Shown here in pieces: positions 1 through 64,000 of a stretch of 64,000 bases of DNA (positions are counted from its first letter, which is position 1; each line of letters starts with the position of its first letter). This DNA is from Kiritimatiellia bacterium. GTDB lineage: Bacteria > Verrucomicrobiota > Kiritimatiellia > CAIVKH01. The notes beneath the pieces are model-generated. The model did not search any database. It had not been told where the DNA came from and saw only the letters and a list, made by a program, of their open reading frames with translations. Where the stretch lies: contig JAOSKE010000003.1 of NCBI GenBank assembly GCA_027493775.1, positions 269,761-333,760 on the forward strand. Reading direction: 5' to 3'. The translations under genes were made by a program, and so were the position numbers.

Positions 1-2
1 TG

Positions 3-1632
3 ATTACGAGTAACGCGTGGACGCTTGGAGAGCGCGTTGATCTCTCTGATCAACTTCTCGGTATGCCCACACGCATTTTGATCGGTCAACGCGCCGACAG
101 CATCGTCGTCGCAACAGACAACGACTCGCTCCAGTATTTCTTCCGATCTGAACATGCGCTCTCATTGCTCCAGACTTGGAAACCCTTTGAAGGCTCCGCA
201 CAGTTGGCAATTGCCGATTTTCTTTTCGGCGACGACTCCATCGTCCTTGCGAACACGCGGGGCGAAAACAAAATCTTCAGCCTGTACGAGCACGGAGGAC
301 AGAGCCGCCTTTTTCGGGCAAACCAAGGTATTTCCCCTGCTCGACACGCCTCCCCTCGCCTACAGCCGAAGTCAACGCAACAAAACGTTCCTGATCGCCG
401 GTGGACAGCGCGCCTCTCTTCGCTACGCCACAACAGAATCAGTGCGCTGGGACGGCGCACTTCCGTTCACGGTACAACTCGCAGCGCTCGGCCCAAAAAA
501 CAACGCGATGTGGTTTCTCGATAGCCGCCAACGACTCCACCGCTACTCACTCAACGACCCGCATCCCGAGGCTGGCTTCCGCGCATTCTTCGGCAAGGTC
601 TGGTACGAGGGATCATCGGAACCAAAATACGAGTGGCAAAGCACCGGCGCATCCGACGACGCAGAGCCGAAGCTCTCGATGATTCCCCTGCTGATCGGCA
701 CGCTCAAGGGAACATTTTATGCGATGCTGCTCGCCGCGCCTCTCGCACTTTTTGCCGCATTGTACGCCTCGCAATTCGCACATCCAAAGTTCAAACAATT
801 CATCAAGCCGACAATGGAAGTGATGGCCTCGCTCCCCTCCGTGATCCTCGGTTTCCTCGCCGCGCTCTGGCTCGCGCCTTTGCTCGACCAGCGAATACCC
901 TCTCTTGCCCTCGCGTTGGTCTTCCTCCCTGTCAGCGCGCTTCTTTTCGGTGCGCTCCTGGAACAGATGCCCTACTCGATCCGACGCCGCATCAAACCCG
1001 GCTTCGAGTTTATCGCAATCCTTCCACTCCTCGCCCTTGCCGCCTACGCCGCGTGGCGCTTGGGCCCCGTGATGGAATCCGCATTCTTTATCGCGCGCGA
1101 CCTGTCCACCGGCGAACCAATTCCCGATTTTCGCCTTTGGTGGGTGCAAACAACCGGACTCCCTTTTGAACAACGAAACGCATTAGTCGTAGGTTTTATG
1201 ATGGGCTTCGCGGTTATCCCGATCATTTTCACGATGGCGGAAGACGCGCTATCCAACGTGCCGCCCGCGTTCAGTTCTTCATCCCTTGCGCTGGGCGCGA
1301 GCCGATGGCAAACCACCATCCGGGTCATTCTGCCAACGGCCTCGGCGGGAATCTTTTCGGCGTTGATGATCGGGCTGGGCCGCGCGGTCGGCGAAACGAT
1401 GATCGTGTTGATGGCGACAGGCAACACGCCGATCACCGGCTGGAATATTTTTTCAGGAATGCGCACACTCTCCGCAAATCTTGCGGTGGAACTGCCCGAG
1501 GCGCCGCTCCACAGCACGCTCTATCGGACGCTCTTCCTCGGCGCACTGCTCCTCTTTCTACTCACGTTCATTGTGAACACCCTCGCGGAAATCATCCGCA
1601 ATCGCCTGCGCGAAAAATATAAAGCCGTCTGA
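3..1632 (+). CDS. pstC: Phosphate ABC transporter permease PstC, long form with soluble N-terminal domain; 5'-partial; one apparent frameshift near 310-315
   Basis: Frame 3 is open from the window edge and switches to the 154..1632 frame at the T-run cgcctttttcggg. The C-terminal part has PstC motifs (PTMEVMASLPSVILG, ALGASRWQT..VILP, GRAVGETMIVLMATGN) and lies upstream of pstA/pstB/phoU. Confidence 0.9.
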
Positions 1633-3273
1633 TGTCCCGAAAACGACCAACCTATAAGAACACGCCATCCGCCGGTGAAGCCGGTGTCTGGCTCTCTTCG
1701 ATGGGCCTATCCATCGGCCTGCTTCTTGTCCTCGGACTGCTCGGCCTCATCGCGGTCAATGGATTGAGCGTGTTCTGGCCAAAGCCGTTGCTGCGTGTGA
1801 CGCTGCAATCGGATAGCGCCTCCGTCGTCGAAGGGCAGACGATTGTGGCAGGACTGTTGACCGGCGCACGCGACCGTATGCTCCCCGCTCCTCGCACGGC
1901 TGCGCCGCAACGCGAATGGCGACTGCAAATCGGAAACAAAGACGTGTACGGACAAGGCTTTCGCTACATCGTCACAGATGACGCGCTGCGGACGGATTAT
2001 CCTGCAAATGCGCTTGTCCTTGAACGGATGGAATACGGTCCCGCAATCGGAATTCCGCTGACGCTCAACCTGCCGAACGGGGGAACGAGTCGGCGCAGAT
2101 TCAGCGGATTTCGAGGATGCACTTCGCAGCGCAATTGCGCGTACGCACAAGTTACGCCGAGAGCTACGGCGTGTCGAAAAACACAGCATCGGCAAAATCA
2201 ATCACAACCTTTCCCGCCTTCATGCCAACACGGAAAAGCTGGAATCGGAACGAGGCCAGGAACTTCAGACCAAACTTCTCTCGCAATACGCATCGCTGAC
2301 AGACGAGGCGCAACAGATTCGGTCTTCACTGGGCGAAGGAACACTAAGCATCCAGCTCTTCACAGGGGAGCAGCGCAACATTCCGCTCGGTCAACTTGTA
2401 CAGGCGCATTTCCCAAATCAAATGAACCTTGCCAATAAGGCCGTATTTTTCCTGCGCGGAATTGCCTCGTTTGTCTCTCAGGAACCACGCGAGGCGAATA
2501 CAGAAGGCGGAATATTCCCGGCCATCTTCGGGACCTTCATCTTAACGCTTTTGATGAGCGTTGCCGTAATGCCGTTCGGCGTACTCGCGGCGATCTATCT
2601 GCGCGAATACGCGAGACAAAACTGGTTCACACAAACCGTGCGCATCTCCATCAACAATCTCGCAGGCGTTCCATCCATTGTCTTCGGCGTGTTCGGACTG
2701 GGATTCCTCGTTTATTTCACGGGCAGCACGATTGACAAACTTTTCTTCTCCAACTCGCTCCCCGCCCCCACCTTCGGAACGGGGGGCATTTTGTGGGCGG
2801 CGCTGACACTCGCACTGATGACGGTTCCGGTAGTGATCGTCGCGACGGAAGAAGCGCTCGCGGCCGTGCCGCGTGGTGCGCGTGAAGGCTCGCTCGCGTT
2901 GGGCGGTTCGAAATGGCAAACGATCTATCGCGTCGTTATTCCTGCCGCTGCGCCGGGCATTATGACCGGACTCGTCCTTGCAATGGCGCGAGGGGCGGGA
3001 GAAGTGGCGCCGTTGATGCTGGTCGGAGTCGTCAAACTCGCGCCCGCGTTGCCGGTGGATGGCCTATTCCCATTTCTTCACCTCGACCGAAAGTTTATGC
3101 ACTTGGGCTTTCACATTTATGACCTCGGCTTCCAGTCGCCCGACTCGGATGCGGCTCAACCGATGGTCTTTGCCACAACGCTGTTCCTCATTGCGCTCGT
3201 TGTTCTGTTGAACCTCGGCGCGATTGCGATTCGCGAGCGGCTTCGCCGTAAATATGCAGTGGGGGCTTTTTAG
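1632..3273 (+). CDS. pstA: Phosphate ABC transporter permease PstA, long form; split by apparent frameshifts (~2085, ~2420)
   Basis: TGATG coupling to pstC. ORF 2422..3273 has [32 protein letters not shown] and [10 protein letters not shown]; ORF 1632..2438 supplies the N-terminal TM and periplasmic part. Confidence 0.88.
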
Positions 3274-3286
3274 TCAGGGATTCGTA

Positions 3287-4072
3287 ATGACACAAAACAC
3301 CGAAACAGCTTCGTCTGAAGACATCGTGGTCAACGCCAGCGAATTAAATTTCTTTTATGGCGACCACCACGCGCTGCATTCCATCAATATGCAGATTCCG
3401 CGCCGCAAATGCACCGCGTTCATCGGCCCCTCCGGCTGTGGAAAGTCCACGTTCCTCCGCTGCATCAATCGAATGAACGATTTGGTGGATGGCACGCGGA
3501 TGGAGGGCAGTTTGCTGCTCGACACGATGGAGCTTAATTCAGAGACCGTGGACGTAATTGCGCTGCGTCGCCGTGTCGGGATGGTCTTTCAAAAATCGAA
3601 TCCATTCCCAAAATCCATTTATGAAAATGTGATCTACGGCCTCCGCATCGCGGGCGTTCGCAACCGCGCGCTGCTCGATGAGACGGTGGAGCGCTGTCTG
3701 CAAAAAGCGGCGCTCTGGAACGAGGTCAAGGATCGCCTGCACACCTCGGCATTGAAGCTGTCCGGCGGCCAAATGCAACGCCTCTGCATTGCGCGCTGCA
3801 TTGCCGTGGACCCTGAAGTGATTCTGATGGACGAACCCTGTTCCGCGCTCGACCCGCGCGCAACTTCGAGCATCGAGGACCTGGTGGACGAACTGAGTCA
3901 GGAGTTCACGATCGTCATCGTCACACACAACATGCAGCAGGCCGCGCGCATTTCCGACAAGGCGGCGTTCTTTTATGAAGGACACCTCGTTGAATTCGGG
4001 GATACTGAACAAATGTTCAGAAAACCGGCGAACCAGCAAACACAGGATTACATCACAGGACGTTTCAGCTAA
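3287..4072 (+). CDS. pstB: Phosphate ABC transporter ATP-binding protein PstB
   Basis: Walker A GPSGCGKS, signature [13 protein letters not shown], Walker B ILMDEP, C-terminal [13 protein letters not shown] at 3287 is preferred over the longer ORF start. Confidence 0.95.
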
Positions 4073-4120
4073 ACTTGCGCACAGCCGCAAGCGATTACTT
4101 CGGAAGGACAGGAGAGCAAC

Positions 4121-4831
4121 ATGGCCGTACATCTAATGCGCGAACTGGATAACCTCAAAAAGGTCAGTCTCACGCTTGCCGCAATGGTGGAAGACAACCT
4201 GCGCCTCGCCATGAAGGCAGTGGTCGAGCGCGACGAACCGCTTGCGCGAAAAGTGATCGAGGCCGACATCGAAATTGATCGGCAGGAGGTCGAGGTCGAG
4301 GAGGAATGTCTCAAGATTCTCGCGCTCTACCAACCCGTCGCACACGACCTGCGGTTCATTGTCGCCATGCTCAAAATCAACCACGACCTCGAACGCATTG
4401 GCGACCTTGCCGTCAACATCGGCGAACGCGCTGTCGCGCTCGCGCAGCGTCCGTCGCCCACGCGCGACTTTCACATTCAGCGCCTCGCAGAGATTGCCCA
4501 AACGATGGTCAGCCGAAGTCTCGACGCGCTCATCAATCAAGACGCGAAGCTCGCGCGCGAGGTCTGGCTTTCCGACAATGAGGTCAACCAGCTCAACCGC
4601 GATCTCCTCAATGAAGTGGAGGAGGAGATTGAGCGCGACCCGTCGCAGCTCCACGCACTCCTTGCCCTCACATTGATATCGCGCACGCTGGAGCGAATCG
4701 CGGATCACGCGACAAATATTTCTAAAGGCGTCATTTACATGATTGATGGCGACATCGTCCGCCATCGCTCCAAATTCTTCCGTAAAAAGTTTGCGGCGGA
4801 GCAGGCCCAAGGATCAGGCGAGCCGTCGTGA
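4121..4831 (+). CDS. phoU: Phosphate signalling complex protein PhoU
   Basis: Two PhoU repeats (ALYQPVAHDLR..DLERIGDLAVNI; LERIADHATNI); GGAG-type RBS; follows pstB. Confidence 0.95.
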   Translation: MAVHLMRELDNLKKVSLTLAAMVEDNLRLAMKAVVERDEPLARKVIEADIEIDRQEVEVEEECLKILALYQPVAHDLRFIVAMLKINHDLERIGDLAVNIGERAVALAQRPSPTRDFHIQRLAEIAQTMVSRSLDALINQDAKLAREVWLSDNEVNQLNRDLLNEVEEEIERDPSQLHALLALTLISRTLERIADHATNISKGVIYMIDGDIVRHRSKFFRKKFAAEQAQGSGEPS

Positions 4832-4882
4832 TAGGACGCTCGTTTTGACAACATCGCTCGTTGGCCATAGTCTGACAAAGCA

Positions 4883-5706
4883 ATGGAAACGAAACAGCCC
4901 CTACTCCCACCCGATTACCACACACACAACCGACTCTGTAAACATGCCGACGGCGTTCCTTGGACTACGCTTTGGTTGGAACAGAACGAGGCGTTCCGCA
5001 TATTGCCGCGACCGATCACTGTCCCACCGACACACGCTTTGGCGACGAACACCGGATGCGCGTTGAACAATTTCCGGAGTACATCGAAATGGTGGAGGCC
5101 GCTCGCGCGGCCAGTCCCATCCCGGTTCTTTTGGGAATCGAGGCCGACTACTATCGCGGGTGCGAACGCTTTCTCGACACGTGGACACAGAAGTATCCCT
5201 TCGACCTCGTCCTTGGTTCGGTTCATTTTTTGAACTATTGGGGCAAGCCCGGCGAGCTGCGCACCCTCGCCGATGCTGACGACCCCGCAGTGACGTGGAA
5301 GTTGTATTTCGAACTGATAAGCGAACTCGCAGACACACGCCTATACGACATCGTTGCGCACATTGATCTACCCAAACGCTTCGGCAACGAAATTGCAGAG
5401 ACCGCGCTGCGCGAATTTGCGCTCCCTGCGCTCGACCGGCTCGCAGAGGCGGGCATGGCCATAGAGATCAACACATCCGGATTGAATCATGCGCCCCAAG
5501 AGCCTTATCCCGGCCTCAATATTCTCACGTGGGCTTGCGAACGCGAAGTCGGCCTGACCTTCGGTTCCGACTCCCACCACCCCGACCGCGTAGGCACCGG
5601 TTTCGACGTCGCCCTGAAACTCGCTGCCGACGCTGGCTATAAAACCAGCCGCCACTACCATCAGCGCGAGTTCACAGAGCAACCGCTGCTGGCACAAGGC
5701 GCATAA
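4883..5706 (+). CDS. PHP-domain histidinol-phosphatase (HisJ family); apparent frameshift near 4957
   Basis: DYHTHNRLCKHADG in the first frame, then TDH, GIEADY, GSVHF, AHIDLPKRFG, EINTSG and GSDSHHP in the 4960..5706 frame. Confidence 0.85.
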
Positions 5707-5920
5707 ACTCAGACGTCGAACTTGGCGCCTCAACTCCGTTGGTTCAAAACTTTTAAAACCGCAATGAAACCTCTCCATCGAGGGCTTGCGCGGCGGTCTC
5801 CAACCTTAGTCTGCGCCCGGCGGCTTATGACGGATGAAGACGTGTTTGAGGCTTTTTCCTGGCTTCGTTTTTTGAACACGCTTGCTTTTTAACCGGAACG
5901 AGCTTTAGGCTCTACGAAGG

Positions 5921-6727
5921 ATGAGTGCAACTAAGCTTTCCGCGATTCCGTTGTTTGCCACGCTGACGGACGGTGACAGTGAACGTCTCGCCAATGTAAT
6001 GGTCTCGCGTAAATTCGAGGCGAACAAGACGCTCTTCTGGAGCGGCGACAAGGGTGCAGACTTCTACATCATTCAAGCGGGTCGAGTGGAACTGTTCCTT
6101 CAGGACGGAAGTGGAAACGAAACCATCCTAGCGCGACTTGGTCCGGGCGATTATTTCGGCGAACTTTCCATGCTCGATGGCGGCCCGCGCACGGCGACCT
6201 GCCGCGCACTCACGCCGGTTGAGGCGCTCACGCTCTCTCGCGATGCTTTCTTTGAATTTATCAAATCCCATCCGAACGCAGCGGCGCACCTGCTCGAAAC
6301 GCTCGGTCGCCGACAGCGCGATACGCTGGCGCAACTGCGCAGCGTCCGAAATTCAAACACCGCAATTGAGGAAATTGCAGCGGGCGGCCCGCTTTGGCCG
6401 CGTATCGCAGATCGGATTGCGGCGATCAGCGCAAGCAAGCAGTTTCTGACCTTTCACGTCATCTGGTTTGCAACATGGATATCGCTCAACGAGCTGATAT
6501 TGCCAAAACCGTTCGACCCATTCCCATTCGGCCTCCTCACGATGACCGTTTCACTGGAGGCAATTTTTCTCTCCATCTTCGTCCTTGTCAGCGCCAACCG
6601 GCAGGGCGAGCGTGACCGTATCCGCGCGGACGTGGATCATCAGGTGAACCTCAAGGCGCACAACGAGTTGTTGGAGCTACGGCGCAAACTCGACGAAATC
6701 AGCGAGCGCTTGATCGAAAAAAAATAG
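5921..6727 (+). CDS. Cyclic-nucleotide-binding domain plus DUF1003-type membrane domain protein
   Basis: cNMP fold (GDYFGELSMLDGGPRTATCRA), followed by PFDPFPFGLLTMTVSLEAIFLSIFVLVSANR typical of DUF1003. Confidence 0.85.
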   Translation: MSATKLSAIPLFATLTDGDSERLANVMVSRKFEANKTLFWSGDKGADFYIIQAGRVELFLQDGSGNETILARLGPGDYFGELSMLDGGPRTATCRALTPVEALTLSRDAFFEFIKSHPNAAAHLLETLGRRQRDTLAQLRSVRNSNTAIEEIAAGGPLWPRIADRIAAISASKQFLTFHVIWFATWISLNELILPKPFDPFPFGLLTMTVSLEAIFLSIFVLVSANRQGERDRIRADVDHQVNLKAHNELLELRRKLDEISERLIEKK

Positions 6728-6752
6728 CGTCCGTCCGCAACCGTTGCGCGGT

Positions 6753-8614
6753 TCAAAACAGCTCATCAAAATGAATCGCGCGCACGCGCACGTCACCCGA
6801 TCCGCCGTACTGCAAACGCGGTTCAAGCGCGGTGATCCGATTCGTCAGATCAAGCTCCGCCTGAAACAATGTGCCACTGGCGCTTCCAACCAGTGAGTCT
6901 TCCCATACTGAGGTTTTGTCTGGACGGATGAGAATGTCAGCGCCCAGCGGAGCATTGGACGAAATGTTCGATGCTTGCCCCAGCCACGTCGCCCTGTACC
7001 GCCCCTTTGGCAGACGAATAAGCCGGCCAAACGCCAACCAACCCGCTGCGTCTCGCGTGCTCGCAACACGCACAACGAGACCGGTTGCGTCCGGCTCGTT
7101 TTGTCCGGGTCCGTTTATGAAACGTATCAGCCAGCCGCCTCACCCTCACCGGCTGCTGATCGAGAAGAATCGGCTCGTCCGGGTTTTCAGCGCGTAAGAG
7201 ATAGGCAGAGCGATCAGCAAATAGTCGCTGCACAATAACGTTTTCGTCGCCAAGACTTCGCAAGATGAGCGGGTCGCTGTCTTCGCCGTGAGCGTTCATA
7301 ATGATCTCACCAGGGCGGACCTCCTCAAACCCCTCGACCAATGCGATGGAGTTCGGCGGGAGATCATTGAGCGCCTCGACAAACTCGCTTTTGCTCTTTT
7401 GCTTGGGCGCACGAGTAATAGATTCTTGCACCGCAAACACGGTGTTCCAAGTCAACAAGCCGACCAGCACTGCGACAACAACAGCGATGCGGGTTACCGA
7501 GTGCGTACCAGCTCGCGACCAGATGCGAGAAAGCCCAAACGCAAAAAGAAGCGAGAGCGGAGCGAGCGTCTCAAAGAAATAAACCGGTCCGCCCGCATCC
7601 GTTACGCCCTTGTACCAAAAACCGATATAGCCAAGCCACACACTTAGCGTAACACCGAGAAAGAGCGGGGACCCAGCGACGCGACCAGCCGACGATGCTC
7701 AACACGAGTGCGATAAGCAACGAGCCATGAAAGCCCCAAAGCCACTGATCCATCGCACGGACGTTATTCCACAAGTACCCCAGCCCATTTGCAAACGTGT
7801 GGTGAACAACCTCCCCATAAACGTGGCGAGTGCCGAAGCCAAGACTTTCGCTCGCATCGTAAAAAAGATACGTCGCATGAAACGGATCATTCGTGACCAG
7901 TTGGTTATAGGCAAGGTAACCAAGCACACCGCAACCAGCGGCCACGGCAAACAGGGCCGTCTGTTGGAACGCGCGCCACGTTCGCACACGAAGCCAATGC
8001 CACAGCGCGTCCACCGCAAACGGAATCGCCATCAGCAGCGCCGTGTAGGTGCGATTTAGAAAGAGAAGGCTCCACGCTAGTCCGGCGATAAACAAAGGCC
8101 ACCGCTCATTGCGCGTCCGCCCGCGAATGTAGCCCCAACACAACATCGCCGCTGCAGCCAGTCCGCTCGTGTGGCTCAACTGCGTTCCATACATGAAAAA
8201 GAAAAATGGCGACACGAGTAACGGAACAGCGACAAGCGCCTGTGGAATTCCCAGCGCGAATGCCGCGCCGCACAGGAACCAGATCGCCACGGCAGCAGCG
8301 AGTCCGATCGCCGGATAAACCGCATCCGCCCAAATACTCGTCAGCAGCCAGAGCGAGTGGCCGGGCGGATAGCGAGAGAGCCAGCCAGCCTCGGGATGAA
8401 TAATGACCATGCCCGAGCTGAACGCTTCCGGCATCGGCGGCTCGGGGCGTGCAATTACACCATCGAGAAAGTTGTACGCTTGAAAAACATAGCTATTTTC
8501 ATCCGATCCCGTTGGCACGCGATGAAAGACAACATAACTGCTGACCGTGGACAGCATGAAAGCGATCGCCGCAAACAGCATGCGCCAGCGCAATGTAGTT
8601 CCCTTTGCGCTCAT
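6753..8614 (-). CDS. Multi-TM GT-C fold glycosyltransferase (ArnT/PMT-like) with C-terminal periplasmic domain; apparent frameshifts near 7600 and 7105
   Basis: ATG at 8614 overlaps the UbiA stop (ATGA). SDENSY loop motif and RYPPG, then many TM helices; continues in ORFs 6937..7641 and 6753..7073. Confidence 0.7.
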
Positions 8615-9573
8615 GGGAACGCAACCGGCGCATAACGGGGCGCAAAGAGTTGCGAAAGCGGTGCAACATTTACGAAAAGTAACACGCCACAAACTACAAA
8701 TGCAAACAGCGCTGGGACCATGATGCTGCGATAGCGCCACAGGCGCTCGGGATTCATCGCAGGGCTATGCGGCTTAAAGCCGATTCGGAAGTAGCTCGCC
8801 ATCGCAAGACCGACAAACGGAATCGCAAGAGTCAGTTCAATGCGATAACGCGAGATGAAGACTCCGGAAAACATACCGAACAGTGCGGCATAAAAAAGAA
8901 TGCTCACAAGCAGGCGTTCCTCGTTGTACCAACGGAACGATTTTCGGTACGCGCCGGCAACTGCGGCATCGCCGAGGTGACGCAGCTCGGCGTAGCGCTT
9001 AATCGCCATAAGAAACGCGCCGAACATCCAATAGGCGAGAAGTACGGAAAGCGTGGGCGCCGTTGAAACCCCCATCGCGTACCAACCGATTGCCATTCGA
9101 ATCGGATTGTTCACCGACTCGGACAACACATCCCCATACGGCACGTCCTTCAAGCGAACCGGCGGCACGTTGTAGGTCAGCCCCATCACCCACAACAACG
9201 CGCACGAAGCCAACAGCCCCTTGTTGACCAACGCGGCCAGGGCGAGACCCAGAACGGCCAAAACGAGCCAGAGAACATAAGCCCCGCCAACCCCAATACG
9301 GCCTGAAGCAATGGGGCGCGTCTTCTTGTCCGGATGATGCGCATCGCCCGGCGCATCCAGGATTTCATTAATTACATAATTACTCGACGCAACGAGACAA
9401 GCGCTGATCAGAGCCAAAACGATGCTCAGCCACTGCTTGGCCAGATCGAGACCCGGAACAAAGTAGAACGCCAGAAGTATGCCCGGCGCAACAAAGACAT
9501 TCTTGATCCAATAACCCGGACGAATGAGATGTAGATAGTCCCCCCACCAAAACTGGGACTTGAATTGATTCAT
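8611..9573 (-). CDS. UbiA-family prenyltransferase, decaprenyl-phosphate phosphoribosyltransferase-like
   Basis: RPGYWIKNVFV, YVINEILDAPGDAHHPDKKTRPIASG and KRYAEL motifs of the DPPR-synthase-like subfamily. Confidence 0.85.
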   Translation of the reverse strand: MNQFKSQFWWGDYLHLIRPGYWIKNVFVAPGILLAFYFVPGLDLAKQWLSIVLALISACLVASSNYVINEILDAPGDAHHPDKKTRPIASGRIGVGGAYVLWLVLAVLGLALAALVNKGLLASCALLWVMGLTYNVPPVRLKDVPYGDVLSESVNNPIRMAIGWYAMGVSTAPTLSVLLAYWMFGAFLMAIKRYAELRHLGDAAVAGAYRKSFRWYNEERLLVSILFYAALFGMFSGVFISRYRIELTLAIPFVGLAMASYFRIGFKPHSPAMNPERLWRYRSIMVPALFAFVVCGVLLFVNVAPLSQLFAPRYAPVAFP

Positions 9574-9726
9574 CGGCGCAAATCATTACGCACTCAATTC
9601 CCGCTGTCACGAGTTATTACGTAAAAACTTGGTTTTATTTTTGCCCCGCCGAGGTGGGCGGAGCGATCAGCCCCGCCCCCTATCCAGCCCGAAGAAGTGG
9701 CGCCCCTTCACCTCCGAACGCTTCGA

Positions 9727-11052
9727 CTACGATTCCCCCGCAGGGAGTCTTCGGGGTTTCGATGCCGCAAACTTTGCCGTCATGGTCGGATTGTTGCGTG
9801 TGAGCTTCTTGATGGTCAGGTCCTCCGCCTTTTCGTTGGCAAGACGAAGATGGTTTTCGGAGCCAAGCAGGGAATCTTTTATCCTTTGCAGGCTCGCGAT
9901 ATTCTTATCGATCTCCTTAATTGCGCCCTGAAATTTTTCAGACGCCAGACGATAATTCCGCCCAAATGCATCTTTGAAGCTCGCCAAACTCGCTTCAAAA
10001 TTCGTGACGTCAATATCACGCGCTTTCACTTCTGCGAGCTCTTTCTTGTACGCAAGAGACTTCAACGAGGCATTGCGCAACAGCGTGATAAGCTGAATGA
10101 AAAACTGCGGACGGATGACGTACATCTTTGGATAACGGTGTGACACATCCACAATACCGGTATTGTACAACTCGCTATCGGCCTCAAGGAGCGAGACCAG
10201 AACGGCGTATTCGCACTTCTTTTCCCGACGGTCCTTGTCGAGTTCCGCGAGGAAATCCTCGTTTTTCTTCTTCGTGGCGGTCGTTTCGCTCTCATTCTTC
10301 ATTTCAAACATAATGGAAACGACCTCAATCCCATCCGGATCGGACTCGCGAAAAATATAATCCCCCTTGCTCCCCGTCCGCGCGTCCGTGTCCTTCTCGA
10401 AATACGCGGTCGGAAATGCGCTCGGACGGATTCGGTTAAATTCCGTTTCGCAGTGTTCCTCCAGCGTTTGCCCGACCATTTTGGTGGAGAGCTTCGCCTT
10501 AAAATCCTGGAGACGCTTAATGGTCTCGTCACGATCCTTGATTTGCGTCTCAAGCCGTTCTTTGAGCGCCTTCTCCCCAAGCTCCCTCTCGTACTTGAGC
10601 CGTTCCATATCCGCTTTCAGAGCATCTCGTTGTTTTTCGATGTTACTGACTGCTTCTTGCATCCGGTTTTTCGCTTCCGCCGCGCTAAGTTTCGCCTCGT
10701 TTTCCTTATCGAGTCGGGCCTGCTCAACTTCGTGCGCCAGTTGATCTCGTTCTTTTTGCAGCTCTCCTAGCGCTTGAGTGACAGCCAGTTGGCGTTCGGT
10801 ATTGCTCCCTTCGAGTTTGGCCTTAAGCTCACGGACTTCGGCATCCTTTGCTGAGAGCGACTCCTGTAATTCCTGCTTCACCTTCGCCTCGGCGAGCTCC
10901 ACTGCGTCGCCTTTTTCACGCGCCGCTGCAGCGAGCCGCTCATGGATTTGCTTGTCAAACTCCTTATCCCGAACCTGCTTCAGAATACTCGCATAGCCAG
11001 CCTCATCAATTTTGAAAGCCTTCCCACAATGCGGACAGCTAATTTCATTCAT
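9727..11052 (-). CDS. DUF2130 family protein (N-terminal CPHC, long coiled coil, C-terminal nuclease-like domain)
   Basis: [21 protein letters not shown] start with a GGAGG-like RBS; [16 protein letters not shown]; [10 protein letters not shown]; IMFEMKNE; [10 protein letters not shown]. Confidence 0.85.
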
Positions 11053-11081
11053 CGCTTCCTCCTTTTTATGATTTTGTTTGC

Positions 11082-12527
11082 TTAACAATTGAACTCATCT
11101 CCCGGTGACGCCGGGTTCGCACGAATGACCTGTGCTTCCTTTTTTGCCTCCCTAGCCTGTTTTGGACGTCGGCTTTTTTCATAAATGCCAGCGATAGACT
11201 CCAACACCTCGGCCAGTCTGAGGTGGTCTTCCGTAGAAAAGGCGCGCTTCCTGCAATTCAAACGGCGATCACGCCGCGATTTCCCACATACAATCGCAGT
11301 TTTAAACAGCTCCTCGGCTATGGAGAGTTGGTTTTGGGCCAAATAGAGGTTTGCCATATCAACCAGCCCTTGATAGTGCTCGGGAAGCGGTAGAACCATT
11401 GGAGGACTATCGTGAAAGAGCGATTTAAACGTGTATAGAGCCTGGTCAATCTGCCCCGTCGCACGATAGAGGTGTGCCAGCTCAAGCTTGTATTTCGGAT
11501 GATCGAGATGGCTCGTGCTGCTTCTCGCGCCCTCCCTATTCGCCAGCGCATGCTCATAGAGGCTCACCGCTTTATTCGTTTTGCCCAGCGCCGCGCAAAT
11601 TCGCGCATGGTTCCCGGCAAGCTCTGTGATTGCGCCTTCATCCAACTCGGGCGTTTGCTCGGCTAGGTTCAGCGCGATGCCATAGTGCTTTTCTGCATCA
11701 TGAAGTTCGAATTGCACAGCGAAACACTCCGCAATGCATTTATGCGTCCGCCACGACTGGTAAGCATTCTCTCCATACATAACCTCTTCCATTTTTAAGG
11801 CCGTTCTATACAGATCCATCGCTCGGCCAAACTCGCCTTCCTGTACATAGAGATCGCCCAGATCAACATTCGCCTTCGCCCCGACAGCACTTATCGGGCC
11901 ATACTTTTTCTTCGCACTCGACAAGGCTTTTCCAAAGCACTTCTTCGCTTTTGCTCGTTCACCGGAATCGCGGAAAACAACATATTTTCTTCCCAAACCG
12001 AGCCACAGACTCGGCAGCACGGGAGAATCTGGACAATGTCTGAAGGCGAGCGCCAAGGCTCTGCGGTAAATCGTCGTCGAGTTGAAGCTCCCAAACCTTC
12101 TACCGATCTCACACAACTGATAGAGGGTATAAACAAACGTCGGGTAGTCTTTATTTTTGGATTCCATTTGAATGGTGTGGGACAGCCGATAGAACAGCGC
12201 TGTGAACATATAGCATTTCATCTTATAATTGATCTCTGCCAACGCATTGAGACCGGGGACAAGCTCTACGGCATTAGCGCCATACCACCGCTCATTAATG
12301 GCAATCACTCTCATCCACAATGATTCGGCCTGCCGATACTCCGCAGGGGTGGTACATCTCGCAGTTACCGACTGCAGCGAATGCTCAACCTGCTGCTGAT
12401 AGCGCTTCGGCTTTCGCATGAACAGTTCAAGGGCCTGTTCGATAAGCCGAACGGCTTCCTGATGCTTACTCTCATCCAGAAGGCCTTCCACCTGCTCAAC
12501 TAACAATACGATCTGTTTAATAAACAC
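11082..12527 (-). CDS. Tetratricopeptide-repeat protein; visibly more AT-rich than its neighbours
   Basis: 481-aa ORF with repeated helical TPR-like units ([22 protein letters not shown]; [21 protein letters not shown]). Confidence 0.7.
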
Positions 12528-12865
12528 CTCCTTGTTTGTGGCTTAATCGTTTAAGGCATTGGGGCGCAATTCGACGCCGCAAGTTATATTCGTTTTTACC
12601 TTACTGAGCGCCTTAAGCGGCGCGACCCACTCGCTTCAAACCCTGGATCCACTATTTATGTCGGCGGCATGCTATAAGTGCCTCGACAAATCCTAAAAGG
12701 GTGTGGACAGTATGGTTTGAAAGAATGCGCGGATCATAATCCTTATATTAAGATAGTTCAAGCTTAATCTTCGAGATTCTTAGCTTTTTTCAGCTATCTA
12801 ATATAAATCTACGTTAGTTTCTGGAGATCAACGACTCACTCTTGAGAAACAACGGAACGCTGCAC

Positions 12866-13717
12866 TCAACTGGATAAGTTCAGTTCTTCGCTTGATCGAG
12901 CAAGGGAGGCAAAAGGGGCCTGGGTTGTGATTTCGGCGTTTAAACGGTCTAGCGCTTCATCGTTTTTCTGTGGGTCGTGATGAATCAGACGCAAACGCGG
13001 GATACCGAGCGAGGTGGCAAGGGCCAGCCCTTCTTCCCAAGTCGAATGCCCCCAGCCTCTAAATTTTTCGTATTCGGACGCTTCATATTGCGCATCCATC
13101 AACAACAGATCAGCAGGTTTTGGCTGCACACAAAGAGCACGCAGCAAGCTTTGCTCTTCTTCTGAAGACTCTGCCCATTCGACATCCGTTGCAAACACAA
13201 GCGAAGCGCCGGTTGCTGGCTCGTCAATCCGATAGGCCGTGCAGCCGCCGGGGTGATGCAAGGGGCACCAGCGGATTTCAAGTCCGTCCCAACGCAACGG
13301 ACTGCCGTTTGCGGCGGCGGGCAGCGATTCAAATTGGATGCTGGCGGCAAGGTCAGACACCTGCAGAGGCCAAAACGGCTTGTCCATGATTCGGCGCATA
13401 ATGGACTCAACATCGAATTCCTGATGTTTCTGCGCGGCGATTTTTATCCGCCACTCCTTGTCGTACAGCAGACCAAGAGAGGGCAGACCAACAATGTGAT
13501 CCAAATGATAGTGCGTGATGAGCAATAAAACAGAGCGGGAGCCGGGGTCTTCCGCAAGTCGGGCACCGAGCGAACGGATTCCCGTTCCCGCGTCAATTAA
13601 AATACGCCCGCCCGCCTGGCTCTCAATGAGCAGAGAAGTCGTCTCGCCGCCGTACTTCACAAAATCCGGCTGCGCGACTGTATTCGTTCCCCGCACTCCA
13701 CCAATAATCAGCTTCAT
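12866..13717 (-). CDS. MBL-fold metallo-hydrolase (RNase Z / class II phosphodiesterase-like)
   Basis: GVRGT...YGGETTS, ILIDAGTG, THYHLDH (HxHxDH), HPGG, TDVE, GHST and HHDP. Confidence 0.88.
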   Translation of the reverse strand: MKLIIGGVRGTNTVAQPDFVKYGGETTSLLIESQAGGRILIDAGTGIRSLGARLAEDPGSRSVLLLITHYHLDHIVGLPSLGLLYDKEWRIKIAAQKHQEFDVESIMRRIMDKPFWPLQVSDLAASIQFESLPAAANGSPLRWDGLEIRWCPLHHPGGCTAYRIDEPATGASLVFATDVEWAESSEEEQSLLRALCVQPKPADLLLMDAQYEASEYEKFRGWGHSTWEEGLALATSLGIPRLRLIHHDPQKNDEALDRLNAEITTQAPFASLARSSEELNLSS

Positions 13718-13770
13718 ACGCTCACATTTTTTCCGCGCACGGTGTAAATAATTTGGCCCGAACGCAATAT

Positions 13771-13817
13771 TTCCAAGGGTTGGAAGTCCTTTTGACACTG
13801 ACTTCCAACCCTTGGAA
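13771..13817. repeat. Pair of TTCCAA-N3-TTGGAA palindromes, 32-bp spacing (locus A)
   Basis: ttccaagggttggaa at 13771 and ttccaacccttggaa at 13803. Confidence 0.9.
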
Positions 13818-13831
13818 GTTTCACAGACAAC

Positions 13832-15961
13832 TTACTTCTCCGTCAAATTCCAAACCCCATCCCAATCAGATTCCGCGCCCGAAGCGAGCGTTGAGAGCTT
13901 CTTCGCATAAACTCTCGACGGCGGATCGTCGGGTAGTTTTTCAAAAATGCCAAAGCGGCGGCCCAGCGCTTTTCTGTGACTGCTTTCAATCCCGCTTCAT
14001 AATCAGGAAGCCAAGAGGGCAGCGCAGCGCGGTCGAACGCGAGTGGTTCATAAACGCGGACGGGCGTTTTGCGGCCAACCACCCGGATCGCGCCCAATTC
14101 GCGGCCGAATGCCGCATCACCCGCAGCCTTCCACGTGCTTTCCGAGGCCATAATAAATGTGCCGAACGCCTTGTTTGCGCCTTCCAGGCGCGACGCAAGG
14201 TTCGCGGCGTCGCCGAGCATCGTATAATTGAAGCGCTCAGCTGAGCCCATGTTGCCGATGACGACATCGCCGGTATTCAATCCAATCCGCATCCGCACCG
14301 GCATTCCGGCGGCTTTCCCTGAAAGTTCTGACTGTTTTTCGCGCAACACGCTCTGACACCCCAACGCGGCGCGAATCGCTCGGGCCGCGTGATCCTCCTG
14401 TGGCACCGGCGCGTTCCAGAACGCGACGATCGCATCGCCGATGTATTTGTCCACATAGCCGCCCTGTTCCATCAGCACCTCGCCCATTTCAGAGAGATAG
14501 ACGTTGAGCAAATCAATGAGCTGCGTCGGCTCAAGTTTTTCAGAGAACGACGAGAATTTTTCGAGGTCAGAAAAGAACATCGTCAGTTCTTTGCGTTCGC
14601 CACCGAGCGACAACTTCGAGGGGTCGGCAATGATCTCATCAATAACCGCTTCGCCGAGGTATTGTTTGAACGCCGATTTGATGAATCGCTTCTGGCGGCC
14701 TTCCGTCGCATAGTTGACGATCACACCGCCGACCAGCGCGAGCGCGACACCCACTTCACCCGCCATAACCGGCCACCACCAACCGGCGTGATATGCCCAC
14801 ATGCCGACCAGCCACGGAATCGGGATCAGCACAATGAATGCAGCCACGCTCTGCCACGCGCTGCGTCCGGCAATGGTCGCAGCAGCGCCGAGGAGTGAAA
14901 GCAGCACCGTGAAGAGAGCAATCGGCCACACGGGCACATCCGCCAGCGCGTCGCGCACCAGCAGGTTGTCAAGCAGTGTCGCGTGCAATTCAACTCCGGG
15001 ATAGTTCCCCTCAATCGGTGTCGGGCGCAGGTCTTTCAGGCCCGGCGCACTAAAGCCAAAAAACACGTACGCATCGCGGAAGATTTCCGGGTCCACAGAA
15101 GGTTTGCCGCCCTCCTGCAATCGCAATTCCGATTGGATGATCGAAGCGGCGGAAAAAGACTGATGCGTTCCCGTCCTTCCGCGAAAACGCAGCAGTACGC
15201 GACCTGTGCGGTCTATCGGAATGAAGGCGTCGCGCAAGCGCAATGCGCCATTCTCAATTCGGACATTTGCATCCGGATTGGCGGCCAGATACGCGGCGAA
15301 GCCGAGGGACGGGAGGACGCTGTCATCGAACAGGGTGATTAGCCCCGCGCGCCGATAGACTCCGTCGCGGTCCAGCCGATCAGCGACGTTGGCAAGGAAC
15401 GCGGCGGGTTTCGCGATTTCCGGGACGGGAAATGCCGCGCCCGGCATGGCGATTGCCCGGGCGCGCCTCGGGGTGAGCCATTCTTTGACGCCTTGCACAC
15501 GTTCTGCGGGACGCGCAAGCCAATCGGGCCAAACGCGGGTTTGCGTCGTTTCCTTTCCCGTAAAAACCGCGCCGATAAAACCGGGGGCGCGACGGATCGC
15601 ATCTCCGAACGCCTCGTCATCCTCGACGCCATAGCCGGAAGGCTCGGTGTAAAGCACGTCGAACGCAACAGCCTTCGGATTTCCGCGCATCACAAAATCG
15701 AGCAACGCGCCGTACACCACACGCGGCCACGGCCAGGACCAGCCGCGATCTTCGCCCGCGCCCCAATCAAGACTCGCCTGATCGAGCAGGATGACCTTTA
15801 TCTGGCCAGTAGCGGGCGATGGTTTGGCGAAAAAATTTTACACGGCTCATCCATGTAATATTTTCCACACCGCTCAGGAGCGGACTCTTATACCAAGCCA
15901 ACAGGGCAATCAGCGCGGTGGCAAGGCCGAGCGCCAGAATCTGTAGGCTCTTTTTACGCAT
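13832..15961 (-). CDS. CHASE2-domain class III adenylate cyclase with C-terminal helical tail; apparent frameshifts near 15760 and 13945
   Basis: N-terminal TM, CHASE2 (AVAFDVLYTEPS, DRDGVYRR, YPGVELHAT), three TMs, FSDLEKFS, KYIGDAIVAFW, YTMLGDAANLASRLE. The alternative frame ends ...DWDGVWNLTEK* at 13832. Confidence 0.88.
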
Positions 15962-15980
15962 CCCTCCTCAACAGGCGCGG

Positions 15981-16907
15981 TCAAATCCCCGCCAACGCTT
16001 CTTGAAAACGCTGTACGCGCACAGCGGGAACAGGTACGTGAGGGGTTTTCTTGAGCATCGAGTCTAGGTCTTTCACGCGATCTTTCGGCGGCGGGTGCGT
16101 CGCAGCAAAATCGTGACCGCCGGGCTTGAGCTGAGACTCCATCCGCGTCAGCACATTCGGCAGCGCATGGGCGTCGTAGCCGATGCCCTTCATAATGCGC
16201 ACGGCGACCTCATCCGACTGTCGCTCCTGCTTACGCGCGTAGCCGCTGTTCATCATCGTGTTGCTGATGTCGGAAATGCTGCCCTCGAATGCTTCGGTCA
16301 GGGAAGACAGCGCATCGCCGCCAAAACTCTTTGCGCCTTCAACGGCCAGGATGGTGAGGGCGGAGGTCAAGCGGCTGCCCTTGATTGCGCGGAGCGCGTG
16401 CTGCAGTTCCACGTGCCCAATTTCGTGCGAGAGCACGGCGGCCAGATCGTCCTCGCTTTTGCACAGGCGCAACATTCCGCGCGAAACAAAGATGAACCCG
16501 CCGGGCGCGGCGAAGGCGTTGATCTCGTCTGAATCGAGAATCAAAAAGTGCCAGCCGCCAAACGTTTCAGGGCGGGCGGACGCAAGCGCCAGCGTTTGAC
16601 CGAGAAGGTTGATGTATTCCGTTGCCTGCGGATTATCGTACACCTTGAATTTGCTGACAATCGTCGCGCCGACCGCGCGGCCGATGTAGTATTCCTGCTC
16701 CGGCGTAATATCGGCAAAGGTCTTTTCCACGGCCTCGCCGGTCTTGCGAATGGAATCGCCTTGTTGCGGTGTAATGACGCCTGCCGTTTCCCCGACTACG
16801 GCGCCCACGTTTGCAATGGTTGAGCAGCCGGAAAGCAGCAGTCCAGCGCCGAGCGTGACAACAATGCCCGTGAGCCAACGACGAAAATATGCGTGAGATA
16901 AATTCAT
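15981..16907 (-). CDS. M48-family metallopeptidase, probable lipoprotein
   Basis: Lipobox LLSGC; INAFAAPGG; HEIGH zinc motif; YARKQERQSD; THPPPKDR. Confidence 0.9.
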   Translation of the reverse strand: MNLSHAYFRRWLTGIVVTLGAGLLLSGCSTIANVGAVVGETAGVITPQQGDSIRKTGEAVEKTFADITPEQEYYIGRAVGATIVSKFKVYDNPQATEYINLLGQTLALASARPETFGGWHFLILDSDEINAFAAPGGFIFVSRGMLRLCKSEDDLAAVLSHEIGHVELQHALRAIKGSRLTSALTILAVEGAKSFGGDALSSLTEAFEGSISDISNTMMNSGYARKQERQSDEVAVRIMKGIGYDAHALPNVLTRMESQLKPGGHDFAATHPPPKDRVKDLDSMLKKTPHVPVPAVRVQRFQEALAGI

Positions 16908-16919
16908 AGTCGTTCCCTT

Positions 16920-17393
16920 TTATTCTGTGGGGGTCACCCGGCCTGCGCGCAGAAAGTCTGTTATTTGCGCAGGGGTCACTTTGATTTTTTCCATTCGGTC
17001 AATCCACGTGAAATCAATGTCCTTGTTCTGCTTCTTGAAGTCGGCCTCCACGCTGGAATTGAACCCCTTGCCGGCCATCGCCAGCTCCTGCCCTGACGCG
17101 GCGGTCGAAACGTCGCTCGCGCCAGCCTGCATAACAATTTTTTTCGTGGTCAACGCACTATTGTTCAACCAGCCAGTTGCTCCGCCCGGGGCGGCGACGC
17201 GGTACCAACCGGTCTTCTCCTCAAGGATGGTGACAGACGCGCCATAATCGGCGGTTCCGACCACCGCGCCCAAAAACGAGGGCGTCGCGCGCAGTTGTGC
17301 GGAGCGAATCTGGATATTCATTGTCGTTTCGCGCGCAAGCGCGGGAGCGGCAAGCGCTCCGACCAGCAAGAGACTAAGTAGAATTCGTTTCAT
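16920..17393 (-). CDS. Secreted SH3b-domain protein
   Basis: Signal peptide, then LRATPSF...GWYRVAAPGGATGWL. Confidence 0.8.
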   Translation of the reverse strand: MKRILLSLLLVGALAAPALARETTMNIQIRSAQLRATPSFLGAVVGTADYGASVTILEEKTGWYRVAAPGGATGWLNNSALTTKKIVMQAGASDVSTAASGQELAMAGKGFNSSVEADFKKQNKDIDFTWIDRMEKIKVTPAQITDFLRAGRVTPTE

Positions 17394-17443
17394 TTCCTGC
17401 TCCTATCTCAACTCCTTGAATATGAGACGCTCATTCCCAGGTT

Positions 17444-18374
17444 TTATTCAAGCTTTTCAGGAGGCGTCCCGGCGACTGGCGTTGCTTTGATTTCGCTGAA
17501 TAGCGCGCTCATTTCCGGCCCCCATCCCGGCTCATCCTCGGAACCGATGACCGCCAGCGCCCGCTCCATCGTCTTCAGTGCGTTCAGCGTTTCGCCCAAA
17601 CCTTGCCAGCTTCGGGACGCGCGATAAAAACGTAACCCCGCCGCATCCATATCCCCCGCCTTTGCATACGCCTCACCCGCACGCTGCAATGACGCCGCCA
17701 TATCGCGGTAGCGCGTGGCACGCCGCATAAATTCCGCTTCTTTGTCAAACTCCAATCCCGCGTCGCCGCCCTCTCCTTTAAGTAAGGCCATCCGGCCAGC
17801 CAATCCGGCGACGCCCGCCCGCAGAGCGGGCTTCGTCCGTCAAAAATGAGCGCGCACGCGACAAGCCCTTTGTCGCTTCCTCAATATTCGTTGCATCACA
17901 AGAGAGCTGACCATAGAGCAACCACGCCTGACACTGCACCTCGCGCGAAGTGGGGAGCTCGACCGTTTTTTGAATTTCGAGCTGGGCGGCATCCGCCTGA
18001 CCCAACGCGCGCAATGCGCGGGCGCGGAGCAGCGAAACCGAACCGCGATCACTACGCGCGCGGGCAAACACTGCGTCTGCTTCCGTCAAATAAGGAAGCG
18101 CATCTGCGGGGCGGTCGGCGAGAAGCAACGATGCGGCGAGATTGTAGGCCTGTTTGCCGATTTCAGCGGAATCGTCCATTGCGCGGGCGCGCTGCAACGC
18201 CAGCTCATAGAAGCGCGCGGCGCGATCATAGACCGCAAGGTGAAAGGCAGTTTGAGCCGATGAAATGTACTGCGCGAGTTCGAAGTCCGGCTTCGGCGCA
18301 ACTTGCGGAGGCGACGCGCAACCGGCCAGCGCTGCACCGGCGACCAACGCGATAATCAGCGGTTTCATCTTCAC
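17444..18374 (-). CDS. TPR-like lipoprotein of the MCE operon; apparent frameshift near 17820
   Basis: Lipobox LAGC and helical repeats across ORFs 17778..18374 and 17444..17803; start overlaps the mlaD stop. Confidence 0.65.
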
Positions 18375-19258
18375 GGACCACCTGCCTGCACAGCGGGAAT
18401 CATTGGGGGAAGTTGTTCACTAGGGACGTATTTTCGGATCAGCCAGTGTTGTTGAATGCCCTGAATCAACCGCTCTGTTTCGCGCAGCGTCTCCTGCGAC
18501 TGCACAACCGTGCCGGGTAGCGCATCCACTTCGCGTCCCACCGTGGCAGCCATCGGCGGCAGATGCGCGGTGGTTTCCTTGAGGTCTGAAAGAATCTCGC
18601 GCACTTGCGCGAGGATGCGATCTATTTCTTCGGAGGCCTTCGGATCGCGCAAGAACTGACCCGCGCTCCCCTCGCCCTCCGCAAGGCCACGGGAAATTTC
18701 CTCCAAGTTCGCAAGCAGCTTCATCAGCGAACCCTCCGGATCGCGGAGGTCGCCTGCGAGTTTCGTATAGCCATCAAGCAGCGGCAGGATCGCGTCCTGT
18801 ATCTGTTTCAGAATTTCCTGCGCAATTTCAGTGATCTCCGTGTCCTTGATTGCGCTCATCGTCGGATTCTCATCAAATTTTTCCGCGCGCCCCTGGGTGA
18901 TGTCCACAAAGGCATCCCCGGCAACGCCGAATTTCTTTTTCACCACCGCGCGCGAATCGGTGCGAATAAATCGGATAAAGTCGCCCTTGATTTTCAGCGT
19001 CGTGTGCATCGCGCCATCTTCGCCAACGCGAATTTTACCGACGCGCCCGACGGTCGCTCCGAGCACCTGCACCTCGGAACCCCGTTGAAGGCCAAGCGAG
19101 CCTTCTTCGGGAAAATCGAGGCGGATTTCATATTGCGGCTCGAACCAGTCCTGCGCGTGGCCGATAAGAATGATGCCGACGATCAAGGTGGCAACGACCA
19201 GCAGAACGAACGATCCGACAATCTCGTTCACATATCGAAATTTAAACGGTTTGCTCAT
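18371..19258 (-). CDS. MCE/MlaD-family substrate-binding protein
   Basis: N-terminal TM (EIVGSFVLLV), MCE domain (GLQRGSEVQVLGATVGRV), helical tail ending HWLIRKYV. Confidence 0.85.
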   Translation of the reverse strand: MSKPFKFRYVNEIVGSFVLLVVATLIVGIILIGHAQDWFEPQYEIRLDFPEEGSLGLQRGSEVQVLGATVGRVGKIRVGEDGAMHTTLKIKGDFIRFIRTDSRAVVKKKFGVAGDAFVDITQGRAEKFDENPTMSAIKDTEITEIAQEILKQIQDAILPLLDGYTKLAGDLRDPEGSLMKLLANLEEISRGLAEGEGSAGQFLRDPKASEEIDRILAQVREILSDLKETTAHLPPMAATVGREVDALPGTVVQSQETLRETERLIQGIQQHWLIRKYVPSEQLPPMIPAVQAGGP

Positions 19259-19300
19259 GGTTGTCCGATTTCGCGCATTGCGCCCTCTTCCATCGCACAT

Positions 19301-19948
19301 TTAGCGCGTTGGCCGCAACGCGGAATCATTCGTCATCTCGTGCGAATCCGTAATCCAAAGAACCCCGACGCCGTCCCGTTCACGGCGGCGATTCACTGCC
19401 GCAACAAAGGCTGCGGCATCGGCTGACGAAAGGTCGCTGATTGGACGTTCGAGCAGGAGCAACTTCGGTCTGCCCATCAATGCGCGAACCCACTGCAACT
19501 TCAAGAGGGTAATTCGCTCCACCCGCGCGGGGCGGCCCGGCGGAATTTCGCCCACCCCCACTTCACGGGCCAGTGCGCGAGCTTCTTCTAAAGCCTCTGC
19601 GGGATCGCGGCGCATGTGGTAGCGCTGCGCGAGGGTAATGTTCTCGTCCACATCCAGATTGCTCAACCAATCGGAGCGTTCAAACACGCGCCCAATCAGG
19701 CCGCGCGATGACGCCGCCTCGCCTGCGGAACGCGCAGACCAGGGTTTGTTGTCGAAAATGATTTCGCCGGCGGCCAAATTGAGCAACCCGCTCGCGGCAT
19801 CGGCGAGCGGCGTGACCGGTCGTCCCTCCGGCGCACGGACCAGAAGCAGCTCGCCCGGCGCGAGTGAAAACGAAACGGCGTTCAGCCCGCACTCATACGG
19901 CGGTTGTTCCGCAAAACTCACATCGCGAAATTCGAGAACAGCGCTCAT
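19301..19948 (-). CDS. MlaF-like ABC ATP-binding subunit with degenerate motifs
   Basis: ABC fold cues (LEFRDVSF, VSFSLAPGELL, LSNLDVDENITL, RALMGRPKLLLLERP) but no GxxGxGKS/T. The C-terminus may be frameshifted. Confidence 0.7.
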   Translation of the reverse strand: MSAVLEFRDVSFAEQPPYECGLNAVSFSLAPGELLLVRAPEGRPVTPLADAASGLLNLAAGEIIFDNKPWSARSAGEAASSRGLIGRVFERSDWLSNLDVDENITLAQRYHMRRDPAEALEEARALAREVGVGEIPPGRPARVERITLLKLQWVRALMGRPKLLLLERPISDLSSADAAAFVAAVNRRRERDGVGVLWITDSHEMTNDSALRPTR

Positions 19949-20733
19949 AGATACGTCACCAGTGAGACCAGGGCGGAGGTAATGAAAAGCGCGGCGGTGG
20001 ACTTGACCACTGCGCGGGTTGCAGCCTGCGGCACTTCCGTGATTGCGGCGCCAACGCTCAGCCCTTCAATACAACAAATGGAACCCATCAAAAGACCCGG
20101 CACGAAGGACTTGAGAATCAGGTTAAACACGTCCGCCTTCGAGACCGCGCCAAAGATGCTTCGAATAAACGCCTCCGGGTTGCCGGTATTTGCGCCGAGC
20201 AGCATCCCGCTAAAAAATCCGCTGAGAAACGAGACGGTAATGAAAATGACGGTCAGGCAGAAAATTGAAAGCGCCGCGCCGAGCACACGGGGCAACACCA
20301 GATAAAGGAAAGGATCAAGGCCCTGCGCATCCAGCAATTCCACCTCGCCGTTGACTTTCATATTTGCCAACTCGGTCGTCATCGCGGTGCCGCTGCGCCC
20401 GATCACGATGAAGTTGGTCAGCAGCGGGCCGATTTCACGAATAATCACCATCACCAAAATCGGGCCAAGCAAACTGCTCTGTCCCAATTTGGCCAGCGCG
20501 ACCTGCGCCTGCAAAACCACTGCGAGTCCGACGAGCACCGCGATCAGCGAAATAAAGCGCGATGCCTCGTAGCCGGTGAAAAGAATCTGGCGCGCGAGCA
20601 CATTGCGCACCGGCGACGGCCAGAACTGCGGACGGACTGCAGCGGCCAGCGCCGACCAAGCGACCGCCAACAGCCGCGACAGTCCCTGCGCCTGCCGCAC
20701 GGTCCACTTGCCGATACTCCGCAACATCTTCAT
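19945..20733 (-). CDS. MlaE-family ABC permease
   Basis: RQILFTG, IIREIGPLL, GRSGTAMTTELANMKVNGEVELLDAQGLDPFLYLVLPR, VPQAATRAVV. Confidence 0.92.
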   Translation of the reverse strand: MKMLRSIGKWTVRQAQGLSRLLAVAWSALAAAVRPQFWPSPVRNVLARQILFTGYEASRFISLIAVLVGLAVVLQAQVALAKLGQSSLLGPILVMVIIREIGPLLTNFIVIGRSGTAMTTELANMKVNGEVELLDAQGLDPFLYLVLPRVLGAALSIFCLTVIFITVSFLSGFFSGMLLGANTGNPEAFIRSIFGAVSKADVFNLILKSFVPGLLMGSICCIEGLSVGAAITEVPQAATRAVVKSTAALFITSALVSLVTYL

Positions 20734-20904
20734 TCGCTGTCAGTATGCGTCGAAGAAGAAGTTCCTTCAATCCAAGAGAGGGAAAGTGAGCCTACATTCG
20801 CAGCCGCAAAGCACATGCGGTTGAATTCGTCGCGATTTTGGGGCCGGAGCGCCTGTCCATATTAGTGTAATGAAGAGGATGGGGAGCAAAATCGGGAACG
20901 TTTC

Positions 20905-21240
20905 GGCGCGGCGAGCCGCCTCGCCCCACCAGCTCTGAAACAAGAGAATGGTTTATCTGCAACTGGTCGCGTTCGGGGCGGCGTGAATCAAGCCCCCCCC
21001 CCTCTCTCCGCGGTCAACGCCCGCGGCTACAAAGAACAGCCACCGCTTCCCCCGTCACGTCGTAGGCTTGGCGGAGGCTTGGCGGAGGCGGAACTTGCTC
21101 GCTGCGCTGTGAGCGAGTAAATAAAGGCTGGCCTGCCAAGCCGTAGCTCGCAGCGCGGCAGGGGGTCCGCCGTCGCCTGCGCGCTTCGCTTTGCAGGCTA
21201 TGGCGTGACAGCCTTCGCCCTCGCTGCGCTGCGAGCGAAG
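20905..21240. repeat. Cluster of small palindromic (REP-like) elements downstream of tRNA-Cys
   Basis: GGTGGGGCGAGGCGGCTCGCCGCGCC (minus, 20905-20930), TGTAGCCGCGGGCGTTGACCGCGG (minus, 21008-21031), and CCGCCGTCGCC...GGCTATGGCG (21167-21205). Relatives of all three recur at 61127-63503. Confidence 0.75.
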
Positions 21241-21242
21241 GC

Positions 21243-21317
<75 letters not shown>

Positions 21318-21441
21318 GGTAAGAGTCGAAGGTGATACGATACCACGCGATAATTCGCAATCCAGTTTTTCTCTGATTTATTCCGCCGCTCCTTGCGCGG
21401 CATCGAAAATGAGGTCACAGTGACGACTATTTCATCGAATC

Positions 21442-22044
21442 ATGGTGATGACCCGACAAAATTTGTTGATTGCGCTTGTTTGCGCCGCTTTGTGTGGTTG
21501 CGCTCATAGGTTCAGCCTGAATGAGGCGCTTAATCCGTTTTACAATCCGCCCGCGCCGTCGTCGGCATCAAAGTTTCCGCGCCCCGACTTCAGCATCCCC
21601 GCGCGCACGCCAATTCCCGGGTCGCCTCGTCAAATCAAGGCTGACAAGACGTACCCGCCGACGATTACACTCCAAAAAATGATATGGACGGATGGGAATT
21701 TTGCGTGGCATATCCGTTTCCCTCCGCAACGCTACGCCTATGCGTCCTGCGAGATGAAATATCCGTTGAACCTTGTAAAATACAAAAACAAGCTGGATCT
21801 CACCTTCCGTTTTTATCCCGCGAAAATGGCGGACTTCATTTCCATTGCCCTACTGGATAACGCGACGAACTCAATGGATGAAGGGCTGGCTGACTACGTT
21901 GTGTCGCAACGCTACGGGTGGGCAAAGGTTGTGATTCCGCTTTCGGCGTTTTCAGGGCAAGCAGGCGCGATCAGTGCAGATCGAGCTGAATCGTTCGATT
22001 GGTCACAAATTCGAGAAATTCGCTTCATCAGCCGCGGCGGCTGA
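21442..22044 (+). CDS. Lipoprotein with a putative carbohydrate-binding (CBM11/CIA30-like) jelly-roll domain
   Basis: Lipobox LCGC; [11 protein letters not shown]...[11 protein letters not shown]. An in-frame continuation past the TGA is possible (see findings). Confidence 0.6.
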
Positions 22045-22157
22045 CTGCCAGCCAAAGAGTTTATCGCGCACGATCTGACCATCGAACGCCGATAGTCCTG
22101 TTTCTACTTGCCCGCCGCCGCCGGTTCCGTAAGGTTGCCAACCGTGGAGAAATACTG

Positions 22158-23834
22158 ATGGCGGGCGAATATATTTTCAATCTGCAACGGCTGACGAAGC
22201 AGTACAACAAAACAAACGTATTGGAAGACGTCACGCTGGCGTTCTTTTTCGGCGCAAAAATCGGCGTGATCGGCGGCAACGGCGCGGGCAAGTCCACTCT
22301 GCTCCGAATCATGGCGGGCATTGACACGGATTTCATGGGTGAAATGCAGGTCGCGAAAAATACAAAAATCGGCTACCTCGCCCAGGAGCCGGAGCTTGAT
22401 CCGGAAAAAGATGTCATGGGCAACGTTCAGGACGGCGTGGCGGAGGCGCGAAAGACGCTTGGTCGCTACGACGAAATTTGCGGACTGCTCGGCGAAAACC
22501 TCTCGCAGGCGGAAAAAGACAAGCTCGGCGACGAGATGGACCGGCTGCAAACGGTCATAGACACGCACGATTTGTGGGAACTGGATCTTCAGGTCGAATT
22601 GGCAATGGAGGCGTTGCGCCTTCCGCCGCCGGATGCGAAGGTCACTGAAATTTCCGGCGGCGAGCGTCGCCGCGTCGCGCTCTGTCGCTTGCTGTTGTCG
22701 AATCCGGACGTGCTGCTGCTCGACGAACCGACGAACCATCTGGACGCGGAGTCCGTCGCGTGGCTGGAGGAATTTCTGAAAAAATTCACGGGCACCATTG
22801 TCGTCATCACGCACGACCGCTACTTCCTCTCGAACGTCACTGAATGGATACTGGAACTCGAAGGCGGGCGTGCGCATCCATACAAGGGAAATTACGCCGC
22901 ATGGCTGGAGCAAAAGCAGGCGCTCCAGGAACGCGACGCAAAAGCGGCGCAGTCCCGCCGCAAGCTGCTCGAACAGGAACTCGCGTGGGTGCGCATGAAT
23001 CCCGGCGCACGGCGAGCGCGCAACAAGGCGCGCCTGCAACGCTACGATGAGCTGGCAAGTCAGCAGATGGATACACGCGAGGAGAATCTCTACATTCAAA
23101 TACCCTCCGGCGAGCGACTCGGCGACCTCGTGGTGCGAGCGGTGGGAGTCAGCAAGGCCTTTGGCGACCGTTTGCTGATGGATCGCGTGAACTTCGAGCT
23201 GCCGCGCGGCGGAATCGTCGGCGTCGTTGGCGGAAACGGCGCAGGCAAGACCACTCTGTTCCGTATGATTGTCGGACAGGAAAAGCCAACAACCGGCACG
23301 CTCACGGTCGGCCCCACCGCGCGCCTCTCCTACGTGGATCAGTTCCGCGATTCACTGAACCCGCAGAACACAGTGTATGAGGAAATTTCCGGCGGAATGG
23401 AGTTCTTGGATGTCGGCGGAAAACAAATGAACAGCCGCGCATATTGCGCACGCTTTAATTTTCGCGGGCCAGATCAGCAGAAAAAAGTCAGTCGTCTATC
23501 CGGCGGCGAACGCAATCGCCTGCACCTCGCCAAACTTCTGCGCGGCGGTGGGAATCTGCTTCTCCTCGACGAACCGACAAACGACCTCGATGTAGATACG
23601 CTCCGCTCGCTGGAGGAAGGACTGCTGAATTTCGGCGGATGCGCGGTGATCGTCAGCCACGACCGATGGTTCCTTGATCGAATTGCGACGCATATCCTGG
23701 CATTCGAGGGGGACAGCAAAGTGACGTGGTTCGAGGGGAACTATGAGGCGTACCACGAACAGCGCCGACGCCTGTTGGGCGACGCGGCTGATCGTCCGAC
23801 CAGGGTCAAATTCCGCCCTGTCAGACATACTTAA
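22158..23834 (+). CDS. ettA: Energy-dependent translational throttle protein EttA (ABC-F)
   Basis: Two ABC cassettes ([18 protein letters not shown]), [20 protein letters not shown] linker, FEGNYEAY tail. Confidence 0.92.
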
Positions 23835-23886
23835 TTCAAGTGACAACGAGGAATAATTACTTTATATTTCAACCTTTGACTTAAAA

Positions 23887-24102
23887 ATGAATGAAAAGAA
23901 CCCAGTATCCGGCTCACGCAAGCCTAGCGAGGCTGAAGAAACAAGCGCGGAGCTAATGTACGTTAAGTGCGCGGTTTGCGGGAAGTGGATGGATGTCAAG
24001 CCGGGGCATATCAACGGGATTTCGCACAGCTTTTGCACCGAGTGCTACACGGCCGAAATGCGCAAATTAAATACGGACAAAAACGACTCCAAGGCGTCTT
24101 GA
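23887..24102 (+). CDS. Small putative zinc-binding protein (CxxC...HxxCxxC)
   Basis: 71-aa ORF containing CAVCGKWM...GISHSFCTEC; sits alone in the gap between ettA and the phosphatase gene. Confidence 0.6.
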   Translation: MNEKNPVSGSRKPSEAEETSAELMYVKCAVCGKWMDVKPGHINGISHSFCTECYTAEMRKLNTDKNDSKAS

Positions 24103-24129
24103 CCTAGATTTCGATTCCGAGCCGCCGCG

Positions 24130-26076
24130 CTACTCCCGGCGAATCACAAGAAGCGTAATATCATCCGCCGCAGGCGCACCTTCCGAAAAATTCTGCGCCG
24201 CCTTGACCAACGCCGGGACCATTTCGATTGGCGGTCTGGAGATGTATTGCTGCACCAATTCGGCAAGTCGGTCGTAGCCGAGTTCTTCATGGTTTCGATC
24301 CAGCGATTCCGTAACACCGTCCGTGAACAACACCATCACGTCACCCGGCGCGAATTCAACGGACGTTGATTTCAACAAGTCTTCGAACAGCGGCACATCG
24401 GTGAGACCCAACGCGCTGCCCGGCGGCTGCAACCGCTCCACCGCCCCGCCTGCCCGCGCAAGGAACAGCGGTTCGTGTCCGGCGCGGACGATGGACGCGC
24501 GGTGCGTGGTGGGATCGAAGGTGAACGCGGCGAGCGTCACAAACATCTCCGGCTCCAAATCCGGCGTCAATTTTCGGTTCACGCGACGAAAGATATCTTT
24601 CGGTTCCGACGCAACTTCGGAATACGTGTGAATCAGGGAGCGGACCACACTCATAATCATCGCGGCGGGCACACCCTTGCCCGACACGTCGCCGATTATG
24701 CACATCCACGAATCACCTGCAGGCACGATATCAAAATAGTCGCCGCCGACCTCCAGCGCCGGCACACTGATCCCGTAAATCTGGTAGCCGGGGACTTCTG
24801 GCATAATGCGGGGAAGCAGGCTCTGTTGAATATCGCGCGCCCACTCCATTTCCTGCCGCACACGGTCGCGTTCCGCTTCCGCTTCATACAATTGCGCGTT
24901 TTCGACAGCCATTGCGGCGTGATGCGCCAGCGTCTCAACCGTCGTGATGGTCTCCTCCGTGTAGGGCGATCCATCATCGCGCACGCCGAGATGAATCGCG
25001 CCAAGGCGCTTGCTGCCGATGGCCATAGGCACGGCAATTTCCATCGCCTCCGAGGCCTCCTCCAGAATTTCGCCGGACGCTGTGCGATACTGGGCGTTGC
25101 CGGTTTCATGGGCGCGTTGAGCCATTCCCGTGCGCTCCGAATCGGATGACGTTCCGCATTCGCGCACAAGTGTCAACGGGCCGCCCGGCGGGGATGCAAC
25201 ATACAAGCGGCAAAAAGAAGCCTGCGTCATTCGATCAAACATTTCTGCGAGGCTCTGAAAAAGCTCTTCCGACTCGAACTGTTTGCTGATTCGCAGCGTC
25301 CACTCCTGCATCCGGTGCATCAGCGCAATCCGGCGCACAAGCGACGAGATCATTCGATTAAACGTCTCGCTCAACAGCCCGATCTCATCGCCCGTGCTCA
25401 CCGGCACCCGTTGATCCAGATCGCCGTCGTGTACCTTGCGCGCCGCGCGGGTCAACGCTTCAATCGGGCGCAACACCCGGCGCGCAAAAATATAGGAAAG
25501 CAGCATCGCCCCCAAACAGATCAGCCCCATCACGCCAAACGAACGGCGGTAGAGCGCCCGCACATCGCTCTCAATCCCCGTCGGAAAATACATCACAACA
25601 AAGCCGGGCACGCTGCCATCGTCCGACATCGGACCCGCCATGCGAATAAGTTGGGGCCCCCGCTCATACGACTGCTGAAAAGACGCTGGCAGATCCGCAA
25701 CGGCAACCTCAACCGCCGCCGTCATCGCGCTTTTTCTGGCGTATTCGTAAAGCAGAGCGCCGTCCTCATCATAGATAAACAACGCGCGCGGCTGATGCGA
25801 TACCTGCGGATATTCTGCTCCGTCCATCCGTAAAAATTTTTGACGCAACACGTAATCGAGACTCGTGCGAATAAAGCGGCCGTCTTTTGTTTTATAGTGC
25901 GCCGCGAGATAATTGATCGCCGCGAGATACGAGGTAAACGCGCTATCGAATTCCCGCGCATACAGTTGCTTCTGAAACTGATAGGCGGTTACCGCCGTGA
26001 TGCCGATGCCCGCGGCCAAAATCAGCGTGAAACTATGCAGCAGAATCTTGTGGGCGAATTTGAGGCGTGAAAACAT
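24130..26076 (-). CDS. HAMP-GAF-SpoIIE (RsbU-like PP2C) serine phosphatase, membrane anchored
   Basis: Two TMs, HAMP (RPIEALTRAARKV...DEIGLLSETFNRM), GAF, then GGDYFD, GDVSGKG, TDGVTE and DDITLL. Confidence 0.92.
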   Translation of the reverse strand: MFSRLKFAHKILLHSFTLILAAGIGITAVTAYQFQKQLYAREFDSAFTSYLAAINYLAAHYKTKDGRFIRTSLDYVLRQKFLRMDGAEYPQVSHQPRALFIYDEDGALLYEYARKSAMTAAVEVAVADLPASFQQSYERGPQLIRMAGPMSDDGSVPGFVVMYFPTGIESDVRALYRRSFGVMGLICLGAMLLSYIFARRVLRPIEALTRAARKVHDGDLDQRVPVSTGDEIGLLSETFNRMISSLVRRIALMHRMQEWTLRISKQFESEELFQSLAEMFDRMTQASFCRLYVASPPGGPLTLVRECGTSSDSERTGMAQRAHETGNAQYRTASGEILEEASEAMEIAVPMAIGSKRLGAIHLGVRDDGSPYTEETITTVETLAHHAAMAVENAQLYEAEAERDRVRQEMEWARDIQQSLLPRIMPEVPGYQIYGISVPALEVGGDYFDIVPAGDSWMCIIGDVSGKGVPAAMIMSVVRSLIHTYSEVASEPKDIFRRVNRKLTPDLEPEMFVTLAAFTFDPTTHRASIVRAGHEPLFLARAGGAVERLQPPGSALGLTDVPLFEDLLKSTSVEFAPGDVMVLFTDGVTESLDRNHEELGYDRLAELVQQYISRPPIEMVPALVKAAQNFSEGAPAADDITLLVIRRE

Positions 26077-26375
26077 AAATGCAAGTCCGTCAGCGCATAG
26101 CGCCCAACGCCTCCCTTCCCGTCGGGAACGCCACCGGCATCAATGTATTTTTGAATGATTCAAGCGCCGCTGAATCAACTACTCCTTGAACGGAAGTAAC
26201 CGACACGCCATTCGCCTGCTCAACCGGCATATTCAGAGTCACCTTGCTCATTCTCGCTCCATATCGCCTGTTGGATTTATCTTAAACTCTGCGCCGTGGA
26301 ACCGCAACGCTCAAAAGGACTCGACTCGCTTTTCTCTTTCCCCCGCCGCTCTCCGTCTGCAATGCTCCCCGCGTC

Positions 26376-26762
26376 ATGACCGAATCTTCCGCGCACTTCA
26401 AACAATTGCTCGCCATTGCGGACGATGAAATCAAACACACCCTGGCTGGCCTTCCCCCATCCTGAAAACGAAAGCCGACGCCCTCCCCATCCTCTGCGAA
26501 GCAAAACCCAGCGCGGCGGTACAAGCCGACAACATCCTGCCCGACACCCTCGGCTTATTCGTCGGCGAAGCCCTATCCCGACGCCTATGCCGGAGCGCAC
26601 AACCTCCCCGCCCAAATTATTTTGTACCTTGAAAACATTTGGGAATACGCCAATCACGACGAGGAATTCTACCGCGAAGAAATCACCCGCACCCTGCTCC
26701 ACGAGCCCGGCCACTATCTCGGCCTCGACGAAGACGACCTCGCCGACCGCGATCTCGACTAA
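26376..26762 (+). CDS. Zincin-like metallopeptidase family protein (DUF1025-type); two apparent frameshifts (~26458, ~26572); not captured as one ORF in the track
   Basis: Reconstructed: MTESSAHFKQLLAIADDEIKHTLAGLP..., DTLGLFVG, IILYLENI, EITRTLLHEPGHYLGLDEDDL. Confidence 0.7.
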
Positions 26763-26780
26763 ATGGCGGGTCGAGAATAC

Positions 26781-26809
26781 TTGCAAACGCTAATTCAATC
26801 CGCTATCAA
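26781..26809 (+). promoter_or_regulatory. Candidate sigma70-type promoter for tRNA-Tyr
   Basis: TTGCAA-N17-TATCAA ending 18 nt before the tRNA. Confidence 0.4.
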
Positions 26810-26827
26810 CACCTCTCTTTCCCGCTT

Positions 26828-26914
26828 GGTGGGATAGCGAAGTGGACAAACGCATCAGACTGTAAATCTGACGGCTTACGCCTTCAGAAGGTTCGAATCC
26901 TTCTCCCACCACCA
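26828..26914 (+). tRNA. tRNA-Tyr(GTA)
   Basis: GGTGGGATAGCGAAGTGG...CAGACTGTAAATCTG...GGTTCGAATCCTTCTCCCACCACCA with a long variable arm. Confidence 0.97.
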
Positions 26915-26920
26915 CTTTGA

Positions 26921-28252
26921 GGTTCTCCACCAAAAGAGGGGGCAAGGCCGCTCGGTTCTCCACCAAAAGAGGGGGCAAGGCCGCTCCTCATCAACAACAG
27001 CAAGCTCTCACTCGGAGCCTATAGTTGTCAAAGTTCTTAAATCCGAAAGCGCGGCGGCTGATCATCTCCATTTTGTTATGAAAGCCTTCGGTGATCCCGT
27101 TATTGCGGCTGAAGCGCCACATACGTGCAATCTCATCCTGCCAAGCCTCCAGTGTTTGGCCTAGCGTGACCAGGCTGGACATGGGGGCTTCTTTGAGTTG
27201 CTGGATACGGGCCAAGAACTCCCGAATCCTCGGCCCGACAAGCCGAAGGATTGAGTCCCGCCAGCCGCAGCAGTTCCCAGAGTTCTTGTTTGAAGCAATA
27301 CAATGCTTCGATGGCAGGATGCGCTTGCAGATATCGGCCGAGATTCTGAGCCTGATCAGGCTCAAGTCGATCAGCACGGCGACGCAACAGGGAACGCAAC
27401 CCGCGGTTTCGGCTCTGCACCGGGTCGAGCTGCCGCCAGAGCTGATGGATGGTGTGCCCGATGAGTCGCATGACGTGGAAGCGATCCGCCACAATCTGGG
27501 CACGCGGAAAGTGTCTGCGCACGATCTCCCGGTAGCTTGAGGACAGATCTATGCAGACCACTCGCACCCTGTGCTTGTCCGGCAGCTTCGCCAGATAGCT
27601 TTCCAGCGCCGCTTCCGAGCGGCCTAGCACGACGTCATAGACCCGATGATGCTGCAGGTCACAGAAGGTGGTCGCATAGCCGTCCTTGCGAGTGAAGAAG
27701 TGCTCGTCGATCCCCAACACCCGAGGACAGGGAGCGTTCTTTCTCTCGGCCATCTTTCGCGTCAGGAACCGATGGTACCAGCGCTCGATGGTAGCAGAGC
27801 CCAAACCGGTGCGCCGGGCCAGCTGGCGCTGACAAATCCCGTCATGGTGATCTTGGCAGACCTCGTTCCGAAACGGCTCGGTGGCGCGCTGATACGGCAG
27901 AAGCCCCTCGAATCGTTGCCGAAAATAGCGTCCACATCCCCGACATAAATACTTGTATCCCCGCAGGATCAACCAGACTAACCGCTCTCCGATGCTCTCG
28001 TGTCGCACCCTTCGGACAAACGGACATTTCTTCCGCAGTTGAACTGATTCACAATGCGGACACCGCACCGGGCCGGTGTAATCAGCCTCAATCAATACGG
28101 GGTTGCGATCTTCGCACTTTCGGATATGCAGAAAGGGCAGATTCAGAATACTCTCATCATTCAAGGGCATGGTCGTCTCCTTTTGGGTTTATTTCACCGA
28201 GACCATTGTATGGTCTCAGGAGCGGCCTTGCCCCCTCTTTTGATGGAGAACC
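26921..28252 (-). mobile_element. ISL3-family insertion sequence with one terminal IR duplicated in tandem; no target-site duplication visible
   Basis: 33-bp IR GGTTCTCCA(C/T)CAAAAGAGGGGGCAAGGCCGCTC at 26921-26953, 26954-26986 and, inverted, 28220-28252. Confidence 0.9.
26991..28170 (-). CDS. ISL3-family transposase; apparent frameshift near 27235
   Basis: CPHC zinc finger, LGIDEH, VCIDLSSSY, VADRFHV, NNGITEGFHNKMEMISRRAFGFKNFDNYRLRV. Confidence 0.92.
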
Positions 28253-28325
28253 CGCATCTTGAGCCGTGTGCAGGCCGTCCCCCTCGCGGCGCTGACGGGG
28301 TGTCCACCAAATCGGGGGAACTCCA
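28253..28325 (-). mobile_element. 73-bp remnant of an IS3-family element end
   Basis: TGGAGTTCCCCCGATTTGGTGGACAC (minus, 28325-28300) closely resembles the IR of the IS3 at 63378 (TGAGCTTCCCCCGATTTGTGAACAG). Confidence 0.7.
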
Positions 28326-28767
28326 CCTGGGTGTTTCTCAAGGAGACTGCGGAGCCCATCAGCGACGTTCCTGAAGCCTTCCTCCATACTGTGCCAGTGG
28401 CGGCTCACAACAGCCTTACCATCCTCCGGCAGGGCTTTGAATTGGCGCAATGCAGGGATCTGCCAGTCGCATTCCCGAACTATGCTCGGCACGATCCTTG
28501 CTTTCCCGTCTTCTGGCGCACAAGCGCACGGGCGAATTCCTTATCATAACAGTAGTTGGAGTTAATGAAGGAGGAACTGACGAGCAGAAGGTACAACTCC
28601 GCATCCTCGATTTCGGCGCTAACATGATCGTCGATGACATCTCCCGCACAGATTTCTCGGTCCGTCTAGGTGTCGAGGAGTCCTTGGCGACGCAGGGCAG
28701 CAAGATGCTCGTGCAATTGCGTGAGAAGGTCTGCGTCCTTGTGTGAGTAGGAAATGAACGCACGCAT
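28326..28767 (-). pseudogene. TIR-domain protein, interrupted (in-frame TAG, an apparent frameshift near 28500, C-terminus cut by the IS3 end)
   Basis: MRAFISYSHKD...LLDT*TDREICAGDVID...LLLVSSSFINSNYCYDKEF...IVPSIVRECDW: canonical TIR_2 motifs. Confidence 0.85.
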
Positions 28768-28780
28768 AGTGTGTCGCCGG

Positions 28781-29785
28781 CTACTTTCCCTTCCTTCCGT
28801 CAGCCAGAATCGTGTCTGGATACGGGCCAAGGAAGCGTTCGCCGTTGAAGTGCACAACGTGGTCAGGGGCTTCGGCGATCCAGACCTCCGTTTCCCATGA
28901 GATTTGACTCAGAAACCGCCCCATTGCATCGCGCGTTTCAAACGCCGTTACAAAGACAAGACCGCTGGGGAAGCCAGAGAAGAGGTCCTTGAGTTCTCGG
29001 CGACGTTTTCCATCCACCACACCCGCGCTTGTCACGGCCTCACCGATCACCAGCCATCGGCGGTTCGGGTCATACACGACAACATCCGGCATCTTGGCCG
29101 CAGAGTCGATTACGACCCCGAGACGCTTGAAGTAGTCTGCTTCGAAATGCTGAAACTTGTTCTCGGCGTCTCCCACGTAGAGAACCACACCGCCCTGAAT
29201 GAATCGGGTGCAGAAGTTTTCGATGAACGATTTGATGAGGGGGTTCTGACCACCCGGCGACAACGTGATCTCACCGCCCGACGGTAGGCGCACTGGGATG
29301 CGGGCAATGTCCCTCGCTCTACGGAGTTCACGCTTGATCTCATCTCGTGACTCCGAATAACGCTTGAGCGAGGCCGCCCAACCGGGAGCCTTGAACGTCC
29401 TGCACAGTCGAAGCGCCGTTGGCTCGATCTGGTACACGGTCTTGCCGCTGTTGGTTGGTCGGTTCGGGTCATCGGGGTTCTTCACGAGAAGCCCCTCTTC
29501 AACGAAGTACTTCACGGCCTCGTCACGGATGGTTTCGCGTGTGTTGGGGGCATAACGCAGACGGTACTTGTTTGCGACAAAGTCGATAATTGGCGTGATT
29601 CCGCGGAGTGGATCCTGCGCACCGGTCCAGTCGTCATACGGGCCAAGATCGAGAAGTGCGAGAAGGACATAACCGGCGACCTCGTTGCTCTGTCTTGGGC
29701 CAAAACCCATTGAGCGGAGAATTGCCATCGCCTCCTTCAGTTTCCGCGCGCCGCGCGGCTTCCCTTTGCTCGAAGTTGGATTCAT
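28781..29785 (-). CDS. BsuBI/PstI-family type II restriction endonuclease
   Basis: YAPNTRETIRDEAV, PNRPTNSGKTVYQIE, LSPGGQNPLIK, KMPDVVVYD..WLVIGEAVTSAG, ISWETEVWIAEAPDHVVHFNGERFLGPY. Confidence 0.92.
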   Translation of the reverse strand: MNPTSSKGKPRGARKLKEAMAILRSMGFGPRQSNEVAGYVLLALLDLGPYDDWTGAQDPLRGITPIIDFVANKYRLRYAPNTRETIRDEAVKYFVEEGLLVKNPDDPNRPTNSGKTVYQIEPTALRLCRTFKAPGWAASLKRYSESRDEIKRELRRARDIARIPVRLPSGGEITLSPGGQNPLIKSFIENFCTRFIQGGVVLYVGDAENKFQHFEADYFKRLGVVIDSAAKMPDVVVYDPNRRWLVIGEAVTSAGVVDGKRRRELKDLFSGFPSGLVFVTAFETRDAMGRFLSQISWETEVWIAEAPDHVVHFNGERFLGPYPDTILADGRKGK

Positions 29786-31359
29786 GCCTCCAACTCTCCT
29801 TGCACGATGTGGTCAATGTCATTCTGCTCAAGGGTGTCTTCCCCAATACAGTTTCCTATGTTGCGCAATTGCCCGGCCGTGGGGAACCCTACGTTGCGAA
29901 GATCAGTTGCATTCACTTGGGTATGACCGTTGAACTGCCGGAAATAGAGGTCCAACGCCGACGAGTTCAGATAGGCCCACAATCCCTTTGCTAGGGGCAT
30001 GTCGAGGCCTCTTCCGCTGGCGTGAATGTAGTTCAGGTGGTTCTCGAACCCGATCCGCTGCGCTTTGACACGGCCTGGGTCGTAGATGCACGCGACCACT
30101 CGCCGACGTTCCTCCTTGGATGTGAATCGCTTGGTAAGAACGTAGACGCCAGTCGGAACGAGGAGGTTTGCCGTTTGTTCCCTGTCTAGAATCGCGTTTG
30201 GCTTGCGCGAGCGCTCTCTCGGCCACGCCACGAAAAGGCCGTCAAAGTGGCACGGGTAGATCAGAGGACTTGCGCCGGATTCAGGCTCTTGCCGGATGTA
30301 TTCACGCGCCCGAAAATCCACAACCCGACCTGTCGAAACCGCGAGGCCAAGAGTCGAAAGGCTCGCGCTCAACTGCGCCACTTGGACACGAGCGGCAACA
30401 TGCTGCGCGGAAGTCGGGATGTGAATGAAGGCCTCGGGATCACGGGGTGAGACGATTTCGGATACTGGAAAGGCGCGATTGCAGACGACGTCCCCGTCGT
30501 CACCGCCGCTCTGTGAAACCCGGATTGTTCGGGGTTGGTGAGAATCTTTGACAGCATGGAGAATCACGTTTTCTTGCAGCACGTTGTCGTGCTTGAAAGC
30601 CGCAGTGCGCGATTCAAAGACATGAAGTCTTCGGAATGACATTTCCGCCAACAGCCTTCGACGAAACGGCTTGAAATACGGGCCATTGCAGAAACTGCGA
30701 GGTGTTATCGCAACGAGTTCACCGTGTGGCCTAAGCAGGCTGATGATCAGATTCAGGAACGCCGTGTACAGGTTCGTTGTCTCAGCTTTCACGGCCTGCA
30801 ACAGGCGATAATCTGCGGATGCTGTAGAGAGTTTCCCATAAGGCGGATTGACGATGGCAACGTCAAAGCTCTGCGGTGTTCCGGAAAAGAAATCATCTCT
30901 TACCATGTCTGCACCTTCGGCGATAAAATCGGCATTGCGGATGTTCGCCGAGAACGCGACGCCCCGCTTCTCGCAGGCGGCGCGACACGCTTCATAGGTC
31001 TCCTCGATCCCCTGAATCATGGCGTTGTCCACTTCATAGGCAACGATTTCAATGCACTGCGGGGTTTTCTTGTGGAGCAATTGCTGACGAACGAAAGCAG
31101 CCGAAAGAATGCCCATGCCCGCCCCGGCATCGAGTAGGCGGATTCGCTGGGAATGGACGCGGAACATCGTGGCCATGAGTTCGGCAACGTGCGGGGGTGT
31201 AAGGAATTGGCCGTATTCCTTCTGCTGTCGAGGATTTGCGGAGGCGAAGTAACGGGCACGGAGTGTGTCCGGTATGGACAGCAGGTGCCGATAGTCCTGC
31301 GATGGGCTATCGCAACCCTCGCACCGCCTCTCAATCATCGCTGTTGTCATTGTGTGCAT
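29782..31359 (-). CDS. N6-adenine DNA methyltransferase (Eco57I / BsuBI-PstI type)
   Basis: GQFLTP, LDAGAGMG, NPPY, TNLYTAF, FENHLNYIH, FRQFNGHTQVNATDL; ATGA overlap with the REase. Confidence 0.93.
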   Translation of the reverse strand: MHTMTTAMIERRCEGCDSPSQDYRHLLSIPDTLRARYFASANPRQQKEYGQFLTPPHVAELMATMFRVHSQRIRLLDAGAGMGILSAAFVRQQLLHKKTPQCIEIVAYEVDNAMIQGIEETYEACRAACEKRGVAFSANIRNADFIAEGADMVRDDFFSGTPQSFDVAIVNPPYGKLSTASADYRLLQAVKAETTNLYTAFLNLIISLLRPHGELVAITPRSFCNGPYFKPFRRRLLAEMSFRRLHVFESRTAAFKHDNVLQENVILHAVKDSHQPRTIRVSQSGGDDGDVVCNRAFPVSEIVSPRDPEAFIHIPTSAQHVAARVQVAQLSASLSTLGLAVSTGRVVDFRAREYIRQEPESGASPLIYPCHFDGLFVAWPRERSRKPNAILDREQTANLLVPTGVYVLTKRFTSKEERRRVVACIYDPGRVKAQRIGFENHLNYIHASGRGLDMPLAKGLWAYLNSSALDLYFRQFNGHTQVNATDLRNVGFPTAGQLRNIGNCIGEDTLEQNDIDHIVQGELEA

Positions 31360-31907
31360 TTGCTAGAGAAACGCTAGCCCTTATTGGCCGCGAACTCAAT
31401 CACAAACAAGGCCAGCACTTGCAGCAAGCTTTTCGTTGGGTGCAGGAAAGTGAGAACACTTTTCAACCGAAAGCCCCCACTTCCATCCGGGTTTTCGGTG
31501 AAAATTGACCGCATCCGCCTTCGTGAACGGAGCGCGAAGCAACCGGCATAACACGGCGTCGCGCCGTGGCGTGACGGGTGTGCGCGTAGTGAACCCGGTG
31601 AAGCGGGACCGCAGAGCGCAGCGACTCCAGAGCGGGCAAGCGTGTGCCAGCCGGAGCACTGACGGGCGCAAGAACGAGAAGAGTGACCGGCAGGTTCTTG
31701 CCGTCGAAAAGGCAAATGGCCCTGATATTTTCACCGTAGGCGCTCACTCAGGGCGAATTGCAAGGCCGCCTCTCATCGAATCGCTCGTCATCATCGGCGA
31801 AAAATGAAGATGCAAAACGGGGCCTATAAACTCGTTTATCCAGCAGTCAATGCGGCGAGAAGCGCATCGGGCTTGCAAGATTTCTGAAACACGGAATAAC
31901 TGGGGAT

Positions 31908-32528
31908 GTGGAGACTTTGCAACTAGGTGTATTGGGTTCGGGGAATGGCAGCAATTTGCAGGCGATTCTCGACGTCATCGCGGCGTGCAAGCTGGAGGCG
32001 AAGGTGGCCTGCGTCATCAGTGATGTGGCGGATGCGTTTATTTTGGAGCGGGCACGGGAGGCGGGAGTGCCCGCGTTTCATGTGGATTGCGGGCCGTCCA
32101 AATCGAAACTGGAGAAGGACGCCGAGCAACGGGCCATCAGCATTTTGCAGGAGCACGGGGCGGATACCGTCGCGCTGGCAGGGTTCATGCGGATCATTAA
32201 ACCGGATCTCCTCCGTGCATTTCCACAGCGCGTGTTGAATATCCACCCTTCTCTGCTTCCCTCGTTCCCGGGCCTTCGGGCCTGGGAGCAGGCGCTAAAT
32301 TACGGGGTCCGGCACTCGGGCTGTACGGTTCACTTTGTAGATGAAGGTATGGATACGGGGCCAATCATCCTGCAGCGGACCGTGCTCGTCCACGACCGGG
32401 ATACGCCGGATACACTGCACAAACGCATCCAATCCCAAGAGCATATCGCCTACATTGAGGCGTTAAGACTGTTGGCACGGGGACGCATTAAGATCGAGGG
32501 CCGGCGGGTGCTCCGGACGAACGATTAA
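31908..32528 (+). CDS. purN: Phosphoribosylglycinamide formyltransferase
   Basis: [50 protein letters not shown]. Confidence 0.96.
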
Positions 32529-32611
32529 ATGCTCTTTCACTGTTTTCGCAATATTCGCATTGCCGGATACGGGTAGGATGCGATAGCTTCCACCTTTTGA
32601 GTAGCAAGGGA

Positions 32612-33499
32612 ATGACAATGGTAAATGGCAACAAAATCGTGCTGGGCCTGCCGAAGGGCAGCCTCCAGGAAGCGACCTTCACAATGATGAAGAAGGCCGG
32701 ATTCTCCATCTCCGTCTCCTCGCGTTCCTACCAGCCGACCGTGGACGATTCCGAAATTGAGGCCCGCCTGATCCGCGCACAGGAAATCAGTCGCTACGTG
32801 GAGCAAGGCGTACTCGATGCAGGGCTGACAGGCTATGACTGGATTACAGAAAACCAGTCGGATGTCGTTGAAGTCGCGGAACTCATCTACGCCAAGCAGG
32901 GACTGCGTCCCGTGCGCTGGGTTCTCGCCGTACCAAACGACTCGCCCATCCAGTCGGTCAAAGATCTTGAAGGGAAGCGCATCGCCACCGAAGCGGTCGG
33001 GATTGCAAAGCAGTATCTGGCGCGGAACAATGTGAACGCGCATGTTGAGTTTTCCTGGGGCGCGACAGAAGTCAAGGCGCCGGAACTCGTTGACGCGATT
33101 GTCGAAATCACGGAAACCGGCTCCTCGCTGCGCGCAAACAATTTAAGAATTGTCGAAACCATCCTCGAATCCACAACACGTCTGATCGTCAACAAGGATG
33201 CGTGGAAGAACGATTGGAAACGCCAAAAGATTGAAACGATCGCAATGTTGCTCCGTGGCGCCCTCGCGGCGGAGACGAAAGTTCTGCTCAAACTCAACGT
33301 TTCAGAGGCAAACCTGAAGGCGGTGACAAGCATCCTTCCGGCGCTGAACGCGCCGACGGTGACTCCGCTGAATGGTAGCGCTTGGTTTGCTGTTGAAACA
33401 GTCGTTGATCAGTCAGTCGTACGCACTCTTATTCCCCAACTCAAGGCGGCGGGAGCAGAGGGCATTATTGAACTTTCCTTAAACAAAGTTATCCCCTAG
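32612..33499 (+). CDS. hisG: ATP phosphoribosyltransferase, long form
   Basis: [47 protein letters not shown]-terminal regulatory domain. Confidence 0.96.
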
Positions 33500-33540
33500 G
33501 TTGGGTGGTTTGAGGATTTTAAAGGTCTAAAGAGGAAGCT

Positions 33541-33639
33541 ATGGGTTCCGTAAAGAAGAAGCGACGCAAGAAAATGGCAAAGCACAAACGCCGTAAACGT
33601 TTGCGTCTCTCCCGCCACAAAAAGCGTAGCTGGGGTTAA
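33541..33639 (+). CDS. bS22/mS38-like (AURKAIP1/COX24 domain) basic small protein, 32 aa; absent from the ORF track
   Basis: [32 protein letters not shown] with a GAGGAAG RBS. Confidence 0.88.
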
Positions 33640-33668
33640 CCCCCGCTTCCACCCATCGCCGAAATTTC

Positions 33669-35866
33669 GTGAAAAGCTGGACACCAACTGTTCAGCACAC
33701 GCTGGGCGTGTGCCTGCTCGCCGCAACCTGCGGATGCGTCGGGCCGCGCCCTCCGGCAACATTGCATGCGAACGATGGCGGCGAACTGCATTCCGCTCTC
33801 CCTGCGAATAGCGAGGCCCGGGCCGAAAGCATGGCGCGATACAGCGTCGCGGTCGGCCAGGGGTGGAACTGGCAAGGCGACGCGGCGATCTCCAATTTTC
33901 TGCGCGCGGCAGAAGCAGATCCCGAAAATTTGAAGCTCCAAGTGCGCGTCGCCTTTGAACTGCTTGGCGACGATCGGGCGGAAGAAGCAAACAAACTGAT
34001 GGAACGCATGGCCGCGCGCCGCCCGAACTCCGATCAGGCCCAGCTCTGGGCCGCCTATTTCGCGCGCGCGACCCGACAACCTGAAAAGGCCATCGAGCGC
34101 TACGACCGCGCAATCAAACTTGCCCCGGACTCTCCCGCAGCTTACATCGAAAAAGCCACAACCCTGATAAGGATGGACCGTGGCGACGAGGCCATTGAGA
34201 CCTTGCAAACGGCCATTAAGCGCGGGGTGACGCACGAGGATATTCCGCCGCTACTTGGCCAACTGTTCATTCGGCAAATCATTGCGATCCGCGATCCCGC
34301 CCAAATGGCGAAAAGCGCGACGGGCGCAGTCAACGCGCTGATGCCGCTGTTCACGAAGTTTCCGCGCGACGCAACATTGATGATCGAAATCGCCGTTCTG
34401 CAAAAGTTCAGCGGCGACAACGAGGGCTCTCTTAAAACCTTTGCAGACAACGCCGACATCCTCCCCGGAGATTCGCGCTGGCGACAACGCCAGGTCGGCA
34501 TGATCTTCCGGGGTGATCTCGATCCCGCGCTGCAAGCCGCGCGGCGGCTCGTTGAAAAAAATCCGACGAACGCAAACTATCTGCTCACACTCGGCCACAT
34601 CGAGGAACAAACGCGGAACCCCAAAGCGGCGGAAGCCGCCTATCGCAAGGCAACAAAGCTCGCCCCCGACGACAACGCGCCCATTATCCGACTCGGACTC
34701 CTTCTCAACACGCAAGATCGCTCCGAGGAGGCCGCAAAGCTATTCACCCAGGCGCTCGCAAGACGGCCCGATGATGCGCCGATCCTCGAGCTCATGGCCT
34801 ATCTGGAAATCACTCGCAACCGCCCGAAAGAGGCGCTCGTCTATTTTGAGCGCGTCGCCGCACAATTAACCGCTCCGTACGAAACGGCGCTCACCCCGTA
34901 TTTCGAAACCAGCTATGTCCTCACCTGCCTCCAAGCCGGCGAGACGGAAAAAGCGGCGCAGCTCATTCATGCCCATCTCAACGGAAGCGAGGACCTCGTC
35001 GAAGTTCTTTTCAGCCTGCTCGTCGTCGAGAAAGATCAGGATCGCGTCAAGCAGGGTATTCTCGCCTTTCAGCGCGTCAGCGAACTGAGCCGGACGCGGC
35101 CTATCTCCACACCTATCTCGGACTCCTCTACGGGCACGTCAAGCAGTATAAAAAAGCCATCGAATCCTTCGCGCATGCAGAGCAACTCGCGCATGAGCAG
35201 GAAATTGAAGAAGAAATTTTCACTCCGGTCTTTTATTTCTGGTATGGCGCAACCTGCGAACAAGCGGGCCTTGACGACAAAGCCCTTGAGCAATTCGAGA
35301 AATGCATTGCCCTCAAGCCGCAACCGGACGACCTGAAAAACTACAGCGCTTACATTGACGCGCTGAACTACATCGCCTACATGAACGCCGAACGCGGGCG
35401 GGAACTGGACCGCGGCCTCGTCCTGATCACCGAAGCCCTCGAAGCTCGACCCGATAACGCCGCCTATATTGACACCAGGGGCTGGATTTACTTTATGCAA
35501 GGCAACTATGCCGAAGCCCGCGACGACATTGAGCGAGCCAACTCGCTCATGCCGAACGACCCCACCGTCACCGACCACCTCGGCGATATCTACGAAAAAC
35601 TTGGCGTAATCGAAGAGGCCGTTGATTGGTGGAAGAAGTCGTTTTTACTCGACCCGGAAAACGAAAAGGTTGCGGAAAAACTCACAAGGCAAAACGTGGA
35701 CCTGGCTCCTCTCAGGAAGGAAACAGAGGAACGCGGCAGGGCCGAAAACAGCGATACACTCGACACGCTATTCCACCTCGCCGCGCCGGAAACGCTTCTG
35801 AAAGGCAGCTCCGAAACGGACGACAAGGCTGATGACAGCTACCCCGGCGAAAAAGGAGATCCTTGA
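33669..35866 (+). CDS. Large TPR lipoprotein; apparent frameshift(s) near 35085-35340
   Basis: Signal ending TCGC; many TPRs; the second ORF has PDNAAYIDTRGWIYF...TDHLGDIY, typical of such TPR proteins. Confidence 0.8.
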
Positions 35867-35995
35867 TTTAGTGCGCTGCAAAATTGCCCCCGCCGCGGGT
35901 TTTGCAGCACTCATCAGTACTTGCGCAAAGGCATTGAACTCCGGAAGCCGCGACGCGCAGAGTCGTCGCGGCGCCGGAAGTGGGAAATCCGGCCT

Positions 35996-36971
35996 TTACT
36001 GCGCGGCTTTTACAATCGTGCCGACCTCGGGCTGTTTGTCGCCGGATGTGATATCGCAATAGGAAACCTTGTCGGAGACCTTTACGACCTTCGCCGTGCC
36101 AATGGCATCGCCCTCTTCCGAGCCGAGCAGCTCACCAGTGGTCGGATCAATTAGCTCCTCGCCCTCCGAGACCATCACCAGCGACTGGCCGACTTCAACG
36201 CCGAATTCAGCGCCGCGATTAATGATAATCTGACCATTGTTCGTCACTTTGATCACATTGCCTTCTGAAGGGATACTCTTCCATCTTCTTCGCAAGAAAC
36301 GCCACGGCCTGATTAATCACATCCTGCGCCGCCTCACCCATCGGGGTCTTGGCAAAACCACCCAGCTCACCGCCAATTGCGCCGCTGTATCCAACGCGCA
36401 ATCCCGCGCCGCCGGCTTTACCGACCACGCGCTCCTTGCCGACAATCTCGCCCGTCGTGGTATCCGTCAGAGTGATGATTGCTGTCAGACTCGCGGTGCT
36501 TTTGGAGCCGCCGACACGAAAGCCCTTGATGTTGATTCCGGCGTCGCTGCCCGAGGTGTTTTCCTTTGCTTCCGTGATCGCGCCCGAGGCAAGATATTTT
36601 GCCGGGCGAATTTTGCCGGTCTGCGCAATCTTGGACGCACCGGCAGTGCGCCCGCTCGCGGCAAGGTCCTGCTCGGCGATCACGCTGCCCAACTGCTCGC
36701 GCTGAACAACAACAAAGCGACCGGAATCGAAGAGCGCCGACTCCAGCATAACAGAAAGATTTTGTCCGAGGTCCCAGCTTCCGTGCCACCCTGCGTCATT
36801 TTTGAAGTTCTTCACGCCAATCGCGTGTTTCAGCCCACCCTTATAGCTGCCCAACTTCATATCCGCGTTTCCGGACTCCGTCTTTGTTCCGACGCCCCAC
36901 AGAGCTTGCGCCGGTTGCGCAACAAACATCAGAGATGCACCACAAGCATAAACGATCAATTTACGAATCAC
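35996..36971 (-). CDS. CsgG/HfaB-family protein with FlgT-like C-terminal domain; apparent frameshift near 36270
   Basis: GAGGAGG RBS then GTG at 36971; SGRFVVVQREQLGSVIAEQDL, KYLASGAITE; tail IIINRGAEFGVEVG...IDPTTGELLG. Confidence 0.75.
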
Positions 36972-37106
36972 GCGATACCTCCTCTTCAAAATACAGGGTT
37001 AAACGCTAGCACATCAGCCGCATTTTAGACAAGCACCGACACATCGCGAAAAATTGCCGATCGAGAGCGCTTTGCGCAATCCCTCTCGTTGCAGTACATT
37101 CACGAA

Positions 37107-37903
37107 ATGTTTGGTAGTTTTCAAATCGCACGGCCATACGGGATTCCGTTGAAGCTGCACTGGACGCTCGTCCTGTTCCTGCCGTATATCGCGCTCAGGC
37201 TAACCAGGGGAATGGGGATTGATTCCACATTTTGGGGCTGGGTTGTTGCGCTCGGGCTATTCCTCAGCGTGGCGCTTCATGAGTTCGGACATGCCCTCGT
37301 TGCACGAGGACGCGGATACCCGGTACGCGACATTGTCCTCACCCCAATCGGCGGCGTGGCTTTTCTGTCGCGAATCCCACGCAACCCCAATGATGAACTG
37401 ATCATAGCCATCGCCGGGCCACTGGTGAGCGTTGCGTTGTGGATCGGCTTTTTACTCCTGGCTCCGCTCATTTCCTCACTCAATATGCCAAACTTCGCGA
37501 TGAGTGTTTTGTTTCTAGGCTATATCAATGCCTCACTCGTGATTTTCAATCTGCTGCCCTGTTTCCCGATGGACGGCGGTCGAATATTTCGGGCGTGGCA
37601 ATCCAAACGCGTCGGACGTCTGAAAGCGACACAGCGCGCTGTAACACTCGGAAAATTCTTCGCAACGCTCTTTGCAATCGTGGGTATTTTTTACAATCTC
37701 TTTCTTGTCATCATTGCATTTATGATGTGGCAAATGGCGGCAGCAGAATATCGCGTGGTTCAAATGCAGGAGCGCCCGCGCCAAAATCCGTTCAGCGGGT
37801 TTGTTGACCCCCTCTCCATCTTTCGCGGACAACCGCCCCCACCCGTCCACAACCGCCGGAAATTATTGATGTTGAAGTCAGCCCGCCGCCCTACGAAAAG
37901 TGA
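37107..37903 (+). CDS. Site-2 protease (M50 family); apparent frameshift near 37857
   Basis: HEFGH, PIGGVA, IAGPLVS, FNLLPCFPMDGGR; the alternative frame ends IIDVEVSPPPYEK* at 37903. Confidence 0.88.
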
Positions 37904-37941
37904 ACGAAGAGCGCAGCGGACTGAAACGCCGGTTATGCGAT

Positions 37942-37980
37942 AAAAAAATGGGACGGATCACTCTGATCCGCCCCATCTTT
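37942..37980. terminator. Probable bidirectional intrinsic terminator between the convergent S2P gene and asd
   Basis: A-run, ATGGGACGGATCA-CTC-TGATCCGCCCCAT stem, then TTT. Confidence 0.65.
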
Positions 37981-38009
37981 GATAACGTTCGCCGCGATTG
38001 CCTGCGCAA

Positions 38010-39014
38010 TTACTCTTTGATCAGCTCTTCCGCAATCTGGATGGCATTTTGCGCTGCGCCCTTCCAGATGTTGTCGCCGGAGCACCAGAGAACAAGGCCG
38101 TTGTCTGTGCTTTGATCCCTGCGAATTCGTCCAACGAGCACGTCGTCATGCTCCGAGGCATCGAGCGGCATGGGGTATTGCGCCTGCTTCGGATTATCCA
38201 CCACGCGAACGCCGGGTGAGTGAGAAAGAATGTCACGCGCCTGTTCGGGCGTGATCGGCTTCTCGAACTCGACATTCAGCGCAATACTATGACCGTTGAT
38301 CACCGGCACACGTGCGCAGGTGTTCCCCACGCGAATGGAATCATCGCCCAGAATTTTGTGCGTTTCCTTGCGCATCTTGACTTCTTCCGTGCTCTCGCCC
38401 GAATCGTCCTTGAACGAGCCGACAGACGGCAACACGTTGAATGCAATCTGGTGAGGATATACCTCATGCGAAACGTCCTTGCCTTCCGCCCAGGCACGAA
38501 CCTGATTTTCCAGCTCCTTCACAGCGGGAGCGCCGGTGCCGGACACCGCCTGATAGGTGCTGGCGACGATACGCTTGATCTTTGCCGCCTTGTGCAATGG
38601 CGCAAGCGGCATCAACGCAATCGTGGTGCTGCAGTTCGGGTTCGCAATCAGCCCCTGATGATTCTTCAACGCATCCGCATTGATTTCGGGAATAACGAGA
38701 GGAACACGCGGGTCCATACGGAAATCATCGCCGTTATCAATCACGACGCATCCGCGCTTCACCGCCTCCCAGCCCAGCATCTGCGACGCGCCTTTCGATC
38801 CCTCGGTTCCCGCAAAGAATGCGAAATCCATCCCATCGAACGCCTCCGGCGAAGCGACCTTCACCTGCACCGGCTCGCCGTCAATCACTTCCGTACGCTC
38901 GCTGCGCGCCAGAACCGTCAACGACTTCATCGGAAACTTGCGCTTTCTCAGGAGACGGACCATTTCAGTGCCGACCGCACCGATACCCACCACGCATACA
39001 TTATACTGCTTCAT
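38010..39014 (-). CDS. asd: Aspartate-semialdehyde dehydrogenase
   Basis: VGIGAVG, PLVIPEIN, IANPNCST, TYQAVSGTG, CARVPVINGHS, DNIWKGAAQNAIQIAE. Confidence 0.96.
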   Translation of the reverse strand: MKQYNVCVVGIGAVGTEMVRLLRKRKFPMKSLTVLARSERTEVIDGEPVQVKVASPEAFDGMDFAFFAGTEGSKGASQMLGWEAVKRGCVVIDNGDDFRMDPRVPLVIPEINADALKNHQGLIANPNCSTTIALMPLAPLHKAAKIKRIVASTYQAVSGTGAPAVKELENQVRAWAEGKDVSHEVYPHQIAFNVLPSVGSFKDDSGESTEEVKMRKETHKILGDDSIRVGNTCARVPVINGHSIALNVEFEKPITPEQARDILSHSPGVRVVDNPKQAQYPMPLDASEHDDVLVGRIRRDQSTDNGLVLWCSGDNIWKGAAQNAIQIAEELIKE

Positions 39015-39062
39015 AGCTCGCTACTCTCTTCTCAATCAGCGGCGCACAGCCGCCATACAGGA

Positions 39063-40127
39063 TTAAACAAAACTCGCTACAAGGTCTCCGATCTCGGACG
39101 TGCCCAATCCCATGCGACCCGCCGCAAGCGACTTGATCTTACCACAATTCAGGGCTTTTGTCACGGCTTGCTCAATCGCAGCGCCCGCTTCGTGCTCACC
39201 CAAGGTATCGAGCATCATTCCCGCCGCAACAATCGCAGCGATCGGGTTGATTACATTCTGGCCTGTGTATTTCGGCGCACTGCCGCCCATCGGCTCAAAC
39301 ATGCTCACGCCTTCGGGATTGATGTTTCCACCGGCTGCAACTCCGAGACCGCCCTGAATAATCGCCGCAAGGTCAGTAATGATATCGCCGAACAGGTTCT
39401 CCGTAACAATCACGTCGTACCACTCCGGCTGCTTCACAAACCACATCGTCGCCGCATCCACATGGTTATAGTCCTGCCTGATGTCCGGGAAATCCTTGTC
39501 GCCGACTTCCTTGTGCGTGCGCACCCATAAATCGCCCGCATGCGTCAGCACATTGGACTTGTGCACCAGTGTCAGCATTTTCTTTTTGTTGCGGCGGCGG
39601 GCGTACTCGTATGCAAAACGTACGCAACGCTCCACGACCGGACGGCCATAAATCATCACCTGCGTCGCAATTTCCATCGGCGTTCCCTTCTGCACCACGC
39701 CACCCACGCCCGTATAAACGCCGCCGGTGTTCTCACGAACCACAACGAAATCAACATCCTTCGGCTCCTTGTCCTTCAGCGGACAATCTTCCGTGCGGTA
39801 GAGTTTTACCGGGCGGAGGTTGATGTACTGATCCAGTGCAAAGCGCGCCTTGAGCAAAATGCCGACCTCCAGCACGCCGGGCTTTACATCGGGGTGACCG
39901 ATCGCTCCGAGAAAAATTGAGTCCTGCTTACGGAACTCTTCGATCGCGGAGTCCGGCAATGTCTCGCCCGTTTTCAGATAGCGAGCGCCGCCGAAATCGT
40001 AGGGATGGTAATTCAGCTTGAAGCCAAATTTCGACTCTGCGACTGCGAGCGATTTCATCGCCTCGCGCACCACTTCCGGGCCTGTGCCATCGCCACCGAT
40101 TACCGCGACATTGTAAGATTTGCTCAT
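39063..40127 (-). CDS. leuB: 3-isopropylmalate dehydrogenase
   Basis: [55 protein letters not shown]. Confidence 0.9.
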
Positions 40128-40163
40128 CACTCATTCCTCTCTTGCGCCAGTTTTTCTGCAAAT

Positions 40164-40210
40164 TTCCAAGGGTTGGAAGTCCTTGCCCAAACAACTTCCA
40201 AGGGTTGGAA
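40164..40210. repeat. Pair of TTCCAA-N3-TTGGAA palindromes, 32-bp spacing (locus B)
   Basis: ttccaagggttggaa at 40164 and at 40196. Confidence 0.9.
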
Positions 40211-40297
40211 AATCAAAGGGAGTCGCAATGTATAGGCACTTCCTCTGCGCGTCAATAAGCGTGGTGATCCGTTCATGGCCGGAAAGGGTCAGTGCGA

Positions 40298-40373
40298 TGG
40301 CGTCCCCAACCGGATTCGAACCGGTGTTACCAGGATGAAAACCTGGTGTCCTAGGCCTCTAGACGATGGGGAC
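40298..40373 (-). tRNA. tRNA-Glu(TTC)
   Basis: GTCCCCATCGTCTAGAGGCCTAGGACACCAGGTTTTCATCCTGGTAACACCGGTTCGAATCCGGTTGGGGACGCCA. Confidence 0.97.
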
Positions 40374-40459
40374 CCCCGAAAGAGAAGGAGGACGGTAGCA
40401 CAGTTTGAATCTTGGGCAATCTCAATTTGTGGGTGATTCGCAGGGCGACAGCGCCTCGC

Positions 40460-40496
40460 AAAAGAAGGGGCGCGACGGTGGTTCCGTCGCGCCCCT
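40460..40496 (-). terminator. Intrinsic terminator after the surface-protein gene cluster
   Basis: Perfect 13-bp stem AGGGGCGCGACGG/CCGTCGCGCCCCT with a 5-nt loop, followed by TCTTTT on the minus strand. Confidence 0.75.
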
Positions 40497-40520
40497 CGGG
40501 GGTTCTGAATGTTCCAGCGA

Positions 40521-43500
40521 TTACGGAGCAGACATTTCGACAGTGACTCGGAACGCTGCGCTATTGGTCGTCGTTCCAGCGTTCAACTGTAGAGGAGTGC
40601 CGGTTCCTTCTGTTCCGTTGCCCACTTGCGTCCAAGTCTGCGACCCGCGCAGGCTTGGGATAGTCCACAAGCGATAGACGCGGCCGATGACAGTGGGCAC
40701 GGTTGCGCCAGCGCCGGGAACTCTGATGACTTCGAAGTAGCTATTCGCGCCGTTCGGCGGAACGGGATCCGTGCCAGCGATGAATTCTTCGATGTTCGGA
40801 GAACCGTCACCGTCGGAGTCCAGCTCGTCTCCGGGGTAGCTACCCACATCGCCCCAGTTTGCGACGATCCAGTCCTCTTGTTCCTGTGAGTAACCGCTGC
40901 CACCGCCGTCAATGGTCTGGCAATCGTTCAGCAGTCCGGGCGTTGCGAGGCGCCAGTCGTCAGTAGGGCCGGGCGTCCAGGCGAAATCGGACGCGGTATT
41001 TCCCGTGCCGCACACTTGCAGCGAGTATCCGACCGGCGTCCCGGTGTTAGTTTCACGCAAGCCGATGTCTGTGGAGGTAAGCCCTTGCGCGGGGCCGTTG
41101 ACAGCCGTTATCACCCCTTCATAGCTGATGAACTGAAGGACGACGCTGCCGCCGTACACCAGCGCAAGTCCGTCAGGTCCGTTGAACAGTGCGCCATTGG
41201 CACCGGCATCCGGCGCGAACCAGAGGGCGCCAAACCCTTGTCCTTCGTCCGGAATGACTCCCGACAGAGCAATGTTGCTATAGACAACACTCCCCGAGTT
41301 ATAGTCATAGAGATAGACATTGTATCCGTTCAGGTCTGTGCCCGCCGGACCAGCGATTTCGAAGCCCTCGTCCACGTCCGCGCCCTGATTGTCATAATGG
41401 ATTTCGTTGATCCACAGGTTTGTCTGAATGGGCGCGGGCGGTGATGTTACGGTGATGCTGATCTGCTCGGAATCAGCGCCATCTTTATCCGACGCGTAGA
41501 AGGATACAGTGTACACACCCGCCGGGCCGGGGTTGGCCCACGAGAAGTAACCGCTTGCATTGGTTGAGCCGAAGGTCGAACCCACAGGCGCATTCGAGAC
41601 GGTGAGGGTGACCGGATCGCCATCCGTCGGCGTCGCAGTAACCGCGAAGCCCAATGGAACACCCGCCGCAGCGGACTTGTTGCCGATGAGATTCAACACG
41701 GGCGGCACGGGGCCTGCCGAGCTCACAGTTCCAAACACGACGACGTCGTCTATTTTGAGGATGCCTCCACCTGACGTGGCGCGTGAACCGTTCGTCCAGC
41801 CCTGAATCATGACGGTGATGGCTCCTGTCTGATTGTCCACGCCCGTCACGGCGTTGCTCACAACCACCAGCGAGGAATCCGGCGCGTCCATAGCATTTGT
41901 CGCTAGGCCGCCGCCCACATCGTAGCCGATGCCCGACGGCCCGGCGGCTGTGGCGTAGGCGCGGAATGCGATTCCGGTGATTGAGATCTCGTATCCGGGC
42001 TGCGGGGTGATCGTGAAGAAGAAGTTCTTGGCTTCCGCCTGACTGGTCTTATTCCATCCGGCGGTTTCCTCGATATAAGGCATGTTCGGGAAGTAGCTCC
42101 CCGTTGTGACGTTTGTCTCAATCGTGCCGGAGGACAGCGCCATGTCCGAAACGGAGATATTCGCGTCCTTTGTCGAAACAGCCAAAGAACCGTCGGTGAA
42201 ACGGAAGGCGGCGATGCCTTCCGGCGTCTCCGGCGGCGTATCATTATCATTGATGGTCAGCGTGAAGGTGGACGGAGTCACAGCGCCAGCACCCGTGACA
42301 TTCGCCAGGGTCAGCGTGATGGTCTCCGGCCCCTCAACTTCCGCGTCATCATTAATGGTGATCGTGAACGTCGCCGAGGTCGTCGCGCCGTTCATCGCGA
42401 AGTTCGTGGTGTTAATCGTGTAGTCATTACCCGCGCCAAGCGTGGCCGTGCCGCCCAGTGTAACACTGCCGCTGACATTGCCGCTGGGAAGAGTCTTCAC
42501 GACCGTGACGGTGTAGGTACCCGCGTCTTCCCCTGCGCTCGCGGACGCCACGGCGAAGTGGACGTTTGTGCCGGGAGGGGCGGCTCGCCGCCAAGCGAAT
42601 AGACGGTGAAATCGTCAACGTTAGCTCGGGCGCTGGCAGGTCCGCTGGTTTTGCGGACACGGAATCGAATGTCGCCCGCCTGGTTGATATTTGTCGCGTA
42701 AAGCGTGAGATCCGTGCTTTCAACGGCAACGGTTCCCGCGTCCAGCCAAGAGGAGCCGGAATCGAGACTGTATTCGAGCGTAAGGGCGCCATCTCCATCG
42801 GAGCCATATTTCGCATAGAGAAAACTAACCACGCCCACACCACCCGAAATGTCTTGCTGCATTTCAATGGTCGCGACGTCATTGGTGCGAAGACGGGCGG
42901 ACTTGCTACCGTTCTTGCGATCCCCCGCAAGTGTTCCAATAACCGCTTCGTCGAACGTCCACACGACATTGCTCAGCGTCACATTGCCGGCAGCATAGCT
43001 TGCTTTGCTGCCATCCTCAAACCCCGTATAATAGACGACCTCGCCCTGCTCTGGAATTTCGGCATCGTTATCCGTTATGGTAATGACTGTTTGATCCGGC
43101 GAAGCAATACCTGCGCCGATTACATTGGCGAGATCCAGGGTGATGGTTTCGCTGCTCTCCTCATCCACGTCATCAATGAGCGTGACCGTGAAGGTCGCCG
43201 ATGTCGTCGCGCCATTCATGACAAAGTTAGTGGTGTCAATGGTGTAGTCCGTCCCCAGCGTGGCCGTTCCGCCAAGCGTAACACTGCCGCTGACATTGCC
43301 GCTGGGAAGAGTCTTCACAACAGTAACAGAGACAGAGCCGGCGTCCTCATTGACGGTCTGTGAGGCGACGGTGAAATGCACGTTGGTAGGCGGCGGACCG
43401 GATGAGCCAATGGAGCCAGAGAGTTCGACATTATCTATGCGCCATGATCCGTTCGCTGCTTCGGCGTTATATCCGTAAATGCGGAATGTTACCGTGGAAA

Positions 43501-43951
43501 GGCCGGCAAAACTCCCGCCGAGCGCCACAGATTGACTTCGAGTATCCGTGTTATCGGGCACATTTCCGGTCGCAATATCGGCCGTATATCCATCCAAGCT
43601 GCTGCGCACGGACCAGTCAGCAATGCCGGTACCGGAACGGCGCTCCTGGAAGGCCAGATCCGTGAGCGTCACGGCATAGCCGCTATCGGCAGTAATAGTG
43701 AATTCAAAATAGTCGTTTTCATCCAGCGCACCCAGCGACCATTGGGTCGCAGCGAATGTGCCTGAGCCAGCACTTGCCGTAACTCCTGTGCCACGGCTCA
43801 TGTCGCTGAACGCCGCGTTCGCCGGTTGTGAATCCACGGGGTACGTCGCCTCACTCCCTGCTGCGCCCGTGAATGTGTAGATTCCCAGTTGGTCTGCCCA
43901 ACTGTGCCCAGCAATGAGAAGGGCCATTAGACCCGCGATCTTCATTTTCAT
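40521..43951 (-). CDS. Secreted multidomain surface protein (~1,140 aa): jelly-roll domains, two Calx-beta domains, Ig-like, lamin-tail-like, acidic DSDGDG motif and C-terminal domain; apparent frameshift near 42570
   Basis: Signal peptide MKMKIAGLMALLIAGHSWA; Calx-beta (VHFTVASQTVNEDAG...TITDND); LWINEIHYDN; DSDGDGSPNIEEFIAGTDP. Confidence 0.82.
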
Positions 43952-44045
43952 ACGAACTGCTCCTTCATTAAATGGTCTGTTCCTTCATCCCAAACGAGTA
44001 GGCATCGTCGCCGGCGCGATGCGATGAGGCGGCACTCGATCTGCC

Positions 44046-44868
44046 TCAGTACACCAAACGCACTCGATAGATTCCGATGGCGTCGAGTGCGCCGTTGGTA
44101 ACGATGGTGGAAGTTCTATCTCCGACGGCGGTGACGACACTGTTGACGTTGGTAAATACGTTCGGCTTGGTGAGGTCGCCGGCTGCGAATTCGAGTTGAT
44201 AGGATTTGCCGGGTACGGAGTCCCATTGGACATGGAGGTCGCCATTGGACTGTGGAAGCACACGCACCATGGCAAGGTAGGAATCTTCGTCGGTGAGATC
44301 GGTGCCTGCGCGATATTCATCTCCGTCACTAACTCCATCTCCATCAGTATCTCGGTTTTGCGGGTCGGAGCCAAGACTTTTTTCCCACGAATTGTTGAGA
44401 CCGTCTCCGTCGTCGTCGGCGGCATCGAGCGGCGAGGCGGTGCTGCTAACATTGAGATAAAAAATGGTGAAGTTTTGTTCGGGGGTGAAGACTTGCGAAT
44501 CGGTATAAAACGAGGCTTGTTCCAGCGTGGGGGCGTTGAAGACGCGGGCGAATATTTTCTGGGTTGGGCGGGGCGTGAGCGCGGCGCTGAAGCGGCCCGA
44601 CCATGGAGGGATGGTTCCGCACGCCGTTCCCGATTTTGGTTGTAAAAACGACGGGGTTGTTCGCATGTGGACGGCCATCCACGCCGGGTGGATAGACCTG
44701 CCCGTTTTCCTGAAGGTATTGGACAAGCGCCCCGGACGGCACGGCCTGTCCGAATTCGTTATAGATGGGCTGCATACTCGCGGACTGCAGCGGCGCAACC
44801 TGCGCCGCTGCCCAATTCGCGGTGGCGAACAGGAGCGCGGGAATCCAGATTGTTCGTGTTATTTTCAT
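44046..44868 (-). CDS. Secreted protein with acidic DxDGDG repeats and a beta-rich C-terminal domain; apparent frameshift near 44625
   Basis: Signal peptide MKITRTIWIPALLFATANWAAA; DDDGDGLNNSWE..DTDGDGVSDGDEYRAGTD; ends IYRVRLVY. ATG overlaps the stop of the giant gene. Confidence 0.75.
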
Positions 44869-47800
44869 GGCGTGGTCATCTGTCCATTCGGATTGGATAT
44901 TCCGCCCGACACCTGATAGCTGATTCCCGCGCCGGATCCATTGAATTCGTACACTTTGAAGAAGTAGGCCGTGGAGGCCGTGAGTCCGGTGACCGTGATG
45001 CTGTCATACGTATTCGGAGAGTAGGACTGCACACTTCCGACAACGAAGTTGTTTGAGCCAATTTGGCTGCCAGCGCCGAACACACTGTTTGCCGTGTAGG
45101 TAACGCCATTTTCAGGAGCTTGCGATGGGGCGGCGCCCTGACGAGCCACAATGATCCGGCCCTGACCATTGCCGTTTGTCCAGCCGATGGTCATCTGGGT
45201 TGTGCCCACTGAAGGGAAGGTGATGCTGTGCGCTTGGGTCTGAGGCGCGTTTGTTGGCGTGAAAACAATGTTCGTCGTGGAGTACAGGCTGATTCCACCG
45301 CTGTTCACGGCCCTCATCCGCCAGTAATTGGTTGTGAGGCTATTGAGATTTGTGACGGCAAAGGTGACGCCGTTGCCGGTCGCCCGCGCCTGATAGCCGG
45401 GAACAAAGGAGCCGAACGAAGAATCGGTGGAGACATCAAGGAGATAGTTTGTTGCTCCCATCGTGGCGATCCAGTTTGCCTGGAAGCTGTCGGACTGTAT
45501 GGCGGTGGCGGACAGAATATCTGGCGCGTTGGGCACGGTCCAGAACGTGGCATCATCCGAGTAGGCAATGCCGTTGTTGTTGCTGGCCCAGGCACGGAAG
45601 TAAATGAGCTTGCCGGCGGGCATGCCACTGCGCGCGTGCGAGAACACGCCGGTTGCGACGCCGCCTTCAGCCATGCTGTTGCCGGTCGGGATGGGGGTTG
45701 CTCCCCAAACCGTTCCGCGCGAAGTGATGGCGCTGCCGCCATTGGTTTCAATCGTTGCGCCAAGTGTCGCGCCGGATGCGGAAATGGCGGTTGCGGTCGG
45801 CAGGATGAGCGTGGGGAATCCGCTGCTGCTGCGACGGCCCAATGCGCCGTTACCTTGGAAGTCGCTCTGGCTCCACGACGTGGAGTTGGTGGCGCGAATC
45901 CAGTAGTAGTAATCCGCATCCACGACCGCTGTGGTATCCGTATAAACGTTAATTCCCGCGGCTACGGGTCCCGATGTGGCTCGCCGAGCCGGAGTTGTCC
46001 GAAGTGTAGCGGTATATCCCGTAGCCGGTTTCTCCCTGCACATCGCTCCATTCGATTTCCACGCGATTGGTAAAGGCGTTGTAGCTCGCGATCACGTTGT
46101 CCACGGTCGAGAGCTTGCGATAGCCGTAATCCCCGCTGCCAAATGCGCTATCACCTGCGCAATTGGCGGCCTTGATCCAGTAGTAGTAGCGCTGGCCGGG
46201 CGTGGCGCTGGCGTCGGTGTGAGTGGTGACATTTGCAGCTTTTGTCGCCAGATACGTGGCGGTTCCGGGATCATTGCTGGTATTGCGCCAGACTTCATAG
46301 CTGGACTCGCCACTGACATCATTCCAAGTGACAGTGATGTGAAGTTCGGATGCTCCATCCGACGCCGTTGCGTTCGGCGCGGGGGGATCACGTTGGTGCA
46401 ATATCCATCGGTGGCGAAGCTGCCAGTTCCAAAACGGCTTTCGCCCCTGCTGTTTTCCGCGTAGAGCCGATAGTAATACAGCGTTCCCCTGGACAGCCCG
46501 CTTACGAGGTCTGTGAGTTGGATGGCGATGTTTGTCGCCGCCAAGTTGGTGAAGCCGACGGAGAATCCGTAGTTTGTGGTAGGGCCATACCGGAACTCTG
46601 CAGACGTCGGCAGGCCGTTTGGCGTCACGGAGCCGCGGAGAATTACGCTGTTTTCCGTGATATCCGCCGGGGACTGAAGAGTGACAATCGGCGGCGCGGG
46701 GAAGTAGTTGGTGAGGCGCAGGACCGGCGGGGTGTACGGCAGCGGCATCGTCCAAAGCACTGAAGAGGCCAGGAAAGGCGTCCAGACCACGAGCGAGTCG
46801 TCCGCCTCAATCACAAAGTTATCCGCCAAGGCGTTTCCTGGAATAAACCTATACGTGCCGTTGGTGAGCACATAGATGCGCGCTTTGGAGCTCGCTATAC
46901 GAGCCGCCGCCACGGGCCAACACGCGAATTTCGTCGGCAAACCGCCAGAGACCCAGCGGCGCCCGCGTGAGGACGTTATTCAGCCCCGTTTCGGACATGC
47001 GTGTGGGACGTGGCAGATTTAGCGCAAGAACATTGTTTTTGTTCGGCTCGATGACGATGCCGTCCGGCTGATCGCTCGCCGGCACACGGCCCACCACCAG
47101 ATAATTGGTCGGGGCGCTTGAGATCGGAAGCAAAACGTCAAAACCTCTGTTGGGGTAAGGCAACGCCTGGGTGTTTGCCAAGCCCCCGCCGATTTCATAC
47201 TGCCAGCGGCCATCCGACGCAAGCCACCACGCGTTCGAGTCTGCCTCGGCGTCTGCCCTTGGCGTGTACACATACACCGAAGACGAGTCGGTCATGTCAT
47301 TGCCTGCCGGCATACGATTGGTTCCGAGGAAGTCGGCCAGCGTATTTTCAAAGGGCTGCATTCCCATGCCGATGAAGTTATGGCCGTTCGTCAACACAGT
47401 CTTGAGGGCCACCACAACCTGTGTTGCCGCGCTGCCCTGGCGCGCCCATGTTGGAATCCACGCATTGGCCGCAGCGATGCGGTAATAACGCATCCACTTA
47501 TTCGGCAAATCAATCGGCGCCACGCGATAGTTTGTAGTTCCCACGTCATAGCCGCCGACATCCACAAACTTCGTTCCCTGCACCGTCGCAGCCAGCTTCC
47601 ACTTCAGGTCAATGTTTATATAGTAGCCGGTGCCATCCGCATAAATGACATCGTAGTAGCTGTTGGAGCTTCCCTCCCAATACAACTCAGCTTGCGAGTT
47701 CACGTTGGCAAAAGCCTGCGTAATCGTGATCTGGCCCAGCATCACGGTTTGCACGCCGGAGATCGGCCCGAGGTTGCCCGCGCGGTCGCGCCCGGCAATG

Positions 47801-50800
47801 GCGACGCGATATTCCGAACCCATCGCCAGGCCATCAATCGTGAGCGCTGACGTTGTGTTGGTCGCAAGGGCAAGGAACATGCCCGCGTCGAAATACAGAT
47901 CGTTCGTCGTCGGATCGCCCGAATCCTGCGTGTAGTACACACGGTACGTATCCCACGGCGAAAGATGAGCGCCGCCGCCATCCGAGAGCGGGGTCCAGTT
48001 CAGGTCAATTTCCGAGGTGTCATCAATCTGACCGGGAGATGCCGCGAAATTCACCACTTTCACCGGCGGCGTGAAGTCCAGATACAGCACGGTGCTGGTC
48101 ACTGCGCCCATCGCGCCATCGTTCGGACGATCATCGTCCGCGTCAATCGCATACAACCAATTTGTGATGATGCCTTCGGTCATATTGGTCAGTGTCACGG
48201 CACTCGTCAGGCCGACATTCACGCCCTCCACCATCGTTGTCGGCGCGATGTTGTTTGTGACCAGCCGGAACGTCGCCACACCGGAGGCGTCATGCACCGA
48301 GCTGGTATCCCAAGAGTAGGTGACCACCGGATTGTTCGTCCAATACACTGCGGTGCTGACAAAGTTGCTCGCGGCGCTTGGGCCGACCGTGTCGTCGTCC
48401 ACCACAAGGATCAAATTCGTCCCATCCGCAAAGAACGGGCTGTCGAACACCTCACCGAAACAGGCGCCGAGGCTGCGGGCAGACCAGAAGACCGAATAGT
48501 ATCCGGTCATAACATTCGCGTATGGGATCGCGGTCAAGTAGTCGTTGGTGACATAAACATCAGCGCCGCCATCGGAAACATTTGTCCAAAGGTCGGCAAT
48601 CACCGTGGCGTCATTCGGGTTGTGAATCTTGAAGCCCGGCTCATAGGGGTCGTCAATCGCGACACCGATCGGATGATGGATGGTCATGGCAAGCGACCAG
48701 CCGCCCGCCCGCAACTCGGCATCCGTCAGGGTGGCCATCGGCGCAGGCGTCGCGTTGACCAACAGGTTGCTCGCCACCGGGTCATCGCCATTGCCCGCTG
48801 CAACACTGATCAAGAAGTTCAGATTCGTCTGCATCCGATCTCCGACACGGTCGTTGTCCGCGTCCGCCACAGTGACGCGCACGGTATAAATGCCGCAATC
48901 CGCAATTCCCGCCAGATTCATTGGCGCCGTCCAGATGCTCTCCCAATCCTTCGCATCGCCCTCGTTCACGGGCGCATTGGCGAAGCCACCCGACGCAACA
49001 ACGTATCCGAGCGAATCAATCACGGCGTATTGCGGCGGCGCGGAGGTGAAGGCAATGCCGCTTGTCACATCGCGCACGCGGCCGGAGATAACGACCGAGA
49101 AGAGATCGGCGGCGTTGGTAATTGAAATGCCGCCATTGATGGTGAAGAAGCCGATCTGCGGGATGTCATAATCGTCATCCACAACCGTGAAGGGCACGTT
49201 CGTCATCCGCTCGGAGGAGTCAAACGGACGATCTGCATCGGCATCCGCCGCCCAGAGAATCGCCGTGTGGATACCCAGTTGAATGGTGTAGTAGTCGCCA
49301 CCCGGGATCGTATTGGAAATACTGTTCGCAGCCTTTGAACCGTGCGCAAACGCGGTCGTGAAGAAGTTCGAAACCACCACGCCCGCATTGGTGTTCAGCA
49401 CCAGGTAGCGAGGCGCTGCAACATTGCTGGCCGACAGGCCGCTTCCGAGGTCCTGCAACATCCCCGCAATGTTCCAACGTCCGAGCAACAGGTCTTCATC
49501 CGTAATGACACCACCCGCCGCGCAGAGGTCGGGGAAGCTGAAGCTGAATTGCTTCAGGTCATACACAATGTCGTCATCGCCGACCCAATTTTCCTTGTCG
49601 CCGACGTAGTAAAGGATTGTTTCGCGGGTTCCCGAAATGGAGAGGATGTTCGTGTTGATGATCACGTTGTTCAGATCGCCCTGAGCCGTGCCCACCGCCA
49701 CTGCAGTATAGCCATCCGCCAATCCGGGCGGCAGTGCAGTTGTGTGCGAGTCCGTCGCATCCACGTCCCATACACCGTTCGTGCGGTCATTGAGCGCGTA
49801 GATGAAGTTCGGATTCGCGTCCGGACCTTGGTAGGCAAGAATCTGTTCACCTTCGATATTCGGGGCAAAATTGCCGTTGGTCGCGACGATTCGGCCGTGA
49901 CTGATGACAGGGTTGTTGGTCGCAATCCAGCGCACCACCGTTCCTGCTCCCACACAGTTTGTTGCGCGCCAGGTGAGTGTGCCTTCCATGTTCCTGAACT
50001 TGTTCTGGCTGGCCATCCAGCCATTGTCCGTGAATTTGATTTCCGTTCCCGTCGGAATATCCACCAACGCAACCCACGCAAACGAGTCATAGTTGCTGCC
50101 GCCGCCAAAGCCGCCTTTGGTCAGGGTGTTCATCGCAATGATTGCGATGTCGCCAGCAATCAGATTCGTACGGGACGGATCCGAGCATTCCCCACCACTG
50201 CCACAATCGGAGCCCGTGCCGCCACCCACCTCGACACTTAGAAAATTCGGCGGTTCGGTATCATCATCAATGACCAAAAATCTATTGGTGCCCGGATTGA
50301 TCAGTGCGCTGTCGCTTTCCGCGCCGTAGCACAATCCTTCAGTTTGCGCGGACCAGACGATTGAAAAACGACCCGTTGTGATCAGGTTCGTGTCCGCCGC
50401 AAGCATCGGGTAGTTCGTTGCATAGTACGTCGCACCGCTCTTGACCAGATTACTCCAGGCAATTGTTCCGCTCCCATACACATTGCTGCCGTCCGCGCCC
50501 AGGACCTTGAAGCTCGGCGCATTGGGGCCGTTCGTAATAATGTTCTCCGAAGGATGCGTGAAGGCCACCGCGACGCGCCAACCGCCGGTCGCAATCATCT
50601 GATCCGTCAGCGTCACCGTCGTCGCGGAGGTATTGTTCACGAGCAGATTTTCCGCCGTCGGAGGGTCTCCCTCTTCGCCGCCCGTGGTAATGACCAGCGC
50701 CACGACCTCGTCCGATGCGGCATCATTCATCCGGTCGTTATCCGCATCCGCCGCGAACACGCGCACGGTGTAGCTGTAACCGCAGGTGAGGTCTAAACCG

Positions 50801-53800
50801 GAGAACGCGGCGCTCACCCCTATCGGCGTGAGCTTCCCAGCGCCCTCGGCGCCGCCCGACAGCGTGTTGCTCGCCAAAATCGTCACGCCATCCACATCAT
50901 AGAACAGTAGATACGGCGGACTGCTTGTGAACCCGATGCCGCTTCCCGCGTCGTGCAGCAAGCCCGTCACGGTGAAGCCGGACATCGCGGTCGCCACATC
51001 AATCGTTGTGGACAGCCCATCAACCGCAAAAGCGCTCGGCGTCGGCGGCAGATCATCGTCGTCCACCACCATGAAGAGGTTCGTGCCGTCCGCAATCGCG
51101 CCGCGATCAATAATCATCGCTACGCAGGATCCCTGATTGCTCGCGGACCACACCACATAGTGCAGGCCGGTTTGGATAACACTGTATGACGCTGCCGGAA
51201 GATTGTTGTTCGTGAAATAATAGGTGTTGCCCACATGTACCCCATTCGTCCACGGCATTTCGGCAATCACATTGCCCACCGCGTTGGTCACACGGAATGA
51301 CGGCGAGGAGGCATTGGTAAAGACCCCCACCGGATGCGACAGATTGAACGCCAAGCTCCAGCCGCCCGTGGCAATCGTAGAGTCCAGAACCTGCACGTAG
51401 GGCGACGCGACACTGCCATTCACGAGCAGATTGCTCGCAATCGGATAATCCGCAGGGCCGCCCACGCCGGTCGTACGAATCACCAGCACCGCCTGCGTAA
51501 TGGACATCTGGTCATTCGGACGATCCAAATCCGCGTCCGCCGCGAACACGCGCACCGTGTAATCCTCGCCGCAGTTCAACACCCCGGCATAGACCATGCC
51601 TGTCGCAGCATTTGCCGCCCCCGCATAAAGTCTGTTGCTCTGAACAACCGCGCCGACGCTGTCCAGCAGGACAAAGTGCGTCGTTCCGTCATACAACACG
51701 CCCGACGCATCCGTGAGCATCCCCGTGATGACCATGCTGCCAGAGCCTAGGTCAAAATTCGTCGTTCCGCCAGCCAAGAAGAAAGCGGACGCAAGCGGCG
51801 CATTCGTGTCGTCGTCAATGACCGGGAAGATCAGCAGGTTGGTCGATCCGAGCCGGTCCATATCGCCGCGATCATCATCCGCATCTGTGACAAAGACCAA
51901 GGTCGTGTAGGTGCCCAGCGCGACATAATTTGTGCTCGCGGCAGCAGGTGCAAGCACCGTTGCCGGCATGGAGGTGGTTGCGCCGGCATTCGGGAACGGC
52001 GTGACAAAATCATCGGTAACGACCTGTTGTCCGAGTGGATTCAACGTGATGAAGTACGGCGCGAACGCATTGCTGACGGCAAGGCCGCTATCCACGTCAT
52101 GCACCATGCTTGTGATCGTGTATCCGCCCCACGCGATGTCGCCATCCGTCAGGACGAGATCGCTGGACGCCGAGGTAAGCCGCACATCGTCAATGCGGAA
52201 TTCGACGGTGGACGAGGATGTAAAACGGATATACAGGTTCGTGCCCGCCAGGCTGTCGGGCACACTGTTTGTGCGATAGTGCCACACAGCGGTTCCCGCG
52301 CCCGTCGGCAGGCTGACCGCGCCCAACGAAACCCACGTGGTTCCGTTGGTGCTGCCTTCGAGCGCCATCGTGCTTCCGGACTCGGCCGTCGTGTTCTTTC
52401 GAATACCGTAATACAGCTTCATGCCGGACATGCCGGACGAATCAATGCCGGCAATCATGAAGTACTCATTGACGGCGTTAATCATCACATTCATTGAACC
52501 AGACGCGCTCGCATAGTCGCTCGGTCCACTCGGATTTGTTGTTCGCACGTCCGCTGTGCCGGTCATGGTGAACGAAACGTTGTCAAAACGATTGTTGCTC
52601 TCGTGTGTTGCAATGGAATCGCCGCTGCTGCCCGCCGTTCCCATGGTCTCAACAAAAATCTCGTTTTCCGCGCCGCCTGCGCCAACTCCGTTAATATCCG
52701 TCATCCCAATGACTGGCGGAGTCGCGTCATCGTCCTTCACCACCAGAAAACCGTATTGCTGGTTTGTGATCCCCGTCGTGTCGCCAATGCGGTCGTCGTC
52801 GGCATCAGACATGGTCACCGAAATGCGGTTGGTCTCAACCCGTCAACGGTGTTGGTCATCATCCGCGTGATTTCTGTATTGCTGAAGGGAGTGGCCCACG
52901 TCCAGACGTTCGTCGCGCGAGCATTTGTGGTCTGTGCAAAGGTGGAACTCAACGTCGCATCAAAGTTTGCGACGTTGCTGATCACGATGCCATCCAGCGT
53001 GAAGTTCATATTGGTTGCTGGATTGGTGGTGCCCCGATTAATGCCCGAGTCGTCACGCGCACCGAGCCAGAAGTGCAAGGGGTTTCCCGCGCTCACCGAA
53101 ACCAACTGACCGTCGGTCGCGCTGTAGACCCAGTTGTTCGATCCTCCGCTACCCGTCAGATTTGTGCCGCCAATTGAAATTTGCATGGCGCGCAAGGCGC
53201 CACCGTTCACGACCGGGGCATGGATCGTTGCCAACGCGGGCGGGGTCCACGTCGTCGTCAATGACGGTAAAGACGAAGTTGGACGTGACCGCGTTGCCCG
53301 TCAGGTCCACCGCGCTGACGGTCGCCGTATAGATGCCCAGAACCACATTCGCCTGCGGCACGGGGCCGAAGGTTCCCGCGAGCGCGGATGGCGCGGTCGT
53401 GCCGTTCGCCGGCGCGGTGGAGAATTTATTTGAGGCAATCGTCACGCCGACGCTGTTGCGGATAACGAAGTACGGTGTTGCGGGGCCATTGGAAACGCCC
53501 GCGCCGACATCGGACACCATGCCGGTCACCGAAAAGCCCACGCGGATTTGCGCATCGGTATTGGTCCCGCCATCCAGATTGAACCCGAAGAGACTCGGCG
53601 CAACGCCGTCCTTTGTCGTCACGCTGCCGGTCGTGGAATTATCACTCACACAGTTTGGCGTCGTCGCGCGAACGCGATAGTAATACGTGACGGCGGATTC
53701 CAGGCCCGTGACTGACACGCTCGTCCCGGCCACCGAACGATCTTCATAGCCACTCACATAGCTGGATCCCGAATTCGTCCAAGTGACGTCATCAATCGAC

Positions 53801-56800
53801 AGACGCTCCGACCCGCTATTGGTGATCATGATGGTGAACGAGCCGGGGAAGTTCAGATTTTGCACGACCGCCGTCTGGATCGCGCTGCCGTAGGTGATGT
53901 TGGTCGCCACCTTGGTTCCGTTGACAAAAATATCAAAGGTATGCGCTTCCCCGCTGCCGAACGCGCGCTGATGTGTCACGCGAAGTTCGCTCACACCACC
54001 GGTAATAGACTGAGATACCAAGTATGCGCCGCTTGCGTTCTGGAGCGTAAGCGCGTCGCCATCAATCGTCTGATCCGTGCGTGCCTTTTCGGCCGTCCAC
54101 ACAATCCCATTCGCATTGGTCCAGTCGCGGGTCAAGTAGCTGCTGACCGTTCCTCCGCCGATGATGCCCCGACCGAAAGGTTCGACGCCATAATTGCCTA
54201 CGCCGCCGAAGGTGGGCGAAATGGAGACGTCCACGCCATACCCCGTCGCGCCGACAAGCGGCGACCAGTGCAAGGTGAAGTCCGTGGTATTGGTCGGATT
54301 CACATACAGACCCGTCACCACCGAGCTGAAGCAGGCGGCGGTGAAGTTGCTGACATCGCCGTAGGATATGCCGAGCGCGTTCTGCGCGTAGGCGCGTACA
54401 AAGTAGGTTTGGCCGGGCACAAGGCCGGTCAGACTGCTGGCATAGATGCCAAGGCCTGTTCCGTCCGAAGTGGCACTGTCGGCAATGGTCGGCGTTCCGT
54501 TTGTCGTCCACACTACGCCGCGATTGGTCACCGTCAGCCCACCATCGCTCATGACATCGCCGCCGGCGGAGGCCGTGGTTTCCAGAATGGAGGAGATCGG
54601 ACGCGCCAACACGGTCGGCAAATGGCGGTCCACCAAATCCGCCCAGGATTTGGCCACACGTATTTCGTCGAAATACACCCGGCCTATCGTCCCAACATCC
54701 GCGCCGCCGATCAGCATGATGCCGTCAATCATCGCCGGAGCTCGTCGCAGTTGCGGTCGCAGCCCACGTCACCGGCTCCACCATCGGCACGCTCTCCGTG
54801 CGGTGATAGGCCATCGCATAAATCTTCCCCGCATCGAGATCATATTTGCCGATCAACAGGTAGGTGTTGTTGGTGTTCACGGAACGACCATAAATGTCGT
54901 AGGCCGAAAACACCCGACCGGCGCCATAGGTATCAATACCGAGCGAGTAATCGTGCCCGCCGTCCGAAATTTTTCCGACAAAGCCCGTTTCCGAGCTACC
55001 GCTCAGAAAACTAATGCCCGCAAATTTGTTCGGCCCTTCAAACTCGTAGCCGACATACGCCGCGATATAAACCGCGCCCGTTGAAATCGGCGCAAAGAAG
55101 CGCTGCACACGGCTCGTCGTGCTGATGCCCGGATCGTCCATCTTGATGATGTTCGCCGCATTCGTCGGATACGAATCCACCGTCGGGAAGGAAATCTCCG
55201 CGTGATTGTTCGATAGAACCGTCCATGTCCCCGCAGAATTCGTCCACGCCGTCGTCCACCCCTGCCCACCATTGCCCGACGGCAACAACAACGAAAGGCT
55301 GTTCGTGTACGCGACCTGATCAACGATTTCCTCCGGCCGATACAGCGGCATGGTCACGTTGCCGAGGGGCGTGCGCGTCGCGGTGTAGTTGCCGTTGAGC
55401 GTGTACGCCGCATAATAATTGGTCGAACCCTGCGCCACGATGTGCTCTAGCGCGCCCGCCGAGGGGCCGATATAAATCACACGCGCGCTGCCAATCACAT
55501 CATCCACGCTGTACGGAACGCCCTGCGTCGGGTCCACCGCGATCGCCTCATCATCGTGCAAGATCAGCGTCTGCACCCCGGCCTGCGGCGTCCAACCCAG
55601 ACGCACCATTTCCTTGCCGTCCGCAATCACCGATCCGCCGGCCACCGGCGGAATATTCGTCACCGTCACGGTAATCTTCGCATGTTGCGGCGAGTTGGAT
55701 GCGGTGCCGCTGGTGACGATGAGCCCGCCGGTGTGAGTGCCGACCGCGAGGTCCGTCACATCCAACGACAAGGTATGCGCCTGACCGATGCCCGCGCCGA
55801 GGGTGCCCAATGTCGGTGAAACAGAAATCCAGGCCGCATTCGTCGCAACGTCATAAGACAGCACACCGAGGCCGATATTCGTCACGGCAAACGAATCCAT
55901 CACCGGGCTGCTTCCACGCATCACCGAAACCGTGAACGCGGTCGGCGTGAGACCGATCCCCGGCGTGCCGCTGGAGGGGATGATATCTGACCATTTGGTC
56001 GCAATACGGACTTCATCGAAGGCAACCACGCCGGGATAGTTGTTATCAAAACCGCCCGTCACCAACTCGATGCCGTCCACGTAGGTGCGGTCACTCGCCG
56101 CCGTCGCCGTCGCATCCCAGACCCCCGGTTCAGCCTCGGGAACCACGTCCGTGCGGTAGTACGCCTTTGTCGCCAACTCGCGCGTCGAAAAGTTATAGCG
56201 CCCGAAGATCACATATACATTGCCCGTGTTGGAAGAGAACGAGTTGATGTTGTAGCTGGAGCTTGCGGGTCCGCCGCCGTCAAAACTGTCAAGTCCAAGG
56301 AGGTTCCAGTCCCCTATTTCACCAATGAACGCGCGCTCCACGCCGTTCGACAGCAGACGAATGCCCGTGTATTTCCCCTGGTCGCCATATTGCACGGCCA
56401 TGATGTACGAAAAATACAACACGCCGCTCGTTACCGGAGAGAAGTCGCGCCGGGCCTTCATCTCCGTGTTATTCACGGTATTCGTCACCAAAACGCGCTG
56501 CGCCGCAATCGGCGGGTAGTTCGAGTTAACATACAGATTCGGCGTCGGCCCGTTTGAAGAAACGGTGAAATTCCCCGCCCCCACCGACCACGCGCCGCTC
56601 CAGCCCTGACCGCCGTTCAGCCCGTTCAGCGAGACACCGTTTGTGTATCCGAATTGCTCCACGTGCTCGATCGGTCCATACGAAGCCATCGAGACCGTTG
56701 CCGTCACCCCCGGCGAGTAGTGGTCATTGTTGATCGCGTAGAACACATAAACATCCATGCTGCCCGGCGGCACCACATGATCGAGATAAGCGCCGCTGCC

Positions 56801-59800
56801 GCTGTACACCACCTTCGCGCCGCCAAACGTGTCGCCGACGCTATAGGGCTGACCCTGCGAAGGCGGCGAAGTCGGTCCGTCGTTTTCGCGGTGAACAACC
56901 ATCACGTTGAAGCCCGCCGGCCGCGTCCACTGTACCCGCACCAGCTCTTTGCCATCCGCCGTCGCGCTCAACGCCGTCGAATCAGGGATGTTGGTCAGAA
57001 CCAACGTCACATTAACATTCACGGCATTCGATGCGGTGGGGCCGCCATCCACGGTAATCGTTCCACTGTTTGTTCCCGCGGAAAGTCCGCCGATGTTAAA
57101 CGAAATCGTCTCCTGCTGGCCGGCGGTCTCCGCCAGTTGCGCCGAGACCGGCGAAACACTCAGCCAGGAGACATTCGTCGTGATCGTGTAATCCAGGCGG
57201 CCCCGCCCGACGTTCGTGACGCCGAAACTCGCACTGGCCGGCGCCGTACCGACCATCGTCGTCACCGTGATGCTCGGCGGGGCTCACATAGGCGCCCGCC
57301 AAGACGCCCACACCCTGGACATCAAACGTATAGGGCGACTTGGCCGCTACACTGTTTGTAAAGACCAGCTTCGCCGTTCGCGTTCCTGCTGCATTCGGAT
57401 CAAAGCGGACCTGGAACGTTGTGGTGCCCCCGGCGGGCACAGAAGCCGCAGGCTGACTGACCACAATGAAATCCGCCACATGGGTCCCCTGCGTCACCAC
57501 GTTGTTCAGACTCAAGGAGGAGTTGCCGGCGTTCGTAATGGTGTAGGTTCGTACCACGTTAGACACATTCACGCCAACCGAGCCAAAGTCCGTGCCCTTC
57601 GCAAACGTTGGCGAGGTGTCGCCATTGGCAATCAGCGCGAGGTTGGTTCCCAACACCGCGACGTCCGGCGCCACCAAGACCGTCGTCACCGAACCGGTCG
57701 GCGAATAGCCGCTGTCGCAATATTCACCTTGCGCGACGACGCGGAAGTAATACGTCACCAACGCGGTCAATCCGGTGACAGAAGCACTCGTCCCACTGAC
57801 CGGCCGGGCTTCATACCCCGGCACAAAGGCATCTCCGCCGCCGTAGGACGTCCAACTGAAGTCATCAATATAAATCGTCACCGCAGTGCGATAGATCTGT
57901 ATCTTGTTCACCGCCGGATTGCTGATCGCAATGGAAATATTGGTTATGGATGTGCCGACGCTGAACGGAGAGCCCGGAGCGGCGCTAAAGGTTGCGCCGT
58001 CGTTCGTCGAGATGTTGATCTGAAACGCGCCGGACGCCGTACTCGCGCTCGCATAAAACGAAATGTCTTTGACGCCATTGCTCAAGGTCGGCGTAATCAC
58101 CATAGCGCCAGTCTGGCTGCGAAGCTGCAGTGAATAGGATCCGCTGACCTTGCCAGCCGTGCCGCGAATCACGCCATTCGCCTGACCCGACCACTCTCCC
58201 GTTGCGAGCGAGTAATTCGTGGTGGAGGTGTAGCCGGTAGGAAGCCCCGTTTCAAAGTCTTCCGTATCCGTAACGCCTTGTCCGACAAACTGCGCGTTTG
58301 TGCTGACATCCAACAGGTAATTCGTCGCGCCGGACGCGGAAGACCAACTGGCCGTAAAGTCAGTCATATTGGTTGCACTGGCCCAGATGGACGCGGGCGG
58401 CTGTGGACAGGTTGTGGCGCTCCCACTCGCAAAGCTGGCCGTGCGATAATTTTCCGCGCCAGCGCCGCCGTTGAAGTTATACACGCGAACGTAATACTTC
58501 GTTCCGGCAGTCAGGCCACTTAGGTTAACAGAAGTTCCACTGCCCTTATAGACCACATAGCCACTGCCCAGCGCGGTTCCACTGCCATACGTGGGGCTCG
58601 CGGTGTAGGTCGAGCCATCTGTCGGATTCCCGCTCAAATCGCTGCTCGCTCGGACAACAACAAGGACCTGTGTGCTCACTCCGGTCCAGTTGATGGTCAT
58701 GGAGGTTTCCGTGACACTCGTGAACGCCTGCAGCGTCGGCGCAGCCCCAGGCTCCGCGGCCATCGTGCTCGCGGACGCCGTCACGCCGGTGGAATAGTAG
58801 TTATTGTTAACGGAATAGAACTTGTAATCGTAGCCCCGATCCCCCGTCAGACCGGAGTCCGTCGCCGAGGTGCCCGACCCCTTATAGACCACTACGCCGC
58901 TGCCAATGCTCCCGTTCACGGAGTAGGAAGTGCCCTGCGACGGCTCCGTCCACGACTGCGACGTCAGTTTCCGCACAATCATCACGTCGTGGCTCTGCGC
59001 ATTTTTGCTCCACGACAGATCGATCATCGTCACCGGATTGCCGTTGTTTCGCGTCGCATTCGGGCTGGTGGGGCTATTGATCGGGTTCACCGTGAAGAAG
59101 TTCGTCGCGAAGAGGCTGCCGCCCGTGGTGCCCTCCCAACCCACGTCGGCGTAATAGACACACCCGCCGGTATTATCAAACCGGCCCGCATAGTACCATG
59201 TGCCCGTGGAGATGAAGACGTGCTCGTTCGTCTTGGAAATCCAGACGCGGTTGTTCACACCATCCATGCGCGACCAATCGGCACTGCGCCAGGTCCAACT
59301 GGTTCCATCTTGCGATGTGCCCACTCCATATTCCACCGTCCAGCCCGTCGTGTCGCGCGCGAGCGCAAATTCGTATTTCCCGGTCAGCGAATCGCCGAGG
59401 AAATAGGTGGCCAGCGGATTGCCTTGATTATAGAGCGCATGCCATTCGGTCGAACAGCCGGACGACAGCGTCGTGCCGTCGCCCGTGGCGCCAAACGCCG
59501 TCTCCACATTGACGCCATTTCGCGCCTTCACCTCAAAATAGTACGTTGTGGAAGACGCCAAGCCCGTCGCCGTCTTCGTGCCCCACGTGCTCTTGGTCGC
59601 CCAATAAGCCGAGGCGCCCCACGTGCCATCGCTTTGCAGATACTGGTTGTCGCTCGTTCGGCGAATGGCGAACTCCGTCGAACTCGGGTTGCTATTCTCA
59701 TTGATCGTCACATCTAGCGAGGACGCCGTCGCGTTGTTCACCGTCGGCGCGCTCGGTGTATTCGCCAGCGTCCACGTGTTCGATTCGTTGCCCAGCGCCG

Positions 59801-60794
59801 TTCCCACGCTGTTCTGCGCATAGGCGCGGAAGTAGTATCGCGTGTTCACCGAAAGGCTGCTGATCGTTTGAGTGAAGGAGCCCGTCCCGCTTCCGATTGC
59901 CGTCTTGTTGTCGGCAATGGTGACACCGGCTGTCGTTTTGTACACCACGCCGCGATTCGTCACCGACGCCCCGCCATCGCTCGTGACATTTCCGCCCAGC
60001 CTCATGCTCGTCGTGTTCGTCTCCGTCGCAGCCGCCGTCTGCACCGTCGCCGTCGTCGCCGCCGCATCAACCGACCCGCCGATGTCCAAGCCATATCCCG
60101 AGGTGTTGTAGAAACCCCAGCCGCCCGTTGACGTCCGCCCGCTCGCGTAGTAGCGAAGCGTCACGGTGTTCGTCGCGTCGACACCCTGCAGTGCCGTCAC
60201 GCCGGAAAAATCCCATGCCCGGTTCAGCAAGGTGCTGACATTTGAGGAGCCAATCAGCGTGAATGAGCTTCCGTTGAGACTATACGCCCACTGATCCGCC
60301 ACGCCCGGAGTAGCATAGAAGCTCGACGTGCCATTAAACTGCGCCACAATTCCGGTAACGGACAGCGTGTACCCCGACGAGGCCGAAAGCGTGACCTGAA
60401 AATAGTCGTTGTTCGCCGTGGAAATACCATTATTTTGAAAACCGACGGTTCTGAACGAATTCACGCCCGCGCTCGCGCCCGCCCCGCTTCCACGAGTAAT
60501 CACAGCGGAGGCATCCATGTTTGCATTGTACACGGAAGCCGTCCACGTCGCCACGCTGCTGGCTCCGCTAAAGTTCCATCCGGCAATTTGCGCGGCAAGA
60601 CCTGACGGCACAGCGACCCCGAAAAATATCGTCGCAAAAATGAAAAACTTCCAAGGGTTGGAAGTCTTGCGGCAAACGAGTTCCAAGGGTTGGAAGTTTT
60701 GCTCTGAGGGGTTACGCTGTTTCGGGATAGAACTCGACCGTGACCGCCCACGAGCAGTCAGCCCCCTTCCAAGTCTGACCTCCTGTACACTCAT
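44865..60794 (-). CDS. Giant secreted adhesin-like protein (~5,300 aa) with FN3, choice-of-anchor-D-like, BACON-like and acidic cadherin-like repeats; seven apparent frameshifts
   Basis: ORFs 57096..60794, 54725..57265, 53149..54732, 52815..53261, 46849..52818, 46092..46940, 45949..46755 (3' part) and 44865..46043 overlap and join in mid-domain. Only one signal-like hydrophobic stretch was seen (FFIFATIFFGVAVPSGLAAQ). Confidence 0.8.
60649..60695. repeat. Pair of TTCCAA-N3-TTGGAA palindromes, 32-bp spacing (locus C), inside the 5' end of the giant ORF
   Basis: ttccaagggttggaa at 60649 and at 60681. Confidence 0.9.
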
Positions 60795-61893
60795 CCCTAT
60801 TGGCCCTAACTCCTCTGCGACGCCTTCCCGTTCGTCGCACAGCTACCCACCAACTCCTCATCCATCCATTAACTATTACACTTACACTCGAGGCCGAGTT
60901 AAGTCTCCCGATTAATTTTACACATTCTTTTTCGCTCAGCACTCCTCAGAAAATCAGCTTTAAGCAAGATTCAGAACATGCAAAGTCGGGCCACCCGTGA
61001 TCCAACTTATCTTTCAGGTTCCATTCTGTGACAACAGCCCGTTCAAGCGCAAGAAAAAAAATTAGTGCTGAATGCTCTTCAATTCGTCTTTGTGGTAGGG
61101 ATCGCCCCACTGTAGCTGCCCCTGTCCCGCCATAGGCTTCGGCGACGGCGGACGCGCTTCTGTAGCCGCCCGCGTTGAGGGCGGTGTATAAACCAATCCC
61201 CTCACGAATTTATTAAAACCTCTGATGGTAGGGCCGGACCGCCCTCCATAGGCGGGCAAGCTGAGGCTGGCCGGAATGTTCACGATGAACCCAAACGTAC
61301 CTGAATTGGGATATTGCCCTTCGGTCGCAACCCCCACATCCCCAGCGGCGCGCCCAGCGGTCGCGCCCTACCAACCACAACACAATCGTGGGGAACGCGA
61401 CAAATCCCTTCCGCGCCCTTCCGCGTTTTCTGTGGTTAAAAAACCCTTCATTCCCTGCACTACATCTTTTGTGCCTTTTGTGCTTTTTGTGGTTAGAATT
61501 AAACCCCGCGGTCAACGCCCGCGGCTACAGCATTGAGAGCATTTAGTTCGCCGTAATCTCTGTAGCCGCCCGTGCTGTAGCCGCCCGCGTTGAGGGCGGT
61601 GGATAAACCAATCCCCTCACGAATTTATTAAAACCTCTGATGGTAGGGCCGGACCGCCCTCCATAGGCGGGCAAGCTGAGGCTGGCCGGAATGTTCACGA
61701 TGAACCCAAACGTACCTGAATTGGGATATTGCCCTTCGGTCGCAACCCCCACATCCCCAGCGGCGCGCCCAGCGGTCGCGCCCTACCAACCACAACACAA
61801 TCGTGGGGAACGCGACAAATCCCTTCCGCGCCCTTCCGCGTTTTCTGTGGTTAAAAAACCCTTCATTCCCTGCACTACATCTTTTGTGCCTTT

Positions 61894-63378
61894 TGAGCCT
61901 CCCCCGAAAAAGTAGACAGTGGAGGGTCTTAGCTGATAGTGAAAAAGCTATGACCACAACGACCAACCAAGCGAAAACGAGGCGTCATTTTGATGATGCA
62001 TTCAAACGCGATGCTGTTAATCGAGTCATCCGGACCAACAAGCCATGCGCCGAGGTGTCTCGCGAACTGGGTATCAGAGGCAATTTACTGGCCCGTTGGA
62101 AGCGGGAGCAGTTGGAACGGGCCGATCAGGCAATGACCGGAACTGATCAGATGAAGCCGAGCGAGTTGGTGGCGGCCTTAGAGGCCGCCCGTCTGGAGGC
62201 GGAAAGATCTGCGGGAGCAACGCGACATTTTAAAAAAGGCTTTGAATATTTTTCAGCCAACAGATGCCCAAAGGAGGTCGGCGATGAATCAACTGGCCGA
62301 CGAGTTTCCGGTGCAACGGTTGGCCGAAGTCCTGAGCGTGTCGCGTGCGAGCGTTTACCGATCCGCAGAGCCCGGTCCTCGTGCCCAAGAAAACGCCGTG
62401 CTGACGCAGGCCATTGACCGGGTGTACCAGGAGCATCAACAGCGATACGGAAGTCCACGCATTTGCATCCAGCTTCGTGCCGAAGGCATGAGCTGCGGTG
62501 AAAATCGTGTGGCGCGCCTGATGCGTGAAGCCGGTCTGTACGCGATCACCCCGCACCGCAAGGCGCCGCGAACCACCGAGAGTTCGCATGGTGGCCCGAT
62601 TGCGCCCAACCTGCTCAAAAGCATGGAAATAACCCATGCCAATCAGGCGTGGGCCATGGATATCACCTATGTCCACTGCGGGCAGGGCTGGGTCTATTTG
62701 GCCGCCGTACTCGATCTGTATCTGCACAAAATCGTCGGTTGGCAACTCGGCGATCATCTGGAAAGCAGCCTGGTCACCGAGGCCTTGCAGATGGCCGCCC
62801 AACGCCAAGGCTGGCCGACCGGCGTGGTGGGTCCACTCCGATCGGGGTAGCCAATATGCCAGCGAGGCATTTATTCAACGGACGGAGGCCTTCGGATTCA
62901 TTCGCAGCATGAGCGCCAGGGGAAACTGCTACGACAATGCCACCATGGAGAGCTTTTTCGGGGTGATCAAACGCGAAGAACTCAACCGGTGGGAAATGCC
63001 CGATCTGGCCGCGGTTCGCTATCGCGTATTTGACTATATCGAAACGTACTACAATCGGCGCCGCATCCACACCGCGCTGGGAATGAGTCCAGCGGCCTTC
63101 TGGAAAGGCAGTCGTTGCCCAAGACGCCTTCGGCGGAGTTTTCAGAGGCATCGCTTGCTCCCCAGGTCGGCAAGGAAAAGGCCGGGGAGATGACTCCCGG
63201 CCCCGACCTGTGGTCGCAATATCCACGTATCCCTCGGCGAGTTGCTCTCCAGCAGATGCCCGCTTGCGTTTCCGTGGACACCCAATCCATCCAGCAAACT
63301 GACATTGAAAACAACAACAAAGAGGAGTACCCCACCAACCGTTAGACCCGACACTGTTCACAAATCGGGGGAAGCTCA
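61894..63378 (+). mobile_element. IS3-family insertion sequence (1,485 bp) with TG...CA ends and a 3-bp TTT target duplication
   Basis: Left end TGAGCCTCCCCCGAAAAAGTAGACAGTG; right end (reverse complement) TGAGCTTCCCCCGATTTGTGAACAGTG. Comparing with the uninterrupted cassette copy gives the TSD. Confidence 0.93.
61950..63193 (+). CDS. IS3 transposase OrfA/OrfB; AAAAAAG slippery motif at 62232-62238; additional apparent indels
   Basis: OrfA HTH (RRHFDDAFKRDAV..VSRELGI); OrfB RYGSPRI, WAMDITY, YLAAVLDL, HSDRGSQY, GNCYDNATMESFF, YIETYYNRRRIH. Confidence 0.92.
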
Positions 63379-63515
63379 TTTTGTGCTTTTTTGTGGTTAG
63401 AATTAAACCCCGCGGTCAACGCCCGCGGCTACAGCATTGAGAGCATTTAGTTCGCCGTAATCTCTGTAGCCGCCCGTGCTGTAGCCGCCCGCGTTGAGGG
63501 CGGTCTTAGCCCCGC

Positions 63516-64000
63516 TTACGGGTCAAACGCCTTGCCCGGCGGGGTGTAGTACAGCTTGTTTGTCCAGTAAATCGGATCCGGTGAACGACGGACGAAGATA
63601 ATCGCGTCGTCCGGCTCAATCACAAATGTCGCCGGGGAGGGCGCCGATTTATAGACGTTCGTATTGTAACCGCCGGGTACCAGCTTCCAGGCGTTATTCG
63701 CGGCGATATACCAGCGGGCGGCAGGTGTTTCAAATGTGCCGTTGCCGTCGTTCCGCAGGACACGAAGCTCGTCGGCAAATCGGAAGAGCACATCACTCGG
63801 AGCCTTCGACATTCCCGATCCGATCAATTTGAGATCCGCGAGTTTGACGCGGTAGGGATAACCCCAGCTCCGGACATACGACACATCTTGAGTGCCCATT
63901 TTGCCGGGGATCGTCATCACCACTTCCTGGGTCGAAACCATGCCCACGATCGGCAGGTTGATATCCGGCGAGCCGGACGGCAACTCGATCATGAAGCCTT
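63516..64000 (-). CDS. 3' end of a large secreted protein, paralogous to an internal module of the giant protein; 5'-partial
   Basis: FRFADELRVL...FVIEPDDAII...YWTNKLYYTPPGKAFDP* matches WRFADEIRVL...FVIEADDSLV...LWTMPLPYTPP encoded around 46730-47000. Confidence 0.75.
   Translation of the reverse strand, partial: GFMIELPSGSPDINLPIVGMVSTQEVVMTIPGKMGTQDVSYVRSWGYPYRVKLADLKLIGSGMSKAPSDVLFRFADELRVLRNDGNGTFETPAARWYIAANNAWKLVPGGYNTNVYKSAPSPATFVIEPDDAIIFVRRSPDPIYWTNKLYYTPPGKAFDP

Follow-up and report, generated by a model that had tools for sequence, protein, structure and literature searches.

Why should a short, perfect palindrome recur in pairs, always at the same spacing, at three separate places on one stretch of a Kiritimatiellia chromosome? 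The original prediction for this stretch (64,000 nt, hereafter the window) had described three doublets of a 15-bp palindrome spaced by 32 bp and had offered two readings of them, namely phased sites for a dimer-of-dimers protein or a lineage-specific miniature mobile repeat. The description proved correct. Exact matches to TTCCAANNNTTGGAA lie at 13771, 13803, 40164, 40196, 60649 and 60681 (n = 6), whereas none was found in any of 100 dinucleotide-preserving shuffles; all six are perfect TTCCAA-SSS-TTGGAA cores, with a chance expectation of none, and the start-to-start distance is 32 bp in three of three pairs. There are no additional copies with one or two mismatches in the window and sites with three mismatches are no more frequent than background; a copy is thus either perfect or missing. 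It is also true that the spacers of all three doublets start with GTC(C)TT and that the second core of doublet A is inverted relative to the first; with one GGG and one CCC centre, this doublet is thus a perfect inverted repeat of 18 bp. That three doublets imply many more copies genome-wide is supported indirectly, as the DNA contig depth over doublet B is 10–13 times that of its flanks in four metagenomes. It was also rightly said that the motif matches neither parS nor CIRCE nor GTAG-REP.

Table 1. Positions of the doublets and of neighbouring features in the window.
Feature	Position	Strand	Remarks
Doublet A	13771..13817	.	Cores 13771-13785 (centre GGG) and 13803-13817 (centre CCC); spacer GTCCTTTTGACACTGAC
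MBL-fold (Lactamase_B_2) gene	12866-13717	-	Pfam; downstream of doublet A
CHASE2 + adenylate/guanylate cyclase gene	13843-15720	-	Pfam; ends 25 nt before doublet A
Doublet B	40164..40210	.	Cores 40164-40178 and 40196-40210, both GGG on the + strand; spacer GTCCTTGCCCAAACAAC
leuB	39063-40127	-	Pfam Iso_dh; doublet B lies 36 nt upstream of the ATG (40127)
asd	38010-39014	-	Pfam Semialdhyde_dh; operon with leuB (38010..40127) downstream of doublet B
Sigma70-like promoter TTGACG-N17-TACATT	40227..40255	-	Consensus match; conserved in relatives
tRNA-Glu(UUC)	40298-40373	-	Upstream of promoter and doublet B
Doublet C	60649..60695	.	Cores 60649-60663 and 60681-60695; spacer GTCTTGCGGCAAACGAG
Giant secreted fn3/Ig-like protein (1200 aa)	57096..~60692	-	Pfam; start uncertain
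Discrete transcribed stretch	60583..61006	.	Covers doublet C and ~310 nt upstream

The gene contexts that had been assigned to the three loci were confirmed by Pfam (Table 1). Doublet A sits 25 nt past the stop codon of the cyclase gene and 53 nt before the ATG of the MBL-fold gene (13718). At leuB, the -10 element of the promoter ends 16 nt ahead of the first core, so that doublet B would span roughly +10 to +56 relative to the predicted start, within the leuB leader. Doublet C adjoins the region coding for the signal peptide of the giant protein: the hydrophobic signal core is encoded at ~60600-60645, and the TTG at 60690-60692, which lies in the distal core of the doublet, is the only canonical in-frame start that yields a normal signal peptide. 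Leaving leuB aside, the doublets are found 40–55 bp upstream of a gene start or at its very start. RNA contigs from five metatranscriptomes span doublet C (60583-60937, 60634-60854 and 60647-61006), and the transcribed stretch that they delimit, for which Rfam returned no match, probably serves the giant gene as a long leader.

The doublets are members of a previously undescribed repeat family that is present throughout Kiritimatiellia; the literature yielded no description of it. About 25 Kiritimatiellia/Kiritimatiellales metagenome-assembled genomes (MAGs) and one isolate carry this palindrome, in arrays of 2 to 12 units (most have two) that are 31–32 bp apart, rarely 21–23 or 41–43 bp, and are dispersed across hundreds of loci; members are also found on phage-like contigs. 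The label 'lineage-specific' is therefore too narrow for a family that spans the whole class or order. We conducted a spacing census at 113 genome loci with a search pattern that permitted 17–47 bp. Among 172 neighbour distances of ≤47 bp, 153 were 31 or 32 bp, seven were 21–23 bp and eight were 41–43 bp, while none fell at 24–29 or 33–40 bp and half-turn spacings were never seen. An unbiased single-core scan of viral contigs likewise gave a spacing of 31/32. Such confinement to approximately two, three and four helical turns fits phased protein sites.

By rough gene calls, the arrays occupy 74 tandem, 20 divergent and 20 convergent intergenic regions. Many adjoin a start or stop codon, often 1–13 nt past the stop, and some lie in frame within conserved enzymes (ThiD, NamZ, the NadE linker and hsdS). 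The arrays are open in all six frames, which extends ORFs and breaks ORF callers. Their density ranges, depending on the lineage, from a few sites to nearly every gene boundary. Where density is low, arrays are followed downstream by, among others, leuB-asd, dapA (in two lineages), glyA, hisA/F and a gene for an Opp-like binding protein, a set suggestive of an amino-acid regulon, the enrichment being post hoc and from a small sample. No enrichment of secreted-protein genes beside arrays was found.

Two of the three window doublets, those in the leuB leader and in the gap between the cyclase and MBL-fold genes, are conserved at orthologous positions in relatives. The leuB-asd pair is kept in L111, L207-L212, L214 and L217, and nine of ten relatives with this arrangement carry an array of two to four units at the same place. 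Arrays in the leuB leader are found in the window, L207, L111, L208, L209, L210, L211, L212 and L217 (LeuB identity 100–83%), immediately downstream of a conserved TTGACG-N17-TAYATT promoter. This promoter is identical in L207, and TTGACG-N17-TATATT lies at equal distance from the array in L111, L208 and L209; the linkage of tRNA-Glu, array and leuB also recurs in L207, L212 and L217. Between L111 and L208 the spacers are homologous (75–88% identical) and the cores intact. The cyclase-MBL gap of L217 harbours an orthologous doublet, TTCCATGCGATGGAA / TTCCATGTGATGTAA, with the cores 31 bp apart, and L085 and L172 share an array site though their flanking proteins are just 47–57% identical.

What is held constant at these sites is the core and its symmetry. 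The full core is a 19–21-bp dyad, TTT-TTCCAAG-S-CTTGGAA-AAA in most genomes and AC-TTCCAA-SSS-TTGGAA-GT in the window lineage, with an SSS centre in more than 90% of cores. Perfect cores (355) outnumber in-phase copies with one mismatch (47) by about 7:1, and only 10 copies carry two. The arms are invariant among TTCCAA genomes, while centre and flanks vary from MAG to MAG; between lineages even arm positions change, with the dyad symmetry kept (TTCCAT..ATGGAA, TTACAG..TTGTAA). Thus positions 6:10 are switched from A:T to T:A at both loci of L217, and positions 3:13 from C:G to A:T in both units of L211. Paired cores have their centres in direct or inverted orientation at about 1:1, and the inner ~10 nt of the spacers lack both a consensus and dyad symmetry and resemble one another little within a genome.

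New sites appear in more than one way. On the one hand, the window and L207 differ by a clean one-unit indel of 32 bp in flanks that are ~98% identical, with no duplication apart from the core; L131 has tandemly duplicated units of 41 bp; two genomes (Ga0209573 and CAZFSE) have families of whole units with conserved spacers; the NamZ of L186 has ~26 extra residues that correspond to a three-core array; and identical rare core variants are found at several loci within one genome. The recurring variants, the whole-unit families and the L131 duplication imply some copying process. On the other hand, the doublet in ThiD and that in the NamZ of L107 arose in place, without a change in length: in ThiD, the stretch coding for the conserved TPNxPE motif forms a near-core, and a perfect core is placed at exactly 32 nt from it. 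Neither terminal inverted repeats nor target duplications were found, the cores being the only repeats, and a MITE was rejected on these grounds and because the internal sequence is not conserved. Hence the mobile-repeat half of the original prediction is for the most part unsupported (unrelated spacers, no terminal inverted repeats or target-site duplications, in-place origin in ThiD and NamZ), although the one-unit indels, the tandem duplication and the two whole-unit genomes bear out that copying occurs. CRISPR arrays have repeats of at least 23 nt, spacers of ~26–72 nt, long arrays and cas genes; with repeats of 15–21 bp, spacers of 10–17 bp and mostly two units dispersed over hundreds of loci, the family was also rejected as a CRISPR array.

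The other half, phased sites for a dimer-of-dimers protein, is the best-fitting reading of the integer-turn spacing, the dyad symmetry, the orthologous conservation and the symmetric dialects. Our preferred explanation, to which we give about even weight for and against, is that the doublets serve as operators, arrayed in helical phase, for a dimeric DNA-binding protein that oligomerises and co-evolves with them, the geometry being like that of Lrp/FFRP or NrdR; from the motif, its phasing and symmetry, its conservation at orthologous sites, its dialects and its position relative to the promoter we infer the binding of a protein, its oligomeric state and its effect on transcription. One homodimer of a sequence-specific protein would occupy each core as duplex DNA, and adjacent dimers would touch on the same face of the helix, giving a period of 31–32 bp (three turns) or, more rarely, two or four turns. 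The protein would be conserved across Kiritimatiellia and co-evolve with its site, producing the dialects. As doublet B lies just downstream of the conserved promoter, the simplest effect of an oligomer on it would be to repress leuB-asd or to form a roadblock there. In lineages with sites at almost every gene boundary, the protein may instead be nucleoid-associated or insulator-like rather than a local regulator.

There are precedents for such geometry. Bacillus ComK binds two dyad boxes (AAAA-N5-TTTT) as a dimer of dimers, with spacing classes that differ by whole turns; it resembles the arrangement proposed here in both respects but differs in its motif, its small regulon and the lack of long arrays. 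An Lrp site is a ~15-bp semi-palindrome with a 6-3-6 layout (E. coli SELEX consensus YAGHAWATTWTDCTR). Akin to it, the cores are 6-3-6 or 7-1-7 dyads with a 3-bp centre and form clusters two to three turns apart, but Lrp sites are degenerate with an A/T-rich centre, whereas the cores are near-perfect with a G/C centre. Lrp-family regulators bind clusters of semi-palindromic sites that are aligned by helical periodicity, two or three turns apart, and on which their dimers assemble into higher oligomers (PMC2995911). The likeness would extend to a global, nucleoid-like behaviour and to the link with leucine and amino-acid genes (leuB-asd, dapA, glyA and hisA/F downstream of arrays); unlike Lrp clusters, arrays are also found within genes, in convergent intergenic regions and past stop codons. 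A phmmer search of ~1.6 Mb with an approximate E. coli Lrp query returned no Lrp/AsnC homologue; the ~1.1 Mb of Kiritimatiellia DNA in it, drawn from more than 20 genomes, is too small a sample to indicate absence. NrdR recognises two partially palindromic boxes of ~16 bp with a 15–16-bp linker, hence a 31–32-bp period, and binds them as a tetramer; it does so best across a whole number of turns, as a rule three, and tolerates four (PMC12051234, PMC13584703). With 15-bp cores, 16–17-bp spacers and minor classes of ~2 and ~4 turns, the arrays have the same geometry, yet NrdR boxes have another consensus and are confined to nrd genes at one to three per genome, unlike arrays of near-perfect cores with up to 12 units at hundreds of sites or more beside unrelated genes. 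Membership of the NrdR boxes was therefore rejected: the flanks are leuB, MBL-fold and adhesin-like genes, the consensus differs, and geometry alone is shared.

Several observations argue against operators of the usual kind: (i) transcription-factor regulons seldom have cores so close to perfect and so few degenerate sites; (ii) arrays in all types of intergenic region, after stop codons and within enzymes are not explained by a classical regulator; (iii) there are signs of a copying process (recurring rare variants, whole-unit families and the L131 duplication). A bolder form of the explanation, which we put forward tentatively and with less confidence, is a putative sequence-specific chromatin or insulator system, in which a dimeric protein would polymerise on one face of the helix, co-evolve with the dyad and exert control at long-standing targets, the leuB-asd leader among them; in several lineages its sites would number thousands per genome and mark nearly every gene boundary, and new ones would form in place, even within coding sequences.

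Rather unlikely, to our mind, is that the arrays are a selfish or domesticated repeat of the REP/REPIN kind, mobilised or copied in trans, for instance through gene conversion or a transposase of RAYT or another type, and kept where tolerated, with at most generic effects such as those on mRNA stability or supercoiling. REP, BIME and REPIN elements are short palindromes outside genes that reach hundreds of copies; they stand alone or in clusters, often past stop codons, can form fixed-spacing doublets (REPINs) and are vertically inherited over long periods (PMC3116915, PMC3337134, PMC8049555). The arrays are likewise extragenic, high in copy number and single or clustered, with many ≤13 nt from stops and in every intergenic type, and the rare in-frame insertions (NamZ of L186, hsdS and the NadE linker), the 32-bp indel between the window and L207, the tandem and whole-unit families and the shared rare variants count in favour of this reading. 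However, the GTAG/CTAC head is absent, the flanks being TTT/AAA or, in the window lineage, AC/GT; the random orientation of the cores does not comply with an inverted-pair requirement and, together with spacers that are not self-complementary, leaves no REPIN-type long hairpin as the selected unit; and the spacers are unrelated in most genomes. Moreover, the arms are identical across an order-level clade, even where orthologous proteins are ~50% identical, and sites are kept at orthologous positions; the ThiD and L107 NamZ doublets formed in place; and transposition would not be expected to yield spacing by integer turns only. The small genes beside or between arrays that were checked, in genome pieces of 8–21 kb, include no Y1 transposase, which is a weak test. 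Two other repeat classes can be compared. Neisseria dRS3 (ATTCCC-N8-GGGAAT), a palindrome of ~20 bp with hundreds of copies, is interspersed with variable segments in intergenic DNA much like the cores, but the spacers of these NIME arrays measure 50–150 bp, fall into repeat families and are not helically phased. Cyanobacterial HIP1 is, like the present core, a lineage-wide palindrome held at orthologous positions (by selection, not transposition), but it is 8 bp long, mostly intragenic and unclustered.

Still less probable is an element that acts as transcribed RNA: short hairpins, or a long hairpin of core 1 with core 2, would lie in 5' leaders, between cistrons and at 3' ends, where they would attenuate transcription, direct processing or set stability, perhaps with an RNA-binding protein as reader. 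The location of doublet B in the leuB leader downstream of a conserved promoter, the RNA contigs over doublet C, the predicted folds (-33 kcal/mol for doublet A, -19 to -24 kcal/mol for B and C), the many arrays that adjoin stop or start codons and the base pairing preserved by the dialect changes at 3:13 and 6:10 would all suit such an element. Yet core mismatches are mostly single and uncompensated, with no excess of compensated over single ones; the strand compatible with G.U pairing agrees with the sense strand in 13 cases and disagrees in 16; centres show no strand bias relative to transcription (GGC/GCC 41:46, GGG/CCC 27:23); paired cores have no preference for complementary centres; and an RNA element gives no reason for 10.5n-bp spacings. 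The only core to score as a terminator is the proximal one of doublet C, which has a T-run, but RNA contigs read through the doublet, and canonical terminators are neither replaced nor enriched near arrays. In most genomes a T-run lies 5' of the core and an A-run 3', the reverse of a terminator; an intrinsic terminator was rejected because the T-run precedes the core, 20 arrays are divergent and many lie in leaders.

Known uptake sequences (DUS/USS) are short, asymmetric, uniformly scattered and common within genes, and ComEC is widespread among bacteria. A self-marking or uptake-type signal (cf. DUS/USS, Chi), spread by molecular drive through a surface DNA receptor or nuclease-modulating factor that prefers phased cores, so that better matches would accumulate wherever tolerated, is very improbable: the predominance of perfect over one-mismatch cores, the dialects, the indel-free creation of cores within coding sequences (ThiD, L107 NamZ), the copies on phage-like contigs and a ComEC homologue in one relative are in its favour, but the sites are largely intergenic palindromes in phased clusters, low-density genomes retain a few specific, regulatory-looking sites (leuB leader), and there is no evidence of competence.

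Kiritimatiellota, a phylum of the PVC group, matter for polysaccharide degradation in sediments, guts and wastewater, and to our knowledge almost nothing is known of their gene regulation or chromosome organisation. The arrays may mislead the annotation of repeats, terminators and start codons in these MAGs. A near-invariant phased dyad provides a bait for finding the candidate binding protein, and the symmetric dialects offer a natural co-evolution series from which its recognition code could be read out. Lineages that range from a few sites to one at every gene boundary would allow a test of whether a regulator turned into a nucleoid-organising factor, or whether a repeat family hijacked a host protein.

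A search of the whole window with the pattern TTCCAANNNTTGGAA returned six matches, compared with none in each of 100 dinucleotide-preserving shuffles, and these are the six cores (15-bp palindromes) of the original prediction, which held in every detail: the cores start exactly 32 bp apart in all three pairs, the spacers begin with GTC(C)TT at each doublet, the second core of doublet A bears the complementary centre (the claimed inversion), and every doublet lies on the upstream side of a minus-strand gene. Allowing up to two mismatches added no further core in the window, sites with three mismatches being background, and no Rfam family was found at the three doublets. The gene at doublet C belongs to a run of consecutive very large genes (fn3, BACON, purple-acid-phosphatase-N and Ig-like domains) that is probably a cluster for cell-surface or secreted proteins; an IS3-family insertion sequence (HTH_Tnp_1, HTH_21 + rve) is located 1.1 kb from this doublet.

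Positions of cores, arrays and neighbouring features in the window and in contig pieces fetched from other genomes (L-numbers).
Feature	Location	Strand	Remarks
Doublet A	window 13771/13803		upstream of MBL-fold gene; CHASE2-cyclase end 25 nt away on other side
Doublet B	window 40164/40196		upstream of leuB-asd; tRNA-Glu farther upstream
Doublet C	window 60649/60681		upstream side of gene for 1200-residue fn3/Ig-like secreted protein
Distal-core TTG ORF, locus A	window 13719-13812	-	stop 4 nt ahead of MBL ATG
Distal-core TTG ORF, locus B	window 40125-40205	-	stop overlaps leuB ATG as TGATG
Distal-core TTG ORF, locus C	window 60600-60692	-	continues into giant protein's signal peptide
leuB promoter	window 40255-40227	-	TTGACG-N17-TACATT
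Very large genes	window 46849-60692	-	1987, 527, 843 and about 1200 residues
IS3-family element	window 61803-62850
RNA-covered stretch	window 60583-61006
leuB-leader array	window 40164-40210		2 units
leuB-leader array	L207 124-202		3 units; LeuB identity 95%
leuB-leader array	L111, L208		4 units each; spacers homologous, 75-88% identical; cores intact
leuB-leader array	L209		3 units
leuB-leader array	L212		2 units of TTCCAG[GA]CGTTGGAA
leuB-leader array	L210		degenerate units, one the doubly changed TTCCAGCCGCTGGAA
leuB-leader array	L211		2 units of TTACAGACGTTGTAA; positions 3:13 C:G to A:T
leuB-leader array	L217		2 units of TTACAT[GA]GCATGGAA
IclR-family gene region	L216 9047-9856
Eight-unit array	L131 58-390
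Phage-contig arrays	L024 3003-3330; L025 2786-2977
22-bp tandem repeats	L092 3516-3552; L176 261-296
NamZ arrays	L107 6647-6693; L186 2385-2463
ThiD cores	L109 2333-2379; L157 5326-5372
NadE and hsdS arrays	L096 769-815; L138 4781-4890
ComEC/Rec2 and HU/IHF genes	L209 15272-17404; L175 4856-5176; L217 16941-17222

The feature is real, highly non-random and part of a class-wide family. When GTDB species representatives were scanned for pairs of cores with 2-32 bp between them, at least 113 stretches were recovered, nearly all of them from MAGs labelled Kiritimatiellia, Kiritimatiellales, Tichowtungia, Pontiellaceae (an isolate), ‘Lentisphaerae’ or Verrucomicrobiota; the taxonomic placement is the phylum Kiritimatiellota of the PVC group, and a literature search returned no description of the motif or of a comparable repeat in this phylum. 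Metagenomes of activated sludge and bioreactors contain the window's organism in abundance, and its closest relatives among the contigs compared have a LeuB identity of 88-96%. Among the matches listed for 840 kb of loci, 355 cores have perfect arms, and neighbouring cores are spaced by 31 bp (n = 66) or 32 bp (n = 87), with minor classes at 21-23 bp (n = 7) and 41-43 bp (n = 8) and none at 24-29 or 33-40 bp, although the search pattern permitted these spacings. Arrays (runs of phased cores) contain one (n = 49), two (110), three (18), four (7) or eight (1) perfect cores among the matches listed, and reach 12 units when degenerate units are included. The conserved unit in most genomes is longer than 15 bp (TTT-TTCCAAG-S-CTTGGAA-AAA), the middle of the spacer (approximately 10 nt) is G+C-rich without consensus, and each genome has its dialect of centres, flanks and preferred period. 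Density is about three arrays per 64 kb in the window's lineage, and the array-dense MAGs DP16D_bin.41 and LaPlata bin-260 have 1-3 kb between arrays, i.e. roughly one array per gene boundary.

In two Prevotellaceae assemblies (GC 0.44-0.45) the same 15-mer is tandemly repeated every 22 bp, and these copies are probably unrelated local duplications. Two phage-like contigs from IMG/VR bear arrays in which 7-12 units recur every 31 bp, the left arm CTTCCAA being kept and the right arm degenerate; these lie directly upstream of DUF5681 and large-terminase genes, the expected place of a pac/cos site.

Placement relative to genes is without bias, the arrays occupying 74 tandem, 20 divergent and 20 convergent intergenic regions (rough gene calls, among the matches listed). 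In the same listed matches the upstream stop is at a median distance of 29 nt (often 1-13 nt) and the downstream start is farther away (median 56 nt); some intergenic regions, such as those of L187/L189, are array throughout. Because arrays have no stop codon in any frame, they inflate ORFs, and most apparently intragenic arrays are artefacts of this inflation. Secreted-protein genes are not enriched downstream of arrays, and a regulon of secreted proteins was rejected. The downstream genes in low-density genomes include leuB-asd, dapA (two lineages), glyA, hisA/F and the gene for an Opp-like binding protein, a small and post hoc sample that seems to recall a feast/famine regulon. The core itself was rejected as a promoter (TTGGAA as -35, TTCCAA as -10), as arrays are also found between convergent genes and right after stops, and a separate, ordinary sigma70-like promoter stands upstream of the leuB arrays. 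A minus-strand ORF from the TTG in the distal core reads ME-x5-TSNPWK at all three window loci; such a leader peptide or uORF was discarded as not family-wide (41 cases vs 26 and 29 in control frames).

Conservation was followed in a graded series of LeuB homologues and their contigs, in which the leuB-leader array is present in nine of the ten genomes that keep the leuB-asd arrangement. Compared to the window, the L207 array shows a clean 32-bp indel of one unit (the extra TTCCAAGCCTTGGAA + GTGGTTAAGCGCAAAAG) within flanks that are about 98% identical. In L217 (LeuB identity 83%), the orthologous cyclase-MBL gap contains TTCCATGCGATGGAA and TTCCATGTGATGTAA at a spacing of 31 bp, so doublet A is conserved as well, and positions 6:10 have changed from A:T to T:A at both L217 loci. 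Other syntenic pairs have array positions in common despite a flanking-protein identity of only 47-57%. Arrays or cores are missing in some cases: the window has an empty site at the position orthologous to the L141 array, L180 is devoid of the second core of L107 and L214 has no leuB array. Four metagenomes revealed no strain-level variation of doublet B. In L216, which has no array and no asd downstream, an IclR-family regulator is divergent from leuB, and TTACAC...TTTGTAA is present in the intergenic region.

We classify the feature as a helically phased operator array or a REP-like extragenic palindrome. Phased binding sites, the first of two readings in the original prediction, are best supported, by phasing, dyad symmetry and conservation, and we give them about an even chance. 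The second, a miniature mobile repeat, is weaker as originally worded, and its surviving part, a REP-like copying component, is a serious if unlikely rival. Copying of units does happen: the eight-unit array of L131 (41-43-bp period) consists of tandemly duplicated 41-bp units and has the same 26-nt spacer in five consecutive units, reflecting recent tandem duplication of whole units, doublets with conserved spacers are found in the Ga0209573 genome and in CAZFSE, and the window's genome has about 10-13 further copies with similar spacers. Akin to REP/REPIN elements, which are extragenic, clustered, stop-proximal and in doublets (PMC3116915, PMC3337134), the Kiritimatiellia arrays show all four properties, but they have neither GTAG head nor inverted-pair hairpin nor conserved spacer. 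Genuine in-frame arrays, which are few (core translations FQ[GA]LE, SK[AP]WK or P[RS]LG), also bear on copying. NamZ of L107 carries a doublet with its length unchanged relative to PDB 4k05, and in the ThiD domain of a ThiD-ThiE fusion from two MAGs a near-core encoded by the conserved TPN[FV]PELG is followed, at a distance of exactly 32 nt, by a perfect core encoding FQ[GA]LE that lies within a variable loop and involves no insertion. As these proteins show no change in length, cores can form in place at a phased distance from an existing core, which transposition does not explain. In NamZ of L186, a three-core array constitutes an insertion of roughly 26 residues, and further arrays are located in the NadE interdomain linker and the middle of hsdS. 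The arrays lack the defining features of MITEs, CRISPRs and terminators.

A role at the RNA level is distinctly improbable, although each window doublet could be folded as one long hairpin (-19 to -33 kcal/mol). Across the pooled loci, inner spacers lack dyad symmetry, which means that selection does not act on the doublet as a single long hairpin, and complementary centres in neighbouring cores are not favoured (GSC 36 direct vs 39 inverted); a REPIN-type hairpin was dismissed on the absence of spacer symmetry and of an orientation preference. The pooled loci likewise gave no covariation signal, the G.U-tolerant strand of transition variants agreed with the sense strand in 13 cases and disagreed in 16, and the centre triplet, the only asymmetric part of the core, was oriented independently of transcription (GGC/GCC 41:46, GGG/CCC 27:23). 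Degenerate copies in phase are scarce in these loci (47 carry one mismatch and 10 carry two, among the matches listed), their mismatches being mostly single and without compensation. Taken together with the integer-turn spacing, the five pooled-locus tests point to a symmetric protein recognising double-stranded DNA, rather than to RNA structure, as the likely reader of the cores. A general role as terminator was rejected, since in most genomes the cores have a T-run on their 5' side and an A-run on their 3' side, opposite to the layout of a terminator, the pooled loci contain few canonical terminators, which neither give way to arrays nor cluster beside them, and RNA contigs read through doublet C. 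A drive for uptake or self-marking is highly improbable.

The metatranscriptome contigs (runs X25 to X28, X34 and X35) are unstranded and sparse, carry little weight and do not allow transcript ends to be placed. Contigs of X25, X26, X27, X34 and X35 cover a discrete stretch that takes in doublet C together with about 310 nt on its upstream side, and leave the giant gene's body almost bare; this stretch has no Rfam match or convincing ORF, and may be a long 5' leader or a small RNA abutting or including the doublet. The X27 contig ends at 60647, 2 nt past the outer core, while those of X34 and X35 read through. Over leuB, an X28 contig extends from 39900 to 40130, stopping 3 nt short of the ATG at a distance of 41 nt from the proximal-core centre, an end that may be a 5' end or a mere drop in coverage.

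The geometry of the phased cores is exactly that of NrdR, whose 16-bp boxes are separated by a 15-16-bp linker with an integer-turn optimum of usually three turns, four being tolerated (PMC12051234, PMC13584703), but the genes and the consensus of the Kiritimatiellia arrays are wrong for NrdR. The Lrp family binds as higher oligomers to clustered semi-palindromes that follow the helical periodicity, at intervals of two or three turns (PMC2995911), a general behaviour shared by the arrays, but the cores are G/C-rich in the centre and near-perfect, which argues against membership; no Lrp homologue was found in about 1.1 Mb of Kiritimatiellia sequence from more than 20 genomes, a sample too small to inform. 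A ComEC/Rec2 homologue (DUF4131 + Competence) and proteins of the HU/IHF family are encoded in relatives; in L175 a canonical terminator and, beyond it, an array come after the HU/IHF gene.

The sigma70-like promoter of leuB ends 16 nt ahead of doublet B, is identical in L207, and has a counterpart (TTGACG-N17-TATATT) at equal distance from the array in L111, L208 and L209; in L210 the -10 element and the first core overlap. With this conserved placement the leuB arrays begin at about +10, where a downstream operator would lie. If the cores are phased binding sites, one homodimer would occupy each dyad and neighbouring dimers would touch on one face of the helix, which would hold the cores three turns (sometimes two or four) apart and make each array a nucleus for dimers of dimers or for longer assemblies. 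Of this scheme, the motif with its phasing, symmetry, conservation and dialects and the position of the promoter are observed. The protein, whose binding, oligomeric state and regulatory sign we infer, would be conserved throughout the class and co-evolve with its site. Ancient targets such as leuB-asd would be controlled from just downstream of the promoter, a position that most simply suggests repression. Sites have multiplied to nearly all gene boundaries in several lineages, in which the protein would behave rather as a nucleoid or insulator factor. The arrays have a substantial chance of marking an undescribed DNA-binding system.

Follow-up and report, generated by a model that had tools for sequence, protein, structure and literature searches.

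A decayed TIR gene behind a BsuBI/PstI-type restriction-modification pair, and the recurrent embedding of its intact relatives in restriction-modification operons

PrrC is an anticodon nuclease encoded in a type IC restriction-modification (R-M) locus, EcoprrI. In the case of PrrC, as in that of RloC, the effector gene lies within the R-M operon, the protein joins an enzymatic toxin head to a regulatory part, and it is thought to serve as a second line once restriction has failed. To our knowledge, PrrC is the only one of the R-M-embedded toxins (PrrC, Fic/Doc, RhuM, HEPN) whose mechanism is understood. The concept of R-M-embedded toxins is well established (PMC3710099, PMC12707154), and the occurrence of Fic/Doc genes in R-M operons has already been noted (PMC3710099). 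A search of the literature for TIR genes inside R-M operons yielded no such paper, the general concept alone being covered (PMC3710099, PMC12707154). The gene family described below would add a TIR-headed variant to this long-recognised class.

The stretch of DNA that we analysed (the window) comprises 64,000 nt of a Kiritimatiellia bacterium (GCA_027493775.1, contig JAOSKE010000003.1, positions 269,761-333,760 of the forward strand). Its minus strand carries, in this order, a DNA methyltransferase gene (MTase, 31359-29782), a restriction endonuclease gene (REase, 29785-28781) and the start codon of a TIR gene at 28767; these two genes and the TIR remnant alone make up the R-M island. The MTase-REase-TIR layout is real, but the TIR gene is dead.

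The MTase (intact, 525 aa) is a type II N6-adenine enzyme of the M.PstI/BsuBI kind. Its translation shows NPPY (VNPPYG) and AGAGMG motifs, and it matches Pfam Eco57I (2.4e-13) and N6_Mtase (3.1e-10) as well as the PADLOC model MTase_II (1.3e-158, residues 30-520). The REase (intact, 334 aa) is a full-length member of the BsuBI/PstI family, with both the N-terminal helix-turn-helix domain (BsuBI_PstI_RE_N, 3.5e-39) and the C-terminal catalytic domain (BsuBI_PstI_RE, 2.6e-55, profile positions 1-154 of 154), and matches PADLOC REase_II (8.7e-114, residues 15-322). The gamma-class MTase stands directly upstream of the REase, and the two genes overlap in an ATGA at 29785-29782, where the MTase stop meets the REase start, as the initial annotation of this locus had it. 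The identical overlap is found in annotated plasmid PstI-type systems. Judged by domain content and gene arrangement, the two genes are an ordinary, translationally coupled BsuBI/PstI-type type II R-M pair. What sets the locus apart from the two annotated plasmid examples is that these lack a third gene of the TIR kind. Between the MTase start and a purN-like ORF that begins at 31908 lies an intergenic stretch (31360-31907) where the operon promoter would be expected; no sigma-70-like site was found in it. Metatranscriptome contigs grow sparse across the same stretch.

The TIR remnant (28326-28767, minus strand) corresponds to codons 1-147 of a 261-codon orthologue encoding a TIR-winged-helix protein. 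Its ATG lies 13 nt past the REase stop, the spacing proposed initially, and position 28326, which had been taken as the left edge of the operon, is the exact point at which nucleotide homology to the intact orthologues ends. Up to that point the remnant is 94.8% identical in nucleotide sequence to the intact gene in two loci (L001 and L003). Its read-through translation matches Pfam TIR_2 (1.6e-15) and, as the best PADLOC model, ThsB1 (PDLC00420, 1.6e-42). The SxYC..E motif that had been reported is indeed present and can be read as S-N-Y-C-Y-D-K-E; its glutamate, Glu77 (codon at 28537-28539, minus strand), is invariant across 21 homologues.

The window copy is nevertheless a pseudogene, and the loss of the C-terminal part, which had been recognised from the start, is one of three lesions. 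Codon 34 is a TAG (28666-28668, minus strand), where orthologues have TGG for a tryptophan that is invariant in the clade; because the REase itself terminates in TAG, this is a genuine stop in this genome, and contigs of 4 metagenome runs showed no variant of it. At codons 87-88 (28505-28509, minus strand), one G is missing from a G-run in the alignment to L001 and L003, resulting in a -1 frameshift. Finally, the 3' half beyond codon 147 is deleted. The longest open piece from the TIR ATG amounts to 33 codons, so that no TIR protein can be made from the remnant. We rejected sequencing or assembly errors as the source of the stop and the frameshift, since contigs from 8 public metagenome runs belonging to several studies show no difference wherever they cover the remnant, in full or in part. 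Annotation of the gene as a pseudogene is therefore warranted. With such a copy, nothing is being guarded here, and since both R-M genes remained whole as the effector decayed, restriction-modification in this genome does not depend on the TIR gene.

The closest intact homologue, P0001, is 94% identical to the remnant over residues 1-147 and is encoded behind a BsuBI/PstI REase with the identical 13-nt gap, forming a compact three-gene system. This 261-aa protein consists of an N-terminal TIR domain, with the catalytic-type glutamate, and a Fic-type (SoFic-like) winged-helix tail, which is the C-terminal domain missing from the window copy that the initial annotation had wanted identified. Its AlphaFold2 model, which was run from a TIR-only alignment, has a pLDDT above 90 for residues 1-145 and a tail of low confidence. 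The model has a TIR fold, with Foldseek matches to MAL, Cat1, SARM1, AbTir and the SPARTA TIR domains, and the best sequence match in the PDB is the NADase Cat1 (4.6e-9). In Cat1, TIR-SAVED, AbTir and SPARTA TIR-APAZ, a TIR domain is likewise fused to a sensor, and by analogy oligomerisation would switch on NAD+ cleavage; the putative sensor in the present family is a winged helix or another small domain rather than CARF, SAVED or APAZ. The link with PstI-type systems was found in four metagenome contigs bearing an identical TIR protein, which probably represent one lineage, and scans of JGI metagenomes and GTDB genomes disclosed no more PstI-linked copies.

Other members of the close clade recur in R-M systems of other kinds. 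The TIR gene was found inside type I operons in 14 of 31 close-clade loci (45%), as compared with 12 of 129 loci (9%) in a distant TIR clade (Fisher p = 1.3e-5); the type I detection queries were drawn from these same loci, which may lead to an undercount of R-M systems near the distant clade, and open reading frames there were called only roughly. After dereplication, type I embedding was found in 8 of 22 close-clade lineages, mostly between hsdM and hsdS and in addition to the single PstI case, and in one of these (P0009) the overlaps with the hsdM and hsdS genes are of 4 nt. In further lineages the TIR gene follows a ResIII helicase (one) or a GHKL ATPase (two), each time with overlapping stop and start codons. 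It had been proposed to check whether the TIR gene is linked to BsuBI/PstI genes: this holds for P0001, but it is type I R-M that recurs as the partner, and the two plasmid PstI-type systems mentioned above have no TIR gene. As seen in these gene neighbourhoods, the linkage of the clade is with R-M systems in general and not with the PstI family.

We consider it fairly likely (probability of about 60%) that the intact protein is a TIR version of the R-M-embedded second-line toxins (PrrC/RloC, Fic/Doc, RhuM, HEPN), decayed in the window. In the window (13-nt gap), in L001 and L002 and in the type I cases with 4-nt overlaps, the TIR gene lies within the R-M operon, on the same strand and tightly spaced, as is expected of such a toxin, and the recurrent R-M embedding of the intact relatives suggests that a back-up defence effector has been lost by the window bacterium. 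The reading of the locus as an R-M-coupled TIR effector is thus reasonable for the intact gene, which stands behind a PstI REase in P0001 and belongs to a clade that is repeatedly found in R-M operons, but it does not apply to the window copy. The comparison with PrrC has its limits. PrrC is an ABC-ATPase-HEPN tRNA nuclease, whereas the present protein combines a TIR domain, an NAD+-cleaving fold, with a winged-helix tail; PrrC resides in a type IC system, whereas the host system is of type II in the window and the TIR gene sits between hsdM and hsdS in relatives. For the intact protein we infer NADase activity, a role in abortive infection and the existence of a trigger. It would be co-transcribed with the R-M genes and stay inactive before infection; the C-terminal domain would then sense the trigger or dock the TIR protein, and the TIR domains would oligomerise and cleave NAD+, which would arrest the infected cell. 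In the window genome, the effector is lost and plain restriction-modification alone is left.

An alternative is that the TIR protein senses phage by itself and adjoins R-M genes only through the clustering or co-travel of defence genes. More than half of the close-clade lineages are outside R-M operons and their contexts are varied, so the coupling between TIR and R-M may be loose. One relative (P0002) is part of a defence island and has no R-M genes closer than 8 kb, two others (L018 and L023) have NB-ARC and CHAT proteins next downstream, i.e. STAND and CHAT neighbours, and distant-clade plasmid copies stand alone. Moreover, the TIR segment is 94.8% alike between lineages at the nucleotide level, against 79.8% for the adjacent REase and 74.8% for the MTase; a similarity so far above that of its neighbours indicates that the TIR segment has its own history. 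This explanation is nonetheless unlikely, as it does not account well for the 8 independent lineages in which the gene is inserted precisely between hsdM and hsdS and overlaps them by 4 nt, for the contrast of 45% with 9% in the sister clade, or for an embedding that is tighter than the usual clustering in islands.

The tail of P0001 provides a second link to R-M-embedded toxins. Over its C-terminal approximately 100 residues, P0001 shows homology with Fic_N-Fic protein tails (phmmer down to 1e-28), and these SoFic-like Fic_N-Fic-winged-helix proteins share with it the R-M operon niche, the difference being an AMPylating Fic head in place of the TIR head. Among 148 tail-bearing representatives scanned, 26 had a Fic domain and none had a TIR domain. 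Two tail-bearing Fic proteins were embedded in R-M loci, one after N6_Mtase and the other between hsdS and hsdR. Within one operon niche, TIR and Fic heads thus have a C-terminal winged-helix module in common, which points to the tail as the place to seek the control of such toxins. In the TIR clade as a whole, the C-terminal module is one of three, A (the winged helix shared with Fic proteins), B or C. A common origin of these could not be claimed, hhalign probabilities being about 1% or less, and a shared sensing mechanism is unsupported because the modules are mutually without detectable homology. Module B had no match in Pfam, and the AlphaFold2 model of a B-type protein shows a small alpha/beta domain (pLDDT 65-86). 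For module C the one match, to ORF6C, fell below the threshold (E = 0.01), and forms with module C only are mostly found outside R-M operons.

A more specific, and rather doubtful, possibility is a guard of the PrrC type, in which the C-terminal domain of the TIR-winged-helix protein would bind the R-M complex, perhaps its N6-adenine MTase, and be silenced by it until a phage anti-restriction protein, by disabling the R-M enzyme, frees the TIR as an NADase. The gene position is of the same kind as that of prrC in ecoprrI (PMC12707154, PMC3710099), the stop and start codons of the TIR gene overlap hsdM and hsdS, and R-M-embedded Fic proteins use the same tail. In addition, the type I and type II host systems alike carry an MTase of the PF02384 type, which could offer a common docking partner. 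Against such a guard speak the members that have a helicase or a GHKL ATPase upstream or are solitary, the absence of a detectable relation between modules A and B, and the persistence of an intact R-M pair without TIR in the window. Generalised, the idea would be that TIR-winged-helix proteins with module A or B guard N6-adenine-MTase R-M enzymes, that the tail docks, that anti-restriction leads to release and NAD+ depletion, and that Fic and TIR warheads are interchangeable. We regard this as a long shot; if true, the reuse of one docking tail with Fic and TIR warheads would mean that R-M-embedded toxins have a general control module.

It is very improbable that the protein is an orphan ThsB of the Thoeris type, making a signalling nucleotide for a ThsA-like effector encoded elsewhere: although it is a ThsB-type bacterial TIR protein with the conserved glutamate, has ThsB1 as its best PADLOC model and has relatives with weak ThsB_TIR Pfam matches, no ThsA (SIR2-SLOG or Macro/TM) is adjacent to it in an island made up of M, R and the remnant, the 25 commonest Pfam families of 134 neighbours in 33 close-clade loci include none of SIR2, SLOG and Macro, and the clade differs from canonical ThsB in its own C-terminal modules and its presence in R-M operons.

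Downstream of the remnant, the lost 3' part of the TIR gene is replaced by 73 nt (28253-28325) that are unrelated to the intact gene, followed by an ISL3-family insertion sequence (26954-28252, minus strand; DDE_Tnp_ISL3, 1.7e-36). This element has a transposase and 29-nt terminal inverted repeats (28252-28224 and 26954-26982), but a frameshift divides the transposase gene into two ORFs (28170-27133 and 27503-26991), and the flanks differ, with no target-site duplication. Truncation of the TIR gene by the IS as the primary event was rejected: homology ends 73 nt short of the IS end, and the insertion is polymorphic, the IS-free alleles (X11, X14, X16 and X19) being already truncated. In these alleles, the 73 nt run on through about 47 nt, i.e. 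about 120 nt in all, to the flank of a tRNA-Tyr(GTA) gene (26828-26914, plus strand), which bounds the small island on the IS side. The ISL3 element would have arrived nearby later than the loss of the effector. A solo extra copy of the IS terminal repeat (26921-26949, plus strand), the second exact one, lies 4 nt from the first, beside the tRNA gene. The depth of the ISL3 element is about 4 times that of its flanks, and one letter of it, at 27234, is missing from the metagenome contigs that cover it.

On the minus strand of the window, three reading units stand in a row, wedged between a tRNA-Tyr and housekeeping genes. The first (31359..29782) encodes an N6-adenine methyltransferase of 525 aa, with Pfam Eco57I and N6_Mtase matches and a PADLOC MTase_II match (1.3e-158) covering almost its entire length. 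It shares an ATGA overlap with the second (29785..28781), which encodes a BsuBI/PstI endonuclease of 334 aa whose two BsuBI/PstI domains each match over the full profile. The third starts with an ATG at 28767, 13 nt past the endonuclease stop, opens with MRAFISYSHKD..., a typical bacterial TIR start, and retains an S..YC..E motif (Glu77 codon, 28539-28537). ORF reading and translation thus bore out the coordinates, overlap, gap and motif reported in the initial annotation. Because purN and hisG lie on the other flank of the R-M pair and the tRNA-Tyr (26828-26914) closes this side, the island consists only of the two R-M genes and the TIR remnant.

The same annotation described a three-gene operon; the layout was right, but the death of the third gene had been missed. 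Three-frame translation and alignment to intact orthologues disclosed three lesions on the minus strand: a nonsense codon, TAG, at the Trp34 position (28668-28666; TGG in L001 and L003, two loci with the intact gene), the loss of one G from a G-run (about 28505-28508), which shifts the frame, and the end of all homology at 28326/28325, codon 147 of 261. Trp34 is present in every homologue, and TAG does act as a stop codon in this genome, since the endonuclease itself ends in it. We also compared the region with contigs from eight public metagenome runs (wastewater, bioreactor and biofilm, from several studies) and found no difference in the TIR remnant, whether they covered it wholly or in part. 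The lesions are thus genuine and shared by all the runs examined. The window feature is a pseudogene adjoining an ordinary R-M pair. In a run labelled metatranscriptomic, contigs span 28224-31302, which is compatible with read-through transcription, although DNA carry-over may account for it.

Downstream of the remnant come 73 nt unrelated to the TIR gene (28253-28325) and an ISL3-family element (28252-26954) with 29-nt inverted repeats. Its transposase is split by a frameshift, one letter at 27234 that is missing from the metagenome contigs compared. A solo copy of the terminal repeat (26921-26949) is a tandem duplicate at the end nearest the tRNA; the element (26921-28252) lacks a target-site duplication. 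The element is multicopy (depth about 4x that of its flanks) and polymorphic: in four runs, long contigs pass from 28251 through about 47 nt into the tRNA flank without any IS. The 3' half of the TIR gene was therefore deleted first and the IS came later. As radC (UPF0758_N plus RadC JAB domain), the next gene after the intact TIR gene in L003 (1103-1717), is missing from the window, the tail of the TIR gene and this gene are the minimum that the deletion removed.

Used as a query, the read-through protein retrieved 81 homologues, mostly of 257-273 aa. The best, P0001 (94% identical, 261 aa), is found on four metagenome contigs directly behind a BsuBI/PstI endonuclease, with an identical 13-nt gap, and is followed by radC. 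Residues 1-145 fold as a TIR domain (pLDDT above 90) whose Foldseek matches include MAL, Cat1, SARM1, AbTir and SPARTA; the solved sequence closest to P0001 is that of Cat1, a CRISPR-associated NADase. An exhaustive search with the last 116 residues yielded 580 significant matches. Among 148 tail-bearing representatives scanned, 26 were Fic proteins, many with a Fic_N-Fic architecture, six reached the SoFic-like_C model, and none had a TIR domain. This identified the lost C-terminal part, which the initial annotation had sought, as a Fic-type winged helix, and makes P0001 a rare TIR/Fic-tail chimera.

Behind the conserved TIR head, at least four different C-terminal parts occur as alternatives. 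Module A, linked to PstI, is the Fic-type winged helix; module B (about 90 aa) has no Pfam match and is a small alpha/beta domain by AF2; module C (about 170 aa) is helical and matches ORF6C below threshold; and in one protein the head is fused to NB-ARC-TPR. No relatedness was detectable among modules A, B and C. Type I operons held 12 of 17 proteins containing module B versus 1 of 8 with module C only, so that module B goes with R-M embedding. Three-part proteins of 423-441 aa, with the TIR head, module C and module B in that order, were seen in L010, L013, L015, L017, L094, L096, L097, L099 and L100. The operon niche of the TIR genes is shared by the Fic proteins whose tails are nearest to module A: P0087 overlaps a preceding N6_Mtase by 4 nt, and P0098 lies between hsdS and hsdR.

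Recurrent linkage of TIR homologues to the PstI family did not hold up: no further PstI-linked copy occurred in 160 related loci (GTDB genomes and JGI metagenomes), and two annotated plasmid PstI-type systems had no third gene of TIR kind. The proposed R-M coupling did recur with R-M systems generally. P0009, a homologue 68% identical, is flanked by hsdM and hsdS and overlaps each of them by 4 nt. Embedding in a type I operon was seen in 14 of 31 loci with at least 54% TIR identity, mostly from Verrucomicrobiota, versus a type I operon within 10 kb in 12 of 129 loci of the distant clade of about 313-aa TIR proteins (Fisher p = 1.3e-5; the type I queries were derived from the very loci counted, ORFs were called by a simple procedure, and the shortness of several contigs precluded a judgement). 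Once the loci were dereplicated at 90% identity, type I embedding applied to 8 of 22 lineages and PstI linkage to one. One lineage stood behind a ResIII helicase and two behind a GHKL ATPase, each with overlapping stop and start; one of the two GHKL loci adjoins a type III system.

Despite a strong PADLOC ThsB1 match of the read-through protein, the system is not Thoeris by composition, because SIR2, SLOG and Macro were absent from the 25 most frequent families among 134 neighbours of 33 close-clade loci. The commonest were HsdM and HsdS, DUF4062-HATPase_c_4 proteins, ResIII, AAA_13 and RhuM. In type I operons, DUF4062 plus HATPase_c_4 (AlbA_2/Schlafen-like) proteins repeatedly separate hsdM from the TIR gene (L012, 4905-6590; L019, L096, L097, L098), as does RhuM in L008 and L095. 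In the P0009 locus (L005, 1-16822), the hsdS-hsdR interval holds additional genes of defence type (CTD7 and MC3, both from ABC-3C systems; an LmuB_C protein; an AAA_13/SMC ATPase), and an ADP-ribosylglycohydrolase, Macro, ADP-ribosylglycohydrolase cluster lies upstream of hsdM. The distant proteins, of full-length PADLOC ThsB1 type, are often plasmid-borne or adjoin type IV secretion/TraG_N-like genes, and are solitary, without ThsA, in L179 (a Sulfitobacter plasmid), L034, L040, L047 and others.

It is established that toxins are encoded within R-M operons and are believed to come into play once restriction has failed; among them are PrrC/RloC, other HEPN proteins, Fic/Doc, RhuM and paraMORC fusions (PMC3710099; review, PMC12707154). 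Our literature search found no paper on TIR genes in this role, and we accordingly interpret the intact protein as a class member with a TIR head. Beyond the anatomy, fold, conserved glutamate and genomic linkage observed here, we infer its activity, trigger and outcome as follows. It would be expressed alongside the R-M genes and kept inactive; upon infection, the tail would switch it on, and oligomerised TIR domains would cleave NAD+. The tail may sense something other than the R-M enzyme; a true guard, with the tail docking on that enzyme, appears unlikely. As a TIR-headed variant, at family level, of a known toxin class, the intact orthologue merits modest experimental follow-up.

Between 28326-30880 of the window and L001, nucleotide identity is 94.8% in the TIR segment, 79.8% in the endonuclease and 74.8% in the 3' part of the methyltransferase. 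By these values, the accessory gene appears to have a history of its own, shared more recently than that of its R-M hosts, as would be expected of a swappable cassette, and its inactivation in the window genome must, on the same comparison, be recent. Elsewhere in the window, GC content drops at 9700-13000 (48-52% versus about 57%). Two proteins are encoded there, one a coiled coil of 453 aa that starts with a zinc ribbon, the other TPR-like and 481 aa long, and the stretch may have been acquired as a further islet.

Follow-up and report, generated by a model that had tools for sequence, protein, structure and literature searches.

Single-base assembly errors split an intact 15.9-kb gene for a putative giant surface protein in a Kiritimatiellia bacterium

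Eight consecutive open frames on the minus strand of a 64,000-nucleotide stretch of a Kiritimatiellia genome (hereafter the window) make up one intact gene of 15.9 kb with a product of about 5,300 residues, and we are close to certain that the seven frameshifts between them are artefactual. At each of the seven, the consensus of the five-contig assembly is wrong by one base, and the frame changes have no biological meaning. As an account of the whole, an intact gene with artefactual shifts that encodes an exported, beta-modular surface protein is the best explanation that we have, and we hold it to be very probable.

Results

One frame across seven junctions

From 60794 down to 44865, the open frames succeed one another in frames 2, 1, 0, 2, 0, 2, 0 and 2 (end modulo 3), with neighbors overlapping by 28–715 nt (Table 1). 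The original prediction, made from the letters alone, had proposed a single gene of about 15.9 kb and about 5,300 residues from eight overlapping segments, and the stop-to-stop frames, each overlapping the next, confirm that description. We compared the window with Logan short-read contigs from eight independent public metagenome DNA runs (several studies, 2018–2024) and one metatranscriptome (cDNA); these are assembled contigs rather than raw reads, and minority variants are invisible in them. At each junction, exactly one base separates the window from all eight DNA runs and from the cDNA run, and the short-read contigs show no further indels against the window within the gene. The seven overlap windows total only 1,401 nt of the 15.9 kb, and every one of them contains exactly one of these differences (7/7). 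The predicted junctions, at about 57280, 54735, 53245, 52840, 46890, 46375 and 45965, are only a few bases away from them, and the true stops between segments that a polished sequence might have revealed do not appear in the short-read contigs. Once the seven differences are applied, the gene reads through as a single open frame of 5,308 codons, free of internal stops, giving an acidic product of about 556 kDa (pI 4.5) with junction-spanning peptides such as ...AYVSPPSITVTT... and ...GGSYSEPKARIY....

Table 1. Features of the gene and its surroundings, in window coordinates
Feature	Position	Strand	Details
Whole gene, one coding sequence after read-through	44865..60794	-	5,308 codons
ORF segment 1	57096-60842	-	stop-to-stop
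ORF segment 2	54725-57283	-	stop-to-stop
ORF segment 3	53149-54768	-	stop-to-stop
ORF segment 4	52815-53300	-	stop-to-stop
ORF segment 5	46849-52842	-	stop-to-stop
ORF segment 6	46092-46979	-	stop-to-stop
ORF segment 7	45949-46806	-	stop-to-stop
ORF segment 8	44865-46091	-	stop-to-stop
Junction 1	57279		window one base more than all short-read contigs; run of G
Junction 2	54739		window one base more than all short-read contigs; context GGAGCTC
Junction 3	53242		window one base more than all short-read contigs; run of G
Junction 4	52832..52833		window one base fewer than all short-read contigs
Junction 5	46889		window one base more than all short-read contigs; context GGAGCTC
Junction 6	46380		window one base fewer than all short-read contigs; run of six G
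Junction 7	45966		window one base more than all short-read contigs; run of G
Doublet of palindrome TTCCAAGGGTTGGAAG	60644..60700	.	within or just before 5' end of coding frame
Sole strongly hydrophobic segment	60588..60650	-	residues 49-69, KFFIFATIFFGVAVPSGLAAQ; hydropathy scan (stretch 49-71)
Choice-of-anchor D domain	57351..57665	-	residues 1044-1148; NF012200, 59.6 bits vs cut-off 45
Block A: BACON_2, FN3-like unit, lectin-like beta domain	55979..57287	-	residues 1170-1605
Block B: second BACON and lectin-like copy	54631..55951	-	residues 1615-2054; self-comparison
Central repeated beta-sandwich units	48073..53595	-	about 1,840 aa; self-comparison
Conserved 231-aa domain	49498..50190	-	AF2 pLDDT 85.5, pTM 0.87
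376-aa C module, ends ...LPYTPP	46692..47820	-	residues 4325-4700; 446.8 bits to family profile
C-terminal extension, FN3-type domains, ends ...NPNGQMTTP	44868..46691	-	~600 aa; fn3 34.1 bits and repeats

Intact copies exist elsewhere. In a protein homology search made with a 4,908-aa piece of the read-through, the public protein P0001 (5,228 aa, intact) is reported at 100% identity, with two residue differences seen against the window copy; apart from these, the two differ only by the assembly indels. P0002–P0004 follow at 70–82% identity and 5,222–5,327 aa, and seven related genomes carry orthologous stop-free open frames of 4,181–6,073 aa, six of them of 5,027–6,073 aa. The expectation that automated annotation would fragment the gene thus holds for this assembly, but the gene was not hidden, as the intact call and its orthologues were already public. 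The gene is also transcribed: contigs of the metatranscriptome, in which carry-over of DNA is possible, span about 45148–58626 with the frame intact.

Origin of the frame changes

The same kind of difference is found well away from the gene. Short-read contigs reveal 10 one-base differences in positions 1–20000 of the window and 7 in 20001–40000 (17 in 40 kb), a density of 0.43 per kb vs 0.44 per kb in the gene, and pst, Mla, cyclase and peptidase genes are among those affected. The frameshifts that the original prediction had presented as a feature of the gene are thereby reduced to assembly indels of the kind and density seen in the first 40 kb. Of 26 sites, 16 adjoin homopolymers of at least 3 bases, vs 23.5% of random positions, and 11 adjoin runs of at least 4 bases (random, 7.2%); the pattern suggests that long reads were the source of the assembly. 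The upstream 20 kb (C3:333001-353000) contains a single shared indel outside repeats; we therefore dropped the assumption of a uniform error rate and regard the error density as regional.

That unevenness might be taken to favor a true pseudogene, with a strain that accumulated seven real frameshifts and has ceased to produce the protein; all seven shifts are indeed present in the window as supplied, and loss or phase variation is frequent among surface-protein genes. Several observations nevertheless make this very unlikely. The contigs of two of the runs, X2 and X4, have only 0–3 substitutions relative to the window over 16–17 kb, yet lack all seven indels, and seven indels against three substitutions is not a mutational pattern. 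Neither a nonsense substitution nor a larger deletion accompanies the shifts, their sites are enriched at homopolymers, and housekeeping genes are hit by the same one-base differences at equal density.

Even less credible, to the point of being negligible in our assessment, is control of the giant protein's expression by programmed ribosomal frameshifting or by phase variation through homopolymer slippage. G tracts do drive phase-varied surface proteins in some bacteria, and G runs of 3–6 bases adjoin four of the seven sites. However, recoding is not needed, because the frame is already continuous in the DNA contigs of eight runs and in the cDNA contigs; a recoded gene would have its shift in the DNA of the species and depend on it for the product, and this is not what we find. 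Moreover, every site is in one state across all runs, the indels go in both directions and occur in mixed contexts, including GGAGCTC and GGTCTC, and identical events occur in unrelated genes. Finally, an operon of eight separate genes with overlapping ends, for which one could cite the in-frame ATG, GTG or TTG within every segment, can be dismissed for practical purposes: the read-through is free of stops, same-species contigs and orthologues have a continuous single frame, the public protein is intact, internal signal peptides are absent, and the junctions cut through domains and through a duplicated block. What stands is one gene interrupted by assembly errors.

N-terminus and predicted export

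The coding sequence starts either at the ATG at 60794 or at an in-frame TTG at 60686. Because residues 49–71 are the only strongly hydrophobic stretch in the protein, an internal signal peptide is absent, which bears out another element of the prediction. By its sequence, this stretch is a predicted Sec-type signal peptide or signal anchor, and export would probably proceed via Sec through this single N-terminal signal. The palindrome near the 5' end of the frame is a genome-wide repeat with about 70 BLAST matches in the genome and is not specific to the gene; the element is also translated at the N-termini of P0002, P0016 and P0020.

Modular architecture

The product is built almost wholly of beta-sandwich modules. 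Most of the units named in the original prediction could be matched to models: the choice-of-anchor-D-like unit scores above the NF012200 cut-off, and its region also matches the HYDIN/VesB Ig-like (PF22544, 27.1 bits) and DUF1573 models; the FN3-like units are supported by fn3 and HYDIN/VesB Ig-like matches in Pfam; and the two BACON-like plus lectin-like blocks find their counterpart in a BACON_2 match and a block duplicated in self-comparison. The BACON_2 match of block A (PF19190) has 44.8 bits vs a gathering score of 25, the model matching in two stretches, and blocks A and B are 36–42% identical in windowed self-comparison. The second BACON match, at segment residues 477–540, has 19.6 bits and is under the 25-bit cut-off of PF13004. 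The two blocks are probably glycan binding. The C-terminal extension is common to the orthologous group, as judged from orthologue C-termini.

The predicted acidic repeats were recovered in the central region as seven DADxDR and seven (V/I)xDDD..P motifs, located at the ends of units. No Pfam model matches the DADxDR units at E <= 5, and a sequence search of the PDB with segments of 1,997 and 852 aa has no match at E <= 0.1. Cadherins bind calcium through the motifs DxNDNxP and A.D.D.G.N, and the end-of-domain motifs (V/I)xDDDxxxP and A.DADxDR..D resemble these at the level of motifs only; neither Cadherin (PF00028) nor Calx-beta models match the DADxDR units at E <= 5, and membership of the cadherin repeats is unsupported. 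From the motifs, we infer that the acidic DADxDR/xxDDD units may form a long stalk with linkers similar to those of the cadherin type that bind Ca2+.

Within the central region, the 231-aa domain is the best conserved part of the family, at about 65% identity vs about 50% elsewhere. It has no Pfam model at E <= 5 and no Foldseek match in the PDB at E <= 1e-3 (best E 0.098), and a single-sequence scan finds it also in Bacteroidota, at 29–41% identity, and in one MAG labelled Rhizobium. The C module, modelled by AF2 with pLDDT 88 and pTM 0.83, is an all-beta string of beta-sandwiches, is not barrel-like, and likewise has no Foldseek match in the PDB at E <= 1e-3; the best partial likeness of both models is to lamin-tail/Ig and FN3 sandwiches. 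A search of a 151-genome sample of the phylum detected the C module in this bacterial class only. Among the 150 best of 258 family representatives, about 137 have it at their C-terminus, whereas in our protein it is internal. The profile match to this module of ~370 aa, whose conserved tail in the family is ...YTPPxKNINP, places the protein in this unnamed Kiritimatiellia C-module family. Of the additional Pfam matches at E <= 5, one to a phage coat was judged spurious and a CBM6-like one was below threshold.

Discussion

Among the giant surface proteins of PVC bacteria, we consider this one ordinary, and it leaves current understanding unchanged. Proteins of 5,000–10,000 aa have already been reported from PVC phyla (bioRxiv 10.1101/2023.11.21.568195; PMC12057145), and a continuous frame of 5,308 codons exceeds the 5,000 codons that define such giants in PVC-lineage genomes, its relatives being named Kiritimatiellia. 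Like them, the protein has at least 5,000 aa, comes from a Verrucomicrobiota-related lineage, is extracellular by prediction, combines Ig/FN3 with carbohydrate-binding modules and is prone to fragmentation in assemblies. The work of West-Roberts et al. (bioRxiv 10.1101/2023.11.21.568195; PMC12057145) is mainly concerned with proteins of Omnitrophota that exceed 30,000 aa and contain many transmembrane helices as well as domains that degrade cell walls; unlike those, our protein has a single hydrophobic segment, and no catalytic domain was recognised in it. Closest to it are entries from Kiritimatiellia MAGs, such as P0006 (5,913 aa) and P0010 (4,991 aa), and the same-species protein P0001, which at 46–100% identity belong to the same family and share its architecture of FN3, HYDIN/VesB Ig, choice-of-anchor D, BACON, the 231-aa domain and the C module. 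The named relatives are annotated as 'choice-of-anchor D domain-containing protein [Kiritimatiellia bacterium]', and a literature search on 'choice-of-anchor D' and Kiritimatiellia giant adhesins turned up no study of the family's function.

Substrates of type I secretion systems (T1SS) lack an N-terminal Sec-type signal. The protein differs from T1SS adhesins of the SiiE/LapA type in having a predicted signal of this kind and in lacking RTX repeats and a C-terminal T1SS signal, and we rejected membership of the T1SS/RTX giant adhesins on account of the N-terminal hydrophobic signal and the lack of a HemolysinCabind/RTX match. It does resemble SiiE, LapA and MpIBP (PMC5466336, PMC7493085) in its tandem beta-sandwiches of hundreds of kDa, acidic junction motifs and ligand-binding modules toward one end. 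No ABC, MFP or TolC-like genes adjoin the gene; its neighbors are TSP3 and Calx-beta proteins, a tRNA, LeuB, Asd and a second giant gene. Pfam and NCBIfam give no match to autotransporter (type V) models, the C module has no barrel-like match, and the last segment has no T9SS sorting domain (PF18962/TIGR04183); in the protein as a whole, we identified no feature for anchoring or outer-membrane translocation.

In function, the protein is somewhat more probably adhesin-like than not, its most likely role being to act in flocs and biofilms as an adhesin of the cell surface or as a scaffold that captures glycans. Since the repeats have no Pfam model and the folds no match among solved structures, this reading draws on the presence of BACON, FN3 and choice-of-anchor D domains and on the likeness of motifs. 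The earlier suggestion of a giant adhesin or S-layer-like scaffold stays a candidate reading of the domain content; no SLH or other S-layer anchoring domain is matched in Pfam or NCBIfam. A nonadhesive role, whether as a cellulosome-like scaffold for polysaccharide degradation or as a contact weapon against other cells, is the less likely option, although such roles have been proposed for other giant PVC proteins (PMC12057145; bioRxiv 10.1101/2023.11.21.568195). The BACON domains and the weak CBM6-like signal (E 0.026, below cut-off) point to glycans, and some family members carry PF03372 (endonuclease/exonuclease/phosphatase), PF13091 (PLD-like) or PF03781 (sulfatase-modifying-factor-type) domains. 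In this protein, however, Pfam, NCBIfam and PDB sequence searches detect no catalytic, toxin, cohesin/dockerin or membrane-attack domain, much as the original prediction had stated for catalytic and toxin domains, and the models of the 231-aa domain and the C module lack an enzyme-like fold.

For an adhesin-like surface protein, the C module would probably serve in retention at, or assembly on, the cell surface. A bolder proposal, which we regard as tentative and on balance improbable, is that it represents an undescribed sorting, anchoring or assembly signal that mounts the giant proteins of Kiritimatiellia on the surface. If this were true, the orthologous group of our gene would be a variant whose signal has turned internal, and the C module together with the equally unmatched 231-aa domain would define a new surface-display system.

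The main value of the case lies in the caution that it urges over split-gene calls in this genome. Over most of the 96 kb that we checked, single-base indels occur about once per 2 kb, so that genes of this genome that look 'frameshifted', 'split' or 'dead' need a check against short reads before they are interpreted. The gene itself is one more example of the extracellular giant proteins of PVC bacteria, and the class-restricted C module and the 231-aa domain are reasonable targets for structure and localisation work. The source organism is common in sludge and bioreactors: at least 10 studies have metagenomes from wastewater, sludge or bioreactors in which it recurs, and there the protein could contribute to the cohesion of flocs or biofilms.

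The reading frame of the giant gene

From 60794 to 44865 the giant gene runs through eight successive minus-strand frames (frame numbers 2,1,0,2,0,2,0,2), neighbouring ones overlapping by 28 to 715 nt per pair. As the original prediction held, these segments join mid-domain, and their translations run on inside recognisable domains. Once the seven one-base differences at the junctions are read through, a single frame of 5,308 codons is obtained without a stop, and this, together with a near-identical intact public protein, supports the proposal that the segments form one giant gene. The polishing suggested as a check for true stops, performed here against short-read contigs, likewise gave a continuous frame with no stops between segments. 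The public protein, called intact at 5,228 aa from a contig of 17,925 bp, starts at an internal GTG codon and is otherwise essentially identical to our read-through; the gene is also present with its frame intact in metatranscriptomic cDNA contigs. The eight segments are one gene, and its frame is intact in nature.

Features of the giant gene, its product and its surroundings (window positions, or place within the protein)
Feature	Position	Strand	Remarks
Open frame 1	57096-60842	-	stop-to-stop
Open frame 2	54725-57283	-	stop-to-stop
Open frame 3	53149-54768	-	stop-to-stop
Open frame 4	52815-53300	-	stop-to-stop
Open frame 5	46849-52842	-	stop-to-stop
Open frame 6	46092-46979	-	stop-to-stop
Open frame 7	45949-46806	-	stop-to-stop
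Open frame 8	44865-46091	-	stop-to-stop
One-base indel sites elsewhere in the window	310, 2079, 4957, 7107, 7672, 9675, 13942, 15830, 17832, 19304, 26453, 26568, 26886, 27234, 35085, 36266, 37835, 44596, 61941		against eight short-read assemblies
FN3 / purple-acid-phosphatase-N-type Ig units	N-terminal-most domains		
Choice-of-anchor D domain	after FN3/Ig units		59.6 bits, cut-off 45
Two ~440-aa blocks			each BACON domain, FN3-like unit and lectin-like beta domain; 36-42% mutual identity
Repeated beta units, ~1,840 residues	after BACON/lectin blocks		seven DADxDR and seven (V/I)xDDD..P motifs
231-aa domain	within the ~1,840-residue repeat region		best conserved part of the family
C module, 376 aa	followed by ~600 residues of FN3 domains to the C-terminus		
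Secreted bacterial TSP3-repeat protein	44046-44868		directly downstream of giant gene; split by indel at 44596
Calx-beta protein	40521-43951		two overlapping frames, junction near 42500

Origin of the frameshifts

The window is found almost word for word in more than 20 public metagenome runs (bioreactors, sludge, wastewater), and we compared it with the Logan short-read contigs, assembled contigs rather than raw reads, from eight DNA runs and a single metatranscriptome. Every run compared shows a difference of exactly one base between contigs and window at each of 57279, 54739, 53242, 52832/3, 46889, 46380 and 45966, exactly one site inside each of the seven frame-overlap windows, and no further indels were found inside the giant gene. 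Runs X2 and X4 provide a contig with only three substitutions over 16-17 kb that lacks all seven indels; other runs contain strains with 40-110 substitutions and the seven differences are identical. At the junctions, the window is the outlier.

The same contigs share ten indel sites with one another against the window in 1-20000 and seven in 20001-40000, giving 0.43 indels per kb in 1-40000 versus 0.44 in the giant gene, and those elsewhere affect pst, a PHP-domain gene, the UbiA region, a CHASE2 cyclase, an M48 peptidase, MlaD, a CsgG-like gene and an M50 peptidase. Against eight independent short-read assemblies, the assembly, a 3.2-Mb genome in only five contigs, deviates by about one single-base indel in every 2 kb, housekeeping genes included. 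Homopolymers of at least three bases adjoin 16 of the 26 indel sites (23.5% of random positions), and runs of at least four bases 11 of them (7.2%). Such homopolymer-enriched, gene-independent indels are the signature of uncorrected long-read consensus errors. Given the homopolymer enrichment and the equal density in ordinary genes, and with all seven missing from the short-read contigs, the frameshifts are an artefact and no real feature of the gene. Of the window's three GGAGCTC sites, two (46889, 54739) have an indel at the same motif position, a pattern suggestive of a systematic, motif-dependent base-calling error for which DNA methylation at GAGCTC is a possible cause; site 52832 lies in the context GGTCTC. 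The error density is regional: the adjoining upstream 20 kb (contig C3:333001-353000) are almost clean, with only one shared indel outside repeats. Between 27235 and 35084, the comparison with the short-read contigs gave no indel difference.

Repeats and strain polymorphism

In runs X3 and X12 the contigs lack the ISL3-family transposase gene (27133-28170) and join 26920 to 28251 with 47 other letters between; this is an insertion polymorphism between strains. Two copies of a 300-nt unit, 100% identical and 415 nt apart, lie at 61160-61874, and a 117-nt unit at 63388-63504 has a second copy at a distance of 1.9 kb. GC-rich inverted repeats flank both units, contig depths there are 4-7 times those of the flanks, and the units are joined differently between runs, with variable short inserts; they are REP/MITE-like elements present in multiple copies, and strains differ in how these are arranged. 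The palindrome TTCCAAGGGTTGGAAG, which has about 70, often paired, copies genome-wide, occurs as a doublet at 60644-60700, either within the 5' end of the giant gene or immediately ahead of it. In three related giant proteins (P0002, P0016, P0020) this element forms part of the annotated N-terminus, where it reads ...FQPLE...SNPWK... in translation.

Domain architecture

The product, of about 556 kDa and pI 4.5, is rich in T, G, A, S, V and N, and would start at ATG 60794 or at an in-frame TTG at 60686. Its only strongly hydrophobic stretch is N-terminal (residues 49-71), in line with the original prediction, in which no internal signal peptide was seen. Domain searches and repeat comparison agree with the FN3-like, choice-of-anchor-D-like, BACON plus lectin-like and acidic-repeat units originally proposed, and domain-model searches found no catalytic or toxin domain, as in that prediction, nor any RTX, autotransporter, T9SS or SLH features. 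The DADxDR/(V/I)xDDD repeat units matched no Pfam model, even at E <= 5.

AlphaFold2 confidently predicts all-beta folds for the 231-aa domain (pLDDT 85.5, pTM 0.87) and the C module (pLDDT 88.0, pTM 0.83); neither matches a solved structure at E <= 1e-3, and the modelled C module does not resemble a membrane barrel. The 231-aa domain is widespread, lacks a Pfam model and occurs also in Bacteroidota (Algibacter, Polaribacter, Pelobium, Chitinophagaceae) and in a MAG labelled Rhizobium, at 29-41% identity (matches L010-L014). At E <= 1e-30, the C-module profile hits 258 cluster representatives in a collection of 1.84 billion proteins, and in about 137 of the best 150 of these the module is the C-terminal end, commonly ending ...YTPPxKNINP. 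Within the phylum, it is found in 14 of 151 sampled genomes, all 14 from the window's class; the open frames that carry it range from about 150 to 12,833 aa, full-length matches falling mostly in frames above 2,000 aa. A third C-module gene of the same genome (contig C2:218798-219838) has a frame of only 539 aa, against 2,122-2,162 aa in three same-genus genomes, and is probably fragmented by a similar assembly error.

Relatives and neighbouring genes

Seven related genomes of the same genus, family or class contain orthologous open frames without internal stops, 5,027-6,073 aa long in six and 4,181 aa in G004. The closest database proteins (70-82% identity) are 5,222-5,327 aa long, and named relatives are annotated 'choice-of-anchor D domain-containing protein [Kiritimatiellia bacterium]'. 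Directly upstream lies a second giant gene, a 4,734-aa open frame (C3:347480-333279) whose interval begins about 480 nt inside the window's end and whose product ends ...YYTPPGKAFDP; a single assembly indel near C3:348299 separates it from its 5' part, orthologues having 7,334-7,386 aa; the tandem order is kept in at least four related genomes. With the downstream TSP3 and Calx-beta genes, the giant genes form a cluster for acidic, probably Ca2+-binding extracellular proteins. Beyond the Calx-beta gene follow a tRNA, LeuB and Asd, and the remainder of the window holds housekeeping genes.

Proposed function and significance

A surface adhesin or glycan-capturing scaffold in flocs is a plausible, and the most likely, role of the giant protein. 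It would be exported by Sec; ligand binding would fall to the BACON/lectin blocks, possibly also to the 231-aa domain, and retention or assembly to the C module. To judge from the likeness of their motifs to those of cadherins and RTX adhesins (PMC7493085), the acidic DADxDR/xxDDD junctions may be Ca2+-binding linkers that stiffen a long stalk. We propose that it works like the giant adhesins of type I secretion systems (T1SS), yet it falls outside that group.

Proteins of 5,000-10,000 aa have been reported as frequent in PVC phyla, with a warning that assemblies fragment them (bioRxiv 10.1101/2023.11.21.568195; PMC12057145). Our protein is a new member of these known PVC giants, an intact copy being already public, and nothing in it is even mildly new except the class-restricted C-terminal module. 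Because the assembly carries about one indel per 2 kb even in housekeeping genes, other genes of this genome called 'split' or 'dead' need rechecking.

Follow-up and report, generated by a model that had tools for sequence, protein, structure and literature searches.

REPs, REPINs and mosaic arrays

Work on REP/REPIN-RAYT systems has, to our knowledge, been confined almost entirely to Proteobacteria. The usual view of classical REPINs has them fold into a single long hairpin. The BIMEs of E. coli, BIME-2 among them, were reportedly described by Gilson et al. in 1991; the BIME-2 unit is roughly 80-100 bp long, and the binding of IHF, gyrase or Pol I, or an influence on mRNA stability, belongs to the known features of BIMEs. 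In Salmonella, Shyamala, Schneider and Ames are said to have reported in 1990 tandem chromosomal duplications of many kilobases that were mediated by REPs and selected in the laboratory.

A GTAG-tagged REP is recognized by a terminal GTAG tag beside an imperfect palindrome of 20-40 nt, by its many extragenic copies, and by compensatory changes in its stem. Such elements also travel in company. In P. fluorescens, REPINs are tandemly repeated together with their flanking sequences (PMC3116915), and REP dimers are reiterated along with flanking DNA (PMC3733652). Insertion sequences are known to insert in REP clusters (Tobes and Pareja, 2006; PMC1525189).

Here, the starting point is a window of 64,000 nucleotides (the whole stretch of DNA that was analysed) from a sludge bacterium of the Kiritimatiellia, a class in which the REP/REPIN-RAYT system proves to be both present and expanded. 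Between two giant genes in this window lies a duplicated cassette of repeats. We consider it likely that this cassette is a BIME-like mosaic of RAYT-linked REPs and a REPIN, which arrived late, was doubled by recombination at one of its REPs (REP-B), was then entered by an IS3-family element, and is probably near neutral.

Architecture of the duplicated cassette

The flanking genes, of which the downstream one encodes about 5,300 aa and the upstream one 4,718 aa, are both on the minus strand and have domains in common. The cassette consists of a 415-bp unit present twice, head to tail, followed by a third GTAG hairpin that ends the array. Copy 1 occupies 61160-61574 on the plus strand. Copy 2, on the same strand, is in two parts. 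Its left part (61575-61893) runs through the left half of a TTT target duplication (61891-61893); its right part (63379-63478) holds the right TTT (63379-63381), the remaining T3, a minus-strand REP-A (63410-63434), the dimer spacer, and a truncated REP. In silico removal of the insertion sequence and of one copy of the target-site duplication (TSD) joins 61575-61893 to 63382-63478 and gives a unit of 416 bp. This departs from copy 1 in two places only: position 28 of the unit, where T>G turns gtgtat into gtggat, and a T5/T6 run, which has one extra T.

The units are delimited by a direct repeat, the plus-strand GTAG hairpin CTGTAGCCGCCCGCGTTGAGGGCGG. This is a GTAGCC-type REP of variant B (REP-B), with the stem CCGCCC/GGGCGG, and stands at 61160-61184, 61575-61599, and 63479-63503. 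The last of these lies 12 nt past the stop codon (63516-63518) that ends the 4,718-aa gene, downstream in the direction of that gene.

Within copy 1, REP-B is followed by a plus-strand head linker (…CCCCTCACGAATTTATTAAAACCTC…, 61185-61226), which also occurs in the arrays at C2:318.9k and C3:373k. Next comes a REPIN-type head-to-head heterodimer (61227-61372, plus strand). Its left GGTAGGGC hairpin, which starts at 61227 on the plus strand, has in this cassette an insertion of about 22 nt in its loop; a conserved, unstructured spacer then leads to the right hairpin GGCGCGCCCAGCGGTCGCGCCCTACC (61347-61372), which carries its GTAG tag on the minus strand and faces the left one.

After the REPIN comes an asymmetric plus-strand tail (61373-61505) in three parts, an order and orientation kept in about 70 copies. 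T1 (CCAACCACAACACAATCGTGG…) begins the tail. T2 (61409-61443), which ends in CTGTGGTTAAAAAA, carries TTCCGCG twice (61409-61415 and 61419-61425) in a 10-bp phase. T3 (61467-61504) contains a run of 9-bp TTTTGTGC repeats (61467-61492) and ends in GTGGTTAGAATTAAAC. Beyond the tail lies REP-A, a GTAGCC-type REP of variant A on the minus strand (61506-61530; stem CCGCGG/CCGCGG), which forms a tail-to-tail heterodimer with the next REP-B. Between these two, on the plus strand, are a conserved dimer spacer, AGCATTGAGAGCATTTAGTTCGCCGTAATCT, and a truncated REP, CTGTAGCCGCCCGTG (61560-61574), which together fill 61531-61574; homologous spacers are found in the arrays at C2:319k, C1:677k, and C1:202k.

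The left edge of the array (61094-61159, plus strand) is older, degenerate repeat debris, with about 19 partial copies in the genome by BLAST. It comprises a remnant of GGTAGGGATCGCCCCA (61094-61109), a degenerate GTAG REP, CTGTAGCTGCCCCTG (61110-61124), and a nested mini-palindrome of about 30 nt, TCCCGCCATAGGCTTCGGCGACGGCGGAC (61125-61153), which is also seen in the REP-B loop of the C2:313k array.

Much of this had been noticed in a first reading of the window, made from its letters alone. The hairpins, the pair of TTCCGCG motifs, the TTTTGTGC run, the duplication, and the closing hairpin listed in that sequence-only reading were all found in place.

The repeat families across the genome

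The sequence-only reading proposed a genome-wide search for the unit and its parts, together with a search for the origin of the roughly 100 bp between the GGTAGGGC hairpins, which it took for unique DNA captured by the element. With nhmmer, the REPIN core is found in 156 copies at 55 intergenic loci of this genome, all 55 between long ORFs. No part of the unit is more abundant than the internal segment of about 100 bp, on which some 100-140 BLAST hits fall and which is homologous in all 156 copies (BLAST, nhmmer). It is thus the conserved spacer of a REPIN dimer rather than unique sequence, and the capture of spacer DNA is not supported. The same homology speaks against a CRISPR-like or otherwise spacer-capturing array.

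Most copies are gregarious. Multi-copy loci, of which there are 37, hold 138 of the 156 core copies; in each of them, between 2 and 10 near-identical units follow one another head to tail, without a single locus of mixed orientation. The module order of the cassette recurs at at least 7 other loci, with about 70-80% identity, so that the amplification as a block suggested by the first reading is seen elsewhere in the genome. Identity is higher within arrays (0.88) than between them (0.75), identical copies having been removed beforehand. The arrays together account for about 1% of the genome, and ORFs that lie within them should not be annotated as genes.

Both families in the cassette have every feature of GTAG-tagged REPs. 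A tag and a palindrome are present in each (CTGTAG-CCGCCC-GCGTTGA-GGGCGG and GGTAG-GGCGCG-A-CY-GCY-RG-G-CGCGCC). The GTAGCC REPs, variants A and B taken together, are found 44 times exactly and 109 times when up to 2 mismatches are allowed, and the right hairpin of the GGTAGGGC family is found 116 times with at most 1 mismatch, against 0 for a reversed control. What distinguishes variant A from variant B is a double compensatory exchange of stem bases, CC/GG for GG/CC.

The prevalent form is, as for REPINs generally, an inverted doublet of REPs at fixed short spacing. The GTAGCC REPs are mostly inverted A/B dimers, 33-56 nt apart; among 80 strict full dimers of the form GGTAGGGC…GCCCTACC, 62 are 125-129 nt long and 13 are 145-148 nt long, with that of the cassette among the latter. 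At the next level, the module maps of five arrays show REPs in alternating orientation, joined by recurrent linkers and reiterated in tandem, as in BIMEs, with periods of 162, 225, 333, 407, and 415 bp.

The unit would therefore draw on two families. The first would be the GTAGCC REP pair, variants A and B; the second would be an inverted dimer of GGTAGGGC REPs with a conserved spacer of about 70-100 nt and an asymmetric tail of phased 9-10-bp repeats. With its two GTAGCC REPs, its REPIN, and its phased short-repeat tail, the unit amounts to a BIME-like mosaic, and the BIME/REPIN-like higher-order element of the first reading stands, with its inverted dimers and its alternating REPs reiterated with linkers.

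Comparison with described systems and with relatives

With the GTAG-17 to -20 families of Opitutus terrae (Di Nocera et al., 2013; PMC3733652), whose host belongs to the same phylum, these repeats share the GTAG tag, stems of 6-9 bp, head-to-head dimers with conserved spacers, tail-to-tail dimers, heterodimers of different stems, and clusters of dimers with flanking DNA. The likeness is one of these described features, and the REPIN-plus-tail composite is found in this genome only.

The E. coli BIMEs, especially BIME-2 (PMC3333891), are likewise extragenic mosaics of alternating REPs and defined linkers, variably reiterated and linked to a Y1 transposase (TnpAREP); the units here are 162-617 bp long and have no sequence relationship to them. 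The ordered REPIN clusters of P. fluorescens SBW25 and its GI-GIII tandem REP arrays (Bertels and Rainey, 2011; PMC3116915) belong to another phylum and have other hairpin sequences and a shorter REPIN spacer. In contrast to them, the arms here form a heterodimer without mutual covariation, phased short repeats are attached as an asymmetric tail, and the RAYT of the genome is not flanked by a cluster. REPINs in SBW25 mostly stand alone, whereas those counted above are mostly in arrays. The array is thus real but of an already known kind, and leaves the workings of REPs and REPINs as they were understood.

Two congeners (G004, G001) lack any GTAG hairpin between the two giant genes, which are separated there, measured from stop to stop, by about 110-170 bp. 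Since these congeners lack the cassette, the composite reached this intergenic site within this lineage. More widely, the REPIN-plus-tail composite was not found outside this genome by BLAST in 40 relatives or by exact-pattern scans of metagenome and genome contigs; in the genomes and metagenomes searched, only bare hairpins occur.

One might, of course, see in the composite (the GGTAGGGC dimer, the phased TTCCGCG/TTTTGTG repeats ending in TGTGGTTAA, and the GTAGCC dimer) a distinct, asymmetric, non-autonomous element of a kind not described for REPINs. Such an element would spread as a block, would be re-inserted by RAYT at its own GTAG end, and might build arrays that serve as phased protein-binding platforms at gene boundaries. 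We regard this proposal as unlikely.

Hairpin pairing and possible function

The arms of the REPIN pair within themselves. In the left hairpin, pair 10-22 is C-G 29 times and G-C 20 times, and pair 14-18 is C-G 41 times and T-A 10 times, with 99.5% of alignment cells paired; in the right hairpin, pair 116-120 is T-A 27 times and C-G 23 times. Each arm forms its own hairpin in 97-99.5% of cells. Pairing from arm to arm is possible in 85% of cells, with two positions that never pair; the variable positions, paired in 27-30 of 51 cases, show no covariation between the arms. As the arms show no mutual covariation, a single long hairpin is not required.

In the REPIN spacer, RNAalifold found no consensus structure and no covarying helices on either strand. 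An Rfam scan of 60600-63600 gave no match at E<=1 save a chance snoRNA at E=0.95. Lacking a consensus fold in the spacer and an Rfam family, the idea of an array of structured non-coding RNA genes was dropped.

These results bear on a broader view, under which the units are functional, either as an array of sRNA genes or as a protein-binding platform that serves the giant surface-protein genes as insulator or regulator; the binding sites would be the TTCCGCG and TTTTGTG repeats, in phase and with TGTGGTTAA at their end. Promoter- and terminator-like sites in the cassette are not above those in shuffled sequence; REP-A (61506-61530) is flagged as weakly terminator-like on the minus strand. Nor do the 55 loci follow an orientation rule with respect to neighbouring genes, with 21 convergent, 12 divergent, and 22 tandem. 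These results, like the Rfam scan and the cassette-free congeners, also lend nothing to the suggestion of the first reading that the element may control transcription, or recombination between the two giant genes.

What the functional view can claim is the phasing of the tail repeats at 9-10 bp, the conservation of the hairpins across a phylum, and the enrichment of arrays at gene ends; they are over-represented between convergent genes (21/55, against a background of 18%, p=6e-4), as is usual for REPs. Further, the end of the tail, read on the other strand (TTAACCACA), agrees at 8 of 9 bases with what we take to be the DnaA-box consensus of E. coli. Such a platform is nevertheless missing from the same site in the congeners, and the composite is absent from the other genomes and metagenomes searched. 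Together with the Rfam and covariation results, this makes the functional view quite improbable. The cassette is probably near neutral to its host cell; at most, its hairpins might protect the 3' end of the mRNA of the upstream giant gene or pause transcription.

Orientation along the replication strand was considered as well. The raw GC skew seemed anticorrelated with the repeats; with the repeats masked, the relation is not significant (33/55 loci, p=0.18). The local skew at C3:360-400 kb arises because the repeats themselves produce it.

A probable link to a RAYT transposase

The REPs and REPINs here are non-coding, non-autonomous elements. A Y1 gene at C3:508914-509168 (minus strand) has a Pfam Y1_Tnp domain and scores 82.2 bits against the NCBIfam model NF047646, "REP-associated tyrosine transposase," narrowly passing the cut-off of 80 bits. 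In the assembly, it is probably frameshifted near its N-terminus, at an A5 run, and no REP-like hairpin was found within about 2 kb of it.

The association is better seen in other Verrucomicrobiota. In four contigs with RAYT homologues (L040, L075, L134, L022), the GGTAGGGCGCGACC hairpin or its 120-nt dimers directly adjoin the gene, and at least 120 stretches from across the phylum, Opitutaceae MAGs among them, carry this hairpin. One 26-nt hairpin is, in other words, common to Verrucomicrobiota and adjoins RAYT genes there. To judge from this association, a RAYT-type Y1 (HUH) transposase most likely recognizes the GGTAGGGC hairpin in single-stranded form, and would cut and rejoin it in that form.

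Long Y1 genes were also examined as RAYT candidates and rejected. Four of them have an extra C-terminal region; the one that was tested scored below the RAYT cut-off; and REPs lie near one only, as chance could explain (rough p about 0.15).

Origin of the duplication

The composite would have arrived whole at its intergenic site in this lineage, as a precursor R-X-R, with X standing for about 390 bp and R for the 25-nt REP-B, directly repeated on either side. If the copies of R then recombined unequally or slipped during replication, the product would be R-X-R-X-R, which is exactly what is observed, two units plus one extra hairpin. Unequal recombination between the direct GTAG hairpin copies is the most likely route to the doubling. 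The duplication is very recent, the copies having only 2 differences in 415 bp. As in the REP duplications said to occur in Salmonella, the join-point lies within a REP common to both ends of the duplicated segment; here, that segment is 415 bp long and consists of repeat DNA only.

The boundaries of other arrays do not always fall at REP-B, by a crude test. Shifted self-identity, used to delimit array ends, suffered from indels and yielded usable ends in only a few arrays.

An array caught just after its duplication is a natural case in which to ask whether REP arrays grow by recombination or through a transposase. Under the latter assumption, a single-stranded segment with REPs at its borders would be cut out by RAYT and put back beside the GTAG tag of the resident copy; the target is regenerated on re-insertion, and head-to-tail units follow. 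The growth of REP arrays by RAYT through circular intermediates has indeed been proposed (PMC3333891; PMC3733652). The unit junctions here fall exactly at CT|GTAG, the uniform orientation at 37/37 multi-copy loci also fits strand-specific re-insertion, and entire composites with their linkers recur at different loci. REPs are also nested within REPs, as when a truncated CTGTAGCCGCCCG is followed by a full REP, when a 30-nt mini-palindrome sits in REP-B loops, or when 22 nt are inserted in the loop of the left REPIN hairpin.

Simple unequal exchange, however, predicts just such an arrangement, R-X-R-X-R with an overhang of 25 nt that has the sequence of the junction repeat. Further, the REP/RAYT literature cited here offers no direct demonstration of REP transposition driven by RAYT, and the RAYT of this genome looks frameshifted, with no REPs alongside. 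Growth by transposase is therefore rather unlikely at this locus, and recombination between REP-B copies is the preferred account of its doubling.

Insertion of the IS3-family element

The element that splits copy 2 lies at 61894-63378 and is 1,485 bp long, with TG…CA ends and with orfA and orfB on the plus strand. Its ends are the imperfect inverted repeats TGAGCCTCCCCCGA and TGAGCTTCCCCCGA, flanked by a 3-bp TTT TSD (61891-61893 and 63379-63381). Pfam matches are to HTH_Tnp_1 (1.9e-9), HTH_21 (1.4e-18), and rve/rve_3/rve_2. An AAAAAAG motif, a candidate site for a programmed -1 frameshift between orfA and orfB, lies at about 62233-62239; this copy reads in three frames, with several private single-base indels, some of which split its rve domain. 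The element entered copy 2 in its T-rich tail once the duplication had taken place, and generated the TTT duplication there. The first reading had the array hit by IS3 at a later time, and the domains, the inverted repeats, and the TTT TSD splitting copy 2 agree with it. In the proposed course of events, entry into that tail is the last step.

That the insertion sequence is absent from the first copy and present in the second could also mean that alleles with and without it, both in the population, were strung together through REP-B during assembly. The genome is metagenome-assembled, from what looks like an error-prone long-read-type assembly, as the single-base indels among IS copies indicate. 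Against this, the 3-bp TSD is clean, and copy 2, once its halves are joined, is restored as one exact unit. The contig extends over 868 kb with the locus in its interior, repeats of 25 bp are much too short to mislead a long-read assembler, and tandem arrays of 2-10 units of the same family stand at 36 other loci. Such an artefact is very improbable. The copy number of two is that of the assembly, which carries many single-base errors, and the long direct repeats would make the locus prone to changes in that number. Arrays of this type are hot spots for copy-number change, for IS insertion, and for assembly trouble beside giant surface-protein genes.

The insertion resembles those described in REP clusters by Tobes and Pareja (2006; PMC1525189) in that an IS lies within a REP mosaic; the target here is the T-rich tail rather than a palindrome. 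The genome holds about 10 copies of this IS, most of them with 3-bp TSDs. The TSD sequences vary among the copies, and hence give no sign of sequence-specific targeting. Two of the nine copies examined sit inside REP arrays.

A tandem cassette between two giant genes

In the assembled sequence from 60400 to 64000, direct reading and a repeat finder both show a 415-bp unit duplicated head to tail between two giant minus-strand genes that have domains in common; the upstream gene encodes 4,718 amino acids. Copy 1 of the unit spans 61160-61574. Copy 2 starts at 61575, is broken after 61893 by an inserted element, and measures 416 bp once the flanks of the insertion are joined in silico; relative to copy 1, it has a single T>G change and an additional homopolymer T. 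The 25-nt hairpin CTGTAGCCGCCCGCGTTGAGGGCGG is present a third time at 63479-63503, where it closes the array; the upstream gene's stop codon is 12 nt away. The tandem duplication described in the sequence-only reading is there, with all of the features seen by that reading.

The order within a unit is REP-B, head linker, REPIN, tail, REP-A (on the opposite strand), conserved dimer spacer, and truncated REP, followed by the next REP-B. REP-A and REP-B are stem variants of the GTAGCC REP (109 copies at two mismatches or fewer) that differ by a double compensatory swap, and they are usually paired as inverted dimers 33-56 nt apart. A mini-palindrome of about 30 nt, TCMCGCCATAGSCTTCGGCGACGGCGGAC, lies in the REP-B loop in the window (61125-61153) and on contig C2 (313500-314600). 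With a possible GCG duplication and some 19 copies in the genome, it appears to be a third family of small repeats, with REP loops as its target.

Gene calls here are simple ORF calls. Three ORFs, 86-112 codons long, cross the repeat units at 61213-61515 (-), 61276-61536 (+), and 61628-61966 (-), and comparable ones are found inside many other arrays. In all likelihood they are spurious, and they might be wrongly annotated as genes.

The core is a dispersed REPIN-type doublet

The approximately 100 bp between the two GGTAGGGC hairpins had been taken as unique. This is not the case. A genome-wide BLAST search with one unit returned 276 hits, with coverage highest between just these hairpins (~100-140 hits per position), and iterated nhmmer searches of this genome found 156 copies of the core at 55 loci, every one between long ORFs. 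Multi-copy loci, with 2-10 units each, hold 138 of these copies; mixed orientation was found in none of the 37. Array periods are 162, 190, 225, 260, 333, 399, 407, 415, 492, and 617 bp, and the arrays together take up 1% of the genome (~32 kb). Units of the same array are nearly identical; between arrays, identity is ~75% overall and falls to 65% in the spacer. Linkers, too, are common to different loci. The order of the window unit is found again at C2:319k (five units of 407 bp, 78% identity over unit positions 106-413), and in part at C3:491k, C3:668k, C3:393k, C3:630k, C2:383k, and C1:206-208k.

The typical core is 125-129 nt long, GGTAGGGCC…GCCCTACC (80 strict matches). Both of its ends have the same design, a GTAG-tagged hairpin in which GGTAG is followed by stems of 6 bp and 2 bp, separated by a mismatch, and by a triloop. 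Across 51 distinct aligned copies, pairing within these local hairpins is 97-99.5%, and the compensatory changes are clean (C-G/G-C 29:20, C-G/T-A 41:10, T-A/C-G 27:23); pairing from arm to arm breaks down at the variable positions. Neither a consensus fold nor covarying helices were found in the ~70-nt spacer on either strand, and Rfam gave no match. Thus, the element is a head-to-head REP heterodimer, a REPIN-type doublet whose arms appear to fold independently.

The window copies belong to a subclass of 145-148 nt, with an insertion of ~22 nt in the loop of the left hairpin. This insertion, CCCTCCATAGGCGGGCAAGCTGAG, is itself a small hairpin (61242-61265 and 61657-61680) and marks the 13 copies of the subclass.

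An asymmetric tail, constant in its side, follows the core in ~70 copies. It consists of a short CACAGTGAAATCGTG-like segment, then TTCCGCG repeats at a 10-bp phase, and ends in GTGGTTAAAAA. Some copies carry a second run of TTTTGTGC repeats at a 9-bp phase, ending in GTGGTTA. In the window (61403-61504) both runs keep a helical phase, with a TTCCGCG spacing of 10 bp and a TTTTGTGC spacing of 9 bp, and both terminate in (C/T)GTGGTTA; the second run resembles the first after C>T decay. On the opposite strand, TTAACCACA appears to match the E. coli DnaA-box consensus at 8 of 9 positions.

A candidate transposase

The genome has five Y1_Tnp matches, four of them in long proteins. Two of the five, a long gene and the short gene, were scored with NCBIfam. 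The former fell under the cut-off for a REP-associated Y1 transposase (RAYT) and was set aside; the latter, the fifth match (C3:508914-509168), passed narrowly, with 82.2 bits against a cut-off of 80 (NF047646, "REP-associated tyrosine transposase"). It seems to be frameshifted at an A5 run, which may be a sequencing error in the assembly. No REP-like hairpin flanks this genome's own RAYT gene.

Elsewhere, the right-arm hairpin occurs in at least 120 stretches of public genomes (Opitutaceae, Luteolibacter, Akkermansia, Udaeobacter, Puniceicoccaceae, and others). Within the class it is patchy (16 of 201 genomes; 0-1 copies in congeners), and short-read MAGs probably under-represent it. This genome's RAYT matched six fetched loci (tblastn), and the hairpin directly flanks a RAYT homologue in four loci from other Verrucomicrobiota (L040, L075, L134, and L022), the classical "REPtron" layout. 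In L075 the flanks are head-to-head dimers, 120 nt long, that share this two-stem design.

The region C3:507927-509300, the sole gene passing the RAYT model, contains in-frame palindromes: GGCGGGCGGGACGCCCGCCCTCC, read as GGRDARPP, lies within the Y1 domain, and two more directly follow it. The N-terminal strand (…YVFVTWRLADSLP…) is in a different frame, with the shift at the A5 run, and the gene extends ~300 residues further. Either the gene is decaying, or it is intact and the assembly contains an error. A long Y1 gene at C2:293776-295323 reads through from an Rhs-core-like N-terminal stretch and has a near-identical paralogue at C1:805103-806101. A REPIN and a GTAGCC dimer, one of each, lie no more than 350 bp from the 3' end of the C2 gene. 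Other Verrucomicrobiota MAGs hold short-period head-to-tail arrays of the GGTAGGGCGCGACC hairpin, with a 108-bp period in L063 (3831-4072) and a 45-bp period in L134 (1103-1238), the latter directly adjoining a RAYT gene.

History of the locus

The congeners G004 and G001 have orthologues of both giant genes (~50% identity), separated by only ~110-170 bp from stop to stop, and no GTAG hairpin was found between them. The 2.7-kb spacer here is therefore secondary. Because the units are near-identical, the duplication is recent. The array holds two units and exactly one additional REP-B. This arrangement is the one expected from unequal exchange or slippage between two direct REP-B copies around ~390 bp. 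The main rival, which may still apply, is array growth through the transposase. Small nested structures suggest earlier REP-into-REP insertions and leave room for this rival: the truncated REP directly against a full one, the 30-nt mini-palindrome in REP-B loops (C2:313k, and a degenerate copy at 61110-61159), and the 22-nt insertion in the REPIN loop.

The inserted element (61894-63378; 1,485 bp) has TGAGCC at its start and GCTCA at its end; its terminal inverted repeats are imperfect, and TTT stands on both sides (61891-61893 and 63379-63381). As its reading frames contain HTH_Tnp_1, HTH_21, and rve domains and the duplication is 3 bp, it belongs to the IS3 family. About ten copies are present in the genome at 92-98% identity, most of the others examined having 3-bp duplications of varied sequence. 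The IS arrived last, as had been proposed, since it is present in one unit only and has its own target duplication.

The window copy has at least six single-base indels absent from five other copies, and its transposase is spread over three frames. Single-base indels separate all copies from one another and fit homopolymer-type errors of assembly, so this copy may be either active or inactive.

Known relatives and possible function

Di Nocera et al. (PMC3733652) described GTAG REPs as head-to-head and tail-to-tail hetero-dimers, the former with conserved spacers, in clusters where dimers are reiterated with flanking DNA; the verrucomicrobium Opitutus terrae is rich in them. The comparison with its families made here is one of described architecture. 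REP/BIME elements are tied to Y1 transposases (Ton-Hoang et al., PMC3333891), and REPs are landing sites of IS elements (Tobes and Pareja, PMC1525189). The window cassette is consistent with these descriptions. The present case is set apart by its lineage, by how large a share of the copies lies in arrays, by the length of the composite unit, and by a tail that is both asymmetric and phased. We rate the cassette as a new member of an already known kind of repeat.

Across the 55 loci, orientation relative to adjacent genes follows no fixed rule. Arrays are enriched between convergent genes (21/55 against an 18% background, p=6e-4), which is typical of REPs. Promoter- and terminator-like matches in the region show no excess over shuffled controls, and an anticorrelation of arrays with GC skew was gone after repeat masking. 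On these grounds we regard the cassette as repeat DNA that is selfish or close to neutral. At most, it might protect mRNA 3' ends, make transcription pause, or play a part in recombination of the two giant genes.

Of the 156 core copies, 43 are concentrated in a 25-kb stretch, C3:369600-394000, where they form eight arrays with minus orientation throughout. An IS3 copy sits in one of them (C3:383052), and the repeats alone turn the local GC skew positive.
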